In this document: positions 1 through 64,000 of the stretch, in pieces | Position numbering within the stretch: position 1 is the stretch's first letter | Layout of the letters: each line of letters starts with the position of its first letter | IMG/VR virus record: IMGVR_UViG_3300029309_000001 | Location: 32,001-96,000 of that record | Source of the DNA: a virus | Reading direction: 5' to 3' (one strand) | Length of the DNA: 64,000 nucleotides | Translations under genes and position numbers: made by a program | The notes under the pieces: model-generated | What the model saw: the letters and a program-made list of their open reading frames with translations, nothing else | Told to the model about the DNA's origin: nothing | The model's database searches: none

Positions 1-1
1 T

Positions 2-1879
2 ACCAACCATCACATGAAAAGTTTGTGATTGCTCATGAACTTCATAACCTTTATTTTCTAATATTCTTTTGTATAGATTAGTTTGTATAGCATGTTGTTG
101 ACTTGTTGTAAATACTTTTTTATTAGGATCTTTTGAATCATAAAATATACTTCCTTCTGAGACAGGATAAACTACATCTGTATAACCAAAACTTTTACTT
201 GAATTTTTACTAGACTTTAAATCTATAATAGTAAGGGTACCATCAGGATGTATACGTAATAAATCAATCATACCTGCAATACCACTTTCTTTATCTGATA
301 CTATAACTTGTGGTATTAAAACACTACCATCTGCTTCTAAACCAAAAGTATAATTTTCTAATGCTGCATAAGCATCTCTAGCAGTTTTTTCATCTAATAC
401 ATTTAATTTAGGCATTTCTTCAAAAGGAATGTTCATAGTAATACTTTCTAATAAAGTATCAAAGTCATTTCCTAATAATCTATTTAATTCATAAAGACCT
501 TCTGTATCTGTAAGTTCTCCTTTTATTGCAGTAGTAACAGACTTATAAGTTATATCACTATCAGAAAGATTAATATATTTATGATTTTTTCTATCTAATA
601 TAACATTATCTGTACTTAATCCGTTTATATCAAACTTAGAATTTTCAACTACATTAAAGAAGTTATCTATAATCATTTTTTGTACATCATTAGATTTACC
701 TCTAACATAGTCTAGTACTTTTTTAGTATTAGGATCTAATGAATATCTTACTTGTGAATCTATTTTAGGATTAAATAATATTTGTAAATCTTCTGTATTT
801 AATAATTGAGCAATATCAGTTAGTTTAGAATTAGGTTTTATATCATTAACATTTAATCTTAATTGATCTCCTACAACATAATCTGCTACTTGTTGTACTA
901 AATTTAAAAACCATTTTAATAAATCTGCTAATTTAGATCTCCAATTTTGTGTAGGATTTTGTTCGTATTCTTGTTTAAAATGACGTGCTAATGATTGTGT
1001 TAACAATTCAATATCTCTATCTATTGGTGTAAAACCTCTACCATCTGTATATACATTATCTATTTCTTGTTTTAATAAAGGAAACATTTCTTTTGCTTCA
1101 TTTAATAAATTGTTATATAAAGTTGGATTATCTTGTTTTGCAGCAGCTACAAAAGGATGTAACATTTCTTCAATAGCTATTTCAGAAGTTACTCTACCTT
1201 GTATTAGTTTAACATTACCATCTTGAACATAAGAATTAATTTGATCAAAAGGAACTTTAGCTTTATGTTCAGAAGGTAAATTATTGTAATATGTTTTTGC
1301 TTCTGCTACAGTAACAGCATCTACATTAACAGTAGGAAATGTTCTTTGTAATTGTGATATAATATCTACAATATGTGTTTTATTTTTATTTACTGTTTCT
1401 TTTATTTCATCTAAATTTTCAAGATTTTTTTCATTTATATCTACTATAAATGTTTCAAAATATGTAGGGTTAGATCTATCTACATTATTTGATATTTTTC
1501 TAAATGTTACAGCTTCAAGAGGTATATTATTAAATTGTAATAATTTTAATACTTTATTATAATTTGTTTTTAATACAGCAGGACTAAAAGCTCTTGTAGC
1601 TGGATTACTATGATTTACTCTGTACTCACCATATATATTATGAATAATATTTTTTCTACTAAGATTTGCAAGAATAGATTTTTTATAATTCTTTTTATTT
1701 AAAGACATCATAGTCTTTCTTCTAGCTATTATGTTTTCAACATCTGCTACAGTAGGTATTTCATCTGATTGAGTAACTCTTTGATAGGTATCTATAAATC
1801 CATCAACAGTTAATTTGTTTTTGTATTTAGTTTCTAAAGCCTTATATTGAGGCGTATTTCTATTATAACAAGTAGCCAT
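2..1879 (-). CDS. Large virion-associated protein, N-terminal ~626 aa (runs off the window edge), with a degenerate zincin-like region and a PD-(D/E)XK nuclease-like domain
   Basis: Not in the ORF track. ATG at 1879 overlaps the upstream TAA (TAATG). Manual translation MATCYNRNTPQYKALETKY... is open to the edge. It contains IEEMLHPF (1157-1171; HExxH with the first His replaced) and GIAGMIDLL...TIIDLKSS...QHAIQTNLY (RecB/Cas4-like motif order). Confidence 0.8.
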   Translation of the reverse strand, partial: MATCYNRNTPQYKALETKYKNKLTVDGFIDTYQRVTQSDEIPTVADVENIIARRKTMMSLNKKNYKKSILANLSRKNIIHNIYGEYRVNHSNPATRAFSPAVLKTNYNKVLKLLQFNNIPLEAVTFRKISNNVDRSNPTYFETFIVDINEKNLENLDEIKETVNKNKTHIVDIISQLQRTFPTVNVDAVTVAEAKTYYNNLPSEHKAKVPFDQINSYVQDGNVKLIQGRVTSEIAIEEMLHPFVAAAKQDNPTLYNNLLNEAKEMFPLLKQEIDNVYTDGRGFTPIDRDIELLTQSLARHFKQEYEQNPTQNWRSKLADLLKWFLNLVQQVADYVVGDQLRLNVNDIKPNSKLTDIAQLLNTEDLQILFNPKIDSQVRYSLDPNTKKVLDYVRGKSNDVQKMIIDNFFNVVENSKFDINGLSTDNVILDRKNHKYINLSDSDITYKSVTTAIKGELTDTEGLYELNRLLGNDFDTLLESITMNIPFEEMPKLNVLDEKTARDAYAALENYTFGLEADGSVLIPQVIVSDKESGIAGMIDLLRIHPDGTLTIIDLKSSKNSSKSFGYTDVVYPVSEGSIFYDSKDPNKKVFTTSQQHAIQTNLYKRILENKGYEVHEQSQTFHVMVG

Positions 1880-4800
1880 TATTTACAATTATTTATTATT
1901 TCTATAAACCTTTCTGCTGTGCCGTCAAAGTTATTAAATTCTTCTAACAATCCTTCTAAGTTAGATCTTTTTGTTTGATTTAAAGCTTCATATCTATTTG
2001 TTGCAGGATCTGCCCACCAATCTCTAATCTTTTTTATTTCTGTATCAGACTTAGAAGACTTATCATTTTGTTTAGCATTTAACATATTTAATAACATGCT
2101 AGTAGCTGCTAATTGTTGATCCTGTATTTCTTGTGGTGCTTGATCTATATTAACATCAGTTACATCAGATTCTTTTTTAAGATCTGTATTTTCTAATGAT
2201 TTACCATCTATAGTTATCCCTTTATTAGTAGACTGTACATTTTCTCCTGTATTTACTGCTTGATCATATAAGTCTTGTATATTAGATAAATCTAATCCTG
2301 CTAGTTGTTCTTCAAGATCTTTTAAGTCAAGACCTGCAATAAGATTATCTACAGCATCAGATTTATATTTTTTCTTTAATGCATCATGAGTAGGAACTTC
2401 ACCATTAACAAATGCAACAGCTGTGTTTTGATTAGAACCTACTAGTTCTACAGGTGTATAAGTAGCTTGAAAACCTTTTACAATATTTTCTTCTCCTTCA
2501 AGCATGTTTAATATATCACCTGTCTGTGAAAATCTTTTTTCTCTATATACTTGATTTAATTCAAAATAATTAACGTATGTACTTCCAAATTGATCTTGAT
2601 ATTCATTTCTTAAATATAATGGTAAAATCATTTCTAAATAAACTCTACCTTGATCTTCTACTCTATTAAATTTAATTCCTATACTACTTAAATAGCTAGC
2701 ATTTGCTATAAGTTTTTTATACTCATTAGATTTTGTATTTACAAATATAGAAGCTCCTTTTCTTTGTAATTTAAACTTTTTACCTTTTACAACCTTTTGC
2801 CCTTTTTTATTTATAAATGAACTTACACCATTAAATATATTTAATTGTAAGTTACCATCTGAATCAATATGTGCAGCATTAGATGTATCTTTTGTAATAC
2901 GTCTTACTGTAGGTATTAAATAACCATTTTTATTAGCTTTTAAATAACCTTGTGTAAAATCATTATTTAATTCTTCTTGACTCATTCCAAATACAAGATT
3001 AGTATCTGATGCTGTATTTGATTTAAACATTTTATGACCAGTACTAATAGCTCTTAATACTTGATCAAACATAAAAGCAGGAACTGCAGATAAAAAAGTA
3101 TTTCTATCAAATTGCATACCATCTTTAACTAATAAGTAATGCATTAAGTTATATGCATGTTCTCTTAATGCTGGTATACTATATATTTCAGCAAAGCTTG
3201 CTTGTAGATCAACAGCTTTTGTATCAGACATTTTTGTCCAATTATTTCCTTTTAGTCTATTTAAACCAGCTTTATTGTTTTCATTTGATGCTAAATCTAA
3301 ATAAACAAATTTATCTATAAAGTAATTTTCTTGTCCTTTGCTAGCAAAATAATTACGTATACTACTAACAACTTCTTCTATAGTTAAAGTATTTTCTCCA
3401 CCTATATCATCATATATCATTCCGTTTTGTAATGATCCAAGTTTTTGTATACCATTAGGAGTATTCATTAAAAACTGTCTATAAGCTTTAATAGTTAAAT
3501 AACTAAGTATATCTTTTTCTATTTGTAATTTTCTTTTAGGATCTATTATCATAGAGTTATTAACCATGTTTGCTAATACAGTATCTTTTATTCTTTGGAA
3601 TGGTTTAGTTCTTGTAATAAATACTGCTGGTATTAAATCTTCTGTAAACTCTTTAAATATTTTATAATACGTAGCACGGAAATCATTTCCTTTTATAATA
3701 GGTCTAGCATCAAAAGGAACAGGAACTCCATCAGTTAAACTGTCATCTAAACCTTCAGTTATACTCATATAATTTTGATCAGTTAAATTTTTAAAATCAT
3801 TATTATTTAAATCTAAACCTAACTTTTTAAAATCAAGTGCTTTAGAATCTAAAGATTCCATGCTTTGACCAAATCCAGAAAGTAAATCAACTAAAGAACC
3901 TAAATAACCAACATAGTCTGATATTCTTTTTCCATTAATAATTTGTTGATTAATAGCATATTCAATAGAAGCATCTTTATCTGAATATTCTTCTGGTGTT
4001 TGTCCAGTAATATTTTTACCAAAACCTTGTGTTAATGGTTGTGTAGGATCTACCCAATCATTTTTAATTGCAGCTCTTAAAACTTGATCTGTAACAGGTT
4101 GTGTATTTATTTCATAATTTAATTGTAAAAATCTTTGTCTCTTTTTTAGAATAGATACAATACCAGGATCAGTTGGTTTTGATTTATTAAGTGCTAAATC
4201 ATATCCTAATTTGATTACAGGATTTTTAAGTATTAATATACTAGTTTCAAGAGGAACACCTAAAGATGTCCAAGATGCAACAATAGATAATGAACTTCTA
4301 TTTATTCCTAATACATCAGCCAATCTTTCTTTAGCATTATCTGTAGCCATTGTAATTAAAGCTGATATAGCATATTGTGTTCTTGTAGCTTTATCTTTAG
4401 GCTTACCATCTAAAGTATATGGTGTAGCAAAAGTATCAAAAGTTCTTCTGTTAAATCTAACTATACCAGTTGGACCCAAAGCTTCATTTCTTATTTTTAT
4501 ATTGTTTACACCTAGCATTGAAAGAACAACATTAGGACGAACAACTGCACCAATAGCTCCTTCACCAGTTTTAATACTTGCCCATGTTTCTACAAGACCT
4601 AATAAACTATCAGGATCAACATCTTCTGGATTAGCAAAATCTGCTATCTCAGGAAATTCTGCTTGTAATAAATCTCTTATTTCATATAAAGGTTCTAAAT
4701 TAGCAGGTTCATTCCCATAACCTATTTCTCTATTATCTATAGGTTTTACTACACCTTCATTTGCAACTAATGCTATTCTTTGATCTAATATATCATTGTT

Positions 4801-7800
4801 TATTGCAGCTTCATATGGTTCACCATTTTTAGCTACATAATCTTTATATTCTTTTAATGTAACAGGTAAACCTAAACTTTGAAGAGCACCATAAAGATCT
4901 TCGTTTTTATTATATAGTTTTACTATTTGTTCATCTGTAATTTGATCATTAAGTTGTATAATATAATTTATTACTCTTACATCATAAGCTTTATTAAACG
5001 CGTTTACATTAAGAGTTATTTGATTAGCTGTTTCTCTAGCCATATTATCTTGCATCATTTCTATTTCTTCTGCATCTAAAAATGGTGAATCTGTAGTTGA
5101 CCAATTAACAATAGCTTCATTTATAGGAGAACCTTTTTTATTTGCTTGAGAAATAACATATCTAATATAATCTACATATCTATCTTTTTCTGTAATACCT
5201 TTACCGTATTCTTGAAACTGTCCTTTCTTGTAATAGAATTCTTTTAATGCTGTATATAACTTATCAATATCAAAGTCAGCTCCAGATATTTCTATTAACT
5301 CTTTAGGGAACATTGCAGTAGATCCATAATATACAGGTAAAAAATCTACTAATCTTAAACTTATAGCAGAGTGTTTATCTTGAGATGGAATACGTATACC
5401 AAGTGCTTCTGCTACAACTTGAGGTATTGTATCTCCAGGTTTAATAAATTTTTGAACTTCCCTATGATGAGGAGCCATCATAAACTCACTATAATAAGTT
5501 TTTGTTTTAGGATCATATACATTATGTTGTAACTCTTGTAATATTACATCACCTATTTTAAGATCTACAAATTTATCATTTACAAATTTATCAACAGGTT
5601 TATATTTAGAAGGATTCTTTTTATATGCATCCATTCTAATTATTTCAGTTTCAAGAGGTTGTCCATTTTCATCTAATTTTTTAACTACTCTCATTACTTT
5701 TGATCCATAACTAGATGCTAATGCTAATGATACACCATGTTGTTTACCAGCTAATATACCTTTACTAAAGTATGCTAAAAATAATTGTTGAAATTTTTCT
5801 ATTGTAATAGGATTGTTTAAATCATACTTAGGGTTACCTGCCTCATCAAATGAAAAGAATTCTAACATTTGAGTTTTTGCTTGTGATGATTCTAATCCTG
5901 CCAATGCATAACGTAAAAATGATCTAAGATTAGGTGTTGTTTTTCCTAAATCTTTACTTTTACCTATTTCATCAAGAGCTGTACCCATATCAAATACTAA
6001 GTTTCTTCTATTTTTAAATCGTAATATAGTTTGTGCAGAAACAGATTTATTATATGCTTCTCTTACTTCACTTAGTTTTGTTGTTTTTCCATTTATAACA
6101 ACCTCTACATTATCAGATTGTTCACTTAAAACTAATTGTTTCATTTGACGTGGATCAACAATTTCTATTTTGTTAGATGGATTTACTACTTGTAATCTCA
6201 TAAACTTAGGATTTAATCCTGTGTCTATTTTTCTATCTCCATATTCTAATTGTAATTCTTCTATAGATTTGTTACTGTACATTTCATCTGCAGATATAAC
6301 ATTCTTTTTCATCATTTTAGAACCTGATGTAGGAATAGCTAAAGCTACAGTTTCTTTACCTTTTTCAAAATTTTCCATCTTCATTCTAAGGTTATGAAGT
6401 TCTTCCATTTGAGGTAAAGGTTGCCATTGTCCAAATCTATCTTTATATGATGTAAGTTCAGGAGTTAAAACAAAGAAAGACATTTTTAAATATGTTTGTC
6501 CATCTCCATATACAAACTTTTTAGAATTTATAAGAGCATTTAATTTTTTATAACCTTCAGTTCCTAATGCTACATTACCCCACATTTCATCTACACCAAT
6601 AGGTTCACCAGTTTGAATCTTATCTAAAAGATTAGCTTGTTCTATAGATAATCTACCTATACCAAAAAACATATATCTAAATGCTTTAACAGTACCAACC
6701 ATAAATGCATCTGTTTCATCAGTTGTTGTTCCAGCAAATTTATTTATAGATTGAGGATCATGATAAGTAAATAAACTGATACTATCATTACTATTAAATG
6801 TATGAGTAATACCTAAAGAAGGAGCTGTTAAAGCAGAAGCTGCATTAGGACCTGCTGCATTTTGCATTTTAGCTCTTTTACTTTCATCAGTAAATGAAGT
6901 AAATAAACGTGCATGATCACCTAATAATACATCATTCATAGATCTAGCATTTATAAATTGATGCATGTATATTTGTAATAAGTTATAATCTAAATCATTT
7001 TCTTTTAGATTAAATAATTTCATTGCCTCTCTACCTTTTTTAGTTACTTGATAAAATGACTTACCTCTTTTTCCTTTTTGAGGTCTTACCATTGTTCCTA
7101 AACCTTCTTTAATTTCTACACTTATTTTATCTAAAGCTTTTGTATTAGTTAACAAACGTCTAAAATCAAAAAAATCAACTAGCATTCTTTCTTCTATAAT
7201 GTCTTTTAATTTGTCTTCACCTATTCTTTCTACTGCTTGATCAAAATTTAAACCTTCTTTAGCAGCATTAATTAAAGTCTCTTCTATAAAATTGTCTGAC
7301 TCAAAGAATTCTACTTGTTGTTCTGTCCCTTCTGTTGTTTGAACTTCTTCAACACCTGTTTCTATATTAGCTTCTTCTGCTGTATCTGCTGTTATAAATT
7401 CATATGCATATAAATTTAAACCATTAAAAAATTTAGCATCTTCTAATCTTTGGAAATAATAAGTTGTATTATCTATTTTTGCTGTGTTTTGTTTTTTCTT
7501 TCCAGCAATAGGTTTTTTACTTACAGCATCTCCTAATTGATCAATGTAAGCTAAAGGATCTATGTTAGATACAGAAACTAAACCTCTATTTTTAACAACA
7601 ACGTTTGCATATTTAGTTTCATTATCAACTTTATATGGTAATAATACAGATGCTTGTTCACCTGCTGGTAAATTTATTTTAGCTTGAGCTTTACCTGATC
7701 TTAATATTATTTTTTGTTTGTTGTTAACAATATCATTAGCAGTTTGATTAGACATTTTAGGTGCTTGTATATCTACTAGTGCTTTAATTTTAGACTTTCT

Positions 7801-10800
7801 TTTAGTAATAAAACCTTTTGATCTTACAAATCTTTTACCTCTATGTCCAACTTCAACACCTTTTTTAATTTTACTTGTGTTAAATAATTCTATTGTATCT
7901 GTTTCAGCAGTATTAGGATCTAGTTCTTTCTTAACTCTATTATATTCTGATTGCAATAAATTATAAACTAAAGCGTTTAATGCTTTATCTGTAAGTTTTA
8001 AATCACCTGCATCATCTTGTTCTACAAATTTTTCAACTGGTAATGCTACAAAATCATTTGTACTAGCATCAGACATTACTTTTAAATCTATAGGTGCTTC
8101 AATATATTTATCATCTTTACCTGTCTCATTATTAAAGTAATCATTTAATGGAACCTCTTGATTTGTTCTATTGTATTTTTCTACATAAGAATTAATTACT
8201 ACTGCTGCAAATTCTGCAGAAGATGAATCACCAAATGATACACCTGCTTTTTGATTTATAGATAAACCTCTATTTTCAACAACAGTTCCAAATTCATTTT
8301 CATCTAACTGACCTTCTTTAGATCCAATAAATCTAGTTACTTTTAATTTACCTTCTCCAACTAAAGCTAAAAACTTATCATTGTTTAGTAAATAGTTTTT
8401 ATTAAAAAATGTATTTTCTTTTATTTTTGTTTGTGCCCAATCTTTAGCATTCATCTCTGCTACTTTAACTAAATGGAATGTAGGCATTTGATGAGCATAT
8501 ATAAAATTACCTTTTGAATCTCTAAATACTGTAGCTCCTACACTCTCATCAAAGAAAGAATTTGTATTAGCTAATTTTCTTAATCTACTTCTTACTCCTG
8601 TGCTTTCTGGTAATTCTTCTGCAGTATTTTGTTCTTGAATTTCATTTTCTGGTATATTAGTTTGATTATCTAAAAAAAGATTTTCACCTCTTGATATTGA
8701 ATTTCTTATTTCAGTAATATCTTCTGCAGAGATTGGATCAGCTCCAGCAGCTATTCCTAATTCAACAATAGCATCTTCCCATTTTTTTCTAATAGGTTTA
8801 TTAGAAAGCATACTATACTTTATAGTTTCTGCATTTATTTGTATTCCAAGCAAGTCATATAAATTTTTAGATGCATTTTTAGCTTCTTCATCTAATTTTT
8901 GTCTGCTTCTTTCTTTTGGATTTACTAATTTAGATCTAAATAAATTAAGAAAATCAACAGCTTTTTTATTACCAGCATTAGAAAGTAGTTGTGGATATAC
9001 TTGTTCAAAATGTTCTGACCATTGATCTAACTGCATATTTCCATCATCTTTTTTATTAGCAGCATAAATATATACAACACCTGTTTCTGCATCTTTGTGG
9101 TTCATCATATAATCAACTTTGAATTGATTAAAACCTTTAATAACTTTTTGTAAGAAATTAGGATTAGCAACTGCTGGTAATGTTTCTAAATCTAATAATT
9201 CACTAGGATCATTTATTCCTATTTCTTTAAATATATTATTAACAACAGCGGCTGTATGTACATTTGTAGAACTAAATGTAGCTAAAGCTTGTAACATTTG
9301 TAAATCAGTTGTTTTATTTGCTAAAGCTTTTAGTATACCATTGTATGCAAAATTATAATCAACAGTTGTTACAATAGGAATACCATCTAAAGTTTCTTTA
9401 TTACCAAATAAATCTTGTTCTTCTAATACTGTTGTAGCAATAAATTCTCTTAACATTTGTGGTAAAGAAGTATAACCACCTATTTGATTTGCAGTTTTAC
9501 CATATTCATCTACTCTTCTTACATTAGTTTCATCTAAATTTTCATGATCTTCAAAAGCTTCTTGCTCTAAATTAAATGTATTATCAAATGTACTTAAATA
9601 TTGACTAACATTTTCTGCAATAATATCTCTATTATCTTTTAAAGAATTGTAATATGATTTAAGTTTTCTTTTAATACTTTTATAAGCTAAACCATTTTGT
9701 TCTGATAAATAAAAATCTCTTCTTGGATTTAAAAGTTTTATATAATCAGATATAGCTTTATCTAATATTTCTTTTTTAGATAATGAAAGTAAGTCTCCTC
9801 TTTCTATATAACTTCTATATAATGAAGCAATAGTTGCAATCATTTTTCTTTGATCATTGGCAGTCATATATGTATTTGCTAATGATACAATTTCTTGTCC
9901 AGTAAATGGATCTACATAACTATAAGGATAACTATCTATAGGAATTACTTTAGGTGCAGCTGAAGTTGTACCATTCTCAACCATTTCTGATGTAAACCTA
10001 TTATTTTGTACTGATGCTGTTTTATATTTACCTGCATCAATATTTTCAAATAAAGTAGTTAATTCATTTTTAGTAAAGTTTTTAATAACGGCTTTAATCC
10101 ATTCTATAATTCTATTAAATAAACTTTTAACTTCAGAATTAGTTTTTGTACTTTTTGCATTAATTTTAAATTCTTCAAACTTATCTGCTAAATATTCTTC
10201 ATATAATCTTTCTTCTAATTGTTCTCTTGTTAAATTATTATAAATACTATGAGATGATTTAAGTTCATTAAGAGCTTGAGATAATGTTTTACCTTCAGAT
10301 CTTAACTGTACACGTTTTTCTTTTTTAGCTATAGCAAGATATTTTTTAATTTCAGCTTCAGACAATAACATTCTAAATACACCGTGAAAAGCTTCATGAT
10401 ATTTAAATGGTGTTTGTGCACCAACATATATATTTCCTTCTATATTATTTGCTAAACTATTTAATTCTAAAACAAACATACCTGCAGTTTTACCATTTCC
10501 TTTTAATCTAGCAGATAAATCTTGTATATCTTGTATTTGAATAAACTCTGGTAAATTAGTTTTTGCCCATGAAATAAAAGTATCAATTTTTTCAATATGT
10601 TCTTCACCAAATCTTATTTGATCTACAGTTTTTGGTGCAAGCTTCTTTTTAAGATCTTGTATCTGTCTATCATAATCTTTAAGTGTAAAATCATTATCTT
10701 CAGCTTCTTGTGCTGCTTTATTAGCTTCTCTTATTTGTTCTGGTGTAGCTTTAGATCTATCAGGAACAACATTATTAAATGCATCATTAAAAATTTTATC

Positions 10801-13800
10801 TGCATAATCTTCTCTTTGTTGTTCTAGTTCTTCAAGCTTTTCATATGTTTTTTTACTTTCTGATTTTTCAACAGATGTAGTAGCTGATGTTGAATCTACA
10901 TCTAAAGATGCTCCTTCTTCTATAACACCAGATTGATAAGTAAGTTTTAATAAATTAATAGATTCTCTTATATCAGGATTTTTTTTGTTTTGATATATAG
11001 TACGTTCTGCATTAGATAGATTTTCTCCTTTAGCTAATTTTCTTGCTATTAAAGTTATTGTTGCTTCTTCAACATTTTGATAATCATTTTTAAACAGCTC
11101 TCTCATATACTCTGGAGTAAGTTCAGGAGAATCCATTTCAGCATTTAACATTACTTGATCAGTATCATTAATAGCATCTTGAACATCTTTAGTTAAACCC
11201 TCTGGTAATACTGAACTATTAATAACATTATTAATTTGAGCTGAATCAGCAATAACTGCTTCTAATCTAATATTACTTCTTAATGGTTTTTGAAAATTAG
11301 TAAGAGTATTAGAAAGATCTTGTATTGTTGCTTCTTTAGGTATAGATTTTCTAAAGTTATCTTTATTTAATTTTAATTTAAGTTTAACATCTGTTGATGC
11401 TTCTTTAAATTTAATTTTATTATTTATTGCTTGTACAAATGCATTAAAAGGATTTGTATTTTCTTTAACCCCTTTTACATCGTTTTCATTAATTGTAAAA
11501 GTTTGTTTTAAAGGTTTTCCATTTTTATCTTTTCTTTTAGTACTTCTATAGATAACTTGTATATCACCTCTTGCTGTAACTTCTATATCAATAAATTCTC
11601 CAGACTTTCCAAATATATAAAACTCATCTTTTAGTTGTTCATTAAATGCAAAATTTCTTGTATCACTAACTACTTCATCTGCATCATTGATATTTTCTTG
11701 TATTGTTTCATCTTGAGTGTTAAGTATTTTTAACACCATATCATTTTGTTCTTCAGCAGTTAATTGATCTGCTTTTAATTCAACAAAAGTAAATGTTCCG
11801 TTATCTAATCTAGTTACTGCAACATATCTACTTAATGTATAAGCAGGATTATAACCTGTTTGTTCAGAAGCAGCTTCTGCTATAGCAGCTGTTTTATTGT
11901 ATAATTCATCATCAGTAATATTTGTAATAACACCACCTTTACCATCACTACGGTTATCTAAAATCCAAAAATTACCTTTATCATCTATTGTATTTTTAAC
12001 TAGTTCTGAAAATGTTGCTGCATTATCTTTAGTAGCATACATCATTTTACCAGGAGATACTCTTAAATTTAAACCTTTTATATTATTTACATTAACAACT
12101 ACTTCTGTTTCTCCTCCTAATAATTCTTTTAACTTATCATTTAATAAAATGCTGCTAGCATAATTATTTTTAATTATTTGTAATTGTTCTGCTTTAGTTC
12201 TTGTTTGAGTTTTAGTTGTATTATAAATTTCAAAATACTCATCTACTTGATCTTCTGTAAGATTTAAAGGATTAACTACATTTTTTAATGTATTATCTAA
12301 TAAAACAGCTCCTGTTGGCCCTTGTAAAAATCCTAGTATTTCTTCACCATTCATAACAGCAACAGTAAGTTCTTCACCACCTATTCTTAACTTAGGATTT
12401 TTAAATTCTGTAGTTCCTAATTCTGGTAAAGCTCCACCAGGAGTTTCTTTAAAACTTTCAAAATTTGCATTTCTAGAAACTTTAAGTTTTAAATCATTAA
12501 GTTGTTCAGGAGTTAATTCTTTTAACCTATCACTTAATCTAACTTCAGCATCTTGTGCACTTTCATTATCTTGTCTAAAAGCATACATTTTAATTGGTTC
12601 AGATTGTCTAAGCTTTAAAATGTTTTGTTCTTTTGTAGTAGCTTTCAAACTTGTAGTATCTAAAGGTCTATATAAACCTATATCATCTACTTGAAAACTT
12701 GTTTTTCTATCATTAGCAGTTTCTAATGGACGTAAATATAATTTACCACCTTTAGCAAATGATGTTGGTGTAGTTATTACTATAAACTGATTATCATTAT
12801 TATCAAGTAATATTTGTTTAAAATGTAAATCTTGTCCTTGAAATGTAAATGTACTGTTATCAGGGAGAAGACCTACAATAAATTTTTGAGCAGCTATAGC
12901 TTCTGCTTCTGTTAAATAATTATCTCTTAAAATTTTACCATTAGGATCTACACTTTTATATTGTTCATAAAGATTTGTCTTTAAATCATTACCAACTAAT
13001 TCATAATAAAAACTATCATCATCTTGACTTTGACCAGATACTAATTTTTTCATTATATTAACACCTTGTTCAGAAGATATTAATTCATCACCTGCTCTTT
13101 TAGCATCTTGTAAATTTTCTTCTGATACAGCGTCAGCATTTGTTATTACATAATCAGTATATGTACCTCCTTTAGAATTTATAATACTATATACTTCTGG
13201 AGATCTTTTATTTTCAAATAACCATGCATCAAAAGATTTTTCATTTCTTTGATCAGCAGTTAAATTAGTATTGTAATAATTTAATAATTCATTTCTTACT
13301 TCTTTTATTTGTTTAGCTTCTTTGCTGTTTTGCCATTCTTCCCAACTTAAAATTTTACCTTTTTGTCCTGTACTATTTTTAACATAATTTTTCCATTTAG
13401 AAATTAATACAGCATTTGTTTCTTCTGTTATAGTAGTTGGAGTTTCTACTGATCTAGCTAATTCATCAAACTGATCATTCTGTGTTATTTCATCTTCATT
13501 AAGTGCATCACCAGCTTCTACTGTAGATTCTGAAGCATCAGTTTTTTGCCAAGTTTTAATTAAGTTTTGTATAGTATCCCATTTTTCTCTATTATCTGTA
13601 GGGGTAACTTGTCCAGCTTCTGAATGAAATATAGTTGGTATTATACCTTCTTTAAAAAATAAAACAACTTGTTCTGCATCTGGATATACTCCTTGACCTG
13701 CTAATTGATTTATTAATTCATTCTTTTCTAAATCTGAAACATGTTTCTTTACAAGTTTTTCAACTCTTGCTTGATTAGTATCATACAGTGCTTTTAATCT

Positions 13801-16800
13801 TTCAGCAATTCTTTCAGCTACTAAATTCATTGCACCAGGATTAGTAATATTTTCAATAGCTCTAAAGTATTGTTGAGACCTTCCTTGTAAAAATTTATAG
13901 TCTACTATATCTTTTAATACTTCTTCTAAACTTTCTGATGTAATAAATTCTCCTTTTTGTTCTGCTAAGAAATTTAAATAAGCCATAAAGCTTGGTTTTA
14001 ATTTTCCTATCTTTCTTCTATCAAAAGTACCAACCCTTTTACTAGGACTAATTTTTGCTTTAAATCTTTTACCACCAATTTCTATAATGTTATCTCCTTG
14101 CACATCTGAACCTACTTCTTCATATTCTACTTCAGCACCTAATATAATATCAGTACCATCCTTATTAGTAGGAACAAAATTTTCTGGACTAGTTATAACA
14201 TCAAGGTAATTTTTTAATAATTTTAATTTTTCTTTTTTTGTTTCAATTAATTCATTTTGTTCTGCTGTTGTTGCTTCTACTGCTATTTCAGACTCTAACA
14301 TTTCTATTTCTGTCTTAAGAGCTTTAAGATCTAAAAGAACACTGATGTCTGAAGAGTTCATATTACTTATAGCAGAATCGTTTGATAATCTTTGAAATAT
14401 ACTATTGTTTCTTTCTAATGCTCTTTTAAATGTTTCTTCAGTATACATCATAAGTTTTGTAGAATGATCCCAAGCTATTTGTCTAAGAGCTTCTTCATTA
14501 TATTCTTTACTACCTTGTGTATATTGTGATGCATCAAACGGATTAGGATATTTATCTTTTACAAGAGTATATGCATTTTCATATATATCTATTTTATTAT
14601 TAAACTTATCTATTCTTTCTCTTAGCTTACCATTTTTTACTTCATTTTTAAATTCTGGAAATGCAGCTTTTAATTCTTTATCAGACATTTTTAACCAATC
14701 AGTAAGTAAACCTTTAAATTCAGTATTTGTTCCAGTTTCAAATAAATAATGTAATTGAGAAAAATAAGCTTGATCTTTGTCATCCATAAAAGATAACATA
14801 TCTGAAGCATATGAAGATTCTAATAATCTTTGATTTAATTGTTTTTGTTCTGTTGCATTTAATCTTGTTTTACCAAATAATCTCATTGGATCTTCTGCAA
14901 GATTATTAAAAGCATCAATTGCTTTTTCTAAGTAAGCTTCTTTATTTTTTTTGTATTCTTGATATTTTGCTTGTGTTTCTTGACTCCCATAATTACCTTT
15001 TGTCCATTGATATAGTCTAGGTAAATATTCTGTAAATGTTCTTTGTACAGGTTGCACTAACCCGCCCATTAAAAATCCAGACATAAATACTTCAAATCCT
15101 TGTGGGCTTATTTGTGCTTTAATTGCATCATTTAAACTGGCATCAAATAAAGTACTTGTTACTTGTGATGGATCTAAAAATAAACCAGTATAATAATCTT
15201 CTGCTGTTTTAGCAATTACTTCTTGAGATATTTCTTGAAAACCTTCTGCAAAATTAGCACCTGTATATCTTAATGCAAAAGCACCTGCAGCACCAAGACC
15301 TCCTTTAATACCTCTGTTTTTTAATCTTTGTAAAAAAGTTGCTCCTCCATCATATGCAATTCTTCCTCCAAGATCACCCGCTTCTTTTGCAGCTCTTGAT
15401 TGAGCTGGTCCTACTTTACTATTAGCAAATATTCTTTTACCCATACCACGTTGATGTCTTGCTAATAATCTTCCTAATCCACCTGGCATACCTCTAAGTA
15501 TTGTACCTAATACAATTCTATTTGACATATATATTAATGGTGCATTTGCTGTTACAGTAGCACTAGATGCAGCAAGAGCTTTTTGTTGAATATCTTCTAA
15601 TTTTTCCATAGGTGGTTTTTCACCATTAACTCTTACATAATCATGATAAAGTTTATCTATCATTTCATTGTATACTATACCTCCTTCTAATTTAGATTCT
15701 GCTATAGCAAGATTTATTTCTCTAAAGTCTCTATAAAAACCACCAAATGTATTATTAATACTTTTAACATTATGTAAACCACGCAATGTACCTTTAGTAG
15801 TATTAAGAGTTCTAAGGGCATGCATAGTATTAGGAGCTAGAAAATTTAAAGCACCTCTTCCAGTAACACTAAAAAACTGTCTTGCATTTTCTATTTGTTT
15901 AAGATCTTGCATAAGTTGTGCACCTGCACGTATTCTACTTCCTCCTGGTACATTAAAAAAACTTTGTTTTAACGCATCTCTGTATCTACCACCAAAACCT
16001 GTAAATGCTTTTCCAAGTCTACCTACATTAAACGCAGTTCTTGATGCTGCTGCTGGAGCCGCACCTCCTCCTGAAAGTGCTGTAACACCTGCTAATACTA
16101 TTTCTTCTGCAGCAATATTTGCAATAATACCAAATGTATATCCTGAGTTTAATAAAAATCTATTTGTAAATCCTCCTAAACCTTTTTTAGAAGAATTACC
16201 TATACGCATAGCATCAACAAAAGCTTGACCTCCATCTGTATCAGCACCTGTATAATTACCACTCATCCAATCTCCTATAGCATCATATGTAGATGTAAAA
16301 CCTGTTTGAAAAGTATTCCACATCTGTTTTCTAGCTCTTTGATTCTCATCCCAAAATGTAGCTTTAGAATTATATATTTCTTCATTATTCCTATAAGGAT
16401 GAAATCCTAATTGATCATATAAATTACTAGCATAAAATCTATCAAAATTTGTTTCTCTAATCCCCCACTCCATATCTGGTCTATAACCTGGAGCAGATGC
16501 ATTTTTATTTGGAGTAGTCATTGCATCATAAAATCCTTGTTGTAAGAATTTTGCTTTACCATCTTTTGTAGTTAAATCTGCTGGTGTATTTTGTTCATAA
16601 GGATTATATGTTTGAGTTGCTAATCCTGGTTGTGGCATTCTAATATTATTTAAACCAGTAATAGGTGCTACACTATTAATAGGAATAGAAGCCTGTTTTA
16701 GCATTGATTCAAAAATAGGATCAGGACGCATTAAAGCAGAAAGATCACCTGGAGTATTAGGTTGTGTATATACATCTACCACATCTTCAAAATTAATATC

Positions 16801-16935
16801 AGATACAGCAGGTACATTATTTTCCATGCCAGTACTCACAAGAGATTGAGAAGCAGGCATTTGATTATTAACAGGTGATTCAGGACCTGACGGAAGGTTT
16901 ATACCTTCTTGTGTAGTTTCATTTATTTCTGCCAT
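1879..16935 (-). CDS. Giant virion RNA polymerase polyprotein (crAss-like two-barrel vRNAP) with internal zincin domain and hydrophobic N-terminal region
   Basis: 5018 aa. GIRIPSQDKHS...GADFDIDKLY (DFDID at 5263-5277) is the DxDxD catalytic loop type of crAss-like/phi14:2 gp66 vRNAPs. Zincin KYHEAFH (10384-10398) has a downstream EEYLADKF. Gly/Ala hydrophobic helices lie in the first ~650 aa. Confidence 0.9.
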   Translation of the reverse strand: MAEINETTQEGINLPSGPESPVNNQMPASQSLVSTGMENNVPAVSDINFEDVVDVYTQPNTPGDLSALMRPDPIFESMLKQASIPINSVAPITGLNNIRMPQPGLATQTYNPYEQNTPADLTTKDGKAKFLQQGFYDAMTTPNKNASAPGYRPDMEWGIRETNFDRFYASNLYDQLGFHPYRNNEEIYNSKATFWDENQRARKQMWNTFQTGFTSTYDAIGDWMSGNYTGADTDGGQAFVDAMRIGNSSKKGLGGFTNRFLLNSGYTFGIIANIAAEEIVLAGVTALSGGGAAPAAASRTAFNVGRLGKAFTGFGGRYRDALKQSFFNVPGGSRIRAGAQLMQDLKQIENARQFFSVTGRGALNFLAPNTMHALRTLNTTKGTLRGLHNVKSINNTFGGFYRDFREINLAIAESKLEGGIVYNEMIDKLYHDYVRVNGEKPPMEKLEDIQQKALAASSATVTANAPLIYMSNRIVLGTILRGMPGGLGRLLARHQRGMGKRIFANSKVGPAQSRAAKEAGDLGGRIAYDGGATFLQRLKNRGIKGGLGAAGAFALRYTGANFAEGFQEISQEVIAKTAEDYYTGLFLDPSQVTSTLFDASLNDAIKAQISPQGFEVFMSGFLMGGLVQPVQRTFTEYLPRLYQWTKGNYGSQETQAKYQEYKKNKEAYLEKAIDAFNNLAEDPMRLFGKTRLNATEQKQLNQRLLESSYASDMLSFMDDKDQAYFSQLHYLFETGTNTEFKGLLTDWLKMSDKELKAAFPEFKNEVKNGKLRERIDKFNNKIDIYENAYTLVKDKYPNPFDASQYTQGSKEYNEEALRQIAWDHSTKLMMYTEETFKRALERNNSIFQRLSNDSAISNMNSSDISVLLDLKALKTEIEMLESEIAVEATTAEQNELIETKKEKLKLLKNYLDVITSPENFVPTNKDGTDIILGAEVEYEEVGSDVQGDNIIEIGGKRFKAKISPSKRVGTFDRRKIGKLKPSFMAYLNFLAEQKGEFITSESLEEVLKDIVDYKFLQGRSQQYFRAIENITNPGAMNLVAERIAERLKALYDTNQARVEKLVKKHVSDLEKNELINQLAGQGVYPDAEQVVLFFKEGIIPTIFHSEAGQVTPTDNREKWDTIQNLIKTWQKTDASESTVEAGDALNEDEITQNDQFDELARSVETPTTITEETNAVLISKWKNYVKNSTGQKGKILSWEEWQNSKEAKQIKEVRNELLNYYNTNLTADQRNEKSFDAWLFENKRSPEVYSIINSKGGTYTDYVITNADAVSEENLQDAKRAGDELISSEQGVNIMKKLVSGQSQDDDSFYYELVGNDLKTNLYEQYKSVDPNGKILRDNYLTEAEAIAAQKFIVGLLPDNSTFTFQGQDLHFKQILLDNNDNQFIVITTPTSFAKGGKLYLRPLETANDRKTSFQVDDIGLYRPLDTTSLKATTKEQNILKLRQSEPIKMYAFRQDNESAQDAEVRLSDRLKELTPEQLNDLKLKVSRNANFESFKETPGGALPELGTTEFKNPKLRIGGEELTVAVMNGEEILGFLQGPTGAVLLDNTLKNVVNPLNLTEDQVDEYFEIYNTTKTQTRTKAEQLQIIKNNYASSILLNDKLKELLGGETEVVVNVNNIKGLNLRVSPGKMMYATKDNAATFSELVKNTIDDKGNFWILDNRSDGKGGVITNITDDELYNKTAAIAEAASEQTGYNPAYTLSRYVAVTRLDNGTFTFVELKADQLTAEEQNDMVLKILNTQDETIQENINDADEVVSDTRNFAFNEQLKDEFYIFGKSGEFIDIEVTARGDIQVIYRSTKRKDKNGKPLKQTFTINENDVKGVKENTNPFNAFVQAINNKIKFKEASTDVKLKLKLNKDNFRKSIPKEATIQDLSNTLTNFQKPLRSNIRLEAVIADSAQINNVINSSVLPEGLTKDVQDAINDTDQVMLNAEMDSPELTPEYMRELFKNDYQNVEEATITLIARKLAKGENLSNAERTIYQNKKNPDIRESINLLKLTYQSGVIEEGASLDVDSTSATTSVEKSESKKTYEKLEELEQQREDYADKIFNDAFNNVVPDRSKATPEQIREANKAAQEAEDNDFTLKDYDRQIQDLKKKLAPKTVDQIRFGEEHIEKIDTFISWAKTNLPEFIQIQDIQDLSARLKGNGKTAGMFVLELNSLANNIEGNIYVGAQTPFKYHEAFHGVFRMLLSEAEIKKYLAIAKKEKRVQLRSEGKTLSQALNELKSSHSIYNNLTREQLEERLYEEYLADKFEEFKINAKSTKTNSEVKSLFNRIIEWIKAVIKNFTKNELTTLFENIDAGKYKTASVQNNRFTSEMVENGTTSAAPKVIPIDSYPYSYVDPFTGQEIVSLANTYMTANDQRKMIATIASLYRSYIERGDLLSLSKKEILDKAISDYIKLLNPRRDFYLSEQNGLAYKSIKRKLKSYYNSLKDNRDIIAENVSQYLSTFDNTFNLEQEAFEDHENLDETNVRRVDEYGKTANQIGGYTSLPQMLREFIATTVLEEQDLFGNKETLDGIPIVTTVDYNFAYNGILKALANKTTDLQMLQALATFSSTNVHTAAVVNNIFKEIGINDPSELLDLETLPAVANPNFLQKVIKGFNQFKVDYMMNHKDAETGVVYIYAANKKDDGNMQLDQWSEHFEQVYPQLLSNAGNKKAVDFLNLFRSKLVNPKERSRQKLDEEAKNASKNLYDLLGIQINAETIKYSMLSNKPIRKKWEDAIVELGIAAGADPISAEDITEIRNSISRGENLFLDNQTNIPENEIQEQNTAEELPESTGVRSRLRKLANTNSFFDESVGATVFRDSKGNFIYAHQMPTFHLVKVAEMNAKDWAQTKIKENTFFNKNYLLNNDKFLALVGEGKLKVTRFIGSKEGQLDENEFGTVVENRGLSINQKAGVSFGDSSSAEFAAVVINSYVEKYNRTNQEVPLNDYFNNETGKDDKYIEAPIDLKVMSDASTNDFVALPVEKFVEQDDAGDLKLTDKALNALVYNLLQSEYNRVKKELDPNTAETDTIELFNTSKIKKGVEVGHRGKRFVRSKGFITKRKSKIKALVDIQAPKMSNQTANDIVNNKQKIILRSGKAQAKINLPAGEQASVLLPYKVDNETKYANVVVKNRGLVSVSNIDPLAYIDQLGDAVSKKPIAGKKKQNTAKIDNTTYYFQRLEDAKFFNGLNLYAYEFITADTAEEANIETGVEEVQTTEGTEQQVEFFESDNFIEETLINAAKEGLNFDQAVERIGEDKLKDIIEERMLVDFFDFRRLLTNTKALDKISVEIKEGLGTMVRPQKGKRGKSFYQVTKKGREAMKLFNLKENDLDYNLLQIYMHQFINARSMNDVLLGDHARLFTSFTDESKRAKMQNAAGPNAASALTAPSLGITHTFNSNDSISLFTYHDPQSINKFAGTTTDETDAFMVGTVKAFRYMFFGIGRLSIEQANLLDKIQTGEPIGVDEMWGNVALGTEGYKKLNALINSKKFVYGDGQTYLKMSFFVLTPELTSYKDRFGQWQPLPQMEELHNLRMKMENFEKGKETVALAIPTSGSKMMKKNVISADEMYSNKSIEELQLEYGDRKIDTGLNPKFMRLQVVNPSNKIEIVDPRQMKQLVLSEQSDNVEVVINGKTTKLSEVREAYNKSVSAQTILRFKNRRNLVFDMGTALDEIGKSKDLGKTTPNLRSFLRYALAGLESSQAKTQMLEFFSFDEAGNPKYDLNNPITIEKFQQLFLAYFSKGILAGKQHGVSLALASSYGSKVMRVVKKLDENGQPLETEIIRMDAYKKNPSKYKPVDKFVNDKFVDLKIGDVILQELQHNVYDPKTKTYYSEFMMAPHHREVQKFIKPGDTIPQVVAEALGIRIPSQDKHSAISLRLVDFLPVYYGSTAMFPKELIEISGADFDIDKLYTALKEFYYKKGQFQEYGKGITEKDRYVDYIRYVISQANKKGSPINEAIVNWSTTDSPFLDAEEIEMMQDNMARETANQITLNVNAFNKAYDVRVINYIIQLNDQITDEQIVKLYNKNEDLYGALQSLGLPVTLKEYKDYVAKNGEPYEAAINNDILDQRIALVANEGVVKPIDNREIGYGNEPANLEPLYEIRDLLQAEFPEIADFANPEDVDPDSLLGLVETWASIKTGEGAIGAVVRPNVVLSMLGVNNIKIRNEALGPTGIVRFNRRTFDTFATPYTLDGKPKDKATRTQYAISALITMATDNAKERLADVLGINRSSLSIVASWTSLGVPLETSILILKNPVIKLGYDLALNKSKPTDPGIVSILKKRQRFLQLNYEINTQPVTDQVLRAAIKNDWVDPTQPLTQGFGKNITGQTPEEYSDKDASIEYAINQQIINGKRISDYVGYLGSLVDLLSGFGQSMESLDSKALDFKKLGLDLNNNDFKNLTDQNYMSITEGLDDSLTDGVPVPFDARPIIKGNDFRATYYKIFKEFTEDLIPAVFITRTKPFQRIKDTVLANMVNNSMIIDPKRKLQIEKDILSYLTIKAYRQFLMNTPNGIQKLGSLQNGMIYDDIGGENTLTIEEVVSSIRNYFASKGQENYFIDKFVYLDLASNENNKAGLNRLKGNNWTKMSDTKAVDLQASFAEIYSIPALREHAYNLMHYLLVKDGMQFDRNTFLSAVPAFMFDQVLRAISTGHKMFKSNTASDTNLVFGMSQEELNNDFTQGYLKANKNGYLIPTVRRITKDTSNAAHIDSDGNLQLNIFNGVSSFINKKGQKVVKGKKFKLQRKGASIFVNTKSNEYKKLIANASYLSSIGIKFNRVEDQGRVYLEMILPLYLRNEYQDQFGSTYVNYFELNQVYREKRFSQTGDILNMLEGEENIVKGFQATYTPVELVGSNQNTAVAFVNGEVPTHDALKKKYKSDAVDNLIAGLDLKDLEEQLAGLDLSNIQDLYDQAVNTGENVQSTNKGITIDGKSLENTDLKKESDVTDVNIDQAPQEIQDQQLAATSMLLNMLNAKQNDKSSKSDTEIKKIRDWWADPATNRYEALNQTKRSNLEGLLEEFNNFDGTAERFIEIINNCK

Positions 16936-16942
16936 GTTAATA

Positions 16943-19900
16943 TTACTCTAACATATTATTATTTGTTAAATTAATAGCCTTCATTATTTCTTGATTTGAT
17001 GTGGCAATTTCATTTAACTTTGCTTCTTGAGTAGCTAGTACATTAGCTATTTGTGTTTGTGGTATTTGCATATTAGTTAATGTAACTTTTTCTCTACTTC
17101 CATCAGAACTAACATTCCAATACCAATCTTCATACATATAAACTCCTGGTGATACTTCAAATACAGTTATTTGTCCTCCATCTGGAACAGCTCTAGTTAT
17201 TCTTCCATCACTGCTTCTTAACTCAGCCATAATTCTTTGCTCAGTCATATTACCAGTTTTATATATATTATTGTCTAATTCTTTTTCAACTAATACAGTT
17301 ATTGTATAATCATTAGTAAATTGATTAGTACGTGGAACTATACCACTTGTTTTTTGATTACTTGCATTTCTTTTTTCTATATATTTTTCTGCCCATTCTT
17401 GTGGAAATGTTATTTCATATAATGCAGCATCTAATTTATCTCCACCACCATTTTTAGAATATGTAATGCTAAAATTAATACCATCTTTTTTAGGAGCATT
17501 ATCAGGGTTACCATAATTTGATGTAATATCAAAATATGCTTCATTTAAAACTTGCATAAGATTTTGATCAACTGAACCTAAAACTTCATCTTCTCCTGCA
17601 ATATATTGTTTACCTCCAACTACACTAAAAGTTCCTGCATCACCGTCTATTGTAGCTATCAAGTTATTAAAGAAATCTACAGCACCACCATTAAAATCAG
17701 CATCAGAAGCATGATCATATTGAAATGTATAAGTAGGAGAAGAATACATATCATCTCCCATCATAGGCATTCCTTCCATAGCTGCAGAAAAATTAAATCC
17801 AAACTTTTCTGAATTTTCTGCATTAGAAGTAACAGTGCTATTTATTTTGTTATACATATAATCATAATACTTTTCAGCATCTCCTTGCATATCTCCTCTT
17901 CGTCTTAAATCTTGGAATGGAACTGGATAATTATCTGCATTTTTTACTTCATTTTGAAATATTTCCCAATACTTCCCATAACCTTGCATTATATCATCAG
18001 TTCCAATATTCATTTGTGGATCAGGAGCAGAATCTGTACCCAAATCAGTACCAGGAAAATCAAATGGCATAGCCATGTAAGCTCCATATCCAACGCTCAT
18101 ATCATACATACCGTCTGCACCATAATCCATTGCTCTGTATGCATTAGGAGATTCTTTTCTAGCTTCTAGTATTTCATTATTCATTTGTTGAGTGGTTAAC
18201 TCATTCCATTTTTCAACATATCTATTAACCCATTCTTCTTTATTAATTAATATACCATTGTTATCAAATATAGAACCACCATCAACGGCTGCTTCTTCAA
18301 ATTCTGAATCAGTACCTACAAGCATTTTTTGTACATCCATTAATTTACTTTTAAACTCATCATTTTTTTCTGTAAAAAATGACATGTCTCCTTTTAAATT
18401 ATTCATGTCTGATTGAACTTTTATTTTTAAATCAGCTGGTAAAGTAGCATAAGATGGTAATTTATTTTCTGCATTATCTATCATATGCTTCATACCCATA
18501 TACATATTGTGAATTAAATCATAATCATTTAATTGATTAAATTCACTCCATGACATTGATTTTATATTTTCATATTCTGTAACATCTGGAGGAATTAAAT
18601 TAGGATTACCTTCTGGAGTTGTACTTGTTTTTTCTTCTGGTATTTCTCCTGGTATAAAATCACCATTTCCTGACATTAAATCCCTACTAAATATAGGAGT
18701 AAAAGAACTAGACTCAAGTCCTAGCTTAGGTGCATTTAAAAGATACATTTGTTTAATTATCTCTTTTCTTTGCTGCATAAGTTTCTCCATTACATCTAAT
18801 TGTTCATCGTATTGAATACCTATAAAATCTGATACTTCTGGATCTCCTTCTATGTTTGATGTTGCTAAATCTACATTACCTCCTGTAGTAGCTTCATTAC
18901 CTGAAGTTCTTCTTAATAAAGGAACTTTTGGTGTTGTAGTAACATTTTCTTGACTTTTTCTTAATTGTTCTAATCTGTCTTTTAATAATATTTCTTGTTT
19001 TCTATATTGATGTTCTGCCCACATTTTCCATTCAGGATTTAATTCCTGTTCTCTTGTCATTGTTTTTAATGCATAAGCAGAAGCGGATTGTAGCATATCA
19101 GAACCCATTTGATGACCCATAGCTACAGTATAAGCTTTAGTTAATAAATCTTTTAAATCAGAAGTTGGTGCAGTAACAGTTTCTAATTTAGATTTTTTAC
19201 TATTAATAGTTTCATCTAATATTTTTAATTCATCTAAAGATTTAATAAAATCAATATCTTGTTCTGATCCTGGTTTTATACCTATATCTTTTGCATAACT
19301 TTCCCAACTTTTAACAGTAACTTCTTTTTCATTTTTCATTTGATCTAAAGTTACTATTTCATTTTCCATTTTTGGAGTATAATTTTTAATGGTTGTATTT
19401 GCCCATTCTTTTTTTGCATTATCTTCTCCACCTAATCTTTCAGAATTTTCTTTAACAAAATTAGTCATATCAACAAAATTTCTTAAATGATATGCAGATT
19501 GTACTTTAGGATCATCAGCTAATCTTTCAGATACATATTCCAAAGCTAAATTTTTTGTTTCAGGAACTTCTATTTCTTTTCCATTTTTATCTTGTACTTT
19601 TATTATTCTACCAGTTGGTGCTGCTGTAATTAATGATCCACTCTTTTGTTTAATAATCCATTTATTATCTTGAGAAATTATTACATCTTCTACATCACCT
19701 AAACCAGAATCTTCTAATAGCATCATTGCTTGTTCAGCTAAATCTACATCTTCAACATATTGTGGTAGACCCATTGACATAGCTTTTCTTTGATCAGCAT
19801 TTTTAAATTGATCTTCCCATATCTTTAAACCTTGCATACCATAATCCCAGTATTTCTCTCTTACAGCTTTTATAGGACTATTTTTAAATGATTCTGCTTT

Positions 19901-20260
19901 TCTTCTTTGTTGTTTTAAAGTAGTTGTTGCTGTTAAATCTTTCATGATGTTTTCATTATCATAAAAAGGTTTAAATAGACCATAAGCTGCATCAACGTTT
20001 TCTTGCAATGATAGATCAAGACCAGAAATTTGTTTTACTTGTGGAGCAAGTTGTTTTGCATACTGATCTCTAACATATTTATTTTCATTTCTTGTTAGGT
20101 CAGCATGTACTACTTTTCCATAAACATTATTTAATTGTTGATAGTTTTTATCATACCTATCTTGTCTTACTTGTAGTACATCAGATAAAAATTTATAATC
20201 TGGTACAAAAGGTTGACTTTGTGGTAATTTATCTTCTAAGCCTGGTATATATGTTGCCAT
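16943..20260 (-). CDS. Large virion cargo/ejection protein, function unknown
   Basis: 1105 aa. Helical N-terminus (PFVPDYKFLSDVLQVRQDRYD) and position directly before the vRNAP match the crAss-like cargo block (synteny inference). Confidence 0.6.
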   Translation of the reverse strand: MATYIPGLEDKLPQSQPFVPDYKFLSDVLQVRQDRYDKNYQQLNNVYGKVVHADLTRNENKYVRDQYAKQLAPQVKQISGLDLSLQENVDAAYGLFKPFYDNENIMKDLTATTTLKQQRRKAESFKNSPIKAVREKYWDYGMQGLKIWEDQFKNADQRKAMSMGLPQYVEDVDLAEQAMMLLEDSGLGDVEDVIISQDNKWIIKQKSGSLITAAPTGRIIKVQDKNGKEIEVPETKNLALEYVSERLADDPKVQSAYHLRNFVDMTNFVKENSERLGGEDNAKKEWANTTIKNYTPKMENEIVTLDQMKNEKEVTVKSWESYAKDIGIKPGSEQDIDFIKSLDELKILDETINSKKSKLETVTAPTSDLKDLLTKAYTVAMGHQMGSDMLQSASAYALKTMTREQELNPEWKMWAEHQYRKQEILLKDRLEQLRKSQENVTTTPKVPLLRRTSGNEATTGGNVDLATSNIEGDPEVSDFIGIQYDEQLDVMEKLMQQRKEIIKQMYLLNAPKLGLESSSFTPIFSRDLMSGNGDFIPGEIPEEKTSTTPEGNPNLIPPDVTEYENIKSMSWSEFNQLNDYDLIHNMYMGMKHMIDNAENKLPSYATLPADLKIKVQSDMNNLKGDMSFFTEKNDEFKSKLMDVQKMLVGTDSEFEEAAVDGGSIFDNNGILINKEEWVNRYVEKWNELTTQQMNNEILEARKESPNAYRAMDYGADGMYDMSVGYGAYMAMPFDFPGTDLGTDSAPDPQMNIGTDDIMQGYGKYWEIFQNEVKNADNYPVPFQDLRRRGDMQGDAEKYYDYMYNKINSTVTSNAENSEKFGFNFSAAMEGMPMMGDDMYSSPTYTFQYDHASDADFNGGAVDFFNNLIATIDGDAGTFSVVGGKQYIAGEDEVLGSVDQNLMQVLNEAYFDITSNYGNPDNAPKKDGINFSITYSKNGGGDKLDAALYEITFPQEWAEKYIEKRNASNQKTSGIVPRTNQFTNDYTITVLVEKELDNNIYKTGNMTEQRIMAELRSSDGRITRAVPDGGQITVFEVSPGVYMYEDWYWNVSSDGSREKVTLTNMQIPQTQIANVLATQEAKLNEIATSNQEIMKAINLTNNNMLE

Positions 20261-20264
20261 GTTA

Positions 20265-20272
20265 CAAAAATA
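20265..20272 (-). promoter_or_regulatory. Bacteroidota housekeeping-sigma -7 element (TAnnTTTG)
   Basis: Minus strand reads TATTTTTG-TAAC-ATG immediately before the 20260 start. No clear -33 TTTG is visible. Confidence 0.45.
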
Positions 20273-20298
20273 CTAAAATTTATTAAGTTTTTAAAATT

Positions 20299-20318
20299 TA
20301 TAAAGGTAAACCTTTTAT
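20299..20318 (-). terminator. Weak hairpin after the 1123 aa gene
   Basis: Minus strand AAAGG-TTTA-CCTTT followed by ATAAATTTT. The stem is short and AT-rich. Confidence 0.3.
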
Positions 20319-20320
20319 GT

Positions 20321-23300
20321 TTACCACCATCCTCCATTCCTTCTTTCTGCTAGTGCTGCTCTTAATTCACTACCATATTTAGCTTCAGTACCACAATTAG
20401 TACCTATCTCATCAGCCTTTGGAGTTACTCCATCAGGACAACAGCCATATTGTGTACTTCCACAACCTCCTGTTATTTCATCTGGTTTATTATTATTATT
20501 TACATTTCTATTATTATTTACATTTCTATTATCAACATTTATATTATTTCCTTGATAACCAGGAATGGTTTGGTTACCTTTAGGTTGATTTTGAGATTTA
20601 AACATATCATTAACAACTAAACGTGCATTATTCATACAAGCAATTCTTTCTGCTTCAGTACTTATATTACCACATCTTTGTTCAATATATTGATTTTCTA
20701 AAGCTATTCTTTTATCCATTTGTGATTGTGGATCTACTACATTATTTGCAAAGAAATCTTTAGGGTTTGTAATTTGTATATCTCCACCAAAACCTGGACG
20801 TACATTATAATTAGGAGTCATAGTATTTAAATTATAAGTATTAGATCTATTAGTTTCAGCATTAGCACGTGCATCTGCTATTTGTATTCTAAGTTGATTT
20901 TTAGCATTATCATAATTTTGATCTACCGTATTAACTTCATCCATATACTTTTTTAATGCATCTTGATTTAATACATCTACATTTGATGCTACTCCTGCAT
21001 TAAATTGTTGAGCTTGATTATAAATATCTACATTATCATTTTGAACTTTATCTAATGCTCCTGCTATTTGTTGACCTGCTGTTCCTTGTATTTTAGAAAG
21101 TACAGATGCTAATCCTTGACCACTAGTCATTTGCATAGCCATATCTCCAGCAATTTGAGCTTGTTCTGCTATTGCAGCAATTTCTCTTGTAGGATCTTTA
21201 TAAGCTGGATCCATAAAGTTACCTGTAAAAGATTGTCTACTTGGATAATATTTATTAAGATCTACATCAGATAATGCATCTAACTTCATTATATCTTGTT
21301 TCCAATATTCATTTGGTATAGGATCTGGCATTTTAAATTCTCCTTTTTCTATACATTGACAAACATCAGTATCATATCTACCACCTTTTGTTTCACAATC
21401 TACTTTAGCTTTTGCTTGATCAGGTTTTACTTGACCGTTTGCATCAAGATAACATGTTTCAACATTTCTTACTTTCTTTTCTCCTGGTGTATTATTTAAT
21501 TGCATTATTTGACTATTAAATGTATCACCATATTTACCATCTAAAGCAGACCATCTATCTTCTCCCATTAAACCTGATCCACCTTTATCACTTCCAAAAG
21601 CTTCTAAATTAACATTACCTAATAAATTTGACCAACTATCATCTCCATCAGCAGACATTTTTTCAGCATGTTTTTTTAATCCACCTAAACTACTAAATGT
21701 AGCTTGTTTATTTAACACCATATTCATAAGTTCATCTTTATCTGTAGGTAATGGTTCAAAGCCAGCATCAGGATATTTTTTCATTATTTCTTCATAGACT
21801 AATCTATACATACCATTAGGATCTCCATCGCTAAAACCTCCACCTCTTCTTGGCCTATCCCATGCATCATGTTGTTTAATATCATTACCAGTTACTGTTT
21901 GACCATTAGGTAAAGTAATTGTTATACCATCTAATGCTCCTGCTTCATGCATTAAATACTTAAACTTTTGATCAAGCATAAACATTTCTTCATATTCTTC
22001 TTGAGTCATTTCAGGTATTGCTTGAAGATTAGAATATTTATCACGTGCTTTTAAATAAGATTCATATCCAAATTTATTTACTTTGTCCCAATCTTCAGAA
22101 TTATATAAATCTAACATTTGATTATATCTATCCATACCATAAATTTTTTCTCCTCCTTCATCAAATGTTTGTAACTCTTCATAATCTACATATCTATTTT
22201 CAAAATCTTCTCCTCCATATAAAAATTCATTTAATTTATTATTATATAAACCTGCAGGAATCATATTACGTGAATCTGGTGAAGCTGCATTATATAATCC
22301 AGCAGCTACCATACCACCTTTTTGTGCATAGTCTGCTTGCGCATCTTCTTTATATCTTCCATCATACATAGGATCAGGTTTACCTTGTGATTTTTTAACT
22401 AATTGTTCTGCCAATGTAACTAATGATCCTTGATTAATTCCTTTGTTTATATCATTACCATAACTTATTTTTGGATACTTACTTGTAAAATCTTGTTGAT
22501 TAAAAGGTACCATATCTGATACTTCTTGTAATCTATCTGAAGGTAATTTTGAATTTACTTGCATACTTTCAGGAGATTCAAATTGAGCTTTATGCAATCC
22601 TCCACCAAGTTTAAAACCAGGTCCATATAGACTAGGAGTAACTGTTTGTCTATATATCATAGGAGGTGGGGGATTAAATTCACCTGTTGATGGATTATAA
22701 TTAACACCAAATAATTTATTATCAATAGGAGGTTGATACATACTATCTCTATTAATCACTCTTATTTGATTTGCTTCATTTAATGCTTGTTTAGTATCTT
22801 CTATTTCTTTTTGATAAGCATTTAACATACCAGCAACTTCTCCTCTATTTTGAGCTTTAGGTAATGATCCACCATACATTGCCATCATTTGTTGTGGTGC
22901 CATCATACCTTGTGGTGGCATTCCTCCTCCTTGTGGTGGAGCTTGTGGCATAGGTGGCATTCCTCCTGCCATAGGTGGTCCTTGTGATGGAGGACCTCCT
23001 TGGCCACCTGTAAAGTTTTGTAATGATAATATTTGTTTTTGTTCTTCAGGTGGTAACTGATCTATCATTTGCATCATAGCTTGTTCTTCATTAAGTTTAT
23101 TTACTTTTTGAACAAACTGCATTGGATCTATTTTTTTAGACATTAAAAATGGATAAGCTGCTAAAGGCACACCATCTTCAAATTTCTTTTTACTTTCTGA
23201 TACAAATGCTAATTCAGATAATTTCATTTTATTTTTTTCTAACATTAACTCTGCACTTCTTGTAGTTATATCATCTACAAATTCATCATTTAAAGCTGAA

Positions 23301-23692
23301 TAGTATTTGTTTAATGGAAATTTTTTAGATACAGCAGCAGGAGTCATTTTCTTTTTAGAATTAATATTAAATCTAGTAAGCTGATCTTTATTAAGTTTCA
23401 TTTTAGCAGTATCTGAAAAAATAAATGATTGAGGAGGTAAACTTAATGCAGTTCCACCTTGTGGATGTCTTTTACCACCAATGTTATACAGCTCAAAGTT
23501 ACCATCATTAGTTAAATCAGTTAATGCTGTCTCACCTTTTTCTGCTTCTAAATTAGCAAAGGATCTTGGTATAGGTCCTAATGAATTACCATAAGGTGCT
23601 CCACCTGTAGCCATAACTTTTACAATTTTACCATTTTTAAATTTATATCCGTTTGGTAAATTTCCTATTTTTACTTTTACTTTTTTTCCCAT
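20321..23692 (-). CDS. Virion cargo protein (crAss cargo-1-like N-terminus) with GG motifs, Q/M/P-rich linker and C-terminal Cys-rich module
   Basis: 1123 aa. N-terminal ANLEAEKGET...GGKRHPQGGT...FIFSD resembles crAss-like cargo proteins. Contains MYGGSLPKAQ, KLGGGLHKAQ and C-terminal CGSTQYGCCPDGVTPKA. Confidence 0.6.
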   Translation of the reverse strand: MGKKVKVKIGNLPNGYKFKNGKIVKVMATGGAPYGNSLGPIPRSFANLEAEKGETALTDLTNDGNFELYNIGGKRHPQGGTALSLPPQSFIFSDTAKMKLNKDQLTRFNINSKKKMTPAAVSKKFPLNKYYSALNDEFVDDITTRSAELMLEKNKMKLSELAFVSESKKKFEDGVPLAAYPFLMSKKIDPMQFVQKVNKLNEEQAMMQMIDQLPPEEQKQILSLQNFTGGQGGPPSQGPPMAGGMPPMPQAPPQGGGMPPQGMMAPQQMMAMYGGSLPKAQNRGEVAGMLNAYQKEIEDTKQALNEANQIRVINRDSMYQPPIDNKLFGVNYNPSTGEFNPPPPMIYRQTVTPSLYGPGFKLGGGLHKAQFESPESMQVNSKLPSDRLQEVSDMVPFNQQDFTSKYPKISYGNDINKGINQGSLVTLAEQLVKKSQGKPDPMYDGRYKEDAQADYAQKGGMVAAGLYNAASPDSRNMIPAGLYNNKLNEFLYGGEDFENRYVDYEELQTFDEGGEKIYGMDRYNQMLDLYNSEDWDKVNKFGYESYLKARDKYSNLQAIPEMTQEEYEEMFMLDQKFKYLMHEAGALDGITITLPNGQTVTGNDIKQHDAWDRPRRGGGFSDGDPNGMYRLVYEEIMKKYPDAGFEPLPTDKDELMNMVLNKQATFSSLGGLKKHAEKMSADGDDSWSNLLGNVNLEAFGSDKGGSGLMGEDRWSALDGKYGDTFNSQIMQLNNTPGEKKVRNVETCYLDANGQVKPDQAKAKVDCETKGGRYDTDVCQCIEKGEFKMPDPIPNEYWKQDIMKLDALSDVDLNKYYPSRQSFTGNFMDPAYKDPTREIAAIAEQAQIAGDMAMQMTSGQGLASVLSKIQGTAGQQIAGALDKVQNDNVDIYNQAQQFNAGVASNVDVLNQDALKKYMDEVNTVDQNYDNAKNQLRIQIADARANAETNRSNTYNLNTMTPNYNVRPGFGGDIQITNPKDFFANNVVDPQSQMDKRIALENQYIEQRCGNISTEAERIACMNNARLVVNDMFKSQNQPKGNQTIPGYQGNNINVDNRNVNNNRNVNNNNKPDEITGGCGSTQYGCCPDGVTPKADEIGTNCGTEAKYGSELRAALAERRNGGWW
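22880..23010 (-). repeat. Low-complexity G/P/Q/M coding repeat
   Basis: Encodes GGQGGPPSQGPPMAGGMPPMPQAPPQGGGMPPQGMMAPQQMM, with repeated ggtggcat/tgtggtgg units in the DNA. Confidence 0.7.
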
Positions 23693-23694
23693 AA

Positions 23695-26600
23695 TTATAT
23701 AATTTCTATGTCTGCTCCTGCAGCTAATAATTCATAATACATATCTGTATCAATACTTACTGTTTTTTCTTTTTGTTCACCACCATCTTTAAAGAAGAAT
23801 CCTAAACCTCCTGAATACTCCCAATTACTTGTTGAAGGATTATAAGTAACACCTGCATTTAATAATCCATATCTTGCTTCTGCTCCTATTTTTAATCCGT
23901 CATTGCTTTTATAATCTGCAAATAAATCTAATTGACCTTGAGGAACATAATCATGTTTATCTTTATACATAAATCCAAGACCAGATTTATAAATTGTTTG
24001 AGGAACTGGTGTTTTAAATTGTAAACCTGCTCTTCCACCATAATAAGGACTAACCATTTCTTGATCATTAAAGTCAATACCACCATATCCTTCTAGCATT
24101 ATACCAGCAGGTCCTGAAGTAGGTAACCCATAAAAATCTTGATCAAGTCTTAATCTAGCTCCTATGTCACCTTTAGCTGTCAGTTTAGTAAAAGGATTTC
24201 CTTCATTATCCATTTCTGTAGTTTCAAAAGGGCTAAAGTTAGTATAAACACCTCTTTTAAATCTACCACCTCCTGCATCTCTGCAACTACCACCCCAACA
24301 ATTTACCATATCTGCTCCAAAAAATAAATTTAACGGATGCTCACCACTTTGATATTCAACACCAAATCTTGGATTTGTTAATCTTGTTCCTCTAAAACCA
24401 TATTGAGCATTAGGTAATTCACTACCATATTGACTAAAACCATCTTGTCTTGAAATTACTTTACTATCTGTAAACATAAGTCCTGTGTTTTCATCTTCTT
24501 CTCCTCTAGATAATGTATCAGCTGCCATTACATTGTATGCATCATCTGAAGATCTAGTAGCTAAATTATAAGCTTGTTCTTTTCCTTCATTTATTTGATC
24601 AAATATTTTATTACCAATACCTGCTGCTTCTTTTAAAAACTTTGCACCTTTTTCAAAACCTTGAACTACTTTACTATCTCTAACATAGTTAAGTTTATTT
24701 CTCATTCTTTCTCCAAAAGTATCACCCCATCTATCTCTTCTGTCTTGTCTTCTTTGTTTTCTTAAAGCTTTTTCTTCTTCTTTTGCTGCTTGCATATCTT
24801 CATAAGATTCAAAACCTGCTTCTATAGCTTTATCTTCTCTTCTTTTATCTCTACGTACACCTCTAAGTTGTCTTCTACTTAAAGTATTACCATCTCCTTC
24901 AAATGCAAAATCATCAGTAACATCAAACTCTGGTGTAACATTTGCTTGATCAACAAACATATCTTGTTCTGTATTAAATACATCACCATAGGATCTATTG
25001 ATAGAACCTTCTTTTGGTTTAAATGTATTCATATCTATATCTCTTCTTCTAACATCATATGTATTAGCTGCAGATTTTTTCATTCCTTGATTAACTGCAT
25101 TAGCTGTAAACATATCACCTACATTACGGTTTATTGTACCAGTCTCATCTGAAAATGCATCACCTACTACATTAAATTGATCTGAATCAGGAGTGTTAAA
25201 TCCTTGATTTTCTTCTGTTGCATCTACCCATTGACCTCCTTGCCATACATCACCATATGAACTAATAGCTCCTTCTTTAGGCATACCAGCTTCATAATCA
25301 AATTGTTCTGGATTTACCATATACATTGCTGCTGCATCTTGTGCACCATTTTGTGCTTTATATAATGATCCACCAGTTTGTTTAAAATTACTAAATGCAT
25401 TATAATTTATACTAGGTGTAGTGGTTAATCTTTGTGGTGCATATAATGGATTTACAATTGCACTTGAAAAATCTTTATTTCTATAGTTTTTTAACATATC
25501 TAATTGTGTTGTTTGTTTGCTAAAAGGATTAACATTAAATAATGGTGTTTTAAAATTATCTGCTTGATTTAAACGAGTATTAATTAAATTAACACCTTTT
25601 TGATTTAATGCAGGAAAAGTTTTATTAAGTGTTTTTAATTGATTAAAGTTTTTAGGTAATACATTAACAAGACCTGTGTTACCTACACCACTTAACTCAA
25701 GAGCACCAAGTGCTAAATTACCAAAACCTTCACCAGTTCTACCTTCAGAAAAATCTGTATAAGCTTCAGGTAATGTATTTCTTAAAGCTTCTTGTGACCA
25801 ATATGCATTATTTAATTGACCAAATGTTACTGGTGCTCCTATAGTTGAACTACCTGGTACAGTTACACGTGCAAGTTTATTTGCAAGACCAAGACCTCCT
25901 CTAACTACACCTACACCACCAACTAAAGCAGGAATGTAACCCATTAAACTATTCATTTCATAATCAACTGGACCTTGATCAACAAACATTGGGTTTAATA
26001 AATTTTCGTTATCACCTATACTTAAAAACTCATTGCCTGTATTATAACCTATAGTAGGTCCACCATAACCTCCTTTTGATCCTTTAAAATATGGATTAAG
26101 ACTAGTTAAAACTGCATCTTCATAATTGTCTGGTGTTATTGTTTGATAATCTGATTTATAATTAGCTACAATTTGATTCCTAAAATCTTCATAAGACATA
26201 GGTTCTCCTTCTTTAAGAACTCCATCATTTTGATTTAATATAGGTTTAGCTTTTACAATAGTTCCACCACTTAAATCACTATTATTAATTCTTTTAATAT
26301 TACCATCTGCTGTCCATTGTTCTCCTGAAGCTAAGTTAGGATAATTTACACCAGGTGTACCAATTTGAGGTTTATAATCTCTTACTAATTCTTCATAGTC
26401 TTTAGCTATTATATTTTCATATAATGAAGATCTATTAGCATCATAAAAAGTATTTTCTAAATTTAAATTATTTTCATCACCCATTTCAGCATCTTTTCCA
26501 AAATTATATATGCTAGTTAAAGGTTCTCCATTTACAGTAAGTTTGCTTACATCTTGTAAATTTAAATTATATTGATTAGCAAAATTTATAACATCTTTTA

Positions 26601-28767
26601 AGTTAGAAAAATTTCCTGTTCTTACTTCTTTTTGTTCTACAGTTTCATTTCTATATGGATATACTTGTCCTTCATTATCAACAGTCCAAAATACATTTGG
26701 TGTTGTTTCATACTGTAAAAATGGATCTCTTGATAAATTCCATTCTTGTGCTTGTTTATTTAAATTATATAATTGTGTTCTTCCTTCTCTTGTTGAAGGG
26801 TTAGGAAAATTTGGAAAGTCTCTTATAATGTTTGAATAAAGATTAAATTCATCAGCTTGTGGCCATGTAGATTTATCTTTAATATTTATACTTCCAGCTC
26901 TATAATTAGAATTTCTAGCATCTCCATATCCTGCTCCAAGAGCAAGTAAATCTTCTTGCATTTTTAACCACAATTCTAATTGTTGATCTGTCCAATCAGG
27001 AATTTCACTTTTATTTTGAAAATGCATTAGATCACCACCATCACGTAAAAATGAAAAAGTAGGGATAGAACCACCGTATTTTAAATCAGGATCAAATTCC
27101 ATATCATCAAGATTAGCATCTTCAGGTACACTTTCATTATTTTTTTCTTGTGATGTAGGTTCATTACATTTACAATTTGCTGCATCCCAATCTCCAGGTG
27201 GTGTTAGCTGTGCACATTTTTCCTGTAACTCAAAACAATCATTTGCAGTTTGTTGAGAACTTTTTTCATAAGTTATGTTAGTAGGATTTTCTGCATCAAA
27301 AGGAATATACTTATATTTTTTTTGTCCTCTTTCATCAACACCATCAAATACATAAGAACCTTGTATGCCTGTATTATCTTCATTATGAACAAGCATAACA
27401 GCATCAGGTACATATTCTGTTTCAATCATATCACCTAATAGCTTATCTCCTTGATAAGTTATATTACCATCCATATCCATACTAGATATTTGATATAAAT
27501 CAGGATACGCAGCAGTTCTATTGTTAACATATTGATTATACTCATTCATTCTTTTCTCTTCGTATGTTATGAGTTTATCTGGTTGTGTTGGATCAAAGAA
27601 TCTAGTTTCATCAAATGGATTTGTTATTTTAAATTGTTGATAATTTTCTTTACCCCATCTATTATTACCTGCACTTGGAAATGCAAGCTTTGCCATTTGA
27701 TTTATTTCTTTTTTAGAGGCATCAGGATTTTGTTCTCTTAAAACCTTTTTAAAATTTCTAAATTCTTTTTTAGTTATTTTATTTGGATCAACATCAAAGT
27801 TTTGAAAATCTTTAATTCCACTTTGAAATAAATTTACTATATCACTTAATATGTTAGTATCTTCTCCTGCATTATACATCATAAAAGGTTTAGTATCTAC
27901 TTTATTAGATCTATCACGTCTTCTTTTACCACGTTTAGTTTGCCAATCTGCAAATTTATTTAATATTTGATTTTCTTGATTATTTTTTGCATCAAATATA
28001 TCTGTATTATTATCTAATCCTTCACATACTCCTGTTAAAGAATTATAATTTCCACCTTTTGCAGCACACTCATCTGCTTTTGCAACCTCTGACTCAACTT
28101 CATTTATTATATCTTCTTCACTTTTATTGTTATCTTCAGCTCCTGGATAATTAGTTTCTGCATCTTCCATTCCTTCAACATCATCATTATCTCCATCATC
28201 TTGGAATTTTTTTAAAGATCCTCCATATTCAAATGTAGGCATTTGTTGTTGAGGTATTATAGCTTGTTGAGGTTGCATAGATTGTTCTGGTGCTTGTTGT
28301 TGCATAACCATTTCTTCTTGTGGTGCAACAGCTGGTTCATTTAAACCAGGCATTTGTAAACCTTCTTGTATTTGTTCTACAGTTTCTTTTGATTCTTCAT
28401 AATCAGAAACACTTTGATTTTGTTTACTATAAGAACTGTCATTATTTTTTAATGGTCCCCCTTTTTCATAACTATCACAAACATTTTGTTCAGTGCATTT
28501 AAAATCATTACTCCAGCAATATCCAATATTACCTGACTTATCATTTATACACTTTTTCATTCTATTTGATATGTCAAAAAATATACAAATACCACATTTA
28601 TCTTCTGAACTTGCTTTACCATAATTAAATCTAGAAATAGCTCTTTCTCTATTATCTAAATTTAAATCTTGATCAATAGTAGCATCAGGACATGGCGTAA
28701 CTTGTTGAGTATCACCACCTTCTTGATAAACTTCTAAAGTTTGTATGTTAGGGTATTTTTTTGCCAT
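23695..28767 (-). CDS. Modular virion cargo protein: N-terminal Cys cluster, GG-delimited modules, C-terminal beta-barrel-like module
   Basis: 1690 aa. Motifs YQEGG, EYGGSLKKFQ, KYGGSI, RDGGDL, QTGGSLYKAQ, QYGSELPNAQ and FKDGG. The last module has alternating beta-strands ending YSGGLGFFF. Confidence 0.6.
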   Translation of the reverse strand: MAKKYPNIQTLEVYQEGGDTQQVTPCPDATIDQDLNLDNRERAISRFNYGKASSEDKCGICIFFDISNRMKKCINDKSGNIGYCWSNDFKCTEQNVCDSYEKGGPLKNNDSSYSKQNQSVSDYEESKETVEQIQEGLQMPGLNEPAVAPQEEMVMQQQAPEQSMQPQQAIIPQQQMPTFEYGGSLKKFQDDGDNDDVEGMEDAETNYPGAEDNNKSEEDIINEVESEVAKADECAAKGGNYNSLTGVCEGLDNNTDIFDAKNNQENQILNKFADWQTKRGKRRRDRSNKVDTKPFMMYNAGEDTNILSDIVNLFQSGIKDFQNFDVDPNKITKKEFRNFKKVLREQNPDASKKEINQMAKLAFPSAGNNRWGKENYQQFKITNPFDETRFFDPTQPDKLITYEEKRMNEYNQYVNNRTAAYPDLYQISSMDMDGNITYQGDKLLGDMIETEYVPDAVMLVHNEDNTGIQGSYVFDGVDERGQKKYKYIPFDAENPTNITYEKSSQQTANDCFELQEKCAQLTPPGDWDAANCKCNEPTSQEKNNESVPEDANLDDMEFDPDLKYGGSIPTFSFLRDGGDLMHFQNKSEIPDWTDQQLELWLKMQEDLLALGAGYGDARNSNYRAGSINIKDKSTWPQADEFNLYSNIIRDFPNFPNPSTREGRTQLYNLNKQAQEWNLSRDPFLQYETTPNVFWTVDNEGQVYPYRNETVEQKEVRTGNFSNLKDVINFANQYNLNLQDVSKLTVNGEPLTSIYNFGKDAEMGDENNLNLENTFYDANRSSLYENIIAKDYEELVRDYKPQIGTPGVNYPNLASGEQWTADGNIKRINNSDLSGGTIVKAKPILNQNDGVLKEGEPMSYEDFRNQIVANYKSDYQTITPDNYEDAVLTSLNPYFKGSKGGYGGPTIGYNTGNEFLSIGDNENLLNPMFVDQGPVDYEMNSLMGYIPALVGGVGVVRGGLGLANKLARVTVPGSSTIGAPVTFGQLNNAYWSQEALRNTLPEAYTDFSEGRTGEGFGNLALGALELSGVGNTGLVNVLPKNFNQLKTLNKTFPALNQKGVNLINTRLNQADNFKTPLFNVNPFSKQTTQLDMLKNYRNKDFSSAIVNPLYAPQRLTTTPSINYNAFSNFKQTGGSLYKAQNGAQDAAAMYMVNPEQFDYEAGMPKEGAISSYGDVWQGGQWVDATEENQGFNTPDSDQFNVVGDAFSDETGTINRNVGDMFTANAVNQGMKKSAANTYDVRRRDIDMNTFKPKEGSINRSYGDVFNTEQDMFVDQANVTPEFDVTDDFAFEGDGNTLSRRQLRGVRRDKRREDKAIEAGFESYEDMQAAKEEEKALRKQRRQDRRDRWGDTFGERMRNKLNYVRDSKVVQGFEKGAKFLKEAAGIGNKIFDQINEGKEQAYNLATRSSDDAYNVMAADTLSRGEEDENTGLMFTDSKVISRQDGFSQYGSELPNAQYGFRGTRLTNPRFGVEYQSGEHPLNLFFGADMVNCWGGSCRDAGGGRFKRGVYTNFSPFETTEMDNEGNPFTKLTAKGDIGARLRLDQDFYGLPTSGPAGIMLEGYGGIDFNDQEMVSPYYGGRAGLQFKTPVPQTIYKSGLGFMYKDKHDYVPQGQLDLFADYKSNDGLKIGAEARYGLLNAGVTYNPSTSNWEYSGGLGFFFKDGGEQKEKTVSIDTDMYYELLAAGADIEII

Positions 28768-28803
28768 TTACTTAATTAATTAATTATAAGCAGTATACAT
28801 TTA

Positions 28804-28815
28804 TAATATACTAAA
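28804..28815 (-). promoter_or_regulatory. Phage promoter-like motif (variant TTTAGTATATTA)
   Basis: Intergenic. Minus strand TTTAGTATATTATAAATGTATA has one mismatch to the repeated TTTTGTATATTA motif. Confidence 0.55.
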
Positions 28816-28846
28816 TAATTAGCACATTTTCTAATTATATTACTGC

Positions 28847-31800
28847 TTATATCATACCTAAAGACTTTAAATGTTTAGTTCCTGCAGGTGTAAGTTTATC
28901 TCCATTTTCATATTTTTTAATAAGTCTATCTGTTACTTTATCAACTTCACCTCCCATTTGCTTTTTAGTTATTCCTTCATTAAATTTTTCTATATATTCT
29001 TGAGGAGTTTTATTAGCTTGTCCTGCATTAACTCCATATTTATCTGGAAATACAGATTCTAAACTATTACCATCTCTAAGTACATAACCTAAATATTCAC
29101 GTGTTCCTTGTCTTCCTAAAAAGTTTACTAATGCTGCAACTTCTGTTGTAGTATATGGAAAACTAGGTATTTGTTTGCTATAAATTTTATATAAATCTAT
29201 ACCACTTTCTCTTAGACCTTTTACACCTTCTAACTTACCTCTATATCTATTTTCAAAATATTTATTCTGTGCTTCTATATCATTAGCAAAATCTTGTCTA
29301 CTTCCATCATACATTGTAGAAATTTCACTAAACCTTTGTCCATATAAACCTGTAGCAGTTGATTCTGGATTAATCATTAGTTCACCATTAAGACTTTCTG
29401 CATAAGCAACTCCTTGTTTTAATTTTTCAAAATCAACCCAATTTGCATCTAATTCACTTGGTGGTATTAATTCTTTAGTATCTGGATGATAATATATTCT
29501 TCCATATATATCAAATGGTTTTCCTACAATACTTTCTCCTTCAATATTAAAACCTAAACCTGTTGGTATATCAAAATCATATTCATCATAATAAGCATAA
29601 TAAGGAAGCTCTCTTTCATCATCCATACCTCTTGATATTTGATAATTACTAAGATTAAAACCTCCTGCTGCAGAATCATTTATTTGCCATTTATCTTTTG
29701 ATGCATCTTTTGTAATACCCCTTTCTATTATGTCATCCATAATATCATCAACATTATTAAAAGAATAATAAACAGACTTATCATCTTCTACTCCTAATGT
29801 AGGTTTAAATTTAGATTTAGAAACTGTATTATGTTTTTGATCAAAACCTAAATACATACCCCATAAATCTTCTGAAGCATTTTTAATATATTCTCCAGCA
29901 TTAGGATTATCTTTAAATCTAGGATGATTTTGAAAATCATCAAATGATGTTTCTACACCATCCCACATAAAAGGTTGTTTTTCTCCATAAAGCATTTCTA
30001 CCATTGCTTGATCCATATTATAACCTATAGGTGTTACAGATTTATATAATCTATTTGCTAACCATCCAGGATTATTTTGACCTTGCATTTGAAACTTAGG
30101 TAATCTTTTATTATATTTATCTTTTATTGATCCACCTGTCTTTTTTTCTTCTAAATTATTTAACTCTAAACCTTCTAACGTAGCTGCTGTTATAGGTACA
30201 CCAGTTAACATTTTATTTAAAAGATTTGCAATAAGTTTATTATTTTGTTTAGTATCTTTTGTTTGATCTAATATTCTCATAACATATCCATCATAATCTG
30301 TACCAGGTAGTAATTTAGCATTATCAGCACGTACCTTAGAAATTAAATCTCCTGTTATATTATCATAAGCATCTGATATATATTTATTATCTAATAGATA
30401 TTGTTGTAACTCTGCAACATGAGCAGTAGGCTCTATATACAAAGTTCCTGGTGATTCAAAAGATGGTGAATTAGTTTTTTTTGGAGTAACTGTTTTTATT
30501 GGTTCGGTCATATAATCTTGAGTTTCTTTATTTCTTACTCCAAAACCTTTATCTGCATTACCCCATAGTGAATAACCATCATCAATTAACATTTGATTTT
30601 TTAATAATGCAGATGATGTAAGACCACCATCATCAACAAATTTTAAATTTGGTGAAAACCAATTAGTATTTGCAGCTCCTAATCTTTGATCAAATATTTT
30701 TGTTGCATCATCTGTTATAGGTATAGTAGTAGATCCAAAACCAAAAACATTTTTTTCAGTATTGCCAGAATTTCTTATTAATTTTCCTACATAGTCCAGT
30801 GCATGTTGATCTTCATGTCTAAAAATATTTCTTAACCAATTTTCTGGCAATGCATTTGTATTCATACTTACAAAAGGTAATATACCTTTTTCTAATTGAT
30901 TATAGTTTTCACCTGAAAAGAAATACGGACTATCATCTGGACCATATGAATTAAAATTATTTATAATAGGTATTTGTTTATATGTTGCAATAAATTTATC
31001 TACATCTGTATCACTTGCATTTGGACCTAAATAATTTTCTTTTATTCTTCTACGTCCTTCTGTAGTATTCATTCTTTCAAGAATATCATTTCTTATATTT
31101 AAATAAGATGTATTTCCTGTTAAACTTTTAGACATATCTTTAACGTCCATTGAATGACTACCTGCACCTAATACTGGTTTACCCATTTGAAGTGTACTTA
31201 TATATTCAGGATTATATATAAGACTTTTTAAATCTAATGGTTGAACCATAGAAAAATCTTCAAATAAACTTGTTGTTGGTGTTCCTACCTCTCCTGTTCC
31301 ATAAAGATCTTCAAATGCATTATAATTAACATTTCCCCTAGCTTCTCTACCTATTGCTTCATTATGTATTCTTATTAAATCATCATCTAGATCATCTTTA
31401 AAAAATGCTAAATCTTTTTTACTTTGATCAACTATATCTGTAAAAGTATTACCTGTTAAACCATGATAATTTTGAAAGTATCCTGGTTGTGCATTATAAT
31501 AATCTTTTCCAACATTTGATATATTTTTTGATGTGCCACCTAACCAAGTTGGTAAATAACTACGAAGATAATCTTTTGTATCTTTTACTGTTTGTATTGT
31601 TTTTTTTATTTTTGCAGGATTAAACAAATCTTTATATTGTGCTTTTGGTAATGAACCACCAAGTTTATATAAATCTTTTCCTTTAATAGGTATTATTCCT
31701 GGAGATTCTATATCTAAATTATATTTAGATAAATAACTATCAGGCACTTTAACTCTTATATATTGATTTCCTTTTTGATCAGTAATAATTTCATAAGGAT

Positions 31801-34800
31801 AATCTTTTCCAAAAACTTTATTAATATCTTTTTTAAGTTGTTTTTCAGTATTTTTATTTAATATACTTTGATACCTTTTTGGATAAGCAGATGGATTACT
31901 AATAGCAGTTACATCATCAGGATTATATCCTTGATTTGTTAAAAAATTATTTCTAATTTCTTCTATTTTATTTTTTTGTTCTTGAAAACCTCCTGAAATT
32001 TCTATTGTGTTACCATCTGGTTGTTTATAAGTAACAATCATTTTTTTAGGATTAGTTTTATCAAAAGTAAAAGGTCCTAAAGTTTCTTTACCTACAGCAT
32101 CTGATTTAATTAAATTACCAAGTGTTTGATCTACTTCACTAAGAAAATCATTCCAACTATGACCAGTCCAATTATATTCTGTATATAAAGGATTGGGTGC
32201 TCCAAATTTATCTGCAGTATATCCTTGAGTTTTTGCAACTGTTGAAGATAATGGTAAATGTAAATAATCTTTACCACTTTTTGCTGAATAATCTGCAAGT
32301 TCAGATAATAATATTTGTTGAGGATTTTTTCTAAATTCTTTTAAATTTAATTCTACTTCAGATGGATTATTTAATTCATCTAATTCTTTTTTATTTTGTT
32401 CCTTTATTTCTTTATTTTGTTTTTTACTTTTATTTATTAAATTTTCTTCATATTTTATTTTTGAGTCAACAAATGATTTAAATGCAGGATGTTGTGCTAT
32501 TTCTAATTGTAATTCTTTTGATATATTAGGTGCATTTACATTACTTCTCATAATTGAATTAAACTCTTCATTATTAAAAAAGTTATGATTAGATATATCT
32601 ACAGATGTTTGATAATCTTTATCTGATACATTTGGACCACGGTATTCTGCATTTGCACGTATTGAAGGTGATGATCGTATAAAGTCACGTATTGTTCCTA
32701 TTAAGTGTTGATTTGTCCAATGCATGCCATCTTCTGTTTCTAACATAGCATCTATAAAATGATAAGCTTCTTCAGGATTTGTATCTACATCTTTGATATA
32801 ATTTAAAACATAATTATAATTTTCTATTTTTCTTAAATGTCCGTCATAATTTACTGGATTTTCTTTACTTAAATAATCTTTTCGGTTTTGAAGATTTTTA
32901 TTATATTTTTGAGCATAATCAGATTGTTTTTCTACTGAAATAGTTGCATCAGGAAACTCATCACTAAAGGCAACTCTATTATGTCCTAATACAAGTTTAT
33001 CTGTTAAATTTTTTCCAAAATGTGCAGAACCTGTAGTTTTACTATAATCAGTTACACCTGCATCATCTATAGTTGTTAATAAAAGATTTCCTCTTGCAGA
33101 ATTGTCACCTTTAAAAATATTAGATTCATCTCCTTGCCAATAAGTTGTAAAGTTAGAAGTAGGAGATTGTAATGATGTATACATTGTTGGAAATAATAAT
33201 GTAGGATTTAATGATTGTTGAACTTCATCTGCAAATGCATTATAATTAATTGCACCTCTACCTCTATTATTTTGCATCATTGTTTCATAAACTCCTAACA
33301 TTTTTCCTCTGTCATATCTTTCTTGAGGAGATAAACCTTTAATTTTTTGAAGATATTGTAAAAATAAATTATTGTTTATATCCCCTTTATTATCTATTAT
33401 TTTAGTAAGTTCACTATCATTTATAATTGTAGGTAATTGAATATTAGAAGATTGAAGTGGAATTTGCTGGCTTGCTATATAATCTTGCCAATTTGCATAA
33501 GGCCAATTTTGTCTTAACACTGTATTAAATTGTCCCATTGATCCTGTTGGTTTATTAGTAAATAATGATGGGTTTCTTGTTGATCTATAATTTAAATTAA
33601 GTGTATTTTTAGATGGTGAAAAAAAACTTTTAACACCTTGATATAAAGTTTTATACTTTGGATCAAATGGATTATACCATTGAGCTTTTGGTAACTGACC
33701 ACCGTCTCTAGACATAAAATTAGATTGTCCAAAATCATCTACTATTTCAAAAGGATTATCAGTCCCTTGAGGAGTTTGTTGTGCAACATTATCCATAAGC
33801 CATATAATATCTTCATCTGAAAAGTTTTTAAATAATCTATTATAACCATGCTTTTCTTTCATCTTTTTTAAATCCTCTTCTGTAAATTTTTTATAATCCC
33901 CTGAACTATCATATATACCTGATTTATCTGCTTGGTATCTAAATTCTATTAAATCAGATCTAACTTCTGATGGATCTGCATTATGAAATCCTGGTGTTGT
34001 ACTATAATTTCTATCTAACCACCGTTTAATTTCATTAGGGTTTTCTGTCATGTATTGTTGTTCATCTTCTGATAATTGATTCCATACATTTTGAAATGCT
34101 TTATTTCTTTTATTTATTTTAGCTTGTAAATTTTGATCTCCTACAAAAAATCCACCTTCAGTATGTCCTAATTCATGAGCCATAATATCTTTCTGTTGTT
34201 CCTCAGTAAAAGGACCAATATAATTATTTATTGGATCTATAGTAATTGAACTTCTAGTTTTAGTAGAATATCCCTTCTTATGTTTATGTTGTCCAAGTGA
34301 TCCAGTAAACTTTTCTTCTATAGAAGGTCCTAGAATAATTGGCTCATCTAATGGTTCAAGCCATATAGAATCTTCATGCTGCATTCTATAAGGATAATCA
34401 TCTATATATTGTAGACCTTGTTTTGTTCCTGATTTAAAAAAACGATTAGTCCAGCCTGGTTTATCAGAATTATCAATTATTTTGTTTTTTAAATGATCAA
34501 AAGTATTACCTTTTAAATATGACCCATACCAATCTACTACAGGTTGATATTTATTTGCTATTGCCATCTCTTCATCAGTAAGTGTATTTGGTAATACTTC
34601 TCCAGTAGATTGATAATTAGGTATATTAAATTGTTCAGCTATTGAATTTTCAATTGAGTCAGCTTGATTAGCTAAAATTAACGCTTTACTAAATTCATCA
34701 AATTCTGGTGAGTTAAGTAACACTCCTTCTTTAGGAGGTTTTTTACCAAGTAATATTTCATATACTTGTATGTCATCTTTATTCATTTCTAGTATATCTG

Positions 34801-35527
34801 GTATATTAGAAAAATGTGTGCCACTTAAAGTAGAACCTCTACCAGTTTCTAATGGTGTAAACATGTTTACTAAAGGAAGGAATTTTGAAAGAGTTTTTCC
34901 TAAAAGTGGTTTTATAGCTTGCAATGCAGTTCTTATACCTAATTGATCAGTATTATCTTCAGAATCTTCTCCCCCATGTTTTTTCTTTTTTAAATTTGGA
35001 GTTTTATAACCTCCTTTAGCAAAAGCATCAGCTTCTTCTTCAGAATTAAAATAATAAACCTCTCCTCTTTCTAACGCCATTTTAAAAGCATCTTGTTCTT
35101 GACCTTTTTGAAACTCTGTCCATGATGTAGGATCTGGAGTTTCTTGTCCTTCTACAGTAGGATATAACATTGGTATAACCATATAAATAGGACTACCATC
35201 ATCATCTGTCATTTCAATAGTAGTCATAAGATGTGTAGATACATTTCCCATTTGTTTATTATAATTAGGAAGTAATTTATTATCTCTTTCTGTTCTTCTT
35301 TGTTTTACTTTATTTGTTGGTTTGTCTTGAACAGGTTGTTCAAATACCATGTTACCTGGAAACTTATAATTAAAACCAGGTTGCATTAATTGTTGATTAC
35401 CAAAATTATCTGTACCCATAACTGGAAAGTCTACACCTTTCATAGTTATATCTCCAGATGGTATAATATTATAAGGATTATTTACATCCTTACTATTTCT
35501 TTTATATCCGTCTTTACTTAATTTCAT
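28847..35527 (-). CDS. Polyvalent virion protein: two zincin metallopeptidase-like domains, a polyvalent-protein-type domain and a C-terminal lysozyme/lytic-transglycosylase-like domain
   Basis: 2226 aa. MAHELGH (34163-34177) with downstream EVRSDL; RHEDQH (30803-30817) with EPTAH; HF...GHNR...VEKQSD; AYAESLNG...STATGLYGQ (catalytic-Glu/SLT-like motif, ~29340-29405). The start overlaps the upstream stop (TAATG). Confidence 0.7.
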   Translation of the reverse strand: MKLSKDGYKRNSKDVNNPYNIIPSGDITMKGVDFPVMGTDNFGNQQLMQPGFNYKFPGNMVFEQPVQDKPTNKVKQRRTERDNKLLPNYNKQMGNVSTHLMTTIEMTDDDGSPIYMVIPMLYPTVEGQETPDPTSWTEFQKGQEQDAFKMALERGEVYYFNSEEEADAFAKGGYKTPNLKKKKHGGEDSEDNTDQLGIRTALQAIKPLLGKTLSKFLPLVNMFTPLETGRGSTLSGTHFSNIPDILEMNKDDIQVYEILLGKKPPKEGVLLNSPEFDEFSKALILANQADSIENSIAEQFNIPNYQSTGEVLPNTLTDEEMAIANKYQPVVDWYGSYLKGNTFDHLKNKIIDNSDKPGWTNRFFKSGTKQGLQYIDDYPYRMQHEDSIWLEPLDEPIILGPSIEEKFTGSLGQHKHKKGYSTKTRSSITIDPINNYIGPFTEEQQKDIMAHELGHTEGGFFVGDQNLQAKINKRNKAFQNVWNQLSEDEQQYMTENPNEIKRWLDRNYSTTPGFHNADPSEVRSDLIEFRYQADKSGIYDSSGDYKKFTEEDLKKMKEKHGYNRLFKNFSDEDIIWLMDNVAQQTPQGTDNPFEIVDDFGQSNFMSRDGGQLPKAQWYNPFDPKYKTLYQGVKSFFSPSKNTLNLNYRSTRNPSLFTNKPTGSMGQFNTVLRQNWPYANWQDYIASQQIPLQSSNIQLPTIINDSELTKIIDNKGDINNNLFLQYLQKIKGLSPQERYDRGKMLGVYETMMQNNRGRGAINYNAFADEVQQSLNPTLLFPTMYTSLQSPTSNFTTYWQGDESNIFKGDNSARGNLLLTTIDDAGVTDYSKTTGSAHFGKNLTDKLVLGHNRVAFSDEFPDATISVEKQSDYAQKYNKNLQNRKDYLSKENPVNYDGHLRKIENYNYVLNYIKDVDTNPEEAYHFIDAMLETEDGMHWTNQHLIGTIRDFIRSSPSIRANAEYRGPNVSDKDYQTSVDISNHNFFNNEEFNSIMRSNVNAPNISKELQLEIAQHPAFKSFVDSKIKYEENLINKSKKQNKEIKEQNKKELDELNNPSEVELNLKEFRKNPQQILLSELADYSAKSGKDYLHLPLSSTVAKTQGYTADKFGAPNPLYTEYNWTGHSWNDFLSEVDQTLGNLIKSDAVGKETLGPFTFDKTNPKKMIVTYKQPDGNTIEISGGFQEQKNKIEEIRNNFLTNQGYNPDDVTAISNPSAYPKRYQSILNKNTEKQLKKDINKVFGKDYPYEIITDQKGNQYIRVKVPDSYLSKYNLDIESPGIIPIKGKDLYKLGGSLPKAQYKDLFNPAKIKKTIQTVKDTKDYLRSYLPTWLGGTSKNISNVGKDYYNAQPGYFQNYHGLTGNTFTDIVDQSKKDLAFFKDDLDDDLIRIHNEAIGREARGNVNYNAFEDLYGTGEVGTPTTSLFEDFSMVQPLDLKSLIYNPEYISTLQMGKPVLGAGSHSMDVKDMSKSLTGNTSYLNIRNDILERMNTTEGRRRIKENYLGPNASDTDVDKFIATYKQIPIINNFNSYGPDDSPYFFSGENYNQLEKGILPFVSMNTNALPENWLRNIFRHEDQHALDYVGKLIRNSGNTEKNVFGFGSTTIPITDDATKIFDQRLGAANTNWFSPNLKFVDDGGLTSSALLKNQMLIDDGYSLWGNADKGFGVRNKETQDYMTEPIKTVTPKKTNSPSFESPGTLYIEPTAHVAELQQYLLDNKYISDAYDNITGDLISKVRADNAKLLPGTDYDGYVMRILDQTKDTKQNNKLIANLLNKMLTGVPITAATLEGLELNNLEEKKTGGSIKDKYNKRLPKFQMQGQNNPGWLANRLYKSVTPIGYNMDQAMVEMLYGEKQPFMWDGVETSFDDFQNHPRFKDNPNAGEYIKNASEDLWGMYLGFDQKHNTVSKSKFKPTLGVEDDKSVYYSFNNVDDIMDDIIERGITKDASKDKWQINDSAAGGFNLSNYQISRGMDDERELPYYAYYDEYDFDIPTGLGFNIEGESIVGKPFDIYGRIYYHPDTKELIPPSELDANWVDFEKLKQGVAYAESLNGELMINPESTATGLYGQRFSEISTMYDGSRQDFANDIEAQNKYFENRYRGKLEGVKGLRESGIDLYKIYSKQIPSFPYTTTEVAALVNFLGRQGTREYLGYVLRDGNSLESVFPDKYGVNAGQANKTPQEYIEKFNEGITKKQMGGEVDKVTDRLIKKYENGDKLTPAGTKHLKSLGMI

Positions 35528-38500
35528 TATCTAAAAGATATATTCATTTTACTGTTATTTAACTTAAGTAACATTTTTCTATCACCTGAAACATTCTTTC
35601 TTAGAACTAACATGTTATAGTAATGTCTAAACTTCTTTCTTTGTAACTCTGCTTTGTTATAATTAAGATTTGCTTGATTTAAATCTTTTATATAACCATT
35701 TAATCTTGTAATCCAAATAGATCTTTCTATACCACTAAACTCACCTCTATCATCTGTAATATCCCAGAATTGATTAAATCTATATTTTTGCTCTTCCTTA
35801 GAATATAAAATTTGTATATCAGTAGGAGGATTAATTATAGGATATTGATTTAACAAAGGTACATTATTTTTAGGAGATAGATCTAAAGTAAGTAGACCAG
35901 ATACTTGTTCTGAATTAAATATAACTGCTTCATCAAAATTCCAATCTAAATCATGCCATTTATCTGTACCTATTAATTGTTGAGGTCTTGGTAAATTAAA
36001 GTTTTTATAAACATAAGATTCCATTTGATATTCAACACTTCTTAATGTATTTACTACTTGACCTGAGTTTTCAATTAATGTAATTTCCCATGGATAATCT
36101 TGACCATAGAAGTTTGCATATAAATCATTTCTTGCATTATGTTTCCATATACCACCTACTTCATAATTTGCAGGTACACATTGTTGATATTCATAATTAC
36201 ATATTAAAGGATTTGGATTTATATAACCTGGTGTTCCTGCTAAAAATAAATCATCACATTGAGTACCAGGCTCAAACCAAGTTGTTGCTTGAGATGGATC
36301 AGGCACAGGTATAGGAGGACACTCACATAAAACTCTTTTACATATTGGTGGATTAAATGAACTACAAACTTGACCTGCAGGTACTTCTGTATAACCAGGT
36401 GGACATTCACAAGATACACACTGTGGTAAAGGTGCACTTGGATCTGGATCACATGGTATAGTAGCAGGCGTATCAGGAACAGTATTAGGTGGACAATTAC
36501 AACTTACTAATGAATCAACTATAAGCTGTGCTACATCACCATAATTACTTGCATCAACTGCAAAATGATTAACATTACAAACAGAAGGACCTTGATTACC
36601 ATTAAATCCTCTTGGCGGCATACAATTAATAGTATTTTCCCATGCATTACCACAAGCAGGAGCATTACCTGATGCAAATACAGCATATACTTCTACATTA
36701 GGAGGAAAATTAGCTGTATTTTGACATGCAACATCAGCATCTGTAATAAAAATAGCAACTTGTCTAGTTGCAGTAGATGCACCTAACATACTAGCATCAT
36801 TAAGTCTATTTAAAGCTGCTTGATAAGTTGTAGCTGCTCCATTTGCATTATTAGGAATAGCAGTAACATCAGCAGTTACAGTTGCTGCATTTCCGTTAAG
36901 AGGTGAAACAATATAATCTGAAGGATTTCCACCTGCTGTATTATTATTAGACCAATTTGCTACACCAACTTGTACATTATTTGTACCTGCAGAACCACCA
37001 TCCATTCCACCAGATAATAAAGTAATGCAAGTATTTATAAATTGTTTTTGAAATACTTGTGTATTATTAGCTGCAGGTCTAGTTGATCCAGAATAATCAT
37101 TTAAAAAGAATACATCTAAATCTTCACTAAATGCAGATCTTTCTGTATCTACTGAAGTTACTATACTTTCTGTAAAATCTATTTCAACAAATGCTGGATC
37201 TGAGTCAGTAACAGTAATACAACATTCACCAACGCTAGGATCAAATGAATATCCTGGAGGACATTGTGGTATTTCAGTAGTTACAGTTTTAGATGTCATG
37301 AAATGATTAATACTATTGAATGTTAATTCAGGGTGCCAATCATGGAATGAGATCCAAGCTTTTGCTTTTGGATCATAACTAACTGTCCAAGAAACATCTT
37401 GGAAATATGTTGGGTTATCTAATTGAAAAGGTATGTAAGTCAATACATCTTCATATATAGGATCTACTTGTTCAAAGCAATCACATTCTTCTGTTACAAA
37501 GTTATATGAACAATTAGGTCCACACTCAGGTGTTACACCTGGGCATATTGCTTCTGCTAGATCAGCAACAATACCTGGTATATTATCAAATTGAAAATTT
37601 CCAGCCATAAATGGATTTGGATCTCCTGTCATAAAATCATTACCTGCCATTGCTTGTGCATAATCTAATTGATCTTGTGTAGGTACATTATTATTTCTTA
37701 ACCATCCTGGAATTATTTCTAATTGTCCAATAAAATTAGGATTTGCTGAATCTTGATATTGAGGATTTACATGAACATTAGCTTGTAACCATTGTATAAT
37801 ATCATCATCAAATCCTTGTGATGCAAATGAAGCATGAGAGTTACCACCTAAATTTACCATAGGTGGAGTTACAGGCACAGCTACATGTGGAGCATTAATA
37901 GCTGATTGTGCGCCTGCTCCTGGTGGACAAGTAGGACAACACATAGGAGGGCTTGTTAATTGGTTTGGTCTATTTACAAACCAAAATGGATTAGGTGCTG
38001 GAAAAGGATAACAAGTATTATTAACATTTGCAACACTAGAAAAACCATCATATAAGAAAACAAGTTTTTTAGGAATACCAACTCTTGCATTTGCAGGATT
38101 AAATAATTCATTTATACCAGACCATAATCCATCAGCTACATTTGTACCTTGTCGTATAGTTTGACCTGTTCCAACATTATAACTATTTATCCAACCTCCC
38201 ATAATACCAGAAGGATTTGTTGGAGTAACAGCAGAAGGATCTGTTTGAGAAATTAAATTATCATTAAATGTTAATCCTTGCGGAGTAGCTAATGCATCAT
38301 TTATATTACCTGGTTGTACATCTATTGGTAATTGACTATATACACCATCCCAAGCACGTGTACCAAAAGCCATAATCCCCATTTTTGTGAAACCTAGATC
38401 CATGCTATTTCTAAATGCATTAGTTAAACCTGTAACTAAATTTCTCATTGATGCTACATTATTTTGAGTATTTACAGAAGCAGAAGCATCTGTTACAATC

Positions 38501-41500
38501 ATAATATCAAATTCACATGGTGGAGCAGGTGGACCAAATGGAACATCTGTATAAGATTTTTCACACATTTGTGTTGCTGGATTATATGTAAATCCATCAG
38601 GGCATGTTATGTTTTGTGCAACACCACTACATGCTGTTTCATTATAATAGAATCCATCACATGGTACATACTCAATACATGGAGAGTTTGTATATTGTTC
38701 TGATACATTCCAATCTCTTTTAGAAAAATAAACTATGTCATTATTAGTATCATATACAGTTTGACAACCAGCTGCTGTTACAGGGTTATCAATTATTTGA
38801 GGGCAATCTTCTATCTCAGGAAATGCAGCTAATAATTGAGATGGTAAATATTTATTAAACCACCACTTCATTCCTGTATTAGTTATATTAATTAAACCTT
38901 GACCTGATGTTTGAAATATTTTTCCTTGTTCTTGAGATATATAAAATAATCCCATTGGTGTATTTAAAACTCCTCTTGAACTTTCAGATGAACCATATTC
39001 ATGAGATACATCAGAGTTTACTACTTCTCTAAAGTTTCTATCTACAAATAAACCTCCGTCACCAACAGTTATTTTTGTTCCTGCATCTGTAGTTAATTGA
39101 TCATTACCTGTAAATATTTTTGGTGACATTCTAGGAAATAATACCATAGCACCATAACCACTTATAGGTTTAATAGTATTAATTGTATCTTTAAATTCTT
39201 TATAGTTTAATGGAAGGAACACTCTCCAAAAATCTTTCTTTGCTTCTTTTTTTGCTTGTAAAGAATATATTAAACGTTTTTCATATGTAGTATAACAAGT
39301 TTCTGCTACTAATGGATCATAATATCTAGGTTGTATATTACCAAAAGATGTTGTTCTAGTAATAAATTGATCTATACTTAATGCTTTGTCATACTTATAG
39401 AAGTTACCTTTTTTAATATGATCAACGTGGAATAGACTTGTAAGATCAGAATACTCTAATCTATCATAATGTCTTTTTTCCATATCTTCACCCCAATCTC
39501 TAAAGGCTAAGTTTATTTCTGATTCTACAAAAAAGTCATTTACACCATTACAATGTAAATACATAAAACCTTCAGTTATATGAAATAAATTACCTCTTCC
39601 TCCAGTAGCACCAAAAAATCCAAGAGTACCTAAAGCATTAAGATCTCTATCTAAATAATAATAATCATTAGGCATTGCATTTTGAAAAGTATTTGCACCA
39701 CCAAATAACCAACCCATACCTCCAATAGCTTTTGTTAATTCATCTAATCTATATTGTTCTGTATTCATCCAATACGTAGGAAATGGTACATTAGGATATT
39801 TTCTATAATCAAATACAAAACCATCTCTTTCATTATCATCTAAATAATCCCAGAAAAAAGGCATAATAGCTTTTTCTGTATATCTATTTATATATACATC
39901 ACCTCCAAATAATGGTTGTTGTGTATTAAATCTTGTTAATGTAGAAATAATAGGATTACCACTTGCATCAGTTGGTAGTTGATCAGCAAAAAATTCTACA
40001 CATCCACGCATTGGTATTTGTCTTATACTATCTAATTGACCATATTGATTATCAATGTTAAATTTCATAGCACAATAATGTGCTGCAATATTTGTTGTAC
40101 TAGGACTTCCAGGATTAGTATGATCTGCTATACCTGCTCCAGCTGGTACAGTTCCAATTGTAAACTTTGAATTATCATTAAAACCTAATTGTGCTGGATT
40201 TTGTAATCCTGCACCATCAAGATTTACAGCTACAGTTGTAGGTCTATTTAAATTATTAATTCTAATATTAGCATTAAGTTGAGATATACTACCTTTTAAA
40301 TATCTTGCAGTATCTATAGAATGTCTAAATACAGTACCTCCTGGTAATTGATTCATATTTCTATACCAACCATGACTGTTATATTTCATGGCAAAATCTT
40401 GAAAACTACAAAGATTATAAATTAAATCTATAATTTCCTGACCACCAGTAGCAACATAATTTAAAAAAGTTTGAGCTCCTCCTAATAGACCAATAATTCC
40501 AGGTGTTTGAGTAAATCTACTTCCTTTATAAATTCTTTCTGCTTTTGGTCCTATTGTACCTGCTGTATTCCAACGTGTATTTTGTGCTAAATTTATTGCT
40601 CCTTGATCTGCTGCTTGAGCAGCACTACCAAAAGCTCCTCCTCCTACTATTAAAGCTGCATCACCTAAAGTTCTACCAGTTCCCATACCAGGTGTTCCTC
40701 CTGTTGCATTAGTTCTATCAGTAATAGCACCACTTGTTAACCAATTACCATTACCCCCAGCCCAACCTGAAGCATGAGGAGCAGCTCCAGTTTGACCTCC
40801 ACTTCTTGCAGTAGTAGTTTCATTAAAACTAGGACTTGTTGCATTAGCAGTAGCTGACCATCCATTAGCAAATGCATTACCTGGTGTCATAACTATATTA
40901 GTACTATTTCCAGTTTGTGCTTGCCCTCTTTCTTGACCCATATTATAAGACTGACCAGTTGTTATTTTTCTATCAATTGGTCCTCTCATTTCATACATTG
41001 CATATCCTATACCTATAAAAGCTGCTAAGATAGCTGTTGAATTACGTAATAATTTTTCACCTGGATGCTTTTCAGATTTTTGAAATCTTCCTTTAGCATT
41101 ACCTGTTAATACACCATATGATTTTAATTCATATGCATTTAAAAATGGTCTATTAAACATTAATTCAGGTGAATGAAATGTATGTACATTATTTGAAAAT
41201 GTATTAATTTGACCACCAAAATTACCTGTATGAGGACCAAGATCTGTTCCTTGTAACCAGTTTTGCATACCAGTACCCCAGCTTTGAATTGAAACAGTTC
41301 CTGTTGGATCTGTAGGTGTTCCAAGATTTCCAGGTGATCTTAAATATGGATCTGCTCCTAGATCATTAAATGGATAGTTAGGTATAAAGAATTGTGTTGT
41401 ACCATCTCCTGATGCTGTTTCTGTAGGAGCATAAGCTTCCATATTTTTTAATATACCTTTTCCTAATATAGATTTATTACCTTCCCGTGTTCCTACTAAA

Positions 41501-43113
41501 AATTCATATCCAACTATATTAGTTATAAGATTTCCATCATTATCTCTTGGCCATGGTATATTTGTAAATTCTACTGCAAGATTAAATATAGAAGCTCCTC
41601 CTGGTGAAGATGTAGCTGTTGTTCCATCTGGTACACTATTATCATCTGGCATTTTATGATGTCTAATAGGTTGACCACATAAACCGCCATATCTTATTTG
41701 ATCTTGAGGATATAATTCTGTTGACTCCCAATAAGCCATTGCACCTCTAGTTCTAATAATACCACCATCTGGTTGTGTTTGATTTATATTAACTGAAGTA
41801 GGAAATGCTGTATTATATACTTTAAATACTGGATCTGTTGGATCTAATGCATTTGGATCACCACCTATAACTGTACGTTCATCTACAGCTATACCACCTG
41901 CATTAAAAGGTACAGATGCTCTACCTGGTATATGATATGAAGAAGAACGTTCACCTGTATTATATATAAATCTTATAAAGAATGTATATACTTCATCTCT
42001 TAAAAATGAAGGTTTATTACCGCCATTATAATAATAATCTACAGGATATTCAACAGATACCCAATTAGTTTGTATTTGATTTGCTAATGGTTGATAGTTA
42101 AAATCAAATTGTTCTGTAGGTTGTGTTCTTACTAAATAATCATTTACAACAAACATTCCTTTTGACTTTTCATATGCTGGTCTTCTTAAAGGAAGAAAAT
42201 CAAGAGGAAGTGATTTTAATGCTTGATTTAAATAATCTAATTTAATAGTAGTTTGTTCTGTACTATAATTTCCAACAACATATGCTTTTACTTCTGATAC
42301 AACATCTGTTAATAATACTAATTGATATTGATCAAATTCTGTATCTAAATTAGATAAAGTTAATATTAATGACCCTGAAGTATCATCATGATCAAACAAT
42401 GGTTGTACATTAGATATACCTATATAATCTCCATATACTTGATCATTAATTGTATATGCTATAAATGCTTGATATGATCCATTTCTTAATTGTCCTCCTT
42501 CAGGAGCCTTTTGTAAATCAAGACATGGTGTATCAATTAATGGAGCTAATCTAATTCTTTCACAATCTAATGTTAATGGTTGTATGTTTTCTCTTACTAC
42601 ACAAGCAGCACCAGGAGCTGATGTTATTATTTGTACATAAGGAGGTTCATCTAATATTATTGTTCTAGAAGGATTTAAACCGTCATCCCAATATAGTTGC
42701 CATTTACATTCAAAATTTTCTTTAGCAGCACCTATAATTAAATTATCAGTACTAAAATTTAAACAAGGATCATTTATTAATCTTGTATATTCACATTTAC
42801 TATCATCAAACACCCCTATTTCTGAAGATATATTATCTGTTGAATAAACAGCCCACTGATCACCATAAATATGTATTGAACCAATTATTGTATATGGTAT
42901 TTCTGCACATTCAAAATTTGCTGGCTCATTACCTATTACACCTGTATCTCCATCTATAGAATTATTTATAGCATTAACTGCATGCTCCCATACTTCTTTA
43001 CTTGCTATAGATGCAAAGGTATCTTTTACCATACCTTTCATAAATAGATTAGATTCTACAGATGAGGTCTTTTGTGGTAACTGTGGATTTTGATTCTTTT
43101 TCTTTTTAGCCAT
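35527..43113 (-). CDS. Muzzle / tail stabilization (tail tubular) protein with two inserted vWA domains
   Basis: 2528 aa. N-terminal FMKGMVKD...GNEPAN, FLRDEVYTFFIRF...SYHIPG and WTVSYDPKAKAWISFHDWHP are typical of crAss-like muzzle/stabilization proteins. MIDAS motifs DASAS (38476-38490) and DYSGS (37084-37098). Confidence 0.75.
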   Translation of the reverse strand: MAKKKKNQNPQLPQKTSSVESNLFMKGMVKDTFASIASKEVWEHAVNAINNSIDGDTGVIGNEPANFECAEIPYTIIGSIHIYGDQWAVYSTDNISSEIGVFDDSKCEYTRLINDPCLNFSTDNLIIGAAKENFECKWQLYWDDGLNPSRTIILDEPPYVQIITSAPGAACVVRENIQPLTLDCERIRLAPLIDTPCLDLQKAPEGGQLRNGSYQAFIAYTINDQVYGDYIGISNVQPLFDHDDTSGSLILTLSNLDTEFDQYQLVLLTDVVSEVKAYVVGNYSTEQTTIKLDYLNQALKSLPLDFLPLRRPAYEKSKGMFVVNDYLVRTQPTEQFDFNYQPLANQIQTNWVSVEYPVDYYYNGGNKPSFLRDEVYTFFIRFIYNTGERSSSYHIPGRASVPFNAGGIAVDERTVIGGDPNALDPTDPVFKVYNTAFPTSVNINQTQPDGGIIRTRGAMAYWESTELYPQDQIRYGGLCGQPIRHHKMPDDNSVPDGTTATSSPGGASIFNLAVEFTNIPWPRDNDGNLITNIVGYEFLVGTREGNKSILGKGILKNMEAYAPTETASGDGTTQFFIPNYPFNDLGADPYLRSPGNLGTPTDPTGTVSIQSWGTGMQNWLQGTDLGPHTGNFGGQINTFSNNVHTFHSPELMFNRPFLNAYELKSYGVLTGNAKGRFQKSEKHPGEKLLRNSTAILAAFIGIGYAMYEMRGPIDRKITTGQSYNMGQERGQAQTGNSTNIVMTPGNAFANGWSATANATSPSFNETTTARSGGQTGAAPHASGWAGGNGNWLTSGAITDRTNATGGTPGMGTGRTLGDAALIVGGGAFGSAAQAADQGAINLAQNTRWNTAGTIGPKAERIYKGSRFTQTPGIIGLLGGAQTFLNYVATGGQEIIDLIYNLCSFQDFAMKYNSHGWYRNMNQLPGGTVFRHSIDTARYLKGSISQLNANIRINNLNRPTTVAVNLDGAGLQNPAQLGFNDNSKFTIGTVPAGAGIADHTNPGSPSTTNIAAHYCAMKFNIDNQYGQLDSIRQIPMRGCVEFFADQLPTDASGNPIISTLTRFNTQQPLFGGDVYINRYTEKAIMPFFWDYLDDNERDGFVFDYRKYPNVPFPTYWMNTEQYRLDELTKAIGGMGWLFGGANTFQNAMPNDYYYLDRDLNALGTLGFFGATGGRGNLFHITEGFMYLHCNGVNDFFVESEINLAFRDWGEDMEKRHYDRLEYSDLTSLFHVDHIKKGNFYKYDKALSIDQFITRTTSFGNIQPRYYDPLVAETCYTTYEKRLIYSLQAKKEAKKDFWRVFLPLNYKEFKDTINTIKPISGYGAMVLFPRMSPKIFTGNDQLTTDAGTKITVGDGGLFVDRNFREVVNSDVSHEYGSSESSRGVLNTPMGLFYISQEQGKIFQTSGQGLINITNTGMKWWFNKYLPSQLLAAFPEIEDCPQIIDNPVTAAGCQTVYDTNNDIVYFSKRDWNVSEQYTNSPCIEYVPCDGFYYNETACSGVAQNITCPDGFTYNPATQMCEKSYTDVPFGPPAPPCEFDIMIVTDASASVNTQNNVASMRNLVTGLTNAFRNSMDLGFTKMGIMAFGTRAWDGVYSQLPIDVQPGNINDALATPQGLTFNDNLISQTDPSAVTPTNPSGIMGGWINSYNVGTGQTIRQGTNVADGLWSGINELFNPANARVGIPKKLVFLYDGFSSVANVNNTCYPFPAPNPFWFVNRPNQLTSPPMCCPTCPPGAGAQSAINAPHVAVPVTPPMVNLGGNSHASFASQGFDDDIIQWLQANVHVNPQYQDSANPNFIGQLEIIPGWLRNNNVPTQDQLDYAQAMAGNDFMTGDPNPFMAGNFQFDNIPGIVADLAEAICPGVTPECGPNCSYNFVTEECDCFEQVDPIYEDVLTYIPFQLDNPTYFQDVSWTVSYDPKAKAWISFHDWHPELTFNSINHFMTSKTVTTEIPQCPPGYSFDPSVGECCITVTDSDPAFVEIDFTESIVTSVDTERSAFSEDLDVFFLNDYSGSTRPAANNTQVFQKQFINTCITLLSGGMDGGSAGTNNVQVGVANWSNNNTAGGNPSDYIVSPLNGNAATVTADVTAIPNNANGAATTYQAALNRLNDASMLGASTATRQVAIFITDADVACQNTANFPPNVEVYAVFASGNAPACGNAWENTINCMPPRGFNGNQGPSVCNVNHFAVDASNYGDVAQLIVDSLVSCNCPPNTVPDTPATIPCDPDPSAPLPQCVSCECPPGYTEVPAGQVCSSFNPPICKRVLCECPPIPVPDPSQATTWFEPGTQCDDLFLAGTPGYINPNPLICNYEYQQCVPANYEVGGIWKHNARNDLYANFYGQDYPWEITLIENSGQVVNTLRSVEYQMESYVYKNFNLPRPQQLIGTDKWHDLDWNFDEAVIFNSEQVSGLLTLDLSPKNNVPLLNQYPIINPPTDIQILYSKEEQKYRFNQFWDITDDRGEFSGIERSIWITRLNGYIKDLNQANLNYNKAELQRKKFRHYYNMLVLRKNVSGDRKMLLKLNNSKMNISFR

Positions 43114-43124
43114 TGTTATCTAAA

Positions 43125-44042
43125 TTATACTCTTCTTCTTGGTGCATGACTTGCAAACATATCATAATAATTATGATATTGTGCTTTTCTATTTACTTCC
43201 CAAATTTTTCTTACTTCTTCAAAATTTGGTGTATTTACAAAGCCAAGAGCATTATTTCTTGCAGCTCTTAATTTAACTTGAATTAATCCAAGTTGTTGTG
43301 CAACATTTTCTCCTTGGAAAATCATGTTTTCTAATATTCTTTCTTTTAGTGCATATTCATAATATTCATTACAATAAGGATGATCTAATACTAATAGTTC
43401 ACCATCATTATTTTCTAATATACCTTGATAACTTAAATATACTTTACCTGTTGTAAATGTTGTTAATAAATACCCATCTTGTATTTCTGCTAGATTATGA
43501 GATTGTGTATTTAAATTTGGACATTCACAACTTACATGAGATGTACTAGTTATACGTAAAGGAAAGAATGATGTATATTCTCTTACTGTAGATTCATTCA
43601 TTCTTTGAAGAACTATATATTCTCCACTAAATGTTGTAACACCTTTACCTCTATCTACTGGACATGTTTTAACAACACATACATTTTCACAATCTTCTGG
43701 TTTTGTACATACATGAGGTTGACTTGGATCTGGTGTCCACTTAGGTTGTGTTGTGTCAGTATGAGTTCCAGATGGTGCAGTATTTACTATTTGATATTCA
43801 CTACAAACAAATGCATAATTAAGAGTTTTAAAATCTGAAGGCATTTGTGCTTTATTATGTTCAACATCAATAATTGATTCTTTACTTTGATGTATTCTTA
43901 AACCTAAATCATAATTAACTCTTGTTGCTACTTTAATTAATTGTTGAGGTTCAATCATACCTTCAAGATCATATGTAGAAAAATCTACTTTAACATCTTC
44001 TAGCAATTGATCAAATGTTCTATATTTATGTGATATGGCCAT
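43125..44042 (-). CDS. Putative tail ring / head-tail adaptor protein
   Basis: 305 aa directly upstream of the muzzle. GKVYLSYQG...DGELLVLDHPYCNEYYEYAL resembles adaptor/ring proteins. Called mainly by synteny. Confidence 0.55.
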   Translation of the reverse strand: MAISHKYRTFDQLLEDVKVDFSTYDLEGMIEPQQLIKVATRVNYDLGLRIHQSKESIIDVEHNKAQMPSDFKTLNYAFVCSEYQIVNTAPSGTHTDTTQPKWTPDPSQPHVCTKPEDCENVCVVKTCPVDRGKGVTTFSGEYIVLQRMNESTVREYTSFFPLRITSTSHVSCECPNLNTQSHNLAEIQDGYLLTTFTTGKVYLSYQGILENNDGELLVLDHPYCNEYYEYALKERILENMIFQGENVAQQLGLIQVKLRAARNNALGFVNTPNFEEVRKIWEVNRKAQYHNYYDMFASHAPRRRV

Positions 44043-44044
44043 GT

Positions 44045-44719
44045 TTATTCTCTATTTAGATTTTTATTGTTTTGTGAATCTTCTTGAGGTATTTGTAATC
44101 TAGCAACTAATGTTTGCATTATTTGAGCTTCTATTTCAGTGTAAAGAAATTCAGGTATATTAATTTGTTGTTTATATCTAGGTCTACAATCATCTTCTAT
44201 ATCATCTGTAAACTTAGATATATCTTCTTCAAAAACACCTTCTAGTTTTATTGCATCCCAATCTACATTAGGTAAATAAATGTAATCATTTAAAAACCAA
44301 AAGTATTTATATTTATTATATCTAAAAGAAGTAGTTTTACTCATTGATGCAAAAGTACCTGGTTGTGTAGGATGACATTCTATTGATCCATCTATAGATG
44401 ATATTGTTCTAATTAAAGGTCCCCAATAACCTTCAAAAAATGTAGGCAATTTGTCTTTTGTTCTTTTTATAGTCATACCACTTTTTATACCTGCACATTC
44501 TGCTTCAACTTTATCTACATCTATTAATTCTAAAAAAGGTAAAGTTTGCCACACACTATTAAATTTCATAAGTTTATTAGCATTATCCTGCCTTCTCATT
44601 AGTGTTTGTGCAAACTTTATTACCATGCTATAAAGAAATCTATCTGTTACAAATGCATCTTGTACATTTCCTTTTATTTGATTTCTTACTCTTGATATAA
44701 TATCTCCTATAGTTGTCAT
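44045..44719 (-). CDS. Putative tail ring protein
   Basis: 224 aa. Helical start (IGDIISRVRNQIK) and YFWFLNDYIYLPN...LEGVFEE. Position in the tail block. Confidence 0.55.
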   Translation of the reverse strand: MTTIGDIISRVRNQIKGNVQDAFVTDRFLYSMVIKFAQTLMRRQDNANKLMKFNSVWQTLPFLELIDVDKVEAECAGIKSGMTIKRTKDKLPTFFEGYWGPLIRTISSIDGSIECHPTQPGTFASMSKTTSFRYNKYKYFWFLNDYIYLPNVDWDAIKLEGVFEEDISKFTDDIEDDCRPRYKQQINIPEFLYTEIEAQIMQTLVARLQIPQEDSQNNKNLNRE

Positions 44720-44720
44720 T

Positions 44721-45239
44721 TTATTCTTTTTTATACATGTCCGCTACTCTTTTTTTATTACCCATTACAATATATTTTTTCCATTGTTTTGGATATTTTT
44801 TTGCAACAGCTCTTTTAAATTGTCTTATTGCGGTAAATTGCCAAAGCTCTCTATTTTTAAAACGGTATTTAGTTGAGTAGTTAGTATAAAAAATCTTACC
44901 TATATTTCCATTTGTTTCCCAGTTTTTATTTTGAATTACTTTACCGTATTCTTTTGAAACTGAATAATTAGTGTTTACACTTTTAGGAGGAGGGCAAGTT
45001 CCTATAAATAAATATCCTAAACTATCAGGTAGTTTAACACCGTTTCTATTATCTATTACATTATTCCATATTTTACCATTAAAAGATTTAATTATTTTTT
45101 TAAGTTTATCATCATCTATGTTTGAATATATAGGAAACTTCTCTTTAAAATCAGTTAAAGTTTTTAAGTTTAGCAGCCCATATACTTTTTCTCTATACCT
45201 AGGTTTATTTAAATTAGGTTTTTTAAAATTGTTTAACAT
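44721..45239 (-). CDS. Basic HU/IHF-like DNA-binding protein (crAss IHF-like gene)
   Basis: 172 aa, very Lys-rich. IIKSFNGKIWNNVIDNRNGVKLPDSLGYLFI echoes the HU/IHF helix-strand (V-x-L-x-x-x-G) pattern. Lies in the crAss-like tail block. Confidence 0.5.
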   Translation of the reverse strand: MLNNFKKPNLNKPRYREKVYGLLNLKTLTDFKEKFPIYSNIDDDKLKKIIKSFNGKIWNNVIDNRNGVKLPDSLGYLFIGTCPPPKSVNTNYSVSKEYGKVIQNKNWETNGNIGKIFYTNYSTKYRFKNRELWQFTAIRQFKRAVAKKYPKQWKKYIVMGNKKRVADMYKKE

Positions 45240-45253
45240 ACATTATACAGTTA

Positions 45254-45265
45254 TAATTTACAAAA
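45254..45265 (-). promoter_or_regulatory. Phage promoter-like motif (variant TTTTGTAAATTA)
   Basis: Intergenic. Minus strand TTTTGTAAATTATAACTGTATA. Confidence 0.55.
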
Positions 45266-45285
45266 AATAAGTGATTTATTCAAGT

Positions 45286-46467
45286 TTATTCTGGTGAATA
45301 TGTGAGTTCACAAATCTCACCTTTATCTGGTGTATGAAGAGATAATACTCCAGATCTTCTAGATCCTACAAATTTATTATGATAATGATAATAATCTGTT
45401 TTAGAAAGACTTGGTAAAATCTTTAAAGTAAATCCAGTATTTTCATGTTGTGTAATATATTCTATTTTCTTTTTATGATGGTAATGTCCTGTATATAAAG
45501 TTCTATATAATGTCTTACCCCATTCTCTAGGATATTCCATAGAATATAATAATAATGAATTTTTAGTATTTACATCACCATGCTCAAATGCAAAAAAGTT
45601 ATCTCCATATGTAAACACTTTTCTTTCAAGATATACTACATCCCATAATATTTTTTTATCTTTAAAACATTTTGAAAGTGCATGTGCTAAATGAAATGAT
45701 GAAAGTCTATCATGATTACCTGGTATATATACTATTTGTAACTTATCACAAAATTGTTTTAAATAATTTATACTCCATTGTAAAGCATCAAAAGCTTGCA
45801 TATAAGCTTCAGTAGATGTCATACAATTATCTAAAGGTGTACCACTTGTAGTAGTACCATTCCATGTATCCATATTTATTAAATCTCCACCTATTACATA
45901 ATAAAGTTTTTCTATATAATGAGATTTACTTGCTCTTTCTGCAAGATCAATAATAGTTTCTTCAAAATCTTTATCTATAGTTTCATTACCTTCTTTACCA
46001 AAATGTATATCCTGTAAAGATAAAACTCCAGCTGTTTTAGTTTTACCTGGAGTTTTTATTCTTTTAACTAATTTATGTTTTTTTGGTTTAAAATCTTTTA
46101 ATAATTCTGCTACATTATCTACTTCATTATCTTTTAATTTTGTAACCATTGCTGATACACGCCAATGATCACCCATTTGTTTATTCCAATAGCTAGATAA
46201 TTTCCATTGTGTAGTATCTATATTTAATATATCAATTATTTCTTCAGGAGATTTTGGTTCAGAAGAACTCATTGTTTCCATTTTTGCTTCTCCTTTTTCT
46301 ATATTATATTCATATGATGTAGCTGAATTTTCTAATAATTCTTGTGACTTAACATAATCTTTTAATTTGTCATAGTCTTCTATTGTGATGTTTAATTTAT
46401 CAGCACAATAATCTGATGTTTTTTTCCATTTAAATGATGCTTTGATTTTGTCAAATAATGAATCCAT
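45286..46467 (-). CDS. Calcineurin-like metallophosphoesterase
   Basis: 393 aa with the five motifs in order: DIHFG, GGDLIN, PGNHD, FEHGD, TGHYHH. Confidence 0.85.
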   Translation of the reverse strand: MDSLFDKIKASFKWKKTSDYCADKLNITIEDYDKLKDYVKSQELLENSATSYEYNIEKGEAKMETMSSSEPKSPEEIIDILNIDTTQWKLSSYWNKQMGDHWRVSAMVTKLKDNEVDNVAELLKDFKPKKHKLVKRIKTPGKTKTAGVLSLQDIHFGKEGNETIDKDFEETIIDLAERASKSHYIEKLYYVIGGDLINMDTWNGTTTSGTPLDNCMTSTEAYMQAFDALQWSINYLKQFCDKLQIVYIPGNHDRLSSFHLAHALSKCFKDKKILWDVVYLERKVFTYGDNFFAFEHGDVNTKNSLLLYSMEYPREWGKTLYRTLYTGHYHHKKKIEYITQHENTGFTLKILPSLSKTDYYHYHNKFVGSRRSGVLSLHTPDKGEICELTYSPE

Positions 46468-46495
46468 GTATTTTATTTTTTAGTTAATATGTTTG

Positions 46496-46503
46496 CAAAG
46501 ATA
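46496..46503 (-). promoter_or_regulatory. Bacteroidota -7 promoter element (TAnnTTTG) for the phosphoesterase
   Basis: Minus strand TATCTTTGC, about 28 nt before the ATG and just after a terminator. Confidence 0.6.
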
Positions 46504-46524
46504 TAAAAAGTTTAATATATAATA

Positions 46525-46554
46525 GAAAAGGTCCCATTTTCACAGGACCTTTTC
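46525..46554 (-). terminator. Intrinsic terminator (possibly bidirectional)
   Basis: Perfect 10 bp inverted repeat GAAAAGGTCC-N10-GGACCTTTTC. Confidence 0.7.
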
Positions 46555-46597
46555 GGCAAACAAGCAATGAAAACCAACAAAACACTACTTACTTTTG

Positions 46598-47152
46598 CTA
46601 TATTGTTGTTGAACAGTATGTTTCTACAGAACCATATAATGTACCACCTACACTTGCATCTACTTGAAATTTATAACTTGTATTAGGTGATAAACCAGTT
46701 ACAGTAAATGAAGCTGTTGATGTTGCTATACCTGTTCCACTTGGAGCTGCAGAATATGCACCTGCCGTTGCTATTTTAAATTTTACATTTAATGATGCTG
46801 CTGATGTAGGTACACCTGCCCATCCTAATGTTACTGTTGTTGATGTTTTATTAATTACATATAAATATTGTACAGATTTAGTTGCTGTATTTGGATCTTT
46901 TAAGAATAATGCTACTCTTTGCATTATAGCAGATAACCTTTCTCCTTTTGCAATAGTAAATATATTACCTGCACCATCTTGTGCTTCAATAGTATCTTGA
47001 CACCAAGTTATACATTCCATACATAAACATTCTGCACACTTTTCTACATTAACTCCTGTACATTGTGAGTATGCACAAGGTGTTGTTAATCCTGTGTCAT
47101 TGCATGCACAAGGTGTTGATTTACAGTTACTAGAATTACAATTACAAGCCAT
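46598..47152 (-). CDS. Cys-rich N-terminus plus fibronectin type III domain protein (fibre accessory)
   Basis: 184 aa. MACNCNSSNCKSTPCAC... followed by FN3 hallmarks TSTTVTLGW and FTVTGLSPNTSYKFQV. It is the only gene here ending in TAG. Confidence 0.7.
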   Translation of the reverse strand: MACNCNSSNCKSTPCACNDTGLTTPCAYSQCTGVNVEKCAECLCMECITWCQDTIEAQDGAGNIFTIAKGERLSAIMQRVALFLKDPNTATKSVQYLYVINKTSTTVTLGWAGVPTSAASLNVKFKIATAGAYSAAPSGTGIATSTASFTVTGLSPNTSYKFQVDASVGGTLYGSVETYCSTTI

Positions 47153-47170
47153 TTTATTTATTTTTTAATA

Positions 47171-50100
47171 TTATGAACATACAGTTTCATTTTTCCAATG
47201 TGGATATGTTCTAGAGTATTGAGCTACTGCTTTACCTGCTGAACCATCACATCTAGCATAATATCTATTATGAATAAGTTCTACTCTATAATCTTTTCCA
47301 GTTGCTCCTGCTGTAGTTGTATAAACTTTACATGTAGGGTCAAATTGTGTTCCTGTTTTATTATACATATTTATACAAGATCCGCCACCTTTTGCTGCTT
47401 CACCACAAGCACCTGCTACAGTATTAGTTCCAATTGGAGCAGTTCCATATTGAGCACCTGCACCTCCCATTTGAGAATATGCACCTGCAGTTGGTATTGC
47501 TGAAGCACCTACAACAGAATCTAAACAAAGTAATTTTTTTAATTCTGCTGTATATGGATCATTTAGGTTAGCACCTGTTACAGGAATTTCAAAATAACCA
47601 TCCATATAAGGAACAATAGTTATATTAAGATTTACTAATGGAGCTAATGCATTACTATTTGATGTAGTAACTGTAGCATTATATGGATTAGCATTAGTAT
47701 CTAAATTAGCTTTCCAATTAGAAATACCTTCTACATTAAAGTAATCTGATCCAAATCTATAAGCGTTATATTCATTTGCAGTAAGAGCTGCAGTAGTTCC
47801 ATTAGCTGTTGCATTACAAGCTAATATCATTTGTCTTATTAATGCTTTATCACTAGCATCTGCACCAGCATGTAATCCAGTTTGTTTAGGTATTACATAA
47901 TGGCCATCACATCTATAAATTGCATTAGTAAGTATTGGATACTCTGAATTAAGAGCTACAGTTTCTGAAGCTGCCCATGTAGATGGACCTTTAAATGTTC
48001 CTGCATCTCCTGTAGTATTTCTATTATTATCTACAAGAATATTCATTACATCATCATAATCATCTTTAAATCTTGCAGTTGGAGCACTAGGTGCTGCTGA
48101 TGCATTTGTTGTAGTATATAATGATACTGCTTCCTCAGATCCTTCAACTATAGATCTATAAGATTGTTGTACAAAAGAAAATAACATAAAGTTTGTTGAA
48201 AGTGAATTTGCAGTGTTACCCCACCATCCTGTTGGTGTAGTACTAGATGTATATACTTGTTTAATAGTATTCCAGTCTCCTGTAGTATTTAATGCTACAC
48301 CATCTCCTCTTAATGCTATAATTCTATGATGTGATAAATATGCAGCTTCTGAACCTACTTTTTGTTTTGTTCCATCAAAACCACCAGCTTTTAAAGGAAG
48401 TATATATAGTTTACCTGTATAACCAGAATATCTATTTGTTATTTCTGTATGAACTGCAGTCATAGATGTTTTAATAGCTGCTCCTTCTGCTGAAGTATAT
48501 TTATCTGTATCAATAAATACAACAAGATCAGTTGTTAAATGTGTTGCCCAGAATCCTCTTGAGAAAGAAGATGTATAATCTCCACTGTTTTTAGATCCTA
48601 TAGTTAATTTAGTTGTATTAGAATCTGTAGTTTTAAAACTTCCAGCTTGTATAGGTGCATAAGCAAATTGTTGTGTATTTGATGGTATTGGATTAGGAGT
48701 AAAACTATTTGTTCCAAATGATGCAGCACCTATATCATATATTAAATCTGAAGCCTGTACAGTATTACCATGCGCAATTTGATAATTATAACTAGTATTA
48801 AATGCATATTGTAAATCTGCATAAGGTACCCAATTTGTCCAAGCAGCTTGACTTATATTTACTTCATCACCTAAACATGAAAAATATGTTTGTGGTATAA
48901 TTGGTGCTGCTGATGCATCTGTATTTACTTCTGCATAAACATAATAATTTTTACCATTTGTTGATGTTATACCATCCATATATCTCCAACCATCACCTAA
49001 TGTATTAGTTGTTGTATCTGTTCTTGCTGTAGTAACTCCATTTGTAACAAGTGATTTAACTGGATTATTATAATCTAAAGATACACCTGTTGAAGTAATT
49101 TTTCCTGCTGCACATGGTGTTAATGTTTCTGCCCATATTGTATTATTTTTTAATACACCAGCAACTTCACCATCAGCAGTTGTAAATCCAGCAATATAAA
49201 TATCTCCCATATTTGTACCAGGATTTCTTACATCATCACAAGCCATTGCTATAAATGATCCTGCTGTTGAATATGCTAAATCTGTTGGAGTAGTTTTAAA
49301 TACTGCTGCTAATATTGTACTATCTGCACAAGTTGTTCCTGTAGTTGTTATAAGTTCTTTATTACAACTGTGTTCAAAGTTTCCTCCTTGTGTTAAACCA
49401 TAACTAACTTGTACTTGATATTGCTGACCCTGTGTTAAACCTGTAAATGAACCAGTCCAAGGACCTCTATTAGATGGATTATCTCTTACTTGACTAGCTA
49501 GAGTAGAACCTTTAGAATTCATTAATGTTATTCTAGCTGAATATTTACTTGGTAATTTTGAAGCATCTACAGTAAATGATATTGTAGTTGTTCCTGCTGT
49601 TAATGACATAGTTGGACATATATCAACATTAGTAATTGTTTTAGTTGTTGTATTAGCACATTGTACTCCTGCACCATTTGTAAAACAATATTCTACTGTT
49701 ACATCAAATGTTGCACTTGAACCATCTAAATTAGTTATACTTAAAGCTGTTCCTTCATTTGTATTTTGAAGTTGATGTATTTGTCTATTAAATACAGCTG
49801 AAGCTCCGTATGTATCTGTAACTGTTATTTTAGATCCATTAGATTTATCACAATCATAAAAAGATGATGGAACAGTAGTTTGTGTAAAGTTTATGTTTAT
49901 ACTTGTTGATAAACCTGGATCACCTGTTGCATTTGCAAAGAAACCATATGTAATATCACTACATGCAGATGGTATTACATCTTTTTGTAATGTTTCTAAT
50001 GCTTGTCTCATATCATTAATTACAATCCATGCATTTGTAAATGATTGTGCTAATGTAGATGGAGAATTAACAAAACCTGTAACAGTACTTAATGTTCCTG

Positions 50101-50848
50101 TTCCATGTAATTTTTTTGCACTACCCATAGATGCACCTTGATAACCTATTGATGCTGCTAAATCTGATTGTGGACCTGTACTAGATTGTAATCCACAAAA
50201 TGCTCTTTCTACTTCTGATAATGCTGTACTTAAATTTGTTAGTCTTCCTGGATTTCCTACACAAGTTGTTACTATTTGTTTTTCTGTAGGATTAATTTTT
50301 CTTTTCTTTTCAGCATTTTCTAGCTGAACAATTCTTCCTTCATGATTTCCTACTTGTCCTTGTAATGTTGTAACTTCAGAAACTGTTTCTGTTATTCTGT
50401 TTCCTACTAATTCTGCGTATTGTTGTAAAGGTAATGCTCTAACAACAGATGCTGTATTAGGATCTGTATATTGCATTGATGTTGGTAATGTAACAGGAGT
50501 TGTTAAAACATCTCCTGAACCAAAATCAGATTGATTAGCTTGACGTGCTTGTACAACATTTTCTATAATTAAATTTGTTAACTCTGTTTGATTTGTTGCA
50601 GGCTGTGCTTGTTGACCAGATCCATTTTCTAACCCTGATTGGTTTATTCTAGCCATTTCCATTGTTCCATGGTTGACTCCTGGAGCTTGTTTTAATTTTA
50701 CTAATTCTTCACAAAACTTAGCCATTACGTCACTAATAGTATCTCCGTGACAAAGATCAATACAAGGTAAATCTGGACCTTGCCAGACAACACAGTTGGA
50801 TGAAACGTTGTTACATCCTCCAGATTTATTAGAGTTATAAGGAATCAT
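47171..50848 (-). CDS. Putative tail fibre/spike protein with Cys-rich anchor, coiled coil and FN3-like domains
   Basis: 1225 aa. N-terminal CNNVSSNCVVWQGPDLPCIDLCHGDTISDV; coiled coil LQGQVGNHEGRIVQLE; SFTGLTQGQQYQVQV; Thr/Gly/Ala-rich distal part. Confidence 0.6.
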   Translation of the reverse strand: MIPYNSNKSGGCNNVSSNCVVWQGPDLPCIDLCHGDTISDVMAKFCEELVKLKQAPGVNHGTMEMARINQSGLENGSGQQAQPATNQTELTNLIIENVVQARQANQSDFGSGDVLTTPVTLPTSMQYTDPNTASVVRALPLQQYAELVGNRITETVSEVTTLQGQVGNHEGRIVQLENAEKKRKINPTEKQIVTTCVGNPGRLTNLSTALSEVERAFCGLQSSTGPQSDLAASIGYQGASMGSAKKLHGTGTLSTVTGFVNSPSTLAQSFTNAWIVINDMRQALETLQKDVIPSACSDITYGFFANATGDPGLSTSININFTQTTVPSSFYDCDKSNGSKITVTDTYGASAVFNRQIHQLQNTNEGTALSITNLDGSSATFDVTVEYCFTNGAGVQCANTTTKTITNVDICPTMSLTAGTTTISFTVDASKLPSKYSARITLMNSKGSTLASQVRDNPSNRGPWTGSFTGLTQGQQYQVQVSYGLTQGGNFEHSCNKELITTTGTTCADSTILAAVFKTTPTDLAYSTAGSFIAMACDDVRNPGTNMGDIYIAGFTTADGEVAGVLKNNTIWAETLTPCAAGKITSTGVSLDYNNPVKSLVTNGVTTARTDTTTNTLGDGWRYMDGITSTNGKNYYVYAEVNTDASAAPIIPQTYFSCLGDEVNISQAAWTNWVPYADLQYAFNTSYNYQIAHGNTVQASDLIYDIGAASFGTNSFTPNPIPSNTQQFAYAPIQAGSFKTTDSNTTKLTIGSKNSGDYTSSFSRGFWATHLTTDLVVFIDTDKYTSAEGAAIKTSMTAVHTEITNRYSGYTGKLYILPLKAGGFDGTKQKVGSEAAYLSHHRIIALRGDGVALNTTGDWNTIKQVYTSSTTPTGWWGNTANSLSTNFMLFSFVQQSYRSIVEGSEEAVSLYTTTNASAAPSAPTARFKDDYDDVMNILVDNNRNTTGDAGTFKGPSTWAASETVALNSEYPILTNAIYRCDGHYVIPKQTGLHAGADASDKALIRQMILACNATANGTTAALTANEYNAYRFGSDYFNVEGISNWKANLDTNANPYNATVTTSNSNALAPLVNLNITIVPYMDGYFEIPVTGANLNDPYTAELKKLLCLDSVVGASAIPTAGAYSQMGGAGAQYGTAPIGTNTVAGACGEAAKGGGSCINMYNKTGTQFDPTCKVYTTTAGATGKDYRVELIHNRYYARCDGSAGKAVAQYSRTYPHWKNETVCS

Positions 50849-50880
50849 AGTTTGTTTTTATTTTTTATCACTATACATTA

Positions 50881-50892
50881 TAATATACAAAA
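50881..50892 (-). promoter_or_regulatory. Phage promoter-like motif TTTTGTATATTA
   Basis: Intergenic exact copy. Minus strand TTTTGTATATTATAATGTATA. Confidence 0.6.
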
Positions 50893-50911
50893 GTTTTATT
50901 TATTAACCAAG

Positions 50912-53900
50912 TTAAGCAACAGTAAATGATTTTATTTCAGTTTGTATTAAAGTACATCCTGCCATATCAATAAATCCTCTCCAGTAATAAGTTGTTCCTG
51001 ATACTAAAGATCCTGTTGTAGTTTGAGTTATTATTGTATCTGCTACACCACCTCCTGGATAAGTATTTGCTGTTCCAGGAACCATTGTTGTTTCAATTAC
51101 ACCACCACCTGTTGGAGTTGCACCACTTACATATGATATAGAAGAGCTAGTACCCCATACAACACCCCATTTACCAGTTGAGCCACCAACAGCAGCTGTA
51201 CTTAAACTATTTGTTTCAGTTAATATCCATCCTAATACATATGTAGTAGCACTATTACATAAAGATAATAATGCTTTAACTTCTGGACATAAACCTGTTG
51301 TTGTAAATTGTTGTAGAGCATTCCAATCAGAAGTTTTTTTAATAATACCATCAGCATCTAAACATTCTGCTCTTACTTGGAATTCATATTTTATTTGTGT
51401 TCCTAATCCAGTTAATGCATAATATGTATTAGTTATATCATTTACTTCAATCCATGTATTTGGAGTAGTAGTATTAACAACCCTATATCTTACATCATAT
51501 CTAACTGATGTTTCAGTAGTAGTAGATGCAGACCAATTTAATGTAGCTGTTTCATGAGTTAAATTTGTAACCTGTAAATTACCAGGTGCATTACATGTGC
51601 ATTGTGGATCTGGATCTGTACATACTGCATCAGGACATAATTCAGTTGCAGTTATTTTAATTCTTTGTTGTGCACAATCTCCTGATGTTTTAAAACATTC
51701 ACATAATTGTACTGTATGATCAGTATTAACAGATGCTTGTGGAATTATATGGGTATATCTTCCAAACTCATTTGTTTTACCTACATCTTTACCATCTAAA
51801 TATATTTCAAAATCTTTTATTGCATCACCATTTTGATTTACAACATCAAATACTAAACATTCATTATCATCACATTGATAAAGATTTAAATCAAAAAAGT
51901 CATCTAAATCTGATGTAAAACGTTCTGCTGTAAAAGAAACTTGAGCAACATTAACACCCCATCCAAATCTATCAAGACCTCCATAACCAGAAACTAAATT
52001 ATTTGGATTAGGATATGACCAATATGGATTTGAAAGTTCTATTGCAGTCATTGGATTAGTACCACCAACTAATCCATTTACTGGTGCTGTTCCTGTAATA
52101 AATGTCCCATCTGGTGTAGGTTTATTACCACTTGATATTGCTCCTAATGCATGTAGTGGAAACGGTCTATGAGTTGAATTTTCATTATCTGGTTTGGCTG
52201 GATATAAAAAACAATTTAATTTATGATTACATGATCTTGATGTAAAATCATTATATATTTCTAAATATTTATCATAATCATTTCTAAAATTAAGAGAAGG
52301 ATCTCCTTGTACTGTAGCAAGATTCCAATCTGTAGCAGTGCCATTTAAAGATCCTCTTACATGATAACACATAAAATCAGGATCATTGTTAACAGCACTT
52401 AATCTATTATCTGATTCATCTGCAAATACTACTACTAATACTTGTTCTGTTGATGCTGCTGGAGGAGGTCCTGACCATGATACTGAAGTTCCTATAGGTG
52501 TATAAGCACCTGGTATTCCAGGATTTGTAGCCCATAAATTACAAGTTGTTCCTGGAACTGCTCCATCATACCATTTAGTAGCACAATCTCCGTTTTGTGC
52601 CCAATCTGCAACTTGTACTGCTAAACCTACACCAAAATTAGTTTGTTGGTGACAACCACAACCACCTGTATGAAATTCTGAAAATGCGTAACATCCTCCT
52701 GCACATGCTCTTTCACTAGGAGCTTGACATGCTGGATTATTAGATTGTTGAGCTAAAGGTGTACAACCTTTACCTGCATTATTAAGTTGACCTGTAACTG
52801 AAGATGTAGCCCAGTCTAGCCATCTTTCACCTTGTATGACAGTATGATAATGTTTACCATTAAAGCCTTTACCTTTTAATGTTTGTATCCATAATTCTGA
52901 AGCAGCATGAATATTTTTTACAGAATTAATTCCTAAAGAAGTTCCATCATAATAAAAATAAACTGTTAATTCTCCTTTTTCTGTTAGGCCACATAAAGGA
53001 TCTACCCAATTAGGATGTGTTCCTGCTTCTGGTGGAACACCAGGTTCTAATGGTTTAAATACTTCTCTTTCATATGCAAACCCTGTATATTCTTTTTCTT
53101 TTTTATCTTCCCAAAAACATAAATATTTTTCTGCAGCTCTTCTATCTATACTATTTGCACAAGGACTTGTCATACCAAATCTCATTGCTTGAAAATGTTT
53201 ATATACATCATCTGCAAATAAAGCTTCTGTTTCTATTCTTTTAACATCAACATCTGTTAAATGTTCTCCTGGATCATTTTGTCCATAAGCTATATCACAA
53301 TCTGGTAAAGCTTCTTCACAACTTCCATCATCACATCCTGCAGTTGCATTATAATTAGGAGCAGCTGGATCTGTACAACCTGGAAAAGTACAACTCCCAT
53401 CATCAATTGTAGCTAATGGATTATAATTACAAGCCGTTGGATCTGTACATCCTAATACATCATATCTACATGAACCATCATCACAAGCTGCATTTGGATC
53501 ATAATTGATTGCTGTTGGATCTGTACATCCACATGCACATTGTTCACTTGGATTAATTATACATGTACCAACTTGTACTTGATATAAAAATTCAAGACAT
53601 TGACCTTGAGTTGTAATTTGTTCTCCAAATAAATCATATGTTCCTGGTGCTATATTATTAAAAAATGCATATCCATTAGCATCTGTTATTTGTGAACCTA
53701 AAGTACCAAAATCAATTAAATATCCTGCAATTGGAACACAAGTATTAGCATTTGATACATCACATGCTTGTACTGTTATACAATCTATAGGTGGATTACA
53801 TGTTGTAGTACTTACTCCAAAACCTAAATTTATTGTTTCTTGAAGTTGTATAGGAAATGTAGGTATAATATAACTATTATTAGGAGGATTAATTCCAGGT

Positions 53901-55333
53901 TGTGTTATAGTATCAGGACTAGTTGTATTATTCCATTCAGTTCCTCCATAAAATTTAGGGAAGGTCCAACCATCTAATTCTAAATTACCTGCACCTGATG
54001 ATGCATAAGGATTAACTGTTTCTAAATATCTCATAGAAGGATTACCATCTGAAGATAAATTACCACCTGGTGGCAGGTTCCATTGTGGTATACCATCTAA
54101 TCCCCATAAAGCAGTATTTTCAGTAGGATGGTATTTTCTAGAATTAGAATTAAATACACCTTGATTATTTCCTTGATTACCATTAGTTATACAACCTGTT
54201 ACATGTAAAGCATATGAATAGTTTTTAGGTTGAGTCATATCACCAGATGGCATTGTTGGCCAGTTTACTCCATTATGAGTTCCTCCATTTCCTGTATGTT
54301 GACTAAGTGTTGCAATATGTGCTGCATAATCATTTTTCCATACAAATACATTACCTTCATTTACTATATCTCCTCCAACTTGACATCCTGAATCAAAAGT
54401 TATTACGTTTTGATAAGTTGTAGCATTCACTGTTGCAGTTTGTGGTGATTGTGAACCATGATAAGTACATGTTGATTCATCATTTAAAATGATAACTAAA
54501 ACTTTATCACCATTATCTGCTACTGGAGGTAAACCAAGTGAAGTAATTTGTTGTCCTGTTGATGTTGCAGAAGTTGTTAAATTTTGTGCAGTACTAGAAT
54601 AAAAATCATATATACCTGCTGTATTGTGTGACCATAAAAGAGTATCACCTAATGCACCTGCAGCAAATGGACCATTGTATTCATCCCATGAATTTGTATC
54701 ACAATCTCCATTATATATATTTGCAACGCCCATACCTAAACCTGTACCAGAATTATTTAATGCACCTGTATATGCTGAGGTTGCCCAATCTAACCAACGG
54801 TTACCACCACCACCAATTATTGTATGATAAACTTCTCCTGCTAATGATGTATATTGATATGCAGGATCTACCCATCCATTATTTTGAAGCCACATCATTA
54901 TTCCAAAATATTGATCTTGAATATCTGTTCCTTGATATTCTCTACCTCCTCTATAGTAAATATATACTTTATCATATGGTAATCCAGATGATCCTGAATT
55001 AGAACATCCTTGATGCCATGGTAATAAATCACCATCTCCATTAAATACTTCTTTTAATTGTGGTTGACCACAAACCCATTGAACTGTAACAGTTCCCCAT
55101 ACTATTGGATTTGATGATGTTTGTATAGCTTGAAATAAATAATTAGCTTGCATTTGTGTTTGATCCACAAATTGAGAAGTATCCATAGTACCATTATTAT
55201 CTATCAATACATGGTGCACAGAATTATCATATTTTAAAGTAAGTTGATTACCTTGTGTAGTACAATTTTCTTTCCATTCAATATTGCATTTACCTGAAAT
55301 GGTTGGATAACATGATGTAAAAATTGTTGGCAT
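50912..55333 (-). CDS. Large Cys-rich adhesin/fibre-like protein with a duplicated vWA-like domain, GCTDP repeats and FN3
   Basis: 1473 aa. RWLDWATS occurs twice in homologous contexts. Three GCTDPxAxNYxxxAxxDDGSC repeats. FN3 APGNLQV...LNW...YALTGL...YEFQVRA. Confidence 0.65.
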   Translation of the reverse strand: MPTIFTSCYPTISGKCNIEWKENCTTQGNQLTLKYDNSVHHVLIDNNGTMDTSQFVDQTQMQANYLFQAIQTSSNPIVWGTVTVQWVCGQPQLKEVFNGDGDLLPWHQGCSNSGSSGLPYDKVYIYYRGGREYQGTDIQDQYFGIMMWLQNNGWVDPAYQYTSLAGEVYHTIIGGGGNRWLDWATSAYTGALNNSGTGLGMGVANIYNGDCDTNSWDEYNGPFAAGALGDTLLWSHNTAGIYDFYSSTAQNLTTSATSTGQQITSLGLPPVADNGDKVLVIILNDESTCTYHGSQSPQTATVNATTYQNVITFDSGCQVGGDIVNEGNVFVWKNDYAAHIATLSQHTGNGGTHNGVNWPTMPSGDMTQPKNYSYALHVTGCITNGNQGNNQGVFNSNSRKYHPTENTALWGLDGIPQWNLPPGGNLSSDGNPSMRYLETVNPYASSGAGNLELDGWTFPKFYGGTEWNNTTSPDTITQPGINPPNNSYIIPTFPIQLQETINLGFGVSTTTCNPPIDCITVQACDVSNANTCVPIAGYLIDFGTLGSQITDANGYAFFNNIAPGTYDLFGEQITTQGQCLEFLYQVQVGTCIINPSEQCACGCTDPTAINYDPNAACDDGSCRYDVLGCTDPTACNYNPLATIDDGSCTFPGCTDPAAPNYNATAGCDDGSCEEALPDCDIAYGQNDPGEHLTDVDVKRIETEALFADDVYKHFQAMRFGMTSPCANSIDRRAAEKYLCFWEDKKEKEYTGFAYEREVFKPLEPGVPPEAGTHPNWVDPLCGLTEKGELTVYFYYDGTSLGINSVKNIHAASELWIQTLKGKGFNGKHYHTVIQGERWLDWATSSVTGQLNNAGKGCTPLAQQSNNPACQAPSERACAGGCYAFSEFHTGGCGCHQQTNFGVGLAVQVADWAQNGDCATKWYDGAVPGTTCNLWATNPGIPGAYTPIGTSVSWSGPPPAASTEQVLVVVFADESDNRLSAVNNDPDFMCYHVRGSLNGTATDWNLATVQGDPSLNFRNDYDKYLEIYNDFTSRSCNHKLNCFLYPAKPDNENSTHRPFPLHALGAISSGNKPTPDGTFITGTAPVNGLVGGTNPMTAIELSNPYWSYPNPNNLVSGYGGLDRFGWGVNVAQVSFTAERFTSDLDDFFDLNLYQCDDNECLVFDVVNQNGDAIKDFEIYLDGKDVGKTNEFGRYTHIIPQASVNTDHTVQLCECFKTSGDCAQQRIKITATELCPDAVCTDPDPQCTCNAPGNLQVTNLTHETATLNWSASTTTETSVRYDVRYRVVNTTTPNTWIEVNDITNTYYALTGLGTQIKYEFQVRAECLDADGIIKKTSDWNALQQFTTTGLCPEVKALLSLCNSATTYVLGWILTETNSLSTAAVGGSTGKWGVVWGTSSSISYVSGATPTGGGVIETTMVPGTANTYPGGGVADTIITQTTTGSLVSGTTYYWRGFIDMAGCTLIQTEIKSFTVA
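53318..53532 (-). repeat. Three tandem GCTDP-x-A-x-NY-x3-A-x2-DDGSC coding repeats
   Basis: GCTDPTAINYDPNAACDDGSC / GCTDPTACNYNPLATIDDGSC / GCTDPAAPNYNATAGCDDGSC, with ggatctgtaca repeated three times in the DNA. Confidence 0.9.
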
Positions 55334-55344
55334 AAGTCCTAATT

Positions 55345-55533
55345 TTATCTTGCTGTTGTTGGTGGAATTACTACTTGTCCTGGATTAAATGGTGTTGCTA
55401 CAGTACTTTTAGGTTTTGTTAATGATTCATTATAAATATTTAAACATCCTTTATGTACATATTTACCATCTCCTGCAGTTGCTTGTTGACATCCACATCC
55501 TATTGCTTTATTACAGTGTGCACAATTTGCCAT
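55345..55533 (-). CDS. Small Cys/His-rich putative Zn-binding protein
   Basis: 62 aa: CAHC...CGC...HKGC. A-rich leader and tight packing with its neighbours. Confidence 0.65.
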   Translation of the reverse strand: MANCAHCNKAIGCGCQQATAGDGKYVHKGCLNIYNESLTKPKSTVATPFNPGQVVIPPTTAR

Positions 55534-55549
55534 TATTTTTTTGGTTTAA

Positions 55550-56191
55550 TTAACAACATTCACTACTACAAGTGATTTTTTCTAATTTCTTTTTTGCATA
55601 ATTATATAATTGCATTCCTTCATTAGGACTTTGACAATATTCTACTTTTGCTTTTGCAGCATCTATCATTAGTCTAATAAAATTTAATTCTCTATATAAA
55701 TCTTTTTGTTTGCTTTTTGGTTCACAAGGTGTTATATCCATATCACAAAGTTTCTTATAATAAGATTTCATAATAGCTGTAATTCTCAAATGATTATATT
55801 CAACATATGTTCTATCATTAGGAGCTACACTATAACGTATAACATATATTCCATCTGGAATAGCTGCTCTACTACTTGACCCTGTTAATGCATTTGCTGC
55901 TACAGTAGTTACTGTATTACCACACGCATCTGTAGTTGATGTTAACTGACCTGATTGTGATGTCCCTGTACAACCTGATGTTTGAATTCCCAATGAACAT
56001 GAGTTTATTGCAAGATCAAAACCTGGTTGAACTTTTATTAAATTACCTTGATTAAATCCAGGAGGAGTTATAAGTAACTCTCCGCAATCTACATACAAAC
56101 TATCTGTATATTGACTAGTATCTTTTACCCTAAAAATTTCACAATTTGCTACTGTAGGAACTTCTAGACTAAGTATATGTTTATTTGCCAT
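55550..56191 (-). CDS. Conserved virion protein, putative tail hub/fibre-docking protein
   Basis: Start reassigned to ATG 56191 (MANKHILSLE), because the track's TTG start lies inside the promoter-like motif. IPDGIYVIRYSV motif and a helical C-terminus with Cys. Function by synteny. Confidence 0.55.
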   Translation of the reverse strand: MANKHILSLEVPTVANCEIFRVKDTSQYTDSLYVDCGELLITPPGFNQGNLIKVQPGFDLAINSCSLGIQTSGCTGTSQSGQLTSTTDACGNTVTTVAANALTGSSSRAAIPDGIYVIRYSVAPNDRTYVEYNHLRITAIMKSYYKKLCDMDITPCEPKSKQKDLYRELNFIRLMIDAAKAKVEYCQSPNEGMQLYNYAKKKLEKITCSSECC

Positions 56192-56229
56192 ATTAATATA
56201 ATGTTTAAAATAGGACCACTCTTCAATAA

Positions 56230-56241
56230 TAATATACAAAA
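56230..56241 (-). promoter_or_regulatory. Phage promoter-like motif TTTTGTATATTA
   Basis: Exact copy directly downstream of the terminator at 56254-56286. Confidence 0.6.
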
Positions 56242-56253
56242 AATATATAAAAT

Positions 56254-56286
56254 AAAAAAAGAGTGAGACGTTTAAATCTCACTCTC
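56254..56286 (-). terminator. Intrinsic terminator after the 431 aa gene
   Basis: Minus strand AGAGTGAGA-TTTAAACG-TCTCACTCT followed by TTTTTTATTTT. Confidence 0.85.
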
Positions 56287-56312
56287 TTTAAATAATATGA
56301 TTTAACTAACTG

Positions 56313-57608
56313 TTAAACTGGAGGATTTACACCAAATCCTTCACCTGGTAAGAATGTACCACCCATATCAGTCATTGCAGAACCTGCTCCAAATACTCCT
56401 TCAGCAAACTTGTTTAAAGTTGTTTCCCAAGCAGCAACTACACCATTTGTACAAATTTTGATTAAATATTGATCATTATCAAAAACGCCAGTAGGGTTGT
56501 TAAAACGTGGAACTGAATGTAAAATATAGTAACAAGTATAATTAGCTGAACGTGTTATACCATAACCAGCATCATTTGGTCCAACTTTTTCTACTTCTCT
56601 GATTCTAGCTGAATCTAAGTTTCCTTGATTAGTAGGATGTTGTCTATATCTATCCATCATCATAACATCTCTAAGAACTAATTCACCTTTAGTTTCAGAT
56701 GATTTACCTACAGTTCTTGTAGTAGTCATACAAGATGAAGTACATGGATCACCACTTTCATCTAATTGAGAACCAAAAATTTGCATTGGTTCAGTTGGAT
56801 AAAAGTCTCTAGTATCAAAAGAACAGTCACCAAATACAGTCATAGAGCTAGTATCAGTAATAGTAAGTTCACCTTTATTACCAGCAACAACAGTTGTATC
56901 TGCAGTATAAGCTTGTAAAGCAGCTATTGCAGTTTGTTGTTTTTCATATCTAGTATTACCAGCAGCAGTTGCTGAATCAGTAATAGGAGTATATGAACCA
57001 GCATTTTGATCTTCCTGAACTTTTACATCTATTAATTGACTAAGAATTGGATCCTTAAGTAATTGAATAGCCATGTCAGCTAAAACTTTAGCAGGATCTT
57101 TGTGTGTTTGTCCTGTTGGACAACAGTATCCATCTCCTCCTAAAATTTTGTAAGCATTTCTATTCATTGCTCTAAGCACTGGAGATCCTTTTAGATCTAT
57201 TCTATACAATGCTTCATCAGAACATGGGAAACATGTACCAGTAGCTTCTACTACAATTTTAGCAGGTACAGCAGTAACAGCTGCTTGTTTTCCAATAAAT
57301 CTTACATATCTTGGATTAATAATTTTTGATTTCCAAGACTCTGCATATCCTCCGTGGAATCTATTTCCACCTAGAATATCATTTGCCGCACCAGCAACAC
57401 CTGTAGCACTTCCTAACGGTGAACCCATTGCAAAAATCAGATTCGTTTTACCAGCAGCAAGAACAGTGTGGTTAGCAGTATTATAAGTATCTGCATGTAT
57501 AAAAGCACCTTCATTTGCTACTAAAACACTTGAATCTTCATCACCACTGTGAGCTGCAAATGAGCCTGGAGCAAATGTTTGCTGGAACGCGTGATTAAAA
57601 TAAGCCAT
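56313..57608 (-). CDS. Putative auxiliary capsid / conserved capsid-module protein
   Basis: 431 aa Ala/Gly/Thr-rich protein, third gene after the MCP, with its own leader and terminator (consistent with high copy number). Function by synteny with the crAss capsid module. Confidence 0.55.
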   Translation of the reverse strand: MAYFNHAFQQTFAPGSFAAHSGDEDSSVLVANEGAFIHADTYNTANHTVLAAGKTNLIFAMGSPLGSATGVAGAANDILGGNRFHGGYAESWKSKIINPRYVRFIGKQAAVTAVPAKIVVEATGTCFPCSDEALYRIDLKGSPVLRAMNRNAYKILGGDGYCCPTGQTHKDPAKVLADMAIQLLKDPILSQLIDVKVQEDQNAGSYTPITDSATAAGNTRYEKQQTAIAALQAYTADTTVVAGNKGELTITDTSSMTVFGDCSFDTRDFYPTEPMQIFGSQLDESGDPCTSSCMTTTRTVGKSSETKGELVLRDVMMMDRYRQHPTNQGNLDSARIREVEKVGPNDAGYGITRSANYTCYYILHSVPRFNNPTGVFDNDQYLIKICTNGVVAAWETTLNKFAEGVFGAGSAMTDMGGTFLPGEGFGVNPPV

Positions 57609-57712
57609 TTTCTTTATGCCTCCTTATGTATTCAGAGGACTTTTTTTAATTAATAATAATGTCCATTTTTTTAATGTGTTATCTGGACTTAGTATTTAAT
57701 GATAACACATAT
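57609..57712 (-). ncRNA. Candidate structured 5' leader (H-type pseudoknot with alternative anti-SD pairing)
   Basis: Perfect 10 bp stem ATGTGTTATC/GATAACACAT (57674-57710). Loop GTCCA is complementary to TGGAC located after an A7 linker. Downstream are GTCCTC and TAAGGAGG (57619-57626), the latter 10 nt before the ATG. Confidence 0.4.
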
Positions 57713-57750
57713 ATAATAATATAACATTTTTATTTGTTATATCATAATTT

Positions 57751-58458
57751 TTAATTGTTTCTTTCTGCTGCTTGCATTTCTCGTCCATAGTTGTTTACAT
57801 CAGCTATGTCACCTGCTATTATTGCAACAGCTTCATCAATAAATAATTCTACTAGATCATCTTTAAATTCACATTCAATATCTGCAGCAGAAGCTTGTCC
57901 TGTATAAGGATCTACACAACCTTGAATTTCAATTAATCTTGGTTGTCTATAATATGTAAGTGTTGGATTAACAATATTAAATTCATCTTGATAAATGTTT
58001 ATAACATTGTTAGCAATAGTACATACTGTTTCACCCCAATCAAAATCAGGTTTTTTTAGTTGATCTCTTAATATTAAATCTATGTTTGCTTCTTCTACTA
58101 AATAACAAGTCATAGATCTTGGTTCTGGACAACATTCTGATGTAGCATCTAAACTAATTCTTTTAAACTCTAAAAATGTTTCATTGTCAGGAAAGTTAGT
58201 TGATACTACACGGTCTCCCATATCTACAATATTTAAAGGTAAATCAGTTAATAATATTTGTAAATCATCAATACGTCTCTTTGACATTTCATCTCCTTCT
58301 TGAAACATATTGTTACCATGTAAATTTCTTCTGCACCATTCAACTTGTGCTTTATTAAAAGCTTCAACAATTTGCCAGCACTCTATATTATCATAGTCAT
58401 TGCTTGCTATTTTATTAAGCCTTTGTCTAAATTTTATTTGAATAGTTTGATTTAACAT
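57751..58458 (-). CDS. Putative tail ring / head-tail connector protein (capsid-module conserved gene)
   Basis: 235 aa. IVEAFNKAQ...KRRIDDLQILL and LTYYRQP...CEF..DL..LFIDEAVAII resemble crAss ring proteins. Synteny. Confidence 0.6.
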   Translation of the reverse strand: MLNQTIQIKFRQRLNKIASNDYDNIECWQIVEAFNKAQVEWCRRNLHGNNMFQEGDEMSKRRIDDLQILLTDLPLNIVDMGDRVVSTNFPDNETFLEFKRISLDATSECCPEPRSMTCYLVEEANIDLILRDQLKKPDFDWGETVCTIANNVINIYQDEFNIVNPTLTYYRQPRLIEIQGCVDPYTGQASAADIECEFKDDLVELFIDEAVAIIAGDIADVNNYGREMQAAERNN

Positions 58459-58461
58459 AAT

Positions 58462-59487
58462 TTATGATTCCCAATAATTTTTAACTTGTGATAACATTCT
58501 GTCTAATATCTCTTCATTTAAAGGATTCTTAAAAAATTCTAAAATCTCTTCATTACTTTTACCTAATTTAACTTTAGTTTCAGATTCTATAATCCATCCT
58601 CTATTATCATTTGTCATAAACTGATAATATGTTGAATCTTTAATTAATGTTCTTAATGTAAGATTTTCCATTGAATCATTTGCTACAGCTATAAATGTAC
58701 TTGCAGCTGTAGTTGTAGATTTTTCATCACCTAAACCATTAATGTAAGCATCCATATTTTCATATAATACATCAATAGGTGTACTTCTAACATATTCATA
58801 ACTATGAGCATCAATCATTTTTGTTACATAAAATAATTTATCTTGATTTTCATCATATAATTTTTGAAGCATAGCTAATGCTTTATTTTTAACTTTAGAA
58901 GTTTTAGTTCTTGTATTAACAGTTTTCTTAACCTGATCTAAATAAAATCTACAATTTGGTATTGATTGTGCAGTTTCATAATCTTTTGCTACAATAGAAA
59001 ATCCTCCTGCTTTAATAGCATATAATTTTATAAGATCATATGGATCTTTTTTTGGATCTAAAAAGTATGGATCATTTCCAACTTTAATATGTATTTTACC
59101 CCAAAATTTATGATTGTCTGGTCTTAATACTTGAACTTTATTCCAAAACTCTGGATCTTTTTCATCTAATACATTAGCTGCTAGTTCTTTTTCTAATTGT
59201 ATTATAACTTTTCTAATTTCTTTTATTTTTGCTTTCTTTTCTGCATCTGGTAACATTTTTACATCAGGAGCAAATTCATTTAATCCTGTGACATATCTTT
59301 TGATACCATTTAATTCTAAACAAGCTAGGTCTTCTTGATGATATACTCCATCATGTAAAGTCATACCATATTTTTCTAAACCCATGTTTTCTTTTTGATC
59401 ATCAAAGTAAGGACGGATAGCAATTGCTTGATCCTTACCTTGTTGATATTTTTCATTAATTGTAAAATCTTTTGTCATTGTGCTCAT
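58462..59487 (-). CDS. Conserved capsid-module protein downstream of MCP (crAss gene-75-like), function unknown
   Basis: 341 aa immediately after the MCP. Contains RYVTGL and FW...YFLDPKKDPYDLI. Synteny. Confidence 0.55.
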   Translation of the reverse strand: MSTMTKDFTINEKYQQGKDQAIAIRPYFDDQKENMGLEKYGMTLHDGVYHQEDLACLELNGIKRYVTGLNEFAPDVKMLPDAEKKAKIKEIRKVIIQLEKELAANVLDEKDPEFWNKVQVLRPDNHKFWGKIHIKVGNDPYFLDPKKDPYDLIKLYAIKAGGFSIVAKDYETAQSIPNCRFYLDQVKKTVNTRTKTSKVKNKALAMLQKLYDENQDKLFYVTKMIDAHSYEYVRSTPIDVLYENMDAYINGLGDEKSTTTAASTFIAVANDSMENLTLRTLIKDSTYYQFMTNDNRGWIIESETKVKLGKSNEEILEFFKNPLNEEILDRMLSQVKNYWES

Positions 59488-59522
59488 AACTAATTTTTTT
59501 GGTTTTTTGTTATTATTGGTTT

Positions 59523-59560
59523 AAAAGAAATAGGGAGGAGCACTAGGCTCCCCCTTCTTT
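59523..59560 (-). terminator. Intrinsic terminator after MCP
   Basis: Minus strand GGGGGAGC-CTAGT-GCTCCTCC (one G-U pair) followed by CTATTTCTTTT. Confidence 0.8.
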
Positions 59561-59577
59561 CATATAATTAATTAAGA

Positions 59578-61218
59578 TTAGAATGATCCTCCTGTTACAG
59601 GATTTTTCATAACAATCTTAAGAACTTTAGTTGGGTCTTTAACCCATACAGCTGGCATGGTTTGAGTCATCATTACTCGGTATCCATTAAAGTTACCTGA
59701 TGAAGCAAATCCTTGACTACGTCCCATATAGTCCATAGTACCATTTTGGTAGAACCACTTAAGTTGATTATCCCAAGATAATTTTAATAAGAAAATATTA
59801 TCTTGAACATTATCAGTTACATCAAAGATAATAAAGCTGTAAGAAGATAAAGGTCTTCCATCTACTAATGGATTCTCAATGTCATTAGTATGCAAGTTAT
59901 CAAACGCTGGGTTTAATACAAACTGTACATTAGCTAAGAATGGAATCACATAAGAAGTAAATGCATATCCAAAACCTAAATCCATTGGATTACCTTTAAT
60001 AATTCCTAAGTTATCAGCATTTACAACTGCACCTGTACCTAACGCACCAGTACCAGTTAATCCAGCTGCTTCAGCTCTAATAGCTTCATTAATAAGTTTC
60101 ATACCACCAATTCCTGTTTGTACTACTAAAGTACGTCCTGGATCTGGTCCTTCTAATTCAACTTTTCCTTGATAGAAGTTGTAAAGTTCATTTTTGAACA
60201 TGTCAAGATCAAATGAAGCTTTGTTATATACTCTCTTAAATGAGTTATCTAACTGCTTCCAAAGACCAACTGATAATCTAATATCATCTGGACCGTCTTG
60301 TCTAACTCTACCACCATGACCCCACATTAAGTAAGTCTCAATGTCATTTGCTACTTTAGTAAGGTGTGCAGCTTCCATAGAAGTTAAGAATGTTCTAGAA
60401 AGAGATCCATTATCAAATGCTCTCTTAATATAATCTTTACCCATAGCTGTAACCATACCTTCTAATGTAGAAATGGATGGATCAATGTTTTTGTCAAAGT
60501 TTCTCCAAATCTCTGTAACAGGTACAGTACCATCAGCATTCATTCCACCTTTCATCATTAAATCTGCTCTTGATGAAATTGAATAATGAACGTGTGCTTC
60601 AGCTCCTCCTACAAAGTTGTAGAACTCACGGAAACCTGCTCCTGTTTCAATATCAGAAAATCTTTCACCATACTCACCTCTAGCAGAACCTTTTCTAAAG
60701 AACTTAGTTCCTGCTACAAGATATTTAGTTGCATCTAAACCTGTATTACTTGCATTGTTAACAAGTTGTACAGTATAGATAAATCCATTACCAGCTGGTA
60801 ATATATCATCAGCTGTAATGTAAAGCTCAAGTCCATTATACTTATCATAAGTAATAATATCTCCGTGCCCAAATGTACGTTTAGAAAGTTTAATTCTAAA
60901 CTTTTGACCATCCTTTCCTACAACAGTTTCACCTGCTATATTATCAGTAATGAAAGGTAAGTCAATTGCAATAGGTGTCTGCCATTTGTATTCACCTCTT
61001 GCATTATCCACCATAATTGTATTCTTACCACCGAAAGATGCCATTTGATATAAAGGCATTTCTACCTTTTGCGTCATTGCCCACAGATCAACTGGACCCA
61101 TGTCCATTGGTTCTGCGTTACCTAACATACTTGCTAAGTGATATGAATCAATATGTGAACTCGCTTTATAGCTTGTGTCTCTTAAGAACAAGCCATTGTT
61201 TAATACTGGAGTTGCCAT
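59578..61218 (-). CDS. Major capsid protein (crAss-like, HK97 fold)
   Basis: 546 aa with EYKWQ, IETYLMWG...GLWKQL, VVQTGIGGMKLIN, FVLNPAFDN and VWVKDPTK. Position after portal and scaffold, a dedicated terminator, and more C-ending codons (AAC/TTC/TAC) suggesting high expression. Confidence 0.85.
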   Translation of the reverse strand: MATPVLNNGLFLRDTSYKASSHIDSYHLASMLGNAEPMDMGPVDLWAMTQKVEMPLYQMASFGGKNTIMVDNARGEYKWQTPIAIDLPFITDNIAGETVVGKDGQKFRIKLSKRTFGHGDIITYDKYNGLELYITADDILPAGNGFIYTVQLVNNASNTGLDATKYLVAGTKFFRKGSARGEYGERFSDIETGAGFREFYNFVGGAEAHVHYSISSRADLMMKGGMNADGTVPVTEIWRNFDKNIDPSISTLEGMVTAMGKDYIKRAFDNGSLSRTFLTSMEAAHLTKVANDIETYLMWGHGGRVRQDGPDDIRLSVGLWKQLDNSFKRVYNKASFDLDMFKNELYNFYQGKVELEGPDPGRTLVVQTGIGGMKLINEAIRAEAAGLTGTGALGTGAVVNADNLGIIKGNPMDLGFGYAFTSYVIPFLANVQFVLNPAFDNLHTNDIENPLVDGRPLSSYSFIIFDVTDNVQDNIFLLKLSWDNQLKWFYQNGTMDYMGRSQGFASSGNFNGYRVMMTQTMPAVWVKDPTKVLKIVMKNPVTGGSF

Positions 61219-61278
61219 AATTTCACTCTTTTTTAGTTAATAATTAATTGTTGTTGTTGTTTTTTTATTTTATATTTT

Positions 61279-61950
61279 TTAAGCTACTATTTCTACTAGA
61301 TCTGCTACTGCTCCTCTACCTGCAGCTGCACCAGATTCTCTACCTTCTATTGCCCATCCTGCACCTGTCCATACTAATGATAAAGTTTGTCCTACCGCAT
61401 TAAAACCTGCAGTTGTCCAAGCTCCAGCTGTTGATGTTGGAGTTAATGTTCCTGCTGGTGTATCTGCTGCAACAGTTACTATTATTAATATAGTAGCACC
61501 TAATTCAGTAGAATCAGCTAATGTATAAGCTTTAGTTCCTGTTACATTTAAAATAACAACAGGAATTTTAGGATCTATTGCTCCTGTACTTACAGCTTGA
61601 TTTCTATCTTTTTCTGGACAAAGACTACATCCAGTTGTTACTTTTGATACAGCTTTACTAAGAATTGCTTGTTCTTTTACTATATCTTCTCTACTATTTA
61701 ATTTCCACATTGCTTCCATTATTTCTGTTGGAATTGCTTTAGCTGCATCAGCTGAATGTAAAAGTTGTACAGTACTAGTATCTTTACCTGATTTATAGTA
61801 TATATTTGTTTTTGTATTTGATGATTCATCTTGTTCAACTAATACAATATCTGTTGCTGAAATCCACATTAGATTTGAACGACCTTCAATTTCTATACCA
61901 AGCCATCTCTCACTATTGATAAGATTTGATGTGTTAACGTTTACTGCCAT
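61279..61950 (-). CDS. Putative head decoration / head-fibre protein
   Basis: 223 aa, two-part. The beta-rich C-terminal domain (AYTLADSTELG...TLTP...FNAVGQTLSLVWTGAGWAI) resembles phage fibre/decoration C-termini. Confidence 0.45.
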   Translation of the reverse strand: MAVNVNTSNLINSERWLGIEIEGRSNLMWISATDIVLVEQDESSNTKTNIYYKSGKDTSTVQLLHSADAAKAIPTEIMEAMWKLNSREDIVKEQAILSKAVSKVTTGCSLCPEKDRNQAVSTGAIDPKIPVVILNVTGTKAYTLADSTELGATILIIVTVAADTPAGTLTPTSTAGAWTTAGFNAVGQTLSLVWTGAGWAIEGRESGAAAGRGAVADLVEIVA

Positions 61951-61973
61951 TTTATTTTTGTTTTATTATGTTA

Positions 61974-63314
61974 TTAAAATCTTTTAAATATATTTCCTCT
62001 TGAAATCTTTCTTTTTGTAGCTGGTTTGCTAGAAGATGAAGATGTTGTTCTTCCTGTGTTTGATGCACTCTTGTCTGTTTGAGTTGTTTTTAATTTTCTT
62101 ACAGTTTTTTCAACAGCTTTAGTTTCTCCTTTTTTCATTATCTGTGCTTTATAACCATTAGGATCAGCTAATAACCATAATGCTTCAGATACTAAATTAT
62201 AATTTGGTTCAACAAATTGATACTTTTCTAATAAGTGTCCTAGTAGATTTGTATTTTCACCACTAATTGATGGGTATGCAGGATTAACTAATCCATTATA
62301 AATAAGTGATTGTATTTTTTTATCTACTTTTAAATCACCTATTTTACCACCTTTTAATGTATCATATACGTTTTTCATATAATTTTGAGATGCTTGTTCT
62401 TGTTGTTTCTTTTTCATTTCTTGTTCTTGAAGTTTTGCAGCAACAACTTTTTCTTGCATCTTATCTAATTTTGGTTTAAACTTAGCTGCTTGTTGTTCAA
62501 GCTTACCAAGATCTTTCCAAATTTCTATTTCTTCATCTATTTCTGAATCACTACCATAACCAGTTGCACCTAAATATTCTTTGATAATGTGCACTTGATC
62601 TTTTTCATTTTTAATATCACGTTGATATGATTCTTCTACATGAGATAAAGCTTTAAATAAACCTTTCATATCTTGCCCACCATCAGCAACATATTTTGCT
62701 GCTATTTGTAATTCTTGTGGTAAACTATTAAAGAACTGTGCTGGTGTTTCTCTTCTTACTGCATTTGCTCTTTCTTCTAAATTAGCTGCAATTAGTTCTT
62801 CAAAATCTTTTGCAGAATATTCTTCTAATGGTTTTTCATCATCAAATCCTACTAATTTATCTTCTGATATTAATTTATTAAATACATCAGCCATTCCTGT
62901 TATAGGTTTTCTACCTCTTTTTTTAGGTTCTTCTTCTATAACTTCATCAGTTTCAGGAGCTAATAACTCATCTATTTCATCTTTTGCTATAGGTGTTTCA
63001 GTTTGTTTTACTTCTTCACCTTCTTTAGCTTCTGTAGCTTCTTCTGTAGCTTCAACTTTTTTTTCTGATTTTTCATTTAAATCAGTTGAATCATTTTTTG
63101 GTTCTTCAATAACTGGTTCTTCTTGTTTGCCTGTATCATTATCATTAAGGAAAGACATATCTACTTTTCCTTCTCTTGAAAATACATTTGGTTTTTTTTC
63201 TGTTTCTTCAGGTAATGTAACACTACTTGCTCCTGGTGCTCCACTGAAGATTTCATCCAAGTTAATATCTACATCTTGGACTTTAGTTTCTACGGTTTTT
63301 TCTATATCTGCCAT
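61974..63314 (-). CDS. Putative capsid scaffolding protein
   Basis: 446 aa. Highly acidic, disordered N-terminal half, coiled-coil middle and basic C-terminal tail. Located between portal and MCP. Confidence 0.6.
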   Translation of the reverse strand: MADIEKTVETKVQDVDINLDEIFSGAPGASSVTLPEETEKKPNVFSREGKVDMSFLNDNDTGKQEEPVIEEPKNDSTDLNEKSEKKVEATEEATEAKEGEEVKQTETPIAKDEIDELLAPETDEVIEEEPKKRGRKPITGMADVFNKLISEDKLVGFDDEKPLEEYSAKDFEELIAANLEERANAVRRETPAQFFNSLPQELQIAAKYVADGGQDMKGLFKALSHVEESYQRDIKNEKDQVHIIKEYLGATGYGSDSEIDEEIEIWKDLGKLEQQAAKFKPKLDKMQEKVVAAKLQEQEMKKKQQEQASQNYMKNVYDTLKGGKIGDLKVDKKIQSLIYNGLVNPAYPSISGENTNLLGHLLEKYQFVEPNYNLVSEALWLLADPNGYKAQIMKKGETKAVEKTVRKLKTTQTDKSASNTGRTTSSSSSKPATKRKISRGNIFKRF

Positions 63315-63350
63315 AATTTTAAATTTGTTGGTTTCTAATTATTACATTAA

Positions 63351-63362
63351 TAATATACAAAA
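63351..63362 (-). promoter_or_regulatory. Phage promoter-like motif TTTTGTATATTA
   Basis: Exact copy. Minus strand TTTTGTATATTATTAATGTAA, preceded by the inverted repeat CCTTAAAAA/TTTTTAAGG (63377-63411). Confidence 0.6.
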
Positions 63363-63427
63363 AATTCTACCATAAACCTTAAAAATTTTAAATGAAATTA
63401 ATTTTTTAAGGAGTATATAGCTAAGTA

Positions 63428-64000
63428 TTATTTTTTATTATTATCAGTATCTTTTTTGTTTGCATTTTTTGCAGATTGTACATCATATTTGTTCTTATTT
63501 TCACGTGCAATTTCAAGATTTGTTTGTGCAATATCACGTTGTGCAGATATTTTTTCTCTTTCTACAGATAATTTATCTTGTGCTGTTGCTCTATTGTTAA
63601 CTGCTTCTTCTCTTTTAAAGTCCATTTGATCTCTGTATTGATCTCTTTGTTGCATATCTTTCATTGCATCACGGAAATCACTCATTTGATTTTGATCAAT
63701 ATCTGTTTGTGCTCCGTAACCTGCTGCTCTGATTTCAGCAACCATAAGATCTTTTCTTCTATCTGCTTCTTTTTGTTGCGTTTCAAAGTCACGTTCAGCT
63801 TGTTTTTCAGCAGCTTGTGCTTCAAGTTGTTGTTGTTGCATTTGCTGTTGAGATTCTTGCTGTTGTCTTTGCATAGCTTCTTGTTTTGTTTCAGCATCTT
63901 TAAGAATGTCTGTAACTTCTGCAATGGAATCTGCTTTAACAATACTACCAAGATCATATATACTTGCACCAGAAGTATTATTTTGTAGTGCTAATTGTTT
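63428..64000 (-). CDS. Portal protein, C-terminal part (5' end outside window)
   Basis: The frame is open to 64000 (KQLALQNNTSGASIYDLGSIVKADSIAEVTDILKDAE-...-MQRQQQESQQQ). Gln-rich coiled-coil tail and position before scaffold and MCP. Confidence 0.65.
   Translation of the reverse strand, partial: KQLALQNNTSGASIYDLGSIVKADSIAEVTDILKDAETKQEAMQRQQQESQQQMQQQQLEAQAAEKQAERDFETQQKEADRRKDLMVAEIRAAGYGAQTDIDQNQMSDFRDAMKDMQQRDQYRDQMDFKREEAVNNRATAQDKLSVEREKISAQRDIAQTNLEIARENKNKYDVQSAKNANKKDTDNNKK

What the first reader, a model, noticed from the sequence alone, without database searches (positions are those of the whole stretch)
20360..35030. A recurrent GG motif divides three virion cargo proteins into unrelated modules: possible processed or shuffled payload polyprotein system
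Seen: about 20 copies of (F/Y/M/A/K)-[KQERA]-x-G-G, often extended to GG-S-L-x-K-(A/F)-Q, concentrated in the 2226, 1690 and 1123 aa proteins. Examples: RDGGQLPKAQ (~33680-33710), KLGGSLPKAQ (~31637-31666), KTGGSI..LPKFQ (~30089-30146), KQMGG (~28950), YQEGG (~28715), EYGGSLKKFQ (~28201-28230), KYGGSI/RDGGDL (~27030-27085), QTGGSLYKAQ (~25351-25380), QYGSELPNAQ (~24402-24432), FKDGG (~23780), MYGGSLPKAQ (~22851-22880), KLGGGLHKAQ (~22583-22612), AKYGSEL (~20365). I saw no extended form in the vRNAP, MCP or tail genes. The motifs fall at the boundaries of recognisable domains (zincin 1, polyvalent-type domain, zincin 2, lysozyme-containing module, beta-barrel). Established: Gly-Gly is the cleavage signal for ASFV polyproteins and SUMO/Ulp1-type proteases. 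Inference: the motif is a maturation-protease site and/or capsid-loading tag, so the phage would package a cassette of effectors released separately. Its DNA (GGTGGATCATTACCTAAAGCTCAA-like) could also seed module exchange.
Basis: partly seen in the sequence, partly recalled or inferred. Interest (0 to 1): 0.85.

Follow-up and report, generated by a model that had tools for sequence, protein, structure and literature searches.

The report
Junction peptide between phage cargo modules
Three giant proteins that an uncultured marine crAss-related phage probably carries in its particle are built from interchangeable modules, each preceded by the same conserved ~12-residue peptide (…R-Y-G-G-S-L-P-K-A-Q-x-G…), a junction signal that I could not find described and whose job, most likely a cutting or recognition site, is still untested.

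Summary
The window lies in a complete 119-kb virus record. G[GS]x[LI]..[AF]Q occurs 8 times in the 1123-, 1690- and 2226-aa ORFs (5,039 aa) and 0 times in the other 33,252 aa. The bare "GG" form is only weakly enriched.

A matrix built from the window's 8 sites finds 154 hits against 1 in shuffles in 254 homologues. In 60 related phage loci, 106 of 108 hits fall in the same three gene positions. Module gains and losses in relatives are bounded by the motif.

Conservation is at the peptide level, not the DNA level. In the one good AlphaFold model both motifs lie in low-confidence linker.

By synteny the three genes sit between a muzzle-like gene and the virion RNA polymerase, where ΦcrAss001 has cargo proteins C1 and C2.

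The function is not shown. My best guess (0.4) is a processing site that separates payload modules. Rivals are a docking or ejection tag (0.3) and a hinge or recombination joint (0.15). No Ulp1, adenain or HK97-type protease was found. I found no paper describing the motif.

The parts
28847..35527 (-). 2226-aa cargo or polyvalent-type protein (gene position -2 relative to the 1123-aa gene). Conserved N-terminal part (1-185) and C-terminal part (about 1796-2226), with variable middle modules.
   Evidence: ORF. Mosaic homologues. Homologues carry LysM, YkuD, SET and ART-PolyVal domains. No Pfam or PHROG hit for this copy.
23695..28767 (-). 1690-aa cargo protein (gene position -1). It has 4 full motif sites and 1 partial site, and the conserved C-terminal tail ...GGE...YYELLAAGADIEII.
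   Evidence: The [AL]GA.[IL] tail is present in 59 of 59 position -1 ORFs.
20321..23692 (-). 1123-aa cargo protein (gene position 0). Strongly conserved N-terminal domain (about 35-225), a disordered P/Q/M/G-rich linker holding two motifs, and a helical C-terminal region (515-1035).
   Evidence: 1,753 representative homologues. AlphaFold model. Invariant residues.
33677..33712 (-). Motif site 2226:609, SRDGGQLPKAQW.
   Evidence: Scores 30.2 bits with the family matrix. Alignment ends at 603, 609, 616 and 617.
31634..31669 (-). Motif site 2226:1290, YKLGGSLPKAQY.
   Evidence: Alignment ends at 1285-1323.
30083..30148 (-). Split motif site 2226:1798-1813, EKKTGGSIKDKYNKRLPKFQMQ.
   Evidence: Identity to P0257 and P0258 jumps from 44% to 96% at residue 1796.
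34958..35026 (-). Decayed junction in the 2226-aa ORF (AFAKGGYKTPNLKKKKHGGEDSE). Homologues have a full motif here, for example KKRDGGSLPKAQ at residues 182-188.
   Evidence: Nine alignment ends fall in the 175-199 bin.
28198..28233 (-). Motif site 1690:182, FEYGGSLKKFQD, preceded by a Q/P/M-rich stretch.
   Evidence: Core identity to 10 orthologues is 0.70, against 0.41 for the flanks.
27013..27084 (-). Tandem junction 1690:565/577, LKYGGSIPTFSFLRDGGDLMHFQN. This is an 'empty' cassette site. In P0281 and P0283 a roughly 450-510-aa HExxH module sits between the two halves, and in P0288 and P0289 a different roughly 280-aa module does.
   Evidence: alignment; motif positions.
25348..25383 (-). 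Motif site 1690:1132, KQTGGSLYKAQN.
   Evidence: Core identity 0.84 against 0.56 for the flanks.
24400..24435 (-). Motif site 1690:1448, SQYGSELPNAQY. In P0280 a roughly 200-aa insert lies between two copies of this site.
22847..22882 (-). Motif site 1123:274, AMYGGSLPKAQN, the best match to the family consensus (43.2 bits).
   Evidence: pLDDT about 31-38.
22580..22615 (-). Motif site 1123:363, FKLGGGLHKAQF.
   Evidence: It lies inside the segment 309-399, which has pLDDT below 50.
28702..28767 (-). N-terminal leader of the 1690-aa ORF (MAKKYPNIQTLEVYQEGG...). It resembles the second half of the motif (L-x-K-aromatic-Q-x-G-G).
   Evidence: 36 of 54 position -1 N-termini carry Q.GG-type leaders, against 0 of 58 at position +1.
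20324..20389 (-). C-terminal tail of the 1123-aa ORF (TEAKYGSELRAALAERRNGGWW), which begins with a first-half motif.
   Evidence: Helix 1108-1118 in the model.
34163..34177 (-). HELGH (HExxH) in the 186-608 module of the 2226-aa ORF.
   Evidence: The fold is not confirmed. A homologue of this module is found in 1 of 80 related loci.
30803..30817 (-). HEDQH (HExxH) in the 1300-1795 module of the 2226-aa ORF. The same module family is inserted in the 1690-type proteins P0281 and P0283.
35527..43113 (-). 2528-aa muzzle-like virion protein with a VWA domain (gene position -3). It carries no motif.
   Evidence: PHROG 'virion structural protein'. VWA domain. Weak collinear matches to ΦcrAss001 gp44, E = 0.009. 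1 motif hit in 34 position -3 ORFs.
43125..44719 (-). Tail ring proteins R1 (43125-44042) and R2 (44045-44719), the crAss-type tail barrel.
   Evidence: Pfam CrAss_Ring_1 at 4e-9 and CrAss_Ring_2 at 5e-17.
1879..16935 (-). 5018-aa virion RNA polymerase fusion (gp47-like plus gp50-like). It carries a conserved HEAFH zincin string at 10384-10398 and no junction motif.
   Evidence: BLASTP to ΦcrAss001 gp50 at 2e-17 (DFDxDKLY block) and to gp47 at 2e-8 (HEAFH block)..

Best explanation
The three ORFs are virion-carried, ejected 'cargo' proteins of polyvalent type in an uncultured marine phage with a crAss-like tail.

Each protein has conserved ends and a variable middle. The middle is made of domain-sized payload modules (median spacing between motifs 333 aa). 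Each module is preceded by the peptide hydrophobic-[RK]-Y-G-G-[ESGD]-L-P-K-[AFY]-Q-x-G, which sits in flexible linker.

I take the peptide to be a signal read by one conserved trans-acting factor, most likely a protease. That protease would cut the polyproteins at the junctions, after GG or after Q, inside the head or after ejection, so that the modules act separately. The same cut would remove the short basic N-terminal leaders that carry the second half of the motif.

Because every cassette brings its own copy, modules can be gained, lost or moved between the three genes without disturbing the reading of the other junctions.

Shown here: the motif's existence, its specificity for three gene positions, peptide-level purifying selection, its place at module boundaries, and the cassette-like insertions and deletions.

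Inferred: that the proteins are packaged (from synteny only), that the motif is read in trans, and that it is cleaved.
For: Specificity:
- 8 sites against 0 in the genome's own proteome.
- 106 of 108 hits fall in gene positions -2, -1 and 0 in 60 non-duplicate related loci. Only 1 hit falls in 34 ORFs at position -3, 1 in 58 at +1 and 0 in 55 at +2.

Boundaries:
- Alignment ends cluster at motifs.
- Identity to P0257 jumps from 44% to 96% at the 1798 site.
- Modules are inserted exactly between motif copies.
- The zincin-2-type module appears in both 2226-type and 1690-type proteins, flanked by motifs each time.
- Homologues carry up to 6-8 sites.
- Motif number rises with protein length (rho 0.42-0.53 within each gene position).

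Selection on the peptide:
- Motif cores are 0.70-0.84 identical among orthologues, against 0.41-0.56 for the flanks, at three of the sites.
- Codon choice at conserved positions equals the background (0.66 against 0.61; 159 instances).

Linker context:
- Both motifs of the 1123-aa protein lie in segments with pLDDT below 50, between two well-folded parts.
- The upstream flank is enriched in P, Q and M.

Why cleavage rather than loading:
- Related phages with short cargo proteins have no internal motif at all (5 of 60 loci), so the core proteins do not need it to be made or loaded. It travels with the accessory modules.
- Neighbouring modules in homologues point to different destinations: LysM and YkuD act on cell wall, SET and ART-PolyVal would act inside the cell.

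Candidate proteases:
- The HEAFH zincin string in the virion RNA polymerase protein, shared with ΦcrAss001 gp47.
- A DUF2201_N metallopeptidase, present in 5 of 5 complete relatives.
- Two HExxH modules in the 2226-aa ORF.

Precedent:
- Polyvalent proteins are proposed to be processed by embedded zincins (PMC5512222, passages).
- Head and ejection proteins of SPN3US-type phages are cut by a prohead protease at a short motif, including short N-terminal propeptides (PMC10052503, passages).
Against: - No cleavage has been observed: there are no proteomics data and no cultured relative. tblastn of the 1123-aa protein finds nothing in 50,697 phage records.
- No Ulp1/C48, adenain/C5 or S78 protease is found.
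- The candidate zincins are not tied to the motif. The 2226-type zincin modules occur in 1 and 0 of 80 loci. The one complete motif-less relative still has DUF2201_N. ΦcrAss001 has the HEAFH string but no motif, and the ΦcrAss001 structure paper does not contain the words protease, cleaved or proteolytic.
- Eleven or twelve conserved residues, with the strongest positions spaced like one helical face (L3, A/F/Y6, Q7) and flanked by glycines, is more than most phage maturation proteases need. It looks at least as much like a docking peptide.
- The residue after either candidate cut (position 2 or position 8) is variable.
- Second-half copies at the N-termini fit a tag as well as they fit a propeptide.
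- Alignment ends come from related homologues and are not independent counts.
- Only one of the two structure models was usable.
Confidence: 0.4

Rival explanations
1. Docking, loading or ejection tag without cleavage. The short peptide (GG hinge, capping residue, then L-P-K-A-Q) binds a conserved virion component such as the portal, the tail-ring or muzzle lumen, the scaffold or the capsid inner face. It marks the leading end of each module for loading into the procapsid or for ordered threading through the tail. This would resemble the short cargo segments seen bound inside the ΦcrAss001 tail, the T4 capsid-targeting sequence, or encapsulin cargo-loading peptides.
For: - In ΦcrAss001, short helical segments of cargo protein C1 are bound to rings R1 and R2 (12 copies). 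An unassigned 14-residue helix is bound at the muzzle (6 copies) (PMC10172136, section 10).
- The conserved positions L3, A/F/Y6 and Q7 fit one face of a short helix with Gly on both sides, and position 2 is S/D/E/G.
- Motif-like second halves stand at the N-termini of position -1 proteins (36 of 54, against 0 of 58 at position +1).
- Full motifs occur near N-termini (7 of 106) but never near C-termini (0 of 106), as expected of a leading-end tag.
- The capsid protein is very conserved in the clade (76-95% identity in the 80 loci kept), so a fixed receptor is available.
Against: - 5 of 60 related loci have no motif in any of the three genes, and 14 have only one, so the core cargo proteins do not depend on internal copies.
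- Accessory modules are already covalently attached and need no tag of their own.
- AlphaFold did not dock either motif onto the folded parts of the 1123-aa protein (pLDDT 31-38).
- The motif is absent from ΦcrAss001 gp43-gp50.
- The resemblance to the encapsulin 'GSL' peptide is recalled from memory and covers about 5 residues.
Confidence: 0.3
2. Structural hinge and recombination joint. The peptide is a well-behaved flexible spacer that lets neighbouring modules fold, unfold and pass the tail independently. Its recurring coding sequence gives short homology at which cassettes are swapped. No specific reader exists.
For: - The motif-module-motif architecture of insertions and the conserved tandem 'scar' at 1690:565/577 are what recombination between repeats would leave.
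- A 42-nt stretch of motif DNA from one gene matches another gene at 81% identity.
- The motif lies in low-confidence, P/Q/M-rich linker.
Against: - A passive spacer should drift. Instead G0 and L3 are 96% conserved, and A/F/Y6 98%, over proteins whose folded domains are about 30-45% identical.
- Synonymous sites are not constrained, so there is no selection for DNA homology.
- Each orthologous site keeps its own variant (for example GGSL-Y-KAQ at 1132 and G-[ST]-ELP-[RN]-AQ at 1448). That argues against frequent gene conversion among copies.
- Direct repeats inside genes are a deletion hazard and would be lost without a benefit.
Confidence: 0.15
3. Mimic of a host signal. The peptide is read by a host factor after ejection, such as a host protease, a chaperone or an envelope component of a Bacteroidota host, rather than by a phage protein.
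For: - No motif-specific phage protease or receptor could be named.
- A T9SS C-terminal sorting domain (Por_Secre_tail) in one phage ORF points to a Bacteroidota host.
- Recalled precedent: staphylococcal phage 80alpha head proteins are cut by the host Prp protease.
Against: - A scan of 596 billion bases of prokaryote genomes for Y-G-G-x-L-P-K-A-Q-x-G gave 2 stretches. Both are phage-like contigs of this same family binned into MAGs, so no host protein with the motif was seen.
- That scan used one strict pattern only.
Confidence: 0.08

Closest known systems
Polyvalent proteins of phages and conjugative elements (Iyer, Burroughs, Anand, de Souza, Aravind 2017, PMC5512222)
   Same: Giant multi-module proteins next to virion genes. 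They are thought to be delivered with the DNA, they are highly mosaic, and they carry effector domains. Homologues of the 2226-aa ORF carry ART-PolyVal, SET, LysM and YkuD domains. HExxH zincins are proposed to process such proteins.
   Different: That paper names no junction or cleavage motif: the words 'linker' and 'glycine' do not occur in it (I saw passages only). Here a defined 12-residue peptide marks the start of each module and is limited to three gene positions in one phage clade.
ΦcrAss001 cargo proteins C1 (gp45) and C2 (gp46) (Bayfield et al. 2023, PMC10172136)
   Same: Same genomic place: after ring protein R1 and the muzzle gene, and before the virion RNA polymerase genes. In ΦcrAss001 the cargo proteins are stored in head and tail and are proposed to be ejected unfolded.
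   Different: No detectable sequence relationship: hhalign probability is below 1% to gp45 and gp46, and there is no crAss_CARG1 Pfam hit in 52 family members. There is only a language-model lead. ΦcrAss001 gp43-gp50 have no motif and are much smaller, without payload modules.
Prohead-protease processing of head and ejection proteins (T4 gp21; phiKZ gp175; SPN3US gp245, PMC10052503)
   Same: Internal head proteins carry repeated short recognition sites. N-terminal propeptides of 20-24 residues or more are removed. In T4 the propeptides also target proteins into the prohead (passages).
   Different: Those sites are about 3 residues long and end in Glu, and the protease is an identifiable S77/S80-type gene in the head module. 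Here the motif is 11-12 residues with no fixed Glu, it lies between modules rather than only near N-termini, and no such protease was found. S78 was tested; S77 and S80 were not.
Gly-Gly-X polyprotein sites read by clan CE proteases (adenovirus protease, ASFV pS273R, Ulp1)
   Same: A Gly-Gly pair at the junctions of virion polyproteins.
   Different: No C48 or C5 family protease is in the genome. The residues before GG are R/K-Y, not the hydrophobic-x pattern (recalled) of adenain sites. Most of the conservation lies after GG.
Encapsulin cargo-loading peptides and the T4 capsid-targeting sequence
   Same: Short peptides that direct cargo into an HK97-fold shell. There is a superficial 'G-S-L-x-K' likeness to encapsulin tags (recalled from memory, not tested).
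   Different: Those tags are terminal and occur in one or two copies. Here the peptide is mostly internal and repeated 2-8 times. Binding to the capsid protein is untested.

Membership tests
Polyvalent proteins (Iyer et al. 2017) | Many unrelated domains in one phage polypeptide, with mosaic architectures between relatives. | tested here: met
   Homologues share only blocks of the 2226-aa and 1690-aa ORFs, for example 96% identity over 19% of the length. Modules are inserted or deleted between orthologues.
Polyvalent proteins (Iyer et al. 2017) | Presence of the family's signature domains (MPTase zincin, ART-PolyVal and others). | tested here: inconclusive
   The window's three ORFs have no Pfam hit. 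They have only HExxH strings at residues 451 and 1571. Homologues do carry domains: P0268 has ART-PolyVal at 28.5 bits (below the curated 31.2), P0270 and P0266 have SET, and P0276, P0278 and P0270 have LysM plus YkuD.
Polyvalent proteins (Iyer et al. 2017) | Delivered into the host with the DNA. | not testable with these tools
   Inferred only from the position between the muzzle-like gene and the vRNAP gene.
Crassvirus cargo protein 1 (Pfam crAss_CARG1, ΦcrAss001 gp45) | Sequence match to the family model or to gp45. | tested here: not met
   0 of 52 family members hit PF25725 at E <= 0.01. hhalign to gp45 gives probability 0.3%. Only an ESM Atlas feature match of 0.92, in 5 of 30 hits.
Crassvirus cargo proteins (by position) | Encoded between the muzzle gene and the virion RNA polymerase genes, downstream of ring proteins R2 and R1. 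| tested here: met
   CrAss_Ring_2 and CrAss_Ring_1 hits. The 2528-aa ORF is weakly collinear with gp44. The 5018-aa ORF matches gp50 at 2e-17 and gp47 at 2e-8. ΦcrAss001 gene order.
Clan CE Gly-Gly polyprotein processing (adenain, ASFV pS273R, Ulp1) | A clan CE cysteine protease encoded by the virus. | tested here: not met
   Six-frame search of the 119-kb genome with PF02902 and PF00770 gave 0 matches at E <= 1. Divergent members could be missed.
Clan CE Gly-Gly polyprotein processing | Specificity carried by the residues before the cut (hydrophobic at P4, Gly-Gly at P2-P1). | tested here: not met
   P4 would be R/K (63%) and P3 would be Y (64%). The information content is highest at G0, L3, P4, A/F/Y6 and Q7, mostly after GG.
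Prohead-protease substrates (HK97 S78, T4 S77, phiKZ S80 types) | A prohead protease gene in the head module. | tested here: inconclusive
   PF04586 (S78) gave 0 matches. The 446-aa and 223-aa ORFs between portal and capsid genes have no Pfam family above the cut-off. 25 of the 37 Pfam families hit by 59 other ORFs were shown, and none is a protease except DUF2201_N. S77 and S80 were not searched.
Encapsulin-type cargo-loading peptide | Terminal position on the cargo protein. | tested here: not met
   0 of 106 motif hits lie within 60 aa of a C-terminus and 7 of 106 lie within 60 aa of an N-terminus. Most are internal.
Encapsulin-type cargo-loading peptide | Binds a pocket on the inner face of the HK97-fold shell protein. 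| not testable with these tools
Short linear motif in a disordered region | Conserved island in a poorly conserved, disordered flank, read by a folded partner. | tested here: inconclusive
   Island and flanks are met: core identity 0.70-0.84 against 0.41-0.56, and pLDDT below 50 around both sites of the 1123-aa protein. The partner is unknown. The second model was too poor to use (mean pLDDT 37).

The most novel reading that the evidence does not exclude
The peptide is a dual-purpose 'cassette address'. It would be a portable tag that both loads any module placed behind it into the capsid or tail lumen and is then cut to free that module in the host. That would give this widespread marine phage clade a plug-and-play system for swapping injected effectors. 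It would be a phage counterpart of encapsulin cargo-loading peptides and the T4 capsid-targeting sequence, but reiterated inside polyproteins.
Probability: 0.2. Interest if true: 0.85.

Novelty: new variant of a known kind. Interest (0 to 1): 0.68.

Why it matters
Phages that inject proteins along with their DNA are known, and giant 'polyvalent' proteins have been proposed to be cut into working parts. No junction signal has been defined for them.

Here a single short peptide predicts where modules begin in three proteins across a large uncultured marine clade. That clade includes 1,753 protein clusters at 50% identity, 447 or more related viral contigs, and 599 or more contigs with the capsid gene.

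This has three consequences:
- Module boundaries, and therefore new effector domains, can be read directly from sequence.
- The long-standing proposal of polyprotein processing in such proteins becomes directly testable: look for new protein ends at GG or KAQ.
- If the peptide proves to be a loading and/or cutting tag, it would offer a way to place chosen proteins in a phage particle.

If it turns out to be only a hinge, it is still a clear natural example of cassette exchange at a conserved peptide joint.

Tried and rejected
Family and structure searches that found nothing:
- Pfam and PHROGs on the three ORFs and the 1105-aa ORF gave no family.
- PDB sequence searches of the 2528-aa and 2226-aa ORFs gave none.
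- Foldseek of the 1123-aa model against the PDB gave nothing below E = 0.88.
- An ESM Atlas search with the 186-604 'zincin 1' module gave no usable hit.
- The crAss_CARG1 lead from the Atlas was tested and not borne out.

Relatives and cultured phages:
- The search for related loci with the single 1690-aa protein found no relative. The alignment-based scan worked.
- tblastn of the 1123-aa protein against 50,697 phage records gave no match.
- The motif matrix found nothing above 12 bits in ΦcrAss001 gp43-gp50 or in 15 large ORFs of Leptolyngbya phage Lbo-JY46.

Structure and binding attempts:
- The AlphaFold model of residues 1-1190 of the 1690-aa ORF, with 12 sequences, had mean pLDDT 37 and is uninformative.
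- Complex prediction with the capsid protein, the DUF2201 metallopeptidase and a 51-aa motif peptide gave 'no answer' (score 0.00, controls not run). This is no evidence either way.

Hypotheses tested and dropped or left open:
- DUF2201_N as a motif-specific protease: it is present in 5 of 5 motif-bearing complete relatives and also in the one complete motif-less relative (the other four records are 27-73% complete). So there is no correlation to lean on.
- The 2226-type zincin modules as the universal reader: rejected, because they occur in 1 and 0 of 80 loci.
- DNA-level conservation: rejected.
- A DxDGD polymerase string is not present in any ORF of 1000 aa or more. The polymerase was instead recognised by similarity to gp50 and gp47.

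Tools and literature:
- Literature string searches for LPKAQ, GGSLPK, YGGSL and GGELPK found 27 papers; none of the 20 listed concerns phages. A search on polyvalent, Crassvirales and cargo terms found 96 papers; none of the 12 listed describes such a motif.
- Supplementary tables of PMC10172136 and PMC5512222 were not seen and could hold relevant mass-spectrometry or architecture data.

Full report
**What the window is.** The window is bases 32001-96000 of a complete 119,026-bp virus record. All large genes run on the minus strand. Pfam recognises crAss-type tail ring proteins R2 (44045-44719, 5e-17) and R1 (43125-44042, 4e-9).

The next gene (35527-43113, 2528 aa) is a PHROG 'virion structural protein' with a VWA domain. 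It shows weak collinear matches to the ΦcrAss001 muzzle protein gp44 (E = 0.009).

Then come the three ORFs of the finding (2226, 1690 and 1123 aa), an 1105-aa ORF and a 5018-aa ORF. The 5018-aa ORF matches ΦcrAss001 gp50 (2e-17, including the DFDxDKLY block) and gp47 (2e-8, including an HEAFH string). It is therefore the virion RNA polymerase.

In ΦcrAss001 the order is R1 gp43, muzzle gp44, cargo C1 gp45, cargo C2 gp46, then the polymerase proteins gp47, gp49 and gp50. By position, then, the three ORFs stand where cargo proteins stand. This is an inference from synteny. Sequence comparison with gp45 and gp46 shows nothing.

The capsid protein's nearest cultured relatives are distant: Leptolyngbya phage Lbo-JY46 at 27% identity, Cellulophaga phi4:1, and crAss-like phages. 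Homologues come from marine metagenomes, on contigs of about 95-123 kb.

**Is the motif real?** Yes. All the listed examples are at the stated places.

In my 103-ORF call of the genome (38,291 aa), the pattern G[GS][SGQDE][LI]..[AF]Q occurs 8 times in the three ORFs (5,039 aa) and never elsewhere. Shuffles give about 0. That pattern was written after seeing the sites, so I made two independent tests.
- A 15-column matrix built from the window's 8 sites alone finds 154 hits against 1 in shuffled sequences, in 254 homologues of the 1123-aa protein; 116 of the 254 have at least one.
- A matrix built only from those foreign instances, turned back on this genome, scores 8 sites in the three ORFs and 0 in the other 33,252 aa at 8 bits or more (10 against 3 at 6 bits or more).

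The family consensus is M-A-[RK]-Y-G-G-[ESGD]-L-P-K-[AFY]-Q-x-G-(G)-(E). G0 and L3 are at 96%, A/F/Y6 at 98%, Q7 at 81% and P4 at 76%.

The honest count is 8 full sites, 2 partial ones (1690:565 and the split 2226:1798-1813), and several half or decayed sites.

**Specificity across relatives.** An alignment-based scan of IMG/VR found 447 stretches that encode relatives of the 1123-aa protein, and 80 loci were kept. I retained 60 of the 80. The others had an identical first 150 residues of the matched gene, or lacked the EAE.GE[TS] string that I used to find that gene.

Motif hits by gene position were: -3, 1 hit (34 ORFs); -2, 30; -1, 48; 0, 28; +1, 1 (58 ORFs); +2, 0 (55 ORFs). The motif therefore belongs to exactly the three cargo-position genes.

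A strict DNA pattern for Y-G-G-x-L-P-K-A-Q hits 61 stretches in 2.9 million viral contigs, mostly on 40-126-kb contigs. 38 of the 61 hold two or more motifs. A slightly longer pattern hits 2 stretches in 596 billion bases of prokaryote genomes, and both are phage-like contigs of this family binned into MAGs. ΦcrAss001 and Lbo-JY46 lack the motif.

**Module boundaries.** Homologues of the 2226-aa and 1690-aa ORFs are mosaics. P0257 and P0258 are 44% identical over residues 1-1307 or 1-1323, but 96% identical from residue 1796 on, which is exactly the split motif site.

Alignment ends that are internal in both partners lie within 20 aa of a motif in 20 of 57 cases for the 2226-aa ORF (random motif placement gives a mean of 3.1; P about 0.0004). 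For the 1690-aa ORF the figure is 18 of 29 (mean 3.4; P about 0.0002). For the 1123-aa ORF there is no excess (89 of 702, P = 0.23); its ends scatter through the low-complexity linker. These ends come from related proteins and are not independent.

The other end clusters in the 2226-aa ORF, near residues 185 and 2025, coincide with full motifs in homologues. For example, homologues have KKRDGGSLPKAQ at residues 182-188 where the window has the decayed KKKKHGGEDSE.

In a MAFFT alignment of the 1690-aa ORF with 10 orthologues, three things stand out.
- The tandem site 565/577 is an empty cassette slot.
- P0281 and P0283 have a roughly 450-510-aa HExxH module between the two halves, and P0288 and P0289 have a different roughly 280-aa module there. 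P0280 has a roughly 200-aa insert between two copies of the 1448 site.
- The P0281/P0283 module is homologous to the window's 2226:1300-1795 module (34-37% identity). The same cassette therefore sits in different cargo genes.

Homologues carry up to 6-8 motifs. The spacing between successive motifs has a median of 333 aa (n = 46). Motif number rises with ORF length (rho 0.42-0.53 within each gene position).

**What is selected.** Among the 10 copies in the window, identical codons are used at 0.66 of same-residue positions, against 0.61 expected from codon usage. In 159 distinct instances from 60 loci, codon homozygosity at the conserved positions equals the background. The exceptions are Ser at position 2 (TCA favoured) and, slightly, Leu.

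At orthologous sites, motif cores are 0.70, 0.84 and 0.74 identical against flanks of 0.41, 0.56 and 0.54. The tandem site is less distinct, at 0.48-0.56 against 0.42-0.47. Each site keeps its own variant across orthologues. Selection is therefore on the peptide, and the copies are not being homogenised.

**Structural context.** AlphaFold with 81 sequences gives the 1123-aa protein two confident parts (about 40-225 and 515-1035). Between them lies a long stretch with pLDDT below 50 (229-289, 309-399, 401-424, 436-513), and both motifs sit in it. Low confidence is not proof of disorder, but the P/Q/M-rich composition agrees with it. The second model (1690-aa ORF, residues 1-1190, 12 sequences) was too poor to use. 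Foldseek found no PDB relative.

**Ends of the proteins.** Each gene position has its own conserved termini.
- Position -1 ends in ...GGE...LIAAGADIEIL (tail present in 59 of 59). It begins with a basic leader plus L-x-K-aromatic-Q-x-G-G, the second half of the motif (36 of 54, against 0 of 58 at position +1).
- Position 0 begins MAKIKINKLPEGF (LP..[FYM] in 57 of 60).
- Position -2 often begins ...RGLPGGPNE (26 of 38).

Full motifs occur within 60 aa of an N-terminus in 7 of 106 cases and within 60 aa of a C-terminus in 0 of 106. The peptide therefore precedes modules.

**What reads it?** This is not settled. Five of 60 loci have no motif in any of the three genes, and 14 have one. The core proteins therefore do not need internal copies, and the motif goes with the accessory modules. 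That is why I rank a role in separating modules above a role in loading.

Candidate proteases exist, but none is tied to the motif.
- The HEAFH string of the polymerase protein was seen in 15 of 55 position +2 ORFs, most of which are cut off near that residue by the end of the locus. It is shared with ΦcrAss001 gp47.
- A DUF2201_N metallopeptidase with invariant HExxH is present in 5 of 5 complete motif-bearing relatives. It is also present in the one complete motif-less relative.
- The two HExxH modules of the 2226-aa ORF are rare in relatives (1 and 0 of 80 loci).

No C48, C5 or S78 protease was found. The ΦcrAss001 paper reports short cargo segments bound inside the tail and on the portal, and makes no mention of proteolysis. 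That keeps the docking rival alive.

**Known comparators.**
- Polyvalent proteins (PMC5512222; I saw the abstract and passages): the same kind of protein and the same processing proposal, but no junction motif is described.
- SPN3US, T4 and phiKZ head maturation (PMC10052503; passages): short Glu-ending sites and N-terminal propeptides.
- Clan CE Gly-Gly sites: the context does not fit, and no such protease is present.
- Encapsulin tags: the likeness is recalled only.

I found no paper describing the motif. The supplements of the papers cited were not available to me.

**Verdict.** This is a real, sharply delimited, clade-wide junction peptide that marks exchangeable modules in three cargo-position proteins. 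Its 'module boundary and shuffling' reading is confirmed by comparison with relatives. Its 'cleavage site' reading is plausible but untested, and its 'DNA seed' reading does not explain the conservation. I rate it a new variant of a known kind (polyvalent or cargo proteins), with interest about 0.68.

Noticed in passing
window 1879-16935 (-); HEAFH at 10384-10398: The 5018-aa ORF appears to be a single-chain fusion of the crassvirus polymerase proteins. It matches gp47 (with the HEAFH zincin string) at about residues 2121-2307 and gp50 (with the DFDxDKLY block) at about residues 3581-3907.
   Followed up: partly
window 35527-43113 (-), residues about 2000-2128: The muzzle-like protein carries a VWA domain (Pfam 3.9e-8) and many Cys-rich stretches near its C-terminal third. 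ΦcrAss001 gp44 is half its size.
   Followed up: no
genome G000:C1:1428-2594 (+), outside the window: A 388-aa protein with DUF2201_N (putative metallopeptidase, invariant HExxH) plus a VWA-like DUF2201 domain. It is 68-87% identical in the 80 related contigs kept and present in 6 of 6 complete relatives tested.
   Followed up: partly
genome G000, one of the 59 ORFs outside the already scanned set (not located): One ORF hits Por_Secre_tail, the type IX secretion C-terminal sorting domain (9.2e-8). This points to a Bacteroidota host. PhoH, DnaB, ribonucleotide reductase, spore-photoproduct-lyase-like and P22-type portal hits were also tallied.
   Followed up: no
window 23698-23802 (-) and position -1 ORFs of L004-L083: An extremely conserved extreme C-terminus, ...L-I-A-A-G-A-D-I-E-I-L, on every position -1 cargo protein (59 of 59). 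The position -2 proteins (...YDKLNRVHYKDAKK.GM..PNYIMT) and position 0 proteins (...KKGKEIKKYAVPFYTGKMG) each have a different conserved tail. These look like dedicated docking tails.
   Followed up: partly
window 22997-23692 (-), residues 1-232 of the 1123-aa ORF: The N-terminal domain has 28 invariant residues over 52 sequences that share only about 30% overall identity (E49, E51, E54, D59, R75, H76, S93, D94 and others). That is an enzyme-like pattern. It has no Pfam hit and no PDB fold match. The ESM Atlas places it near crAss_CARG1 clusters.
   Followed up: partly
L312 (contig CBDHFF010000001.1, 120,283 bp) and L311 (JBLHPD010000256.1): Contigs labelled as MAGs of Rickettsiales and Clostridium carry the 1123-type N-domain and 3-5 junction motifs, at GC 0.29-0.33. 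They look like phage contigs of this clade binned into bacterial MAGs.
   Followed up: partly
L019 and L044 (IMGVR_UViG_3300030098_004828, 245,646 bp): One viral contig holds two copies of the cargo locus about 121 kb apart. This suggests two related genomes, or a concatemer, joined in assembly.
   Followed up: no
window 61974-63314 (-): A 446-aa acidic, probably helical protein with a basic Ser-rich tail lies between the portal-like and capsid genes. It is probably the scaffolding protein and has no Pfam hit.
   Followed up: no

What the first reader, a model, noticed from the sequence alone, without database searches (positions are those of the whole stretch)
23791..24400. Outer-membrane beta-barrel-like module with a beta-signal-type end inside a virion cargo protein
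Seen: the ~200 aa between the QYGSELPNAQ and KDGG motifs is a run of amphipathic Gly/aromatic strands (RFGVEYQ, LNLFFGAD, GDIGARLRLD, IMLEGYGGIDF, YYGGRAGLQF, LDLFADY, LKIGAEARY, LNAGVTYN, WEYSGGLGFFF). Established: OMPs end in a beta-signal strand with a terminal aromatic that BamA recognises. The ORF has no signal peptide. Inference: a capsid-delivered barrel, perhaps freed by cleavage at the flanking GG motifs, could form an OM conduit for DNA/vRNAP, engage BAM, or block superinfection.
Basis: partly seen in the sequence, partly recalled or inferred. Interest (0 to 1): 0.75.

Follow-up and report, generated by a model that had tools for sequence, protein, structure and literature searches.

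The report
Porin-like barrel cassette in phage cargo protein
A giant protein that a marine crAss-like phage probably carries inside its particle contains a 200-residue module predicted to fold like a bacterial outer-membrane barrel, which hints at an undescribed way for a phage to anchor itself in the host envelope.

Summary
Window 23791-24402 (minus strand) encodes residues 1456-1659 of a 1690-aa ORF. This Gly- and aromatic-rich stretch (16% Gly) has an alternating hydrophobic/polar pattern well above shuffles (z 3.5).

AlphaFold2 with a 10-sequence alignment gives ten long antiparallel strands (mean pLDDT 64.8, 77-91 in most strands). The best Foldseek matches in PDB are transmembrane beta-barrels. 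In the viral library they include phage proteins named OMP, porin or autotransporter beta-domain. The last strand, SGGLGFFF, fits the published beta-signal consensus.

No curated family matches by sequence, and I could not inspect the coordinates. Barrel closure and an outward hydrophobic belt are therefore inferred, not seen.

The module behaves as a cassette. It sits between a GxELPxAQ motif and a conserved 31-aa tail. One full-length homolog lacks it, and in that phage the neighbouring giant ORF carries a related module between two GG motifs.

My best reading (about 0.45): an outer-membrane anchor that folds on arrival after the protein is ejected. A 10-strand monomer is too narrow to be a DNA conduit. 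Cleavage at the GG motifs, virion packaging and membrane insertion are all untested.

The parts
23695..28767 (-). 1690-aa ORF (P0001), the putative internal virion / ejected 'cargo' protein that carries the module
   Evidence: No Pfam, PHROG or NCBIfam family and no PDB sequence match. Full-length homologs of 1610-2232 aa come only from marine and other metagenomes.
24403..24432 (-). QYGSELPNAQ, the upstream boundary motif of the cassette
   Evidence: Conserved as Y/F-G-x-E-L-P-x-x-Q in homologs, including those without the module. Duplicated around an extra insertion of about 240 aa in P0005.
23791..24402 (-). Gly/aromatic beta module, residues 1456-1659 (the finding)
   Evidence: AF2 places ten strands within residues 1459-1658 (window 23794-24393).
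24283..24300 (-). CWGGSC, an invariant Cys pair in the loop between predicted strands 2 and 3
   Evidence: Invariant in 10 of 10 rows of A1 and 6 of 6 rows of A4. Read by eye: the other cassette types also hold a closely spaced Cys pair.
23791..23814 (-). SGGLGFFF, the last predicted strand, beta-signal-like
   Evidence: Consensus taken from passages of PMC10945584.
23698..23790 (-). KDGG motif plus the conserved 31-aa C-terminal tail (KDGGEQKEKTVSIDTDMYYELLAAGADIEII)
   Evidence: It is the most conserved element of the family and is present in module-less homologs. pLDDT <50 with one short helix in the model.
24493..24897 (-). Charged, helix-prone region upstream of the module (residues 1291-1425)
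   Evidence: The homologous part of P0015 was modelled as helices 38-56 and 62-143. pLDDT of 75-81 applies only to residues about 40-86; the rest of that model is below 50. Sequence.
25873..25959 (-). Gly-rich hydrophobic segment (residues 937-965)
   Evidence: Highest Kyte-Doolittle 19-aa window of the protein, 1.40. Conserved in P0019 by eye. Below the usual threshold for a TM helix (recalled value 1.6).
28201..28227 (-). YGGSLKKFQ motif copy in the same ORF. Further copies at 27052-27078 (YGGSIPTFS) and 25351-25377 (TGGSLYKAQ).
22850..22876 (-). YGGSLPKAQ motif in the neighbouring 1123-aa ORF (20321-23692)
31637..31663 (-). LGGSLPKAQ motif in the upstream 2226-aa ORF (28847-35527)
1879..16935 (-). 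5018-aa ORF with DFDID (5263-5277), a crAss-type virion RNA polymerase homolog. Context only.
   Evidence: The DFDxD motif of virion-packaged proteins comes from the abstract of bioRxiv 10.1101/2020.03.07.982082.
35527..43113 (-). 2528-aa ORF, homolog of Cellulophaga phage phi4:1 gp042, a virion structural protein by MS/MS. Context only.

Best explanation
The module is a folded domain of about 200 aa, predicted as a 10-stranded barrel of the outer-membrane-protein type. It is inserted as a cassette near the C-terminus of a giant protein that is probably packaged in the virion and ejected, in an uncultured marine crAss-like phage.

Proposed mechanism (inferred):
1. The protein leaves the particle at least partly unfolded, as proposed for crassvirus cargo.
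2. The cassette needs no ATP to fold. It folds into the host outer membrane, either spontaneously at the tail tip or with help from BAM through its beta-signal-like last strand.
3. Once inserted it acts as an anchor for the rest of the protein. With an even number of strands, both flanks emerge on the same side of the membrane.
4. The Cys pair could form a disulfide only outside the cytoplasm.

Shown: the sequence pattern, its conservation, the predicted fold class, the cassette behaviour and the genomic context.
Inferred: virion packaging of this particular protein, direction of the hydrophobic face, membrane insertion and the anchoring role.
For: (1) Fold. AF2 on a 10-sequence alignment gives strands 33-47, 53-65, 75-93, 99-118, 129-140, 146-160, 185-194, 198-207, 210-217 and 222-232 of P0002 (add 1426 for ORF numbering). 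pTM is 0.58, and pLDDT per 10-residue block is 77-91 over most strands.

(2) Structural matches. In PDB the listed matches (ranks 1-50) are transmembrane beta-barrels: designed TMB10_163 (E 5.7e-5, TM normalised to target 0.59-0.64), BrkA, Hbp and EstA autotransporter domains, FapF, invasin and porins. No soluble barrel appears among them. In the viral library, several of the best-ranked matches are phage proteins named OMP beta-barrel, porin or autotransporter beta-domain, mixed with uncharacterised and unrelated proteins lower down.

(3) Dyad amphipathicity: z 3.5 against shuffles.

(4) Face conservation. Across six non-redundant homologs, the polar face holds 20 invariant positions of 66, including R41, D60, R112, R114, D118, E133, Q157, K159, D188 and R206. 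The hydrophobic face holds 8 of 67. That is the pattern expected for a polar interior and a lipid-facing exterior. Hydrophobic-face residues of strands 4-10 include no charged residue, and Tyr, Trp or Phe sit at strand ends.

(5) Beta-signal. The consensus is matched just before the GG motif in 14 of 16 module-bearing sequences and in 0 of 2 module-less ones. Rows are not independent: many are close relatives or fragments. Background is 1-4 regex matches per 230 aa.

(6) Cassette behaviour. P0019/L003 and P0021 lack the module between the two motifs. In L003 the next ORF instead carries a Gly/aromatic module of about 190 aa between RYGGSLLKRQ and QDGGSLSKKQ, ending in NIGAGLII. hhalign of that module to the type-A profile gives E 2.6e-4 over 50 columns.

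(7) Context. The ORF lies between a homolog of phi4:1 gp042 and the DFDID polymerase. In phi4:1 the genes downstream of gp042 are virion proteins by MS/MS, according to the record's notes.

(8) Precedent for beta structure entering an outer membrane from outside: the CdiA FHA-2 domain assembles spontaneously into receptor-containing proteoliposomes (abstract and passages of PMC13625785).
Against: - No sequence-level link to any OMP family. The best is OprB at 15-15.6 bits against a cutoff of 22.9, in 1 of 6 members. PDB profile and single-sequence searches are empty.
- The model has moderate confidence (mean pLDDT 64.8) and comes from a shallow alignment. TM-scores normalised to the query are only 0.36-0.44 and rmsd is 5-7 A.
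Barrel closure and the direction of the hydrophobic face were not seen, and no TM-barrel predictor was run.
- Mean hydropathy is -0.54. Strands 1 and 3 carry R/E on the 'hydrophobic' face.
- The longer, conserved connections lie on the same side as the termini. That is the reverse of the usual OMP pattern of long extracellular loops (my reading).
- The beta-signal-like strand is followed by 31 more residues.
- The other cassette types do not show raised dyad amphipathicity (0.31-0.32). Their hhalign E-values to type A are 0.32 and 0.042. The AF2 run on one of them failed (pLDDT 35.5). Barrel nature cannot be generalised to them.
- Packaging of this protein in the virion rests on gene position only.
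- The host is unknown. The relatives' hosts are diderms.
Confidence: 0.45

Rival explanations
1. A soluble, non-membrane beta-rich domain (a small barrel or sandwich) with a structural or binding role inside the capsid or tail or in the periplasm. The resemblance to OMPs would then reflect only Gly/aromatic composition and long hairpins.
For: There is no OMP family match by sequence. Overall hydropathy is negative and charged residues are abundant. Model confidence is moderate and the coordinates were not seen. The module is dispensable at this position in P0019 and P0021.
Against: No soluble barrel appears among the listed PDB matches, ranks 1-50. Invariant charged residues sit on the polar face while the hydrophobic face drifts among hydrophobic residues. 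That is the opposite of a conserved hydrophobic core under a variable surface. The hydrophobic face is rich in Ala, Gly and Leu, which would fill a 10-strand core poorly (inference).
Confidence: 0.25
2. A BAM-directed element. The conserved last strand mimics a beta-signal and pairs with BamA (or binds BamD). This could open a point of entry in the outer membrane or interfere with OMP assembly. The barrel would be secondary.
For: The last strand matches the consensus in 14 of 16 module-bearing sequences, across cassette types that are otherwise not alignable. L-type pyocins are reported to inhibit BAM at the cell surface, and related lectin-like proteins deliver a C-terminal peptide to BamA strand 1 (abstracts in the listing: PMC13463100 and 10.64898/2026.09.25.754295).
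Against: The regex is loose, with 1-4 matches per 230 aa. The strand is not C-terminal. No host BamA was available to test. This reading overlaps the main explanation rather than excluding it.
Confidence: 0.12
3. One reading: the module forms the outer-membrane channel through which DNA and the virion polymerase pass.
For: Podophage ejectosomes need an outer-membrane channel (T7 gp14, N4 gp52; passages of PMC8954989 and PMC13434306). This phage has no recognisable homolog of those proteins.
Against: The model is a monomeric 10-strand barrel. General knowledge of barrels of this size says the lumen is far below the 2 nm of dsDNA. No evidence of oligomerisation was sought or found. The module is missing from this protein in some relatives.
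Confidence: 0.07
4. A flexible, largely unstructured Gly-rich threading region, like the translocation domains of colicins (recalled). It would pass through a host porin rather than fold.
For: The other cassette types in the same slot are Gly/Asn/Tyr-rich (13-19% Gly) without raised dyad amphipathicity, and one failed to fold in AF2.
Against: The window's type shows 43-61% identity to the window's module across the aligned relatives, with many invariant charged and Gly positions and confident long strands.
Confidence: 0.05

Closest known systems
Podophage ejection (internal virion) proteins that form the outer-membrane part of the ejectosome: T7 gp14, N4 gp52, and the crAss001 cargo proteins gp45/gp46
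   Same: Encoded without a signal peptide in the virion gene block. Presumed to be packaged, expelled unfolded through the tail and to refold in the host envelope (passages of PMC8954989, PMC13434306 and PMC10172136).
   Different: Those proteins are described as alpha-helical: the gp14 hexameric helical channel, gp52 and gp51 predicted helical, gp46-50 helical. This module is all-beta and OMP-like. There is no sequence similarity.
Stand-alone phage-encoded OMPs (lambda Lom; 1,603 OMPs of huge phages)
   Same: A phage gene product with a predicted 6-22-strand outer-membrane barrel. The viral structure library returns such proteins among the best matches (passages of bioRxiv 10.64898/2026.10.24.761521).
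   Different: Those are separate small genes selected for having an N-terminal signal peptide. They are made in the infected cell and exported by the host Sec/BAM route. Here the barrel is residues 1456-1659 of a 1690-aa protein with no signal peptide, in the cargo gene block.
Type Va autotransporters (BrkA, Hbp, EstA beta-domains)
   Same: A large N-terminal part followed by a C-terminal barrel. Structural matches 3qq2, 3aeh and 3kvn at E 9e-4 to 1e-2.
   Different: Autotransporter barrels have 12 strands, a signal peptide and a linker helix in the pore (recalled). The model here has 10 strands, the ORF has no signal peptide, and TM-scores are only 0.27-0.34.
CdiA FHA-2 domain and L-type pyocins (proteins that act on or in a target cell's outer membrane from outside)
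   Same: Beta structure, or a beta-signal-like peptide, delivered from outside the cell that inserts next to BamA or pairs with it (PMC13625785 passages; abstracts).
   Different: These are bacterial toxins, not phage proteins. FHA-2 is modelled as a large sheet extending from a beta-helix, not a closed small barrel. There is no sequence relation.

Membership tests
Bacterial outer-membrane beta-barrel proteins (Pfam OMP families such as OprB PF04966) | Score above the curated threshold of a family model | tested here: not met
   OprB reaches 15.0-15.6 bits against a cutoff of 22.9, in 1 of 6 members. No other family at E <= 10. NCBIfam has none for the module. PDB by sequence or profile: none.
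Bacterial outer-membrane beta-barrel proteins | Closed antiparallel meander barrel with an even number of strands | tested here: inconclusive
   AF2 gives 10 next-neighbour strands, and the best PDB matches are TM barrels. TM-score to query is 0.36-0.44.
Bacterial outer-membrane beta-barrel proteins | Outward hydrophobic belt with aromatic girdles and a polar lumen | tested here: inconclusive
   Only indirect evidence. There is a dyad pattern, and the polar face is more conserved than the hydrophobic one (20 of 66 invariant against 8 of 67). No TM-barrel predictor was run.
Bacterial outer-membrane beta-barrel proteins | N-terminal Sec signal peptide | tested here: not met
   The N-terminus is hydrophilic, and the module starts at residue 1456. 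By inspection only; no predictor was run.
Bacterial outer-membrane beta-barrel proteins | Beta-signal in the last strand (zeta-x-G-x-x-[aromatic/hydrophobic]-x-[aromatic/hydrophobic]) | tested here: met
   SGGLGFFF matches, as do 14 of 16 module-bearing relatives. Consensus from PMC10945584. The strand is 31 aa from the C-terminus.
Podophage ejection / crassvirus cargo proteins | Presence in the virion and release on infection | not testable with these tools
   Position only. The ORF lies between a homolog of MS/MS-verified phi4:1 gp042 and the DFDID polymerase.
Podophage ejection / crassvirus cargo proteins | Sequence relation to T7 gp14-16, N4 gp51/52 or crAss001 gp45/46 | tested here: not met
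   No PHROG family. tblastn against 50,697 phage records found only an N-terminal Cys-rich match and nothing for the module below E 0.4.
Type Va autotransporter beta-domain | 12-strand barrel with signal peptide and passenger | tested here: not met
   The model has 10 strands. There is no signal peptide and no PF03797 hit.

The most novel reading that the evidence does not exclude
A phage carries, inside its particle, a porin-type beta-barrel with no signal peptide. The barrel is shot out unfolded and folds into the host outer membrane from outside, or by borrowing BAM. That would make it the first beta-barrel component of a phage ejectosome. The barrel would also be a swappable cassette, bounded by GG-x-L-P-K-A-Q-type motifs, that moves between neighbouring cargo proteins so that each phage keeps one copy.
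Probability: 0.3. Interest if true: 0.85.

Novelty: new variant of a known kind. Interest (0 to 1): 0.62.

Why it matters
How crass-like and other short-tailed phages cross the outer membrane is still open. The outer-membrane parts of the ejectosomes covered in the papers I read are helical and poorly resolved.

A barrel that folds on arrival would be a simple, energy-free solution for a protein that must travel unfolded through a narrow tail. It would also show that OMP-type folding can be started from outside the cell.

The idea is directly testable with one 200-aa recombinant module, using refolding, heat-modifiability and bilayer assays.

The flanking motifs and the conserved tail also give handles for asking how giant cargo proteins are built, processed and loaded into capsids.

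Tried and rejected
Searches that found nothing useful:
- Pfam, PHROGs and NCBIfam on the whole ORF and its neighbours: no families.
- Exhaustive phmmer of the module against 1.84 billion representatives: 13 hits at E <= 1e-3. All are the same phage family or tail-only matches, except P0020, a repetitive unrelated protein (E 2e-4). No bacterial OMP was found.
- A second word-based search with the tail added nothing new (7 proteins).
- Pfam on the other cassette types: 0 families at E <= 10.
- Literature search for the motif strings found nothing relevant.
- No tRNA genes in the window.

Weak leads, not used as evidence:
- ESM Atlas. The nearest clusters are viral hypotheticals (0.90-0.91). Named leads are at 0.83-0.87 (BcsS, Tsx/OmpK, inverse-autotransporter beta-domain, Porin_4, and also the insect proteins Attacin_C and Gloverin).

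Runs that failed or did not confirm:
- AF2 on a different cassette type (P0015 with 3 relatives) failed with mean pLDDT 35.5, so it is uninformative.
- hhalign of the type-A profile against the L009 and L006 cassettes: E 0.32 and 0.042. Homology is not shown.
- My impression that P0014 carries a lytic-transglycosylase-like region after the module was not confirmed. Pfam gave nothing, the PDB hits were irrelevant, and only phrog_3108 of unknown function matched.
- Cellulophaga phage phi4:1 and Leptolyngbya phage Lbo-JY46 have no such module and no GG motifs in the equivalent genes.

Checked and set aside:
- The idea that the GG motifs are DNA-level recombination sites. The copies differ at synonymous positions, so conservation appears to be at the peptide level.

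Not available or not done:
- Paper supplements were not consulted.
- No complex prediction was run.
Full report
**What the window is.** The window is bases 32001-96000 of a 119,026-bp virus record judged complete. GC is about 29%, and nearly all large ORFs are on the minus strand.

The capsid protein (59578-61218) is distantly related to capsid proteins of crAss-like gut phages, Cellulophaga phages phi4:1/phi17:2 and Leptolyngbya phage Lbo-JY46 (PHROG major head protein).

A 5018-aa ORF (1879-16935) carries GADFDIDKLY. Its surrounding 801 aa match the 'putative RNA polymerase' of 99 crAss-like records (best E 9e-13). A DFDxD motif in a large virion-packaged protein is the hallmark given in the abstract of bioRxiv 10.1101/2020.03.07.982082.

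The 2528-aa ORF (35527-43113) is a homolog of phi4:1 gp042. In phi4:1, gp042 and the genes after it are annotated as virion proteins on the basis of MS/MS.

The target ORF (23695-28767, 1690 aa) lies between these two landmarks, in a run of giant ORFs. Calling it a virion 'cargo' protein is therefore an inference from position, not a demonstrated fact.

**The observation.** The stretch is 16% Gly and 14.5% aromatic.

Its alternating hydrophobic/polar periodicity is 3.5 SD above 2000 shuffles, and 2 of 2000 reach it. It is the highest in the protein. It is also the only such stretch among 31 ORFs of at least 300 aa in the genome.

The N-terminus of the ORF is hydrophilic, and no 19-aa window exceeds 1.40 on the Kyte-Doolittle scale.

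**Relatives.** No curated family fits, and no PDB sequence matches. The only trace is a sub-threshold OprB porin match (15-15.6 bits, cutoff 22.9), in 1 of 6 members.

An exhaustive HMMER pass over 1.84 billion representatives found 13 hits. A word-based search found 9. All real hits are giant proteins or fragments from metagenomes, some of them marine.

**Fold.** I ran AF2 on the last 264 aa with 10 aligned sequences (A1). It predicts ten long antiparallel strands joined to their next neighbours. pTM is 0.58, and pLDDT is 77-91 over most strands. The N-terminal flank, one long loop (162-182) and the tail are below 50.

Foldseek against PDB returns transmembrane barrels throughout the listed ranks 1-50. 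These include a designed 10-strand barrel (E 5.7e-5, target-normalised TM 0.59-0.64), autotransporter, FapF and invasin domains, and porins.

Against viral models, several of the best-ranked matches are phage proteins named OMP beta-barrel, porin or autotransporter beta-domain, with unrelated proteins further down the list.

Query-normalised TM-scores are modest (0.36-0.44). I could not open the coordinates, so barrel closure and the hydrophobic girdle remain unverified.

**Which face is inside?** I split each predicted strand into its two faces and compared six non-redundant homologs.
- The polar face holds 20 invariant positions of 66, including ten charged or amide residues.
- The hydrophobic face holds 8 of 67 and drifts among Leu, Ile, Met, Phe, Trp and Ala.

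Conserved buried polar networks with interchangeable lipid-facing residues are what small OMPs show. A soluble barrel would be expected to show the reverse. This is supportive but not decisive.

Points against:
- Strands 1 and 3 carry charges on the 'hydrophobic' face.
- The longer, conserved connections (CWGGSC...GGG and DFYGLP.GP.G) lie on the same side as the termini. That is not the usual OMP loop pattern.

**Beta-signal.** The published consensus is zeta-x-G-x-x-[aromatic/hydrophobic]-x-[aromatic/hydrophobic] (passages of PMC10945584). SGGLGFFF matches it.

The consensus is matched just upstream of the GG motif in 14 of 16 module-bearing sequences. The misses are P0009 (SAGLGTFF) and P0022 (MGGLRWNL). 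It is matched in 0 of 2 module-less sequences.

The rows are related, and some are fragments. The regex hits 1-4 times per 230 aa, so the weight of this evidence is moderate. The match does hold in cassette types that otherwise do not align to the window's type.

**Cassette behaviour.** The module sits between Y/F-G-x-E-L-P-x-x-Q and K/R-x-GG-E plus a 31-aa tail, which is the best-conserved part of the family.
- P0019 (1753 aa, full length; locus L003) and P0021 join the two motifs with only 14-27 residues.
- P0005 has an extra insertion of about 240 aa bracketed by two copies of the first motif.
- P0022 and P0014 carry the module followed by other C-terminal regions.
- P0010/P0017 and P0011/P0015 hold different Gly-rich modules in the same slot.
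- In L003 the neighbouring giant ORF has a Gly/aromatic module of about 190 aa between RYGGSLLKRQ and QDGGSLSKKQ. It ends in NIGAGLII. Its last 50 residues align to the type-A profile (hhalign E 2.6e-4, probability 42%).

In the five type-A metagenome loci (L002, L004, L005, L007, L008) and the window's genome, the conserved last hairpin occurs once per locus.

The motif family G-[GS]-[SE]-[LIV]...[AF]-Q occurs 7 times in three adjacent giant ORFs of the window, against 0.38 expected. The pattern was defined after seeing the copies, so this figure is post hoc. The copies differ at synonymous sites.

These motifs mark module boundaries. Whether they are cleavage sites, docking peptides or plain linkers was not testable. 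'Cleav' and 'proteol' do not occur in the main text of the crAss001 structure paper (PMC10172136).

**Mechanism.** Crassvirus cargo proteins are thought to pass the tail partly unfolded (passages of PMC10172136). OMP barrels fold without ATP (established knowledge).

A barrel cassette is therefore a plausible fold-on-arrival anchor in the host outer membrane. An even strand number leaves both flanks on one side, which suits an insertable cassette.

The invariant Cys pair could oxidise only outside the cytoplasm (inference).

The 10-strand size argues against a DNA or polymerase conduit unless the module oligomerises, for which I have no evidence.

CdiA FHA-2 shows that beta structure can enter a target outer membrane from outside (PMC13625785). 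L-type pyocins show that a beta-signal-like peptide can reach BamA from the surface (abstracts listed).

**Known versus new.** In the papers I read, the outer-membrane components of the T7 and N4 ejectosomes are described as helical (PMC8954989 and PMC13434306).

Phage-encoded OMPs described so far are separate genes chosen for having signal peptides (bioRxiv 10.64898/2026.10.24.761521).

My two literature searches listed no ejected protein with an OMP-type barrel. This is a limited search and not proof of absence. Supplements were not read.

I class the finding as a new variant of a known kind (ejection or cargo proteins). It is not a member of any OMP family by sequence.

**Limits.**
- The alignments are shallow.
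- One of two AF2 runs failed.
- There are no coordinates and no TM-barrel predictor result.
- There is no cultured isolate, and the host is unknown.

Noticed in passing
window 22850-22876, 31637-31663, 28201-28227, 27052-27078, 25351-25377, 24403-24432 (all minus strand): A short peptide motif (Y/L/T-G-G-S-L-P/K/Y-K-A/F-Q, with variant YGSELPNAQ) recurs in three adjacent giant ORFs: 7 hits against 0.38 expected, with the pattern defined post hoc. It coincides with insertion boundaries between homologs. Its function is unknown (cleavage site, docking peptide or linker).
   Followed up: partly
window 23698-23790 (-); L011:26053-28077: The 31-aa C-terminal tail (..SIDTDMYYELLAAGADIEII) is the most conserved part of the family. 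A look-alike ending (..EIDLSPEEVAKLIELGYDFEVV) closes a 674-aa ORF two genes after the gp042 homolog in the cultured Leptolyngbya phage Lbo-JY46. It could be a loading or docking signal. The resemblance was read by eye only.
   Followed up: partly
L003:2026-6141 (residues about 470-665): In the phage whose tail-bearing protein lacks the module, the next giant ORF carries a Gly/aromatic cassette between two GG motifs. This suggests that the cassette moves between cargo proteins.
   Followed up: partly
window 28450-28692 (-), residues 26-106 of the ORF: A Cys-rich N-terminal region (CGICIFFD...C...C...C...C). tblastn E 1e-6 to an ORF annotated 'high potential iron-sulfur protein' in Actinomycetia phage DSL-LC01. 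It is conserved in homolog P0019. A metal or Fe-S site in a packaged protein would be unusual.
   Followed up: no
window 1879-16935 (-): A 5018-aa ORF with DFDID at 5263-5277. It looks like a crAss-type virion RNA polymerase embedded in a protein more than twice the size I recall for phi14:2 gp66 (about 2,180 aa; that figure is recalled).
   Followed up: partly
window 25873-25959 (-), residues 937-965: A conserved Gly-rich hydrophobic segment (YIPALVGGVGVVRGGLGLA; Kyte-Doolittle 19-aa window 1.40). It is below the usual TM-helix threshold but is a candidate membrane-interacting stretch.
   Followed up: no
P0005 (homolog), alignment A1 columns shown: An extra insertion of about 240 aa lies exactly between two copies of the G-S-E-L-P-R/N-A-Q motif, upstream of the barrel module.
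   Followed up: no
P0014 residues 231-357; P0022 residues about 815-922: In two relatives the module is followed by other domains instead of the tail. P0014 matches phrog_3108 (unknown function, E 1.1e-5). P0022 ends in a GPSHDQGG-containing region with no family match.
   Followed up: partly
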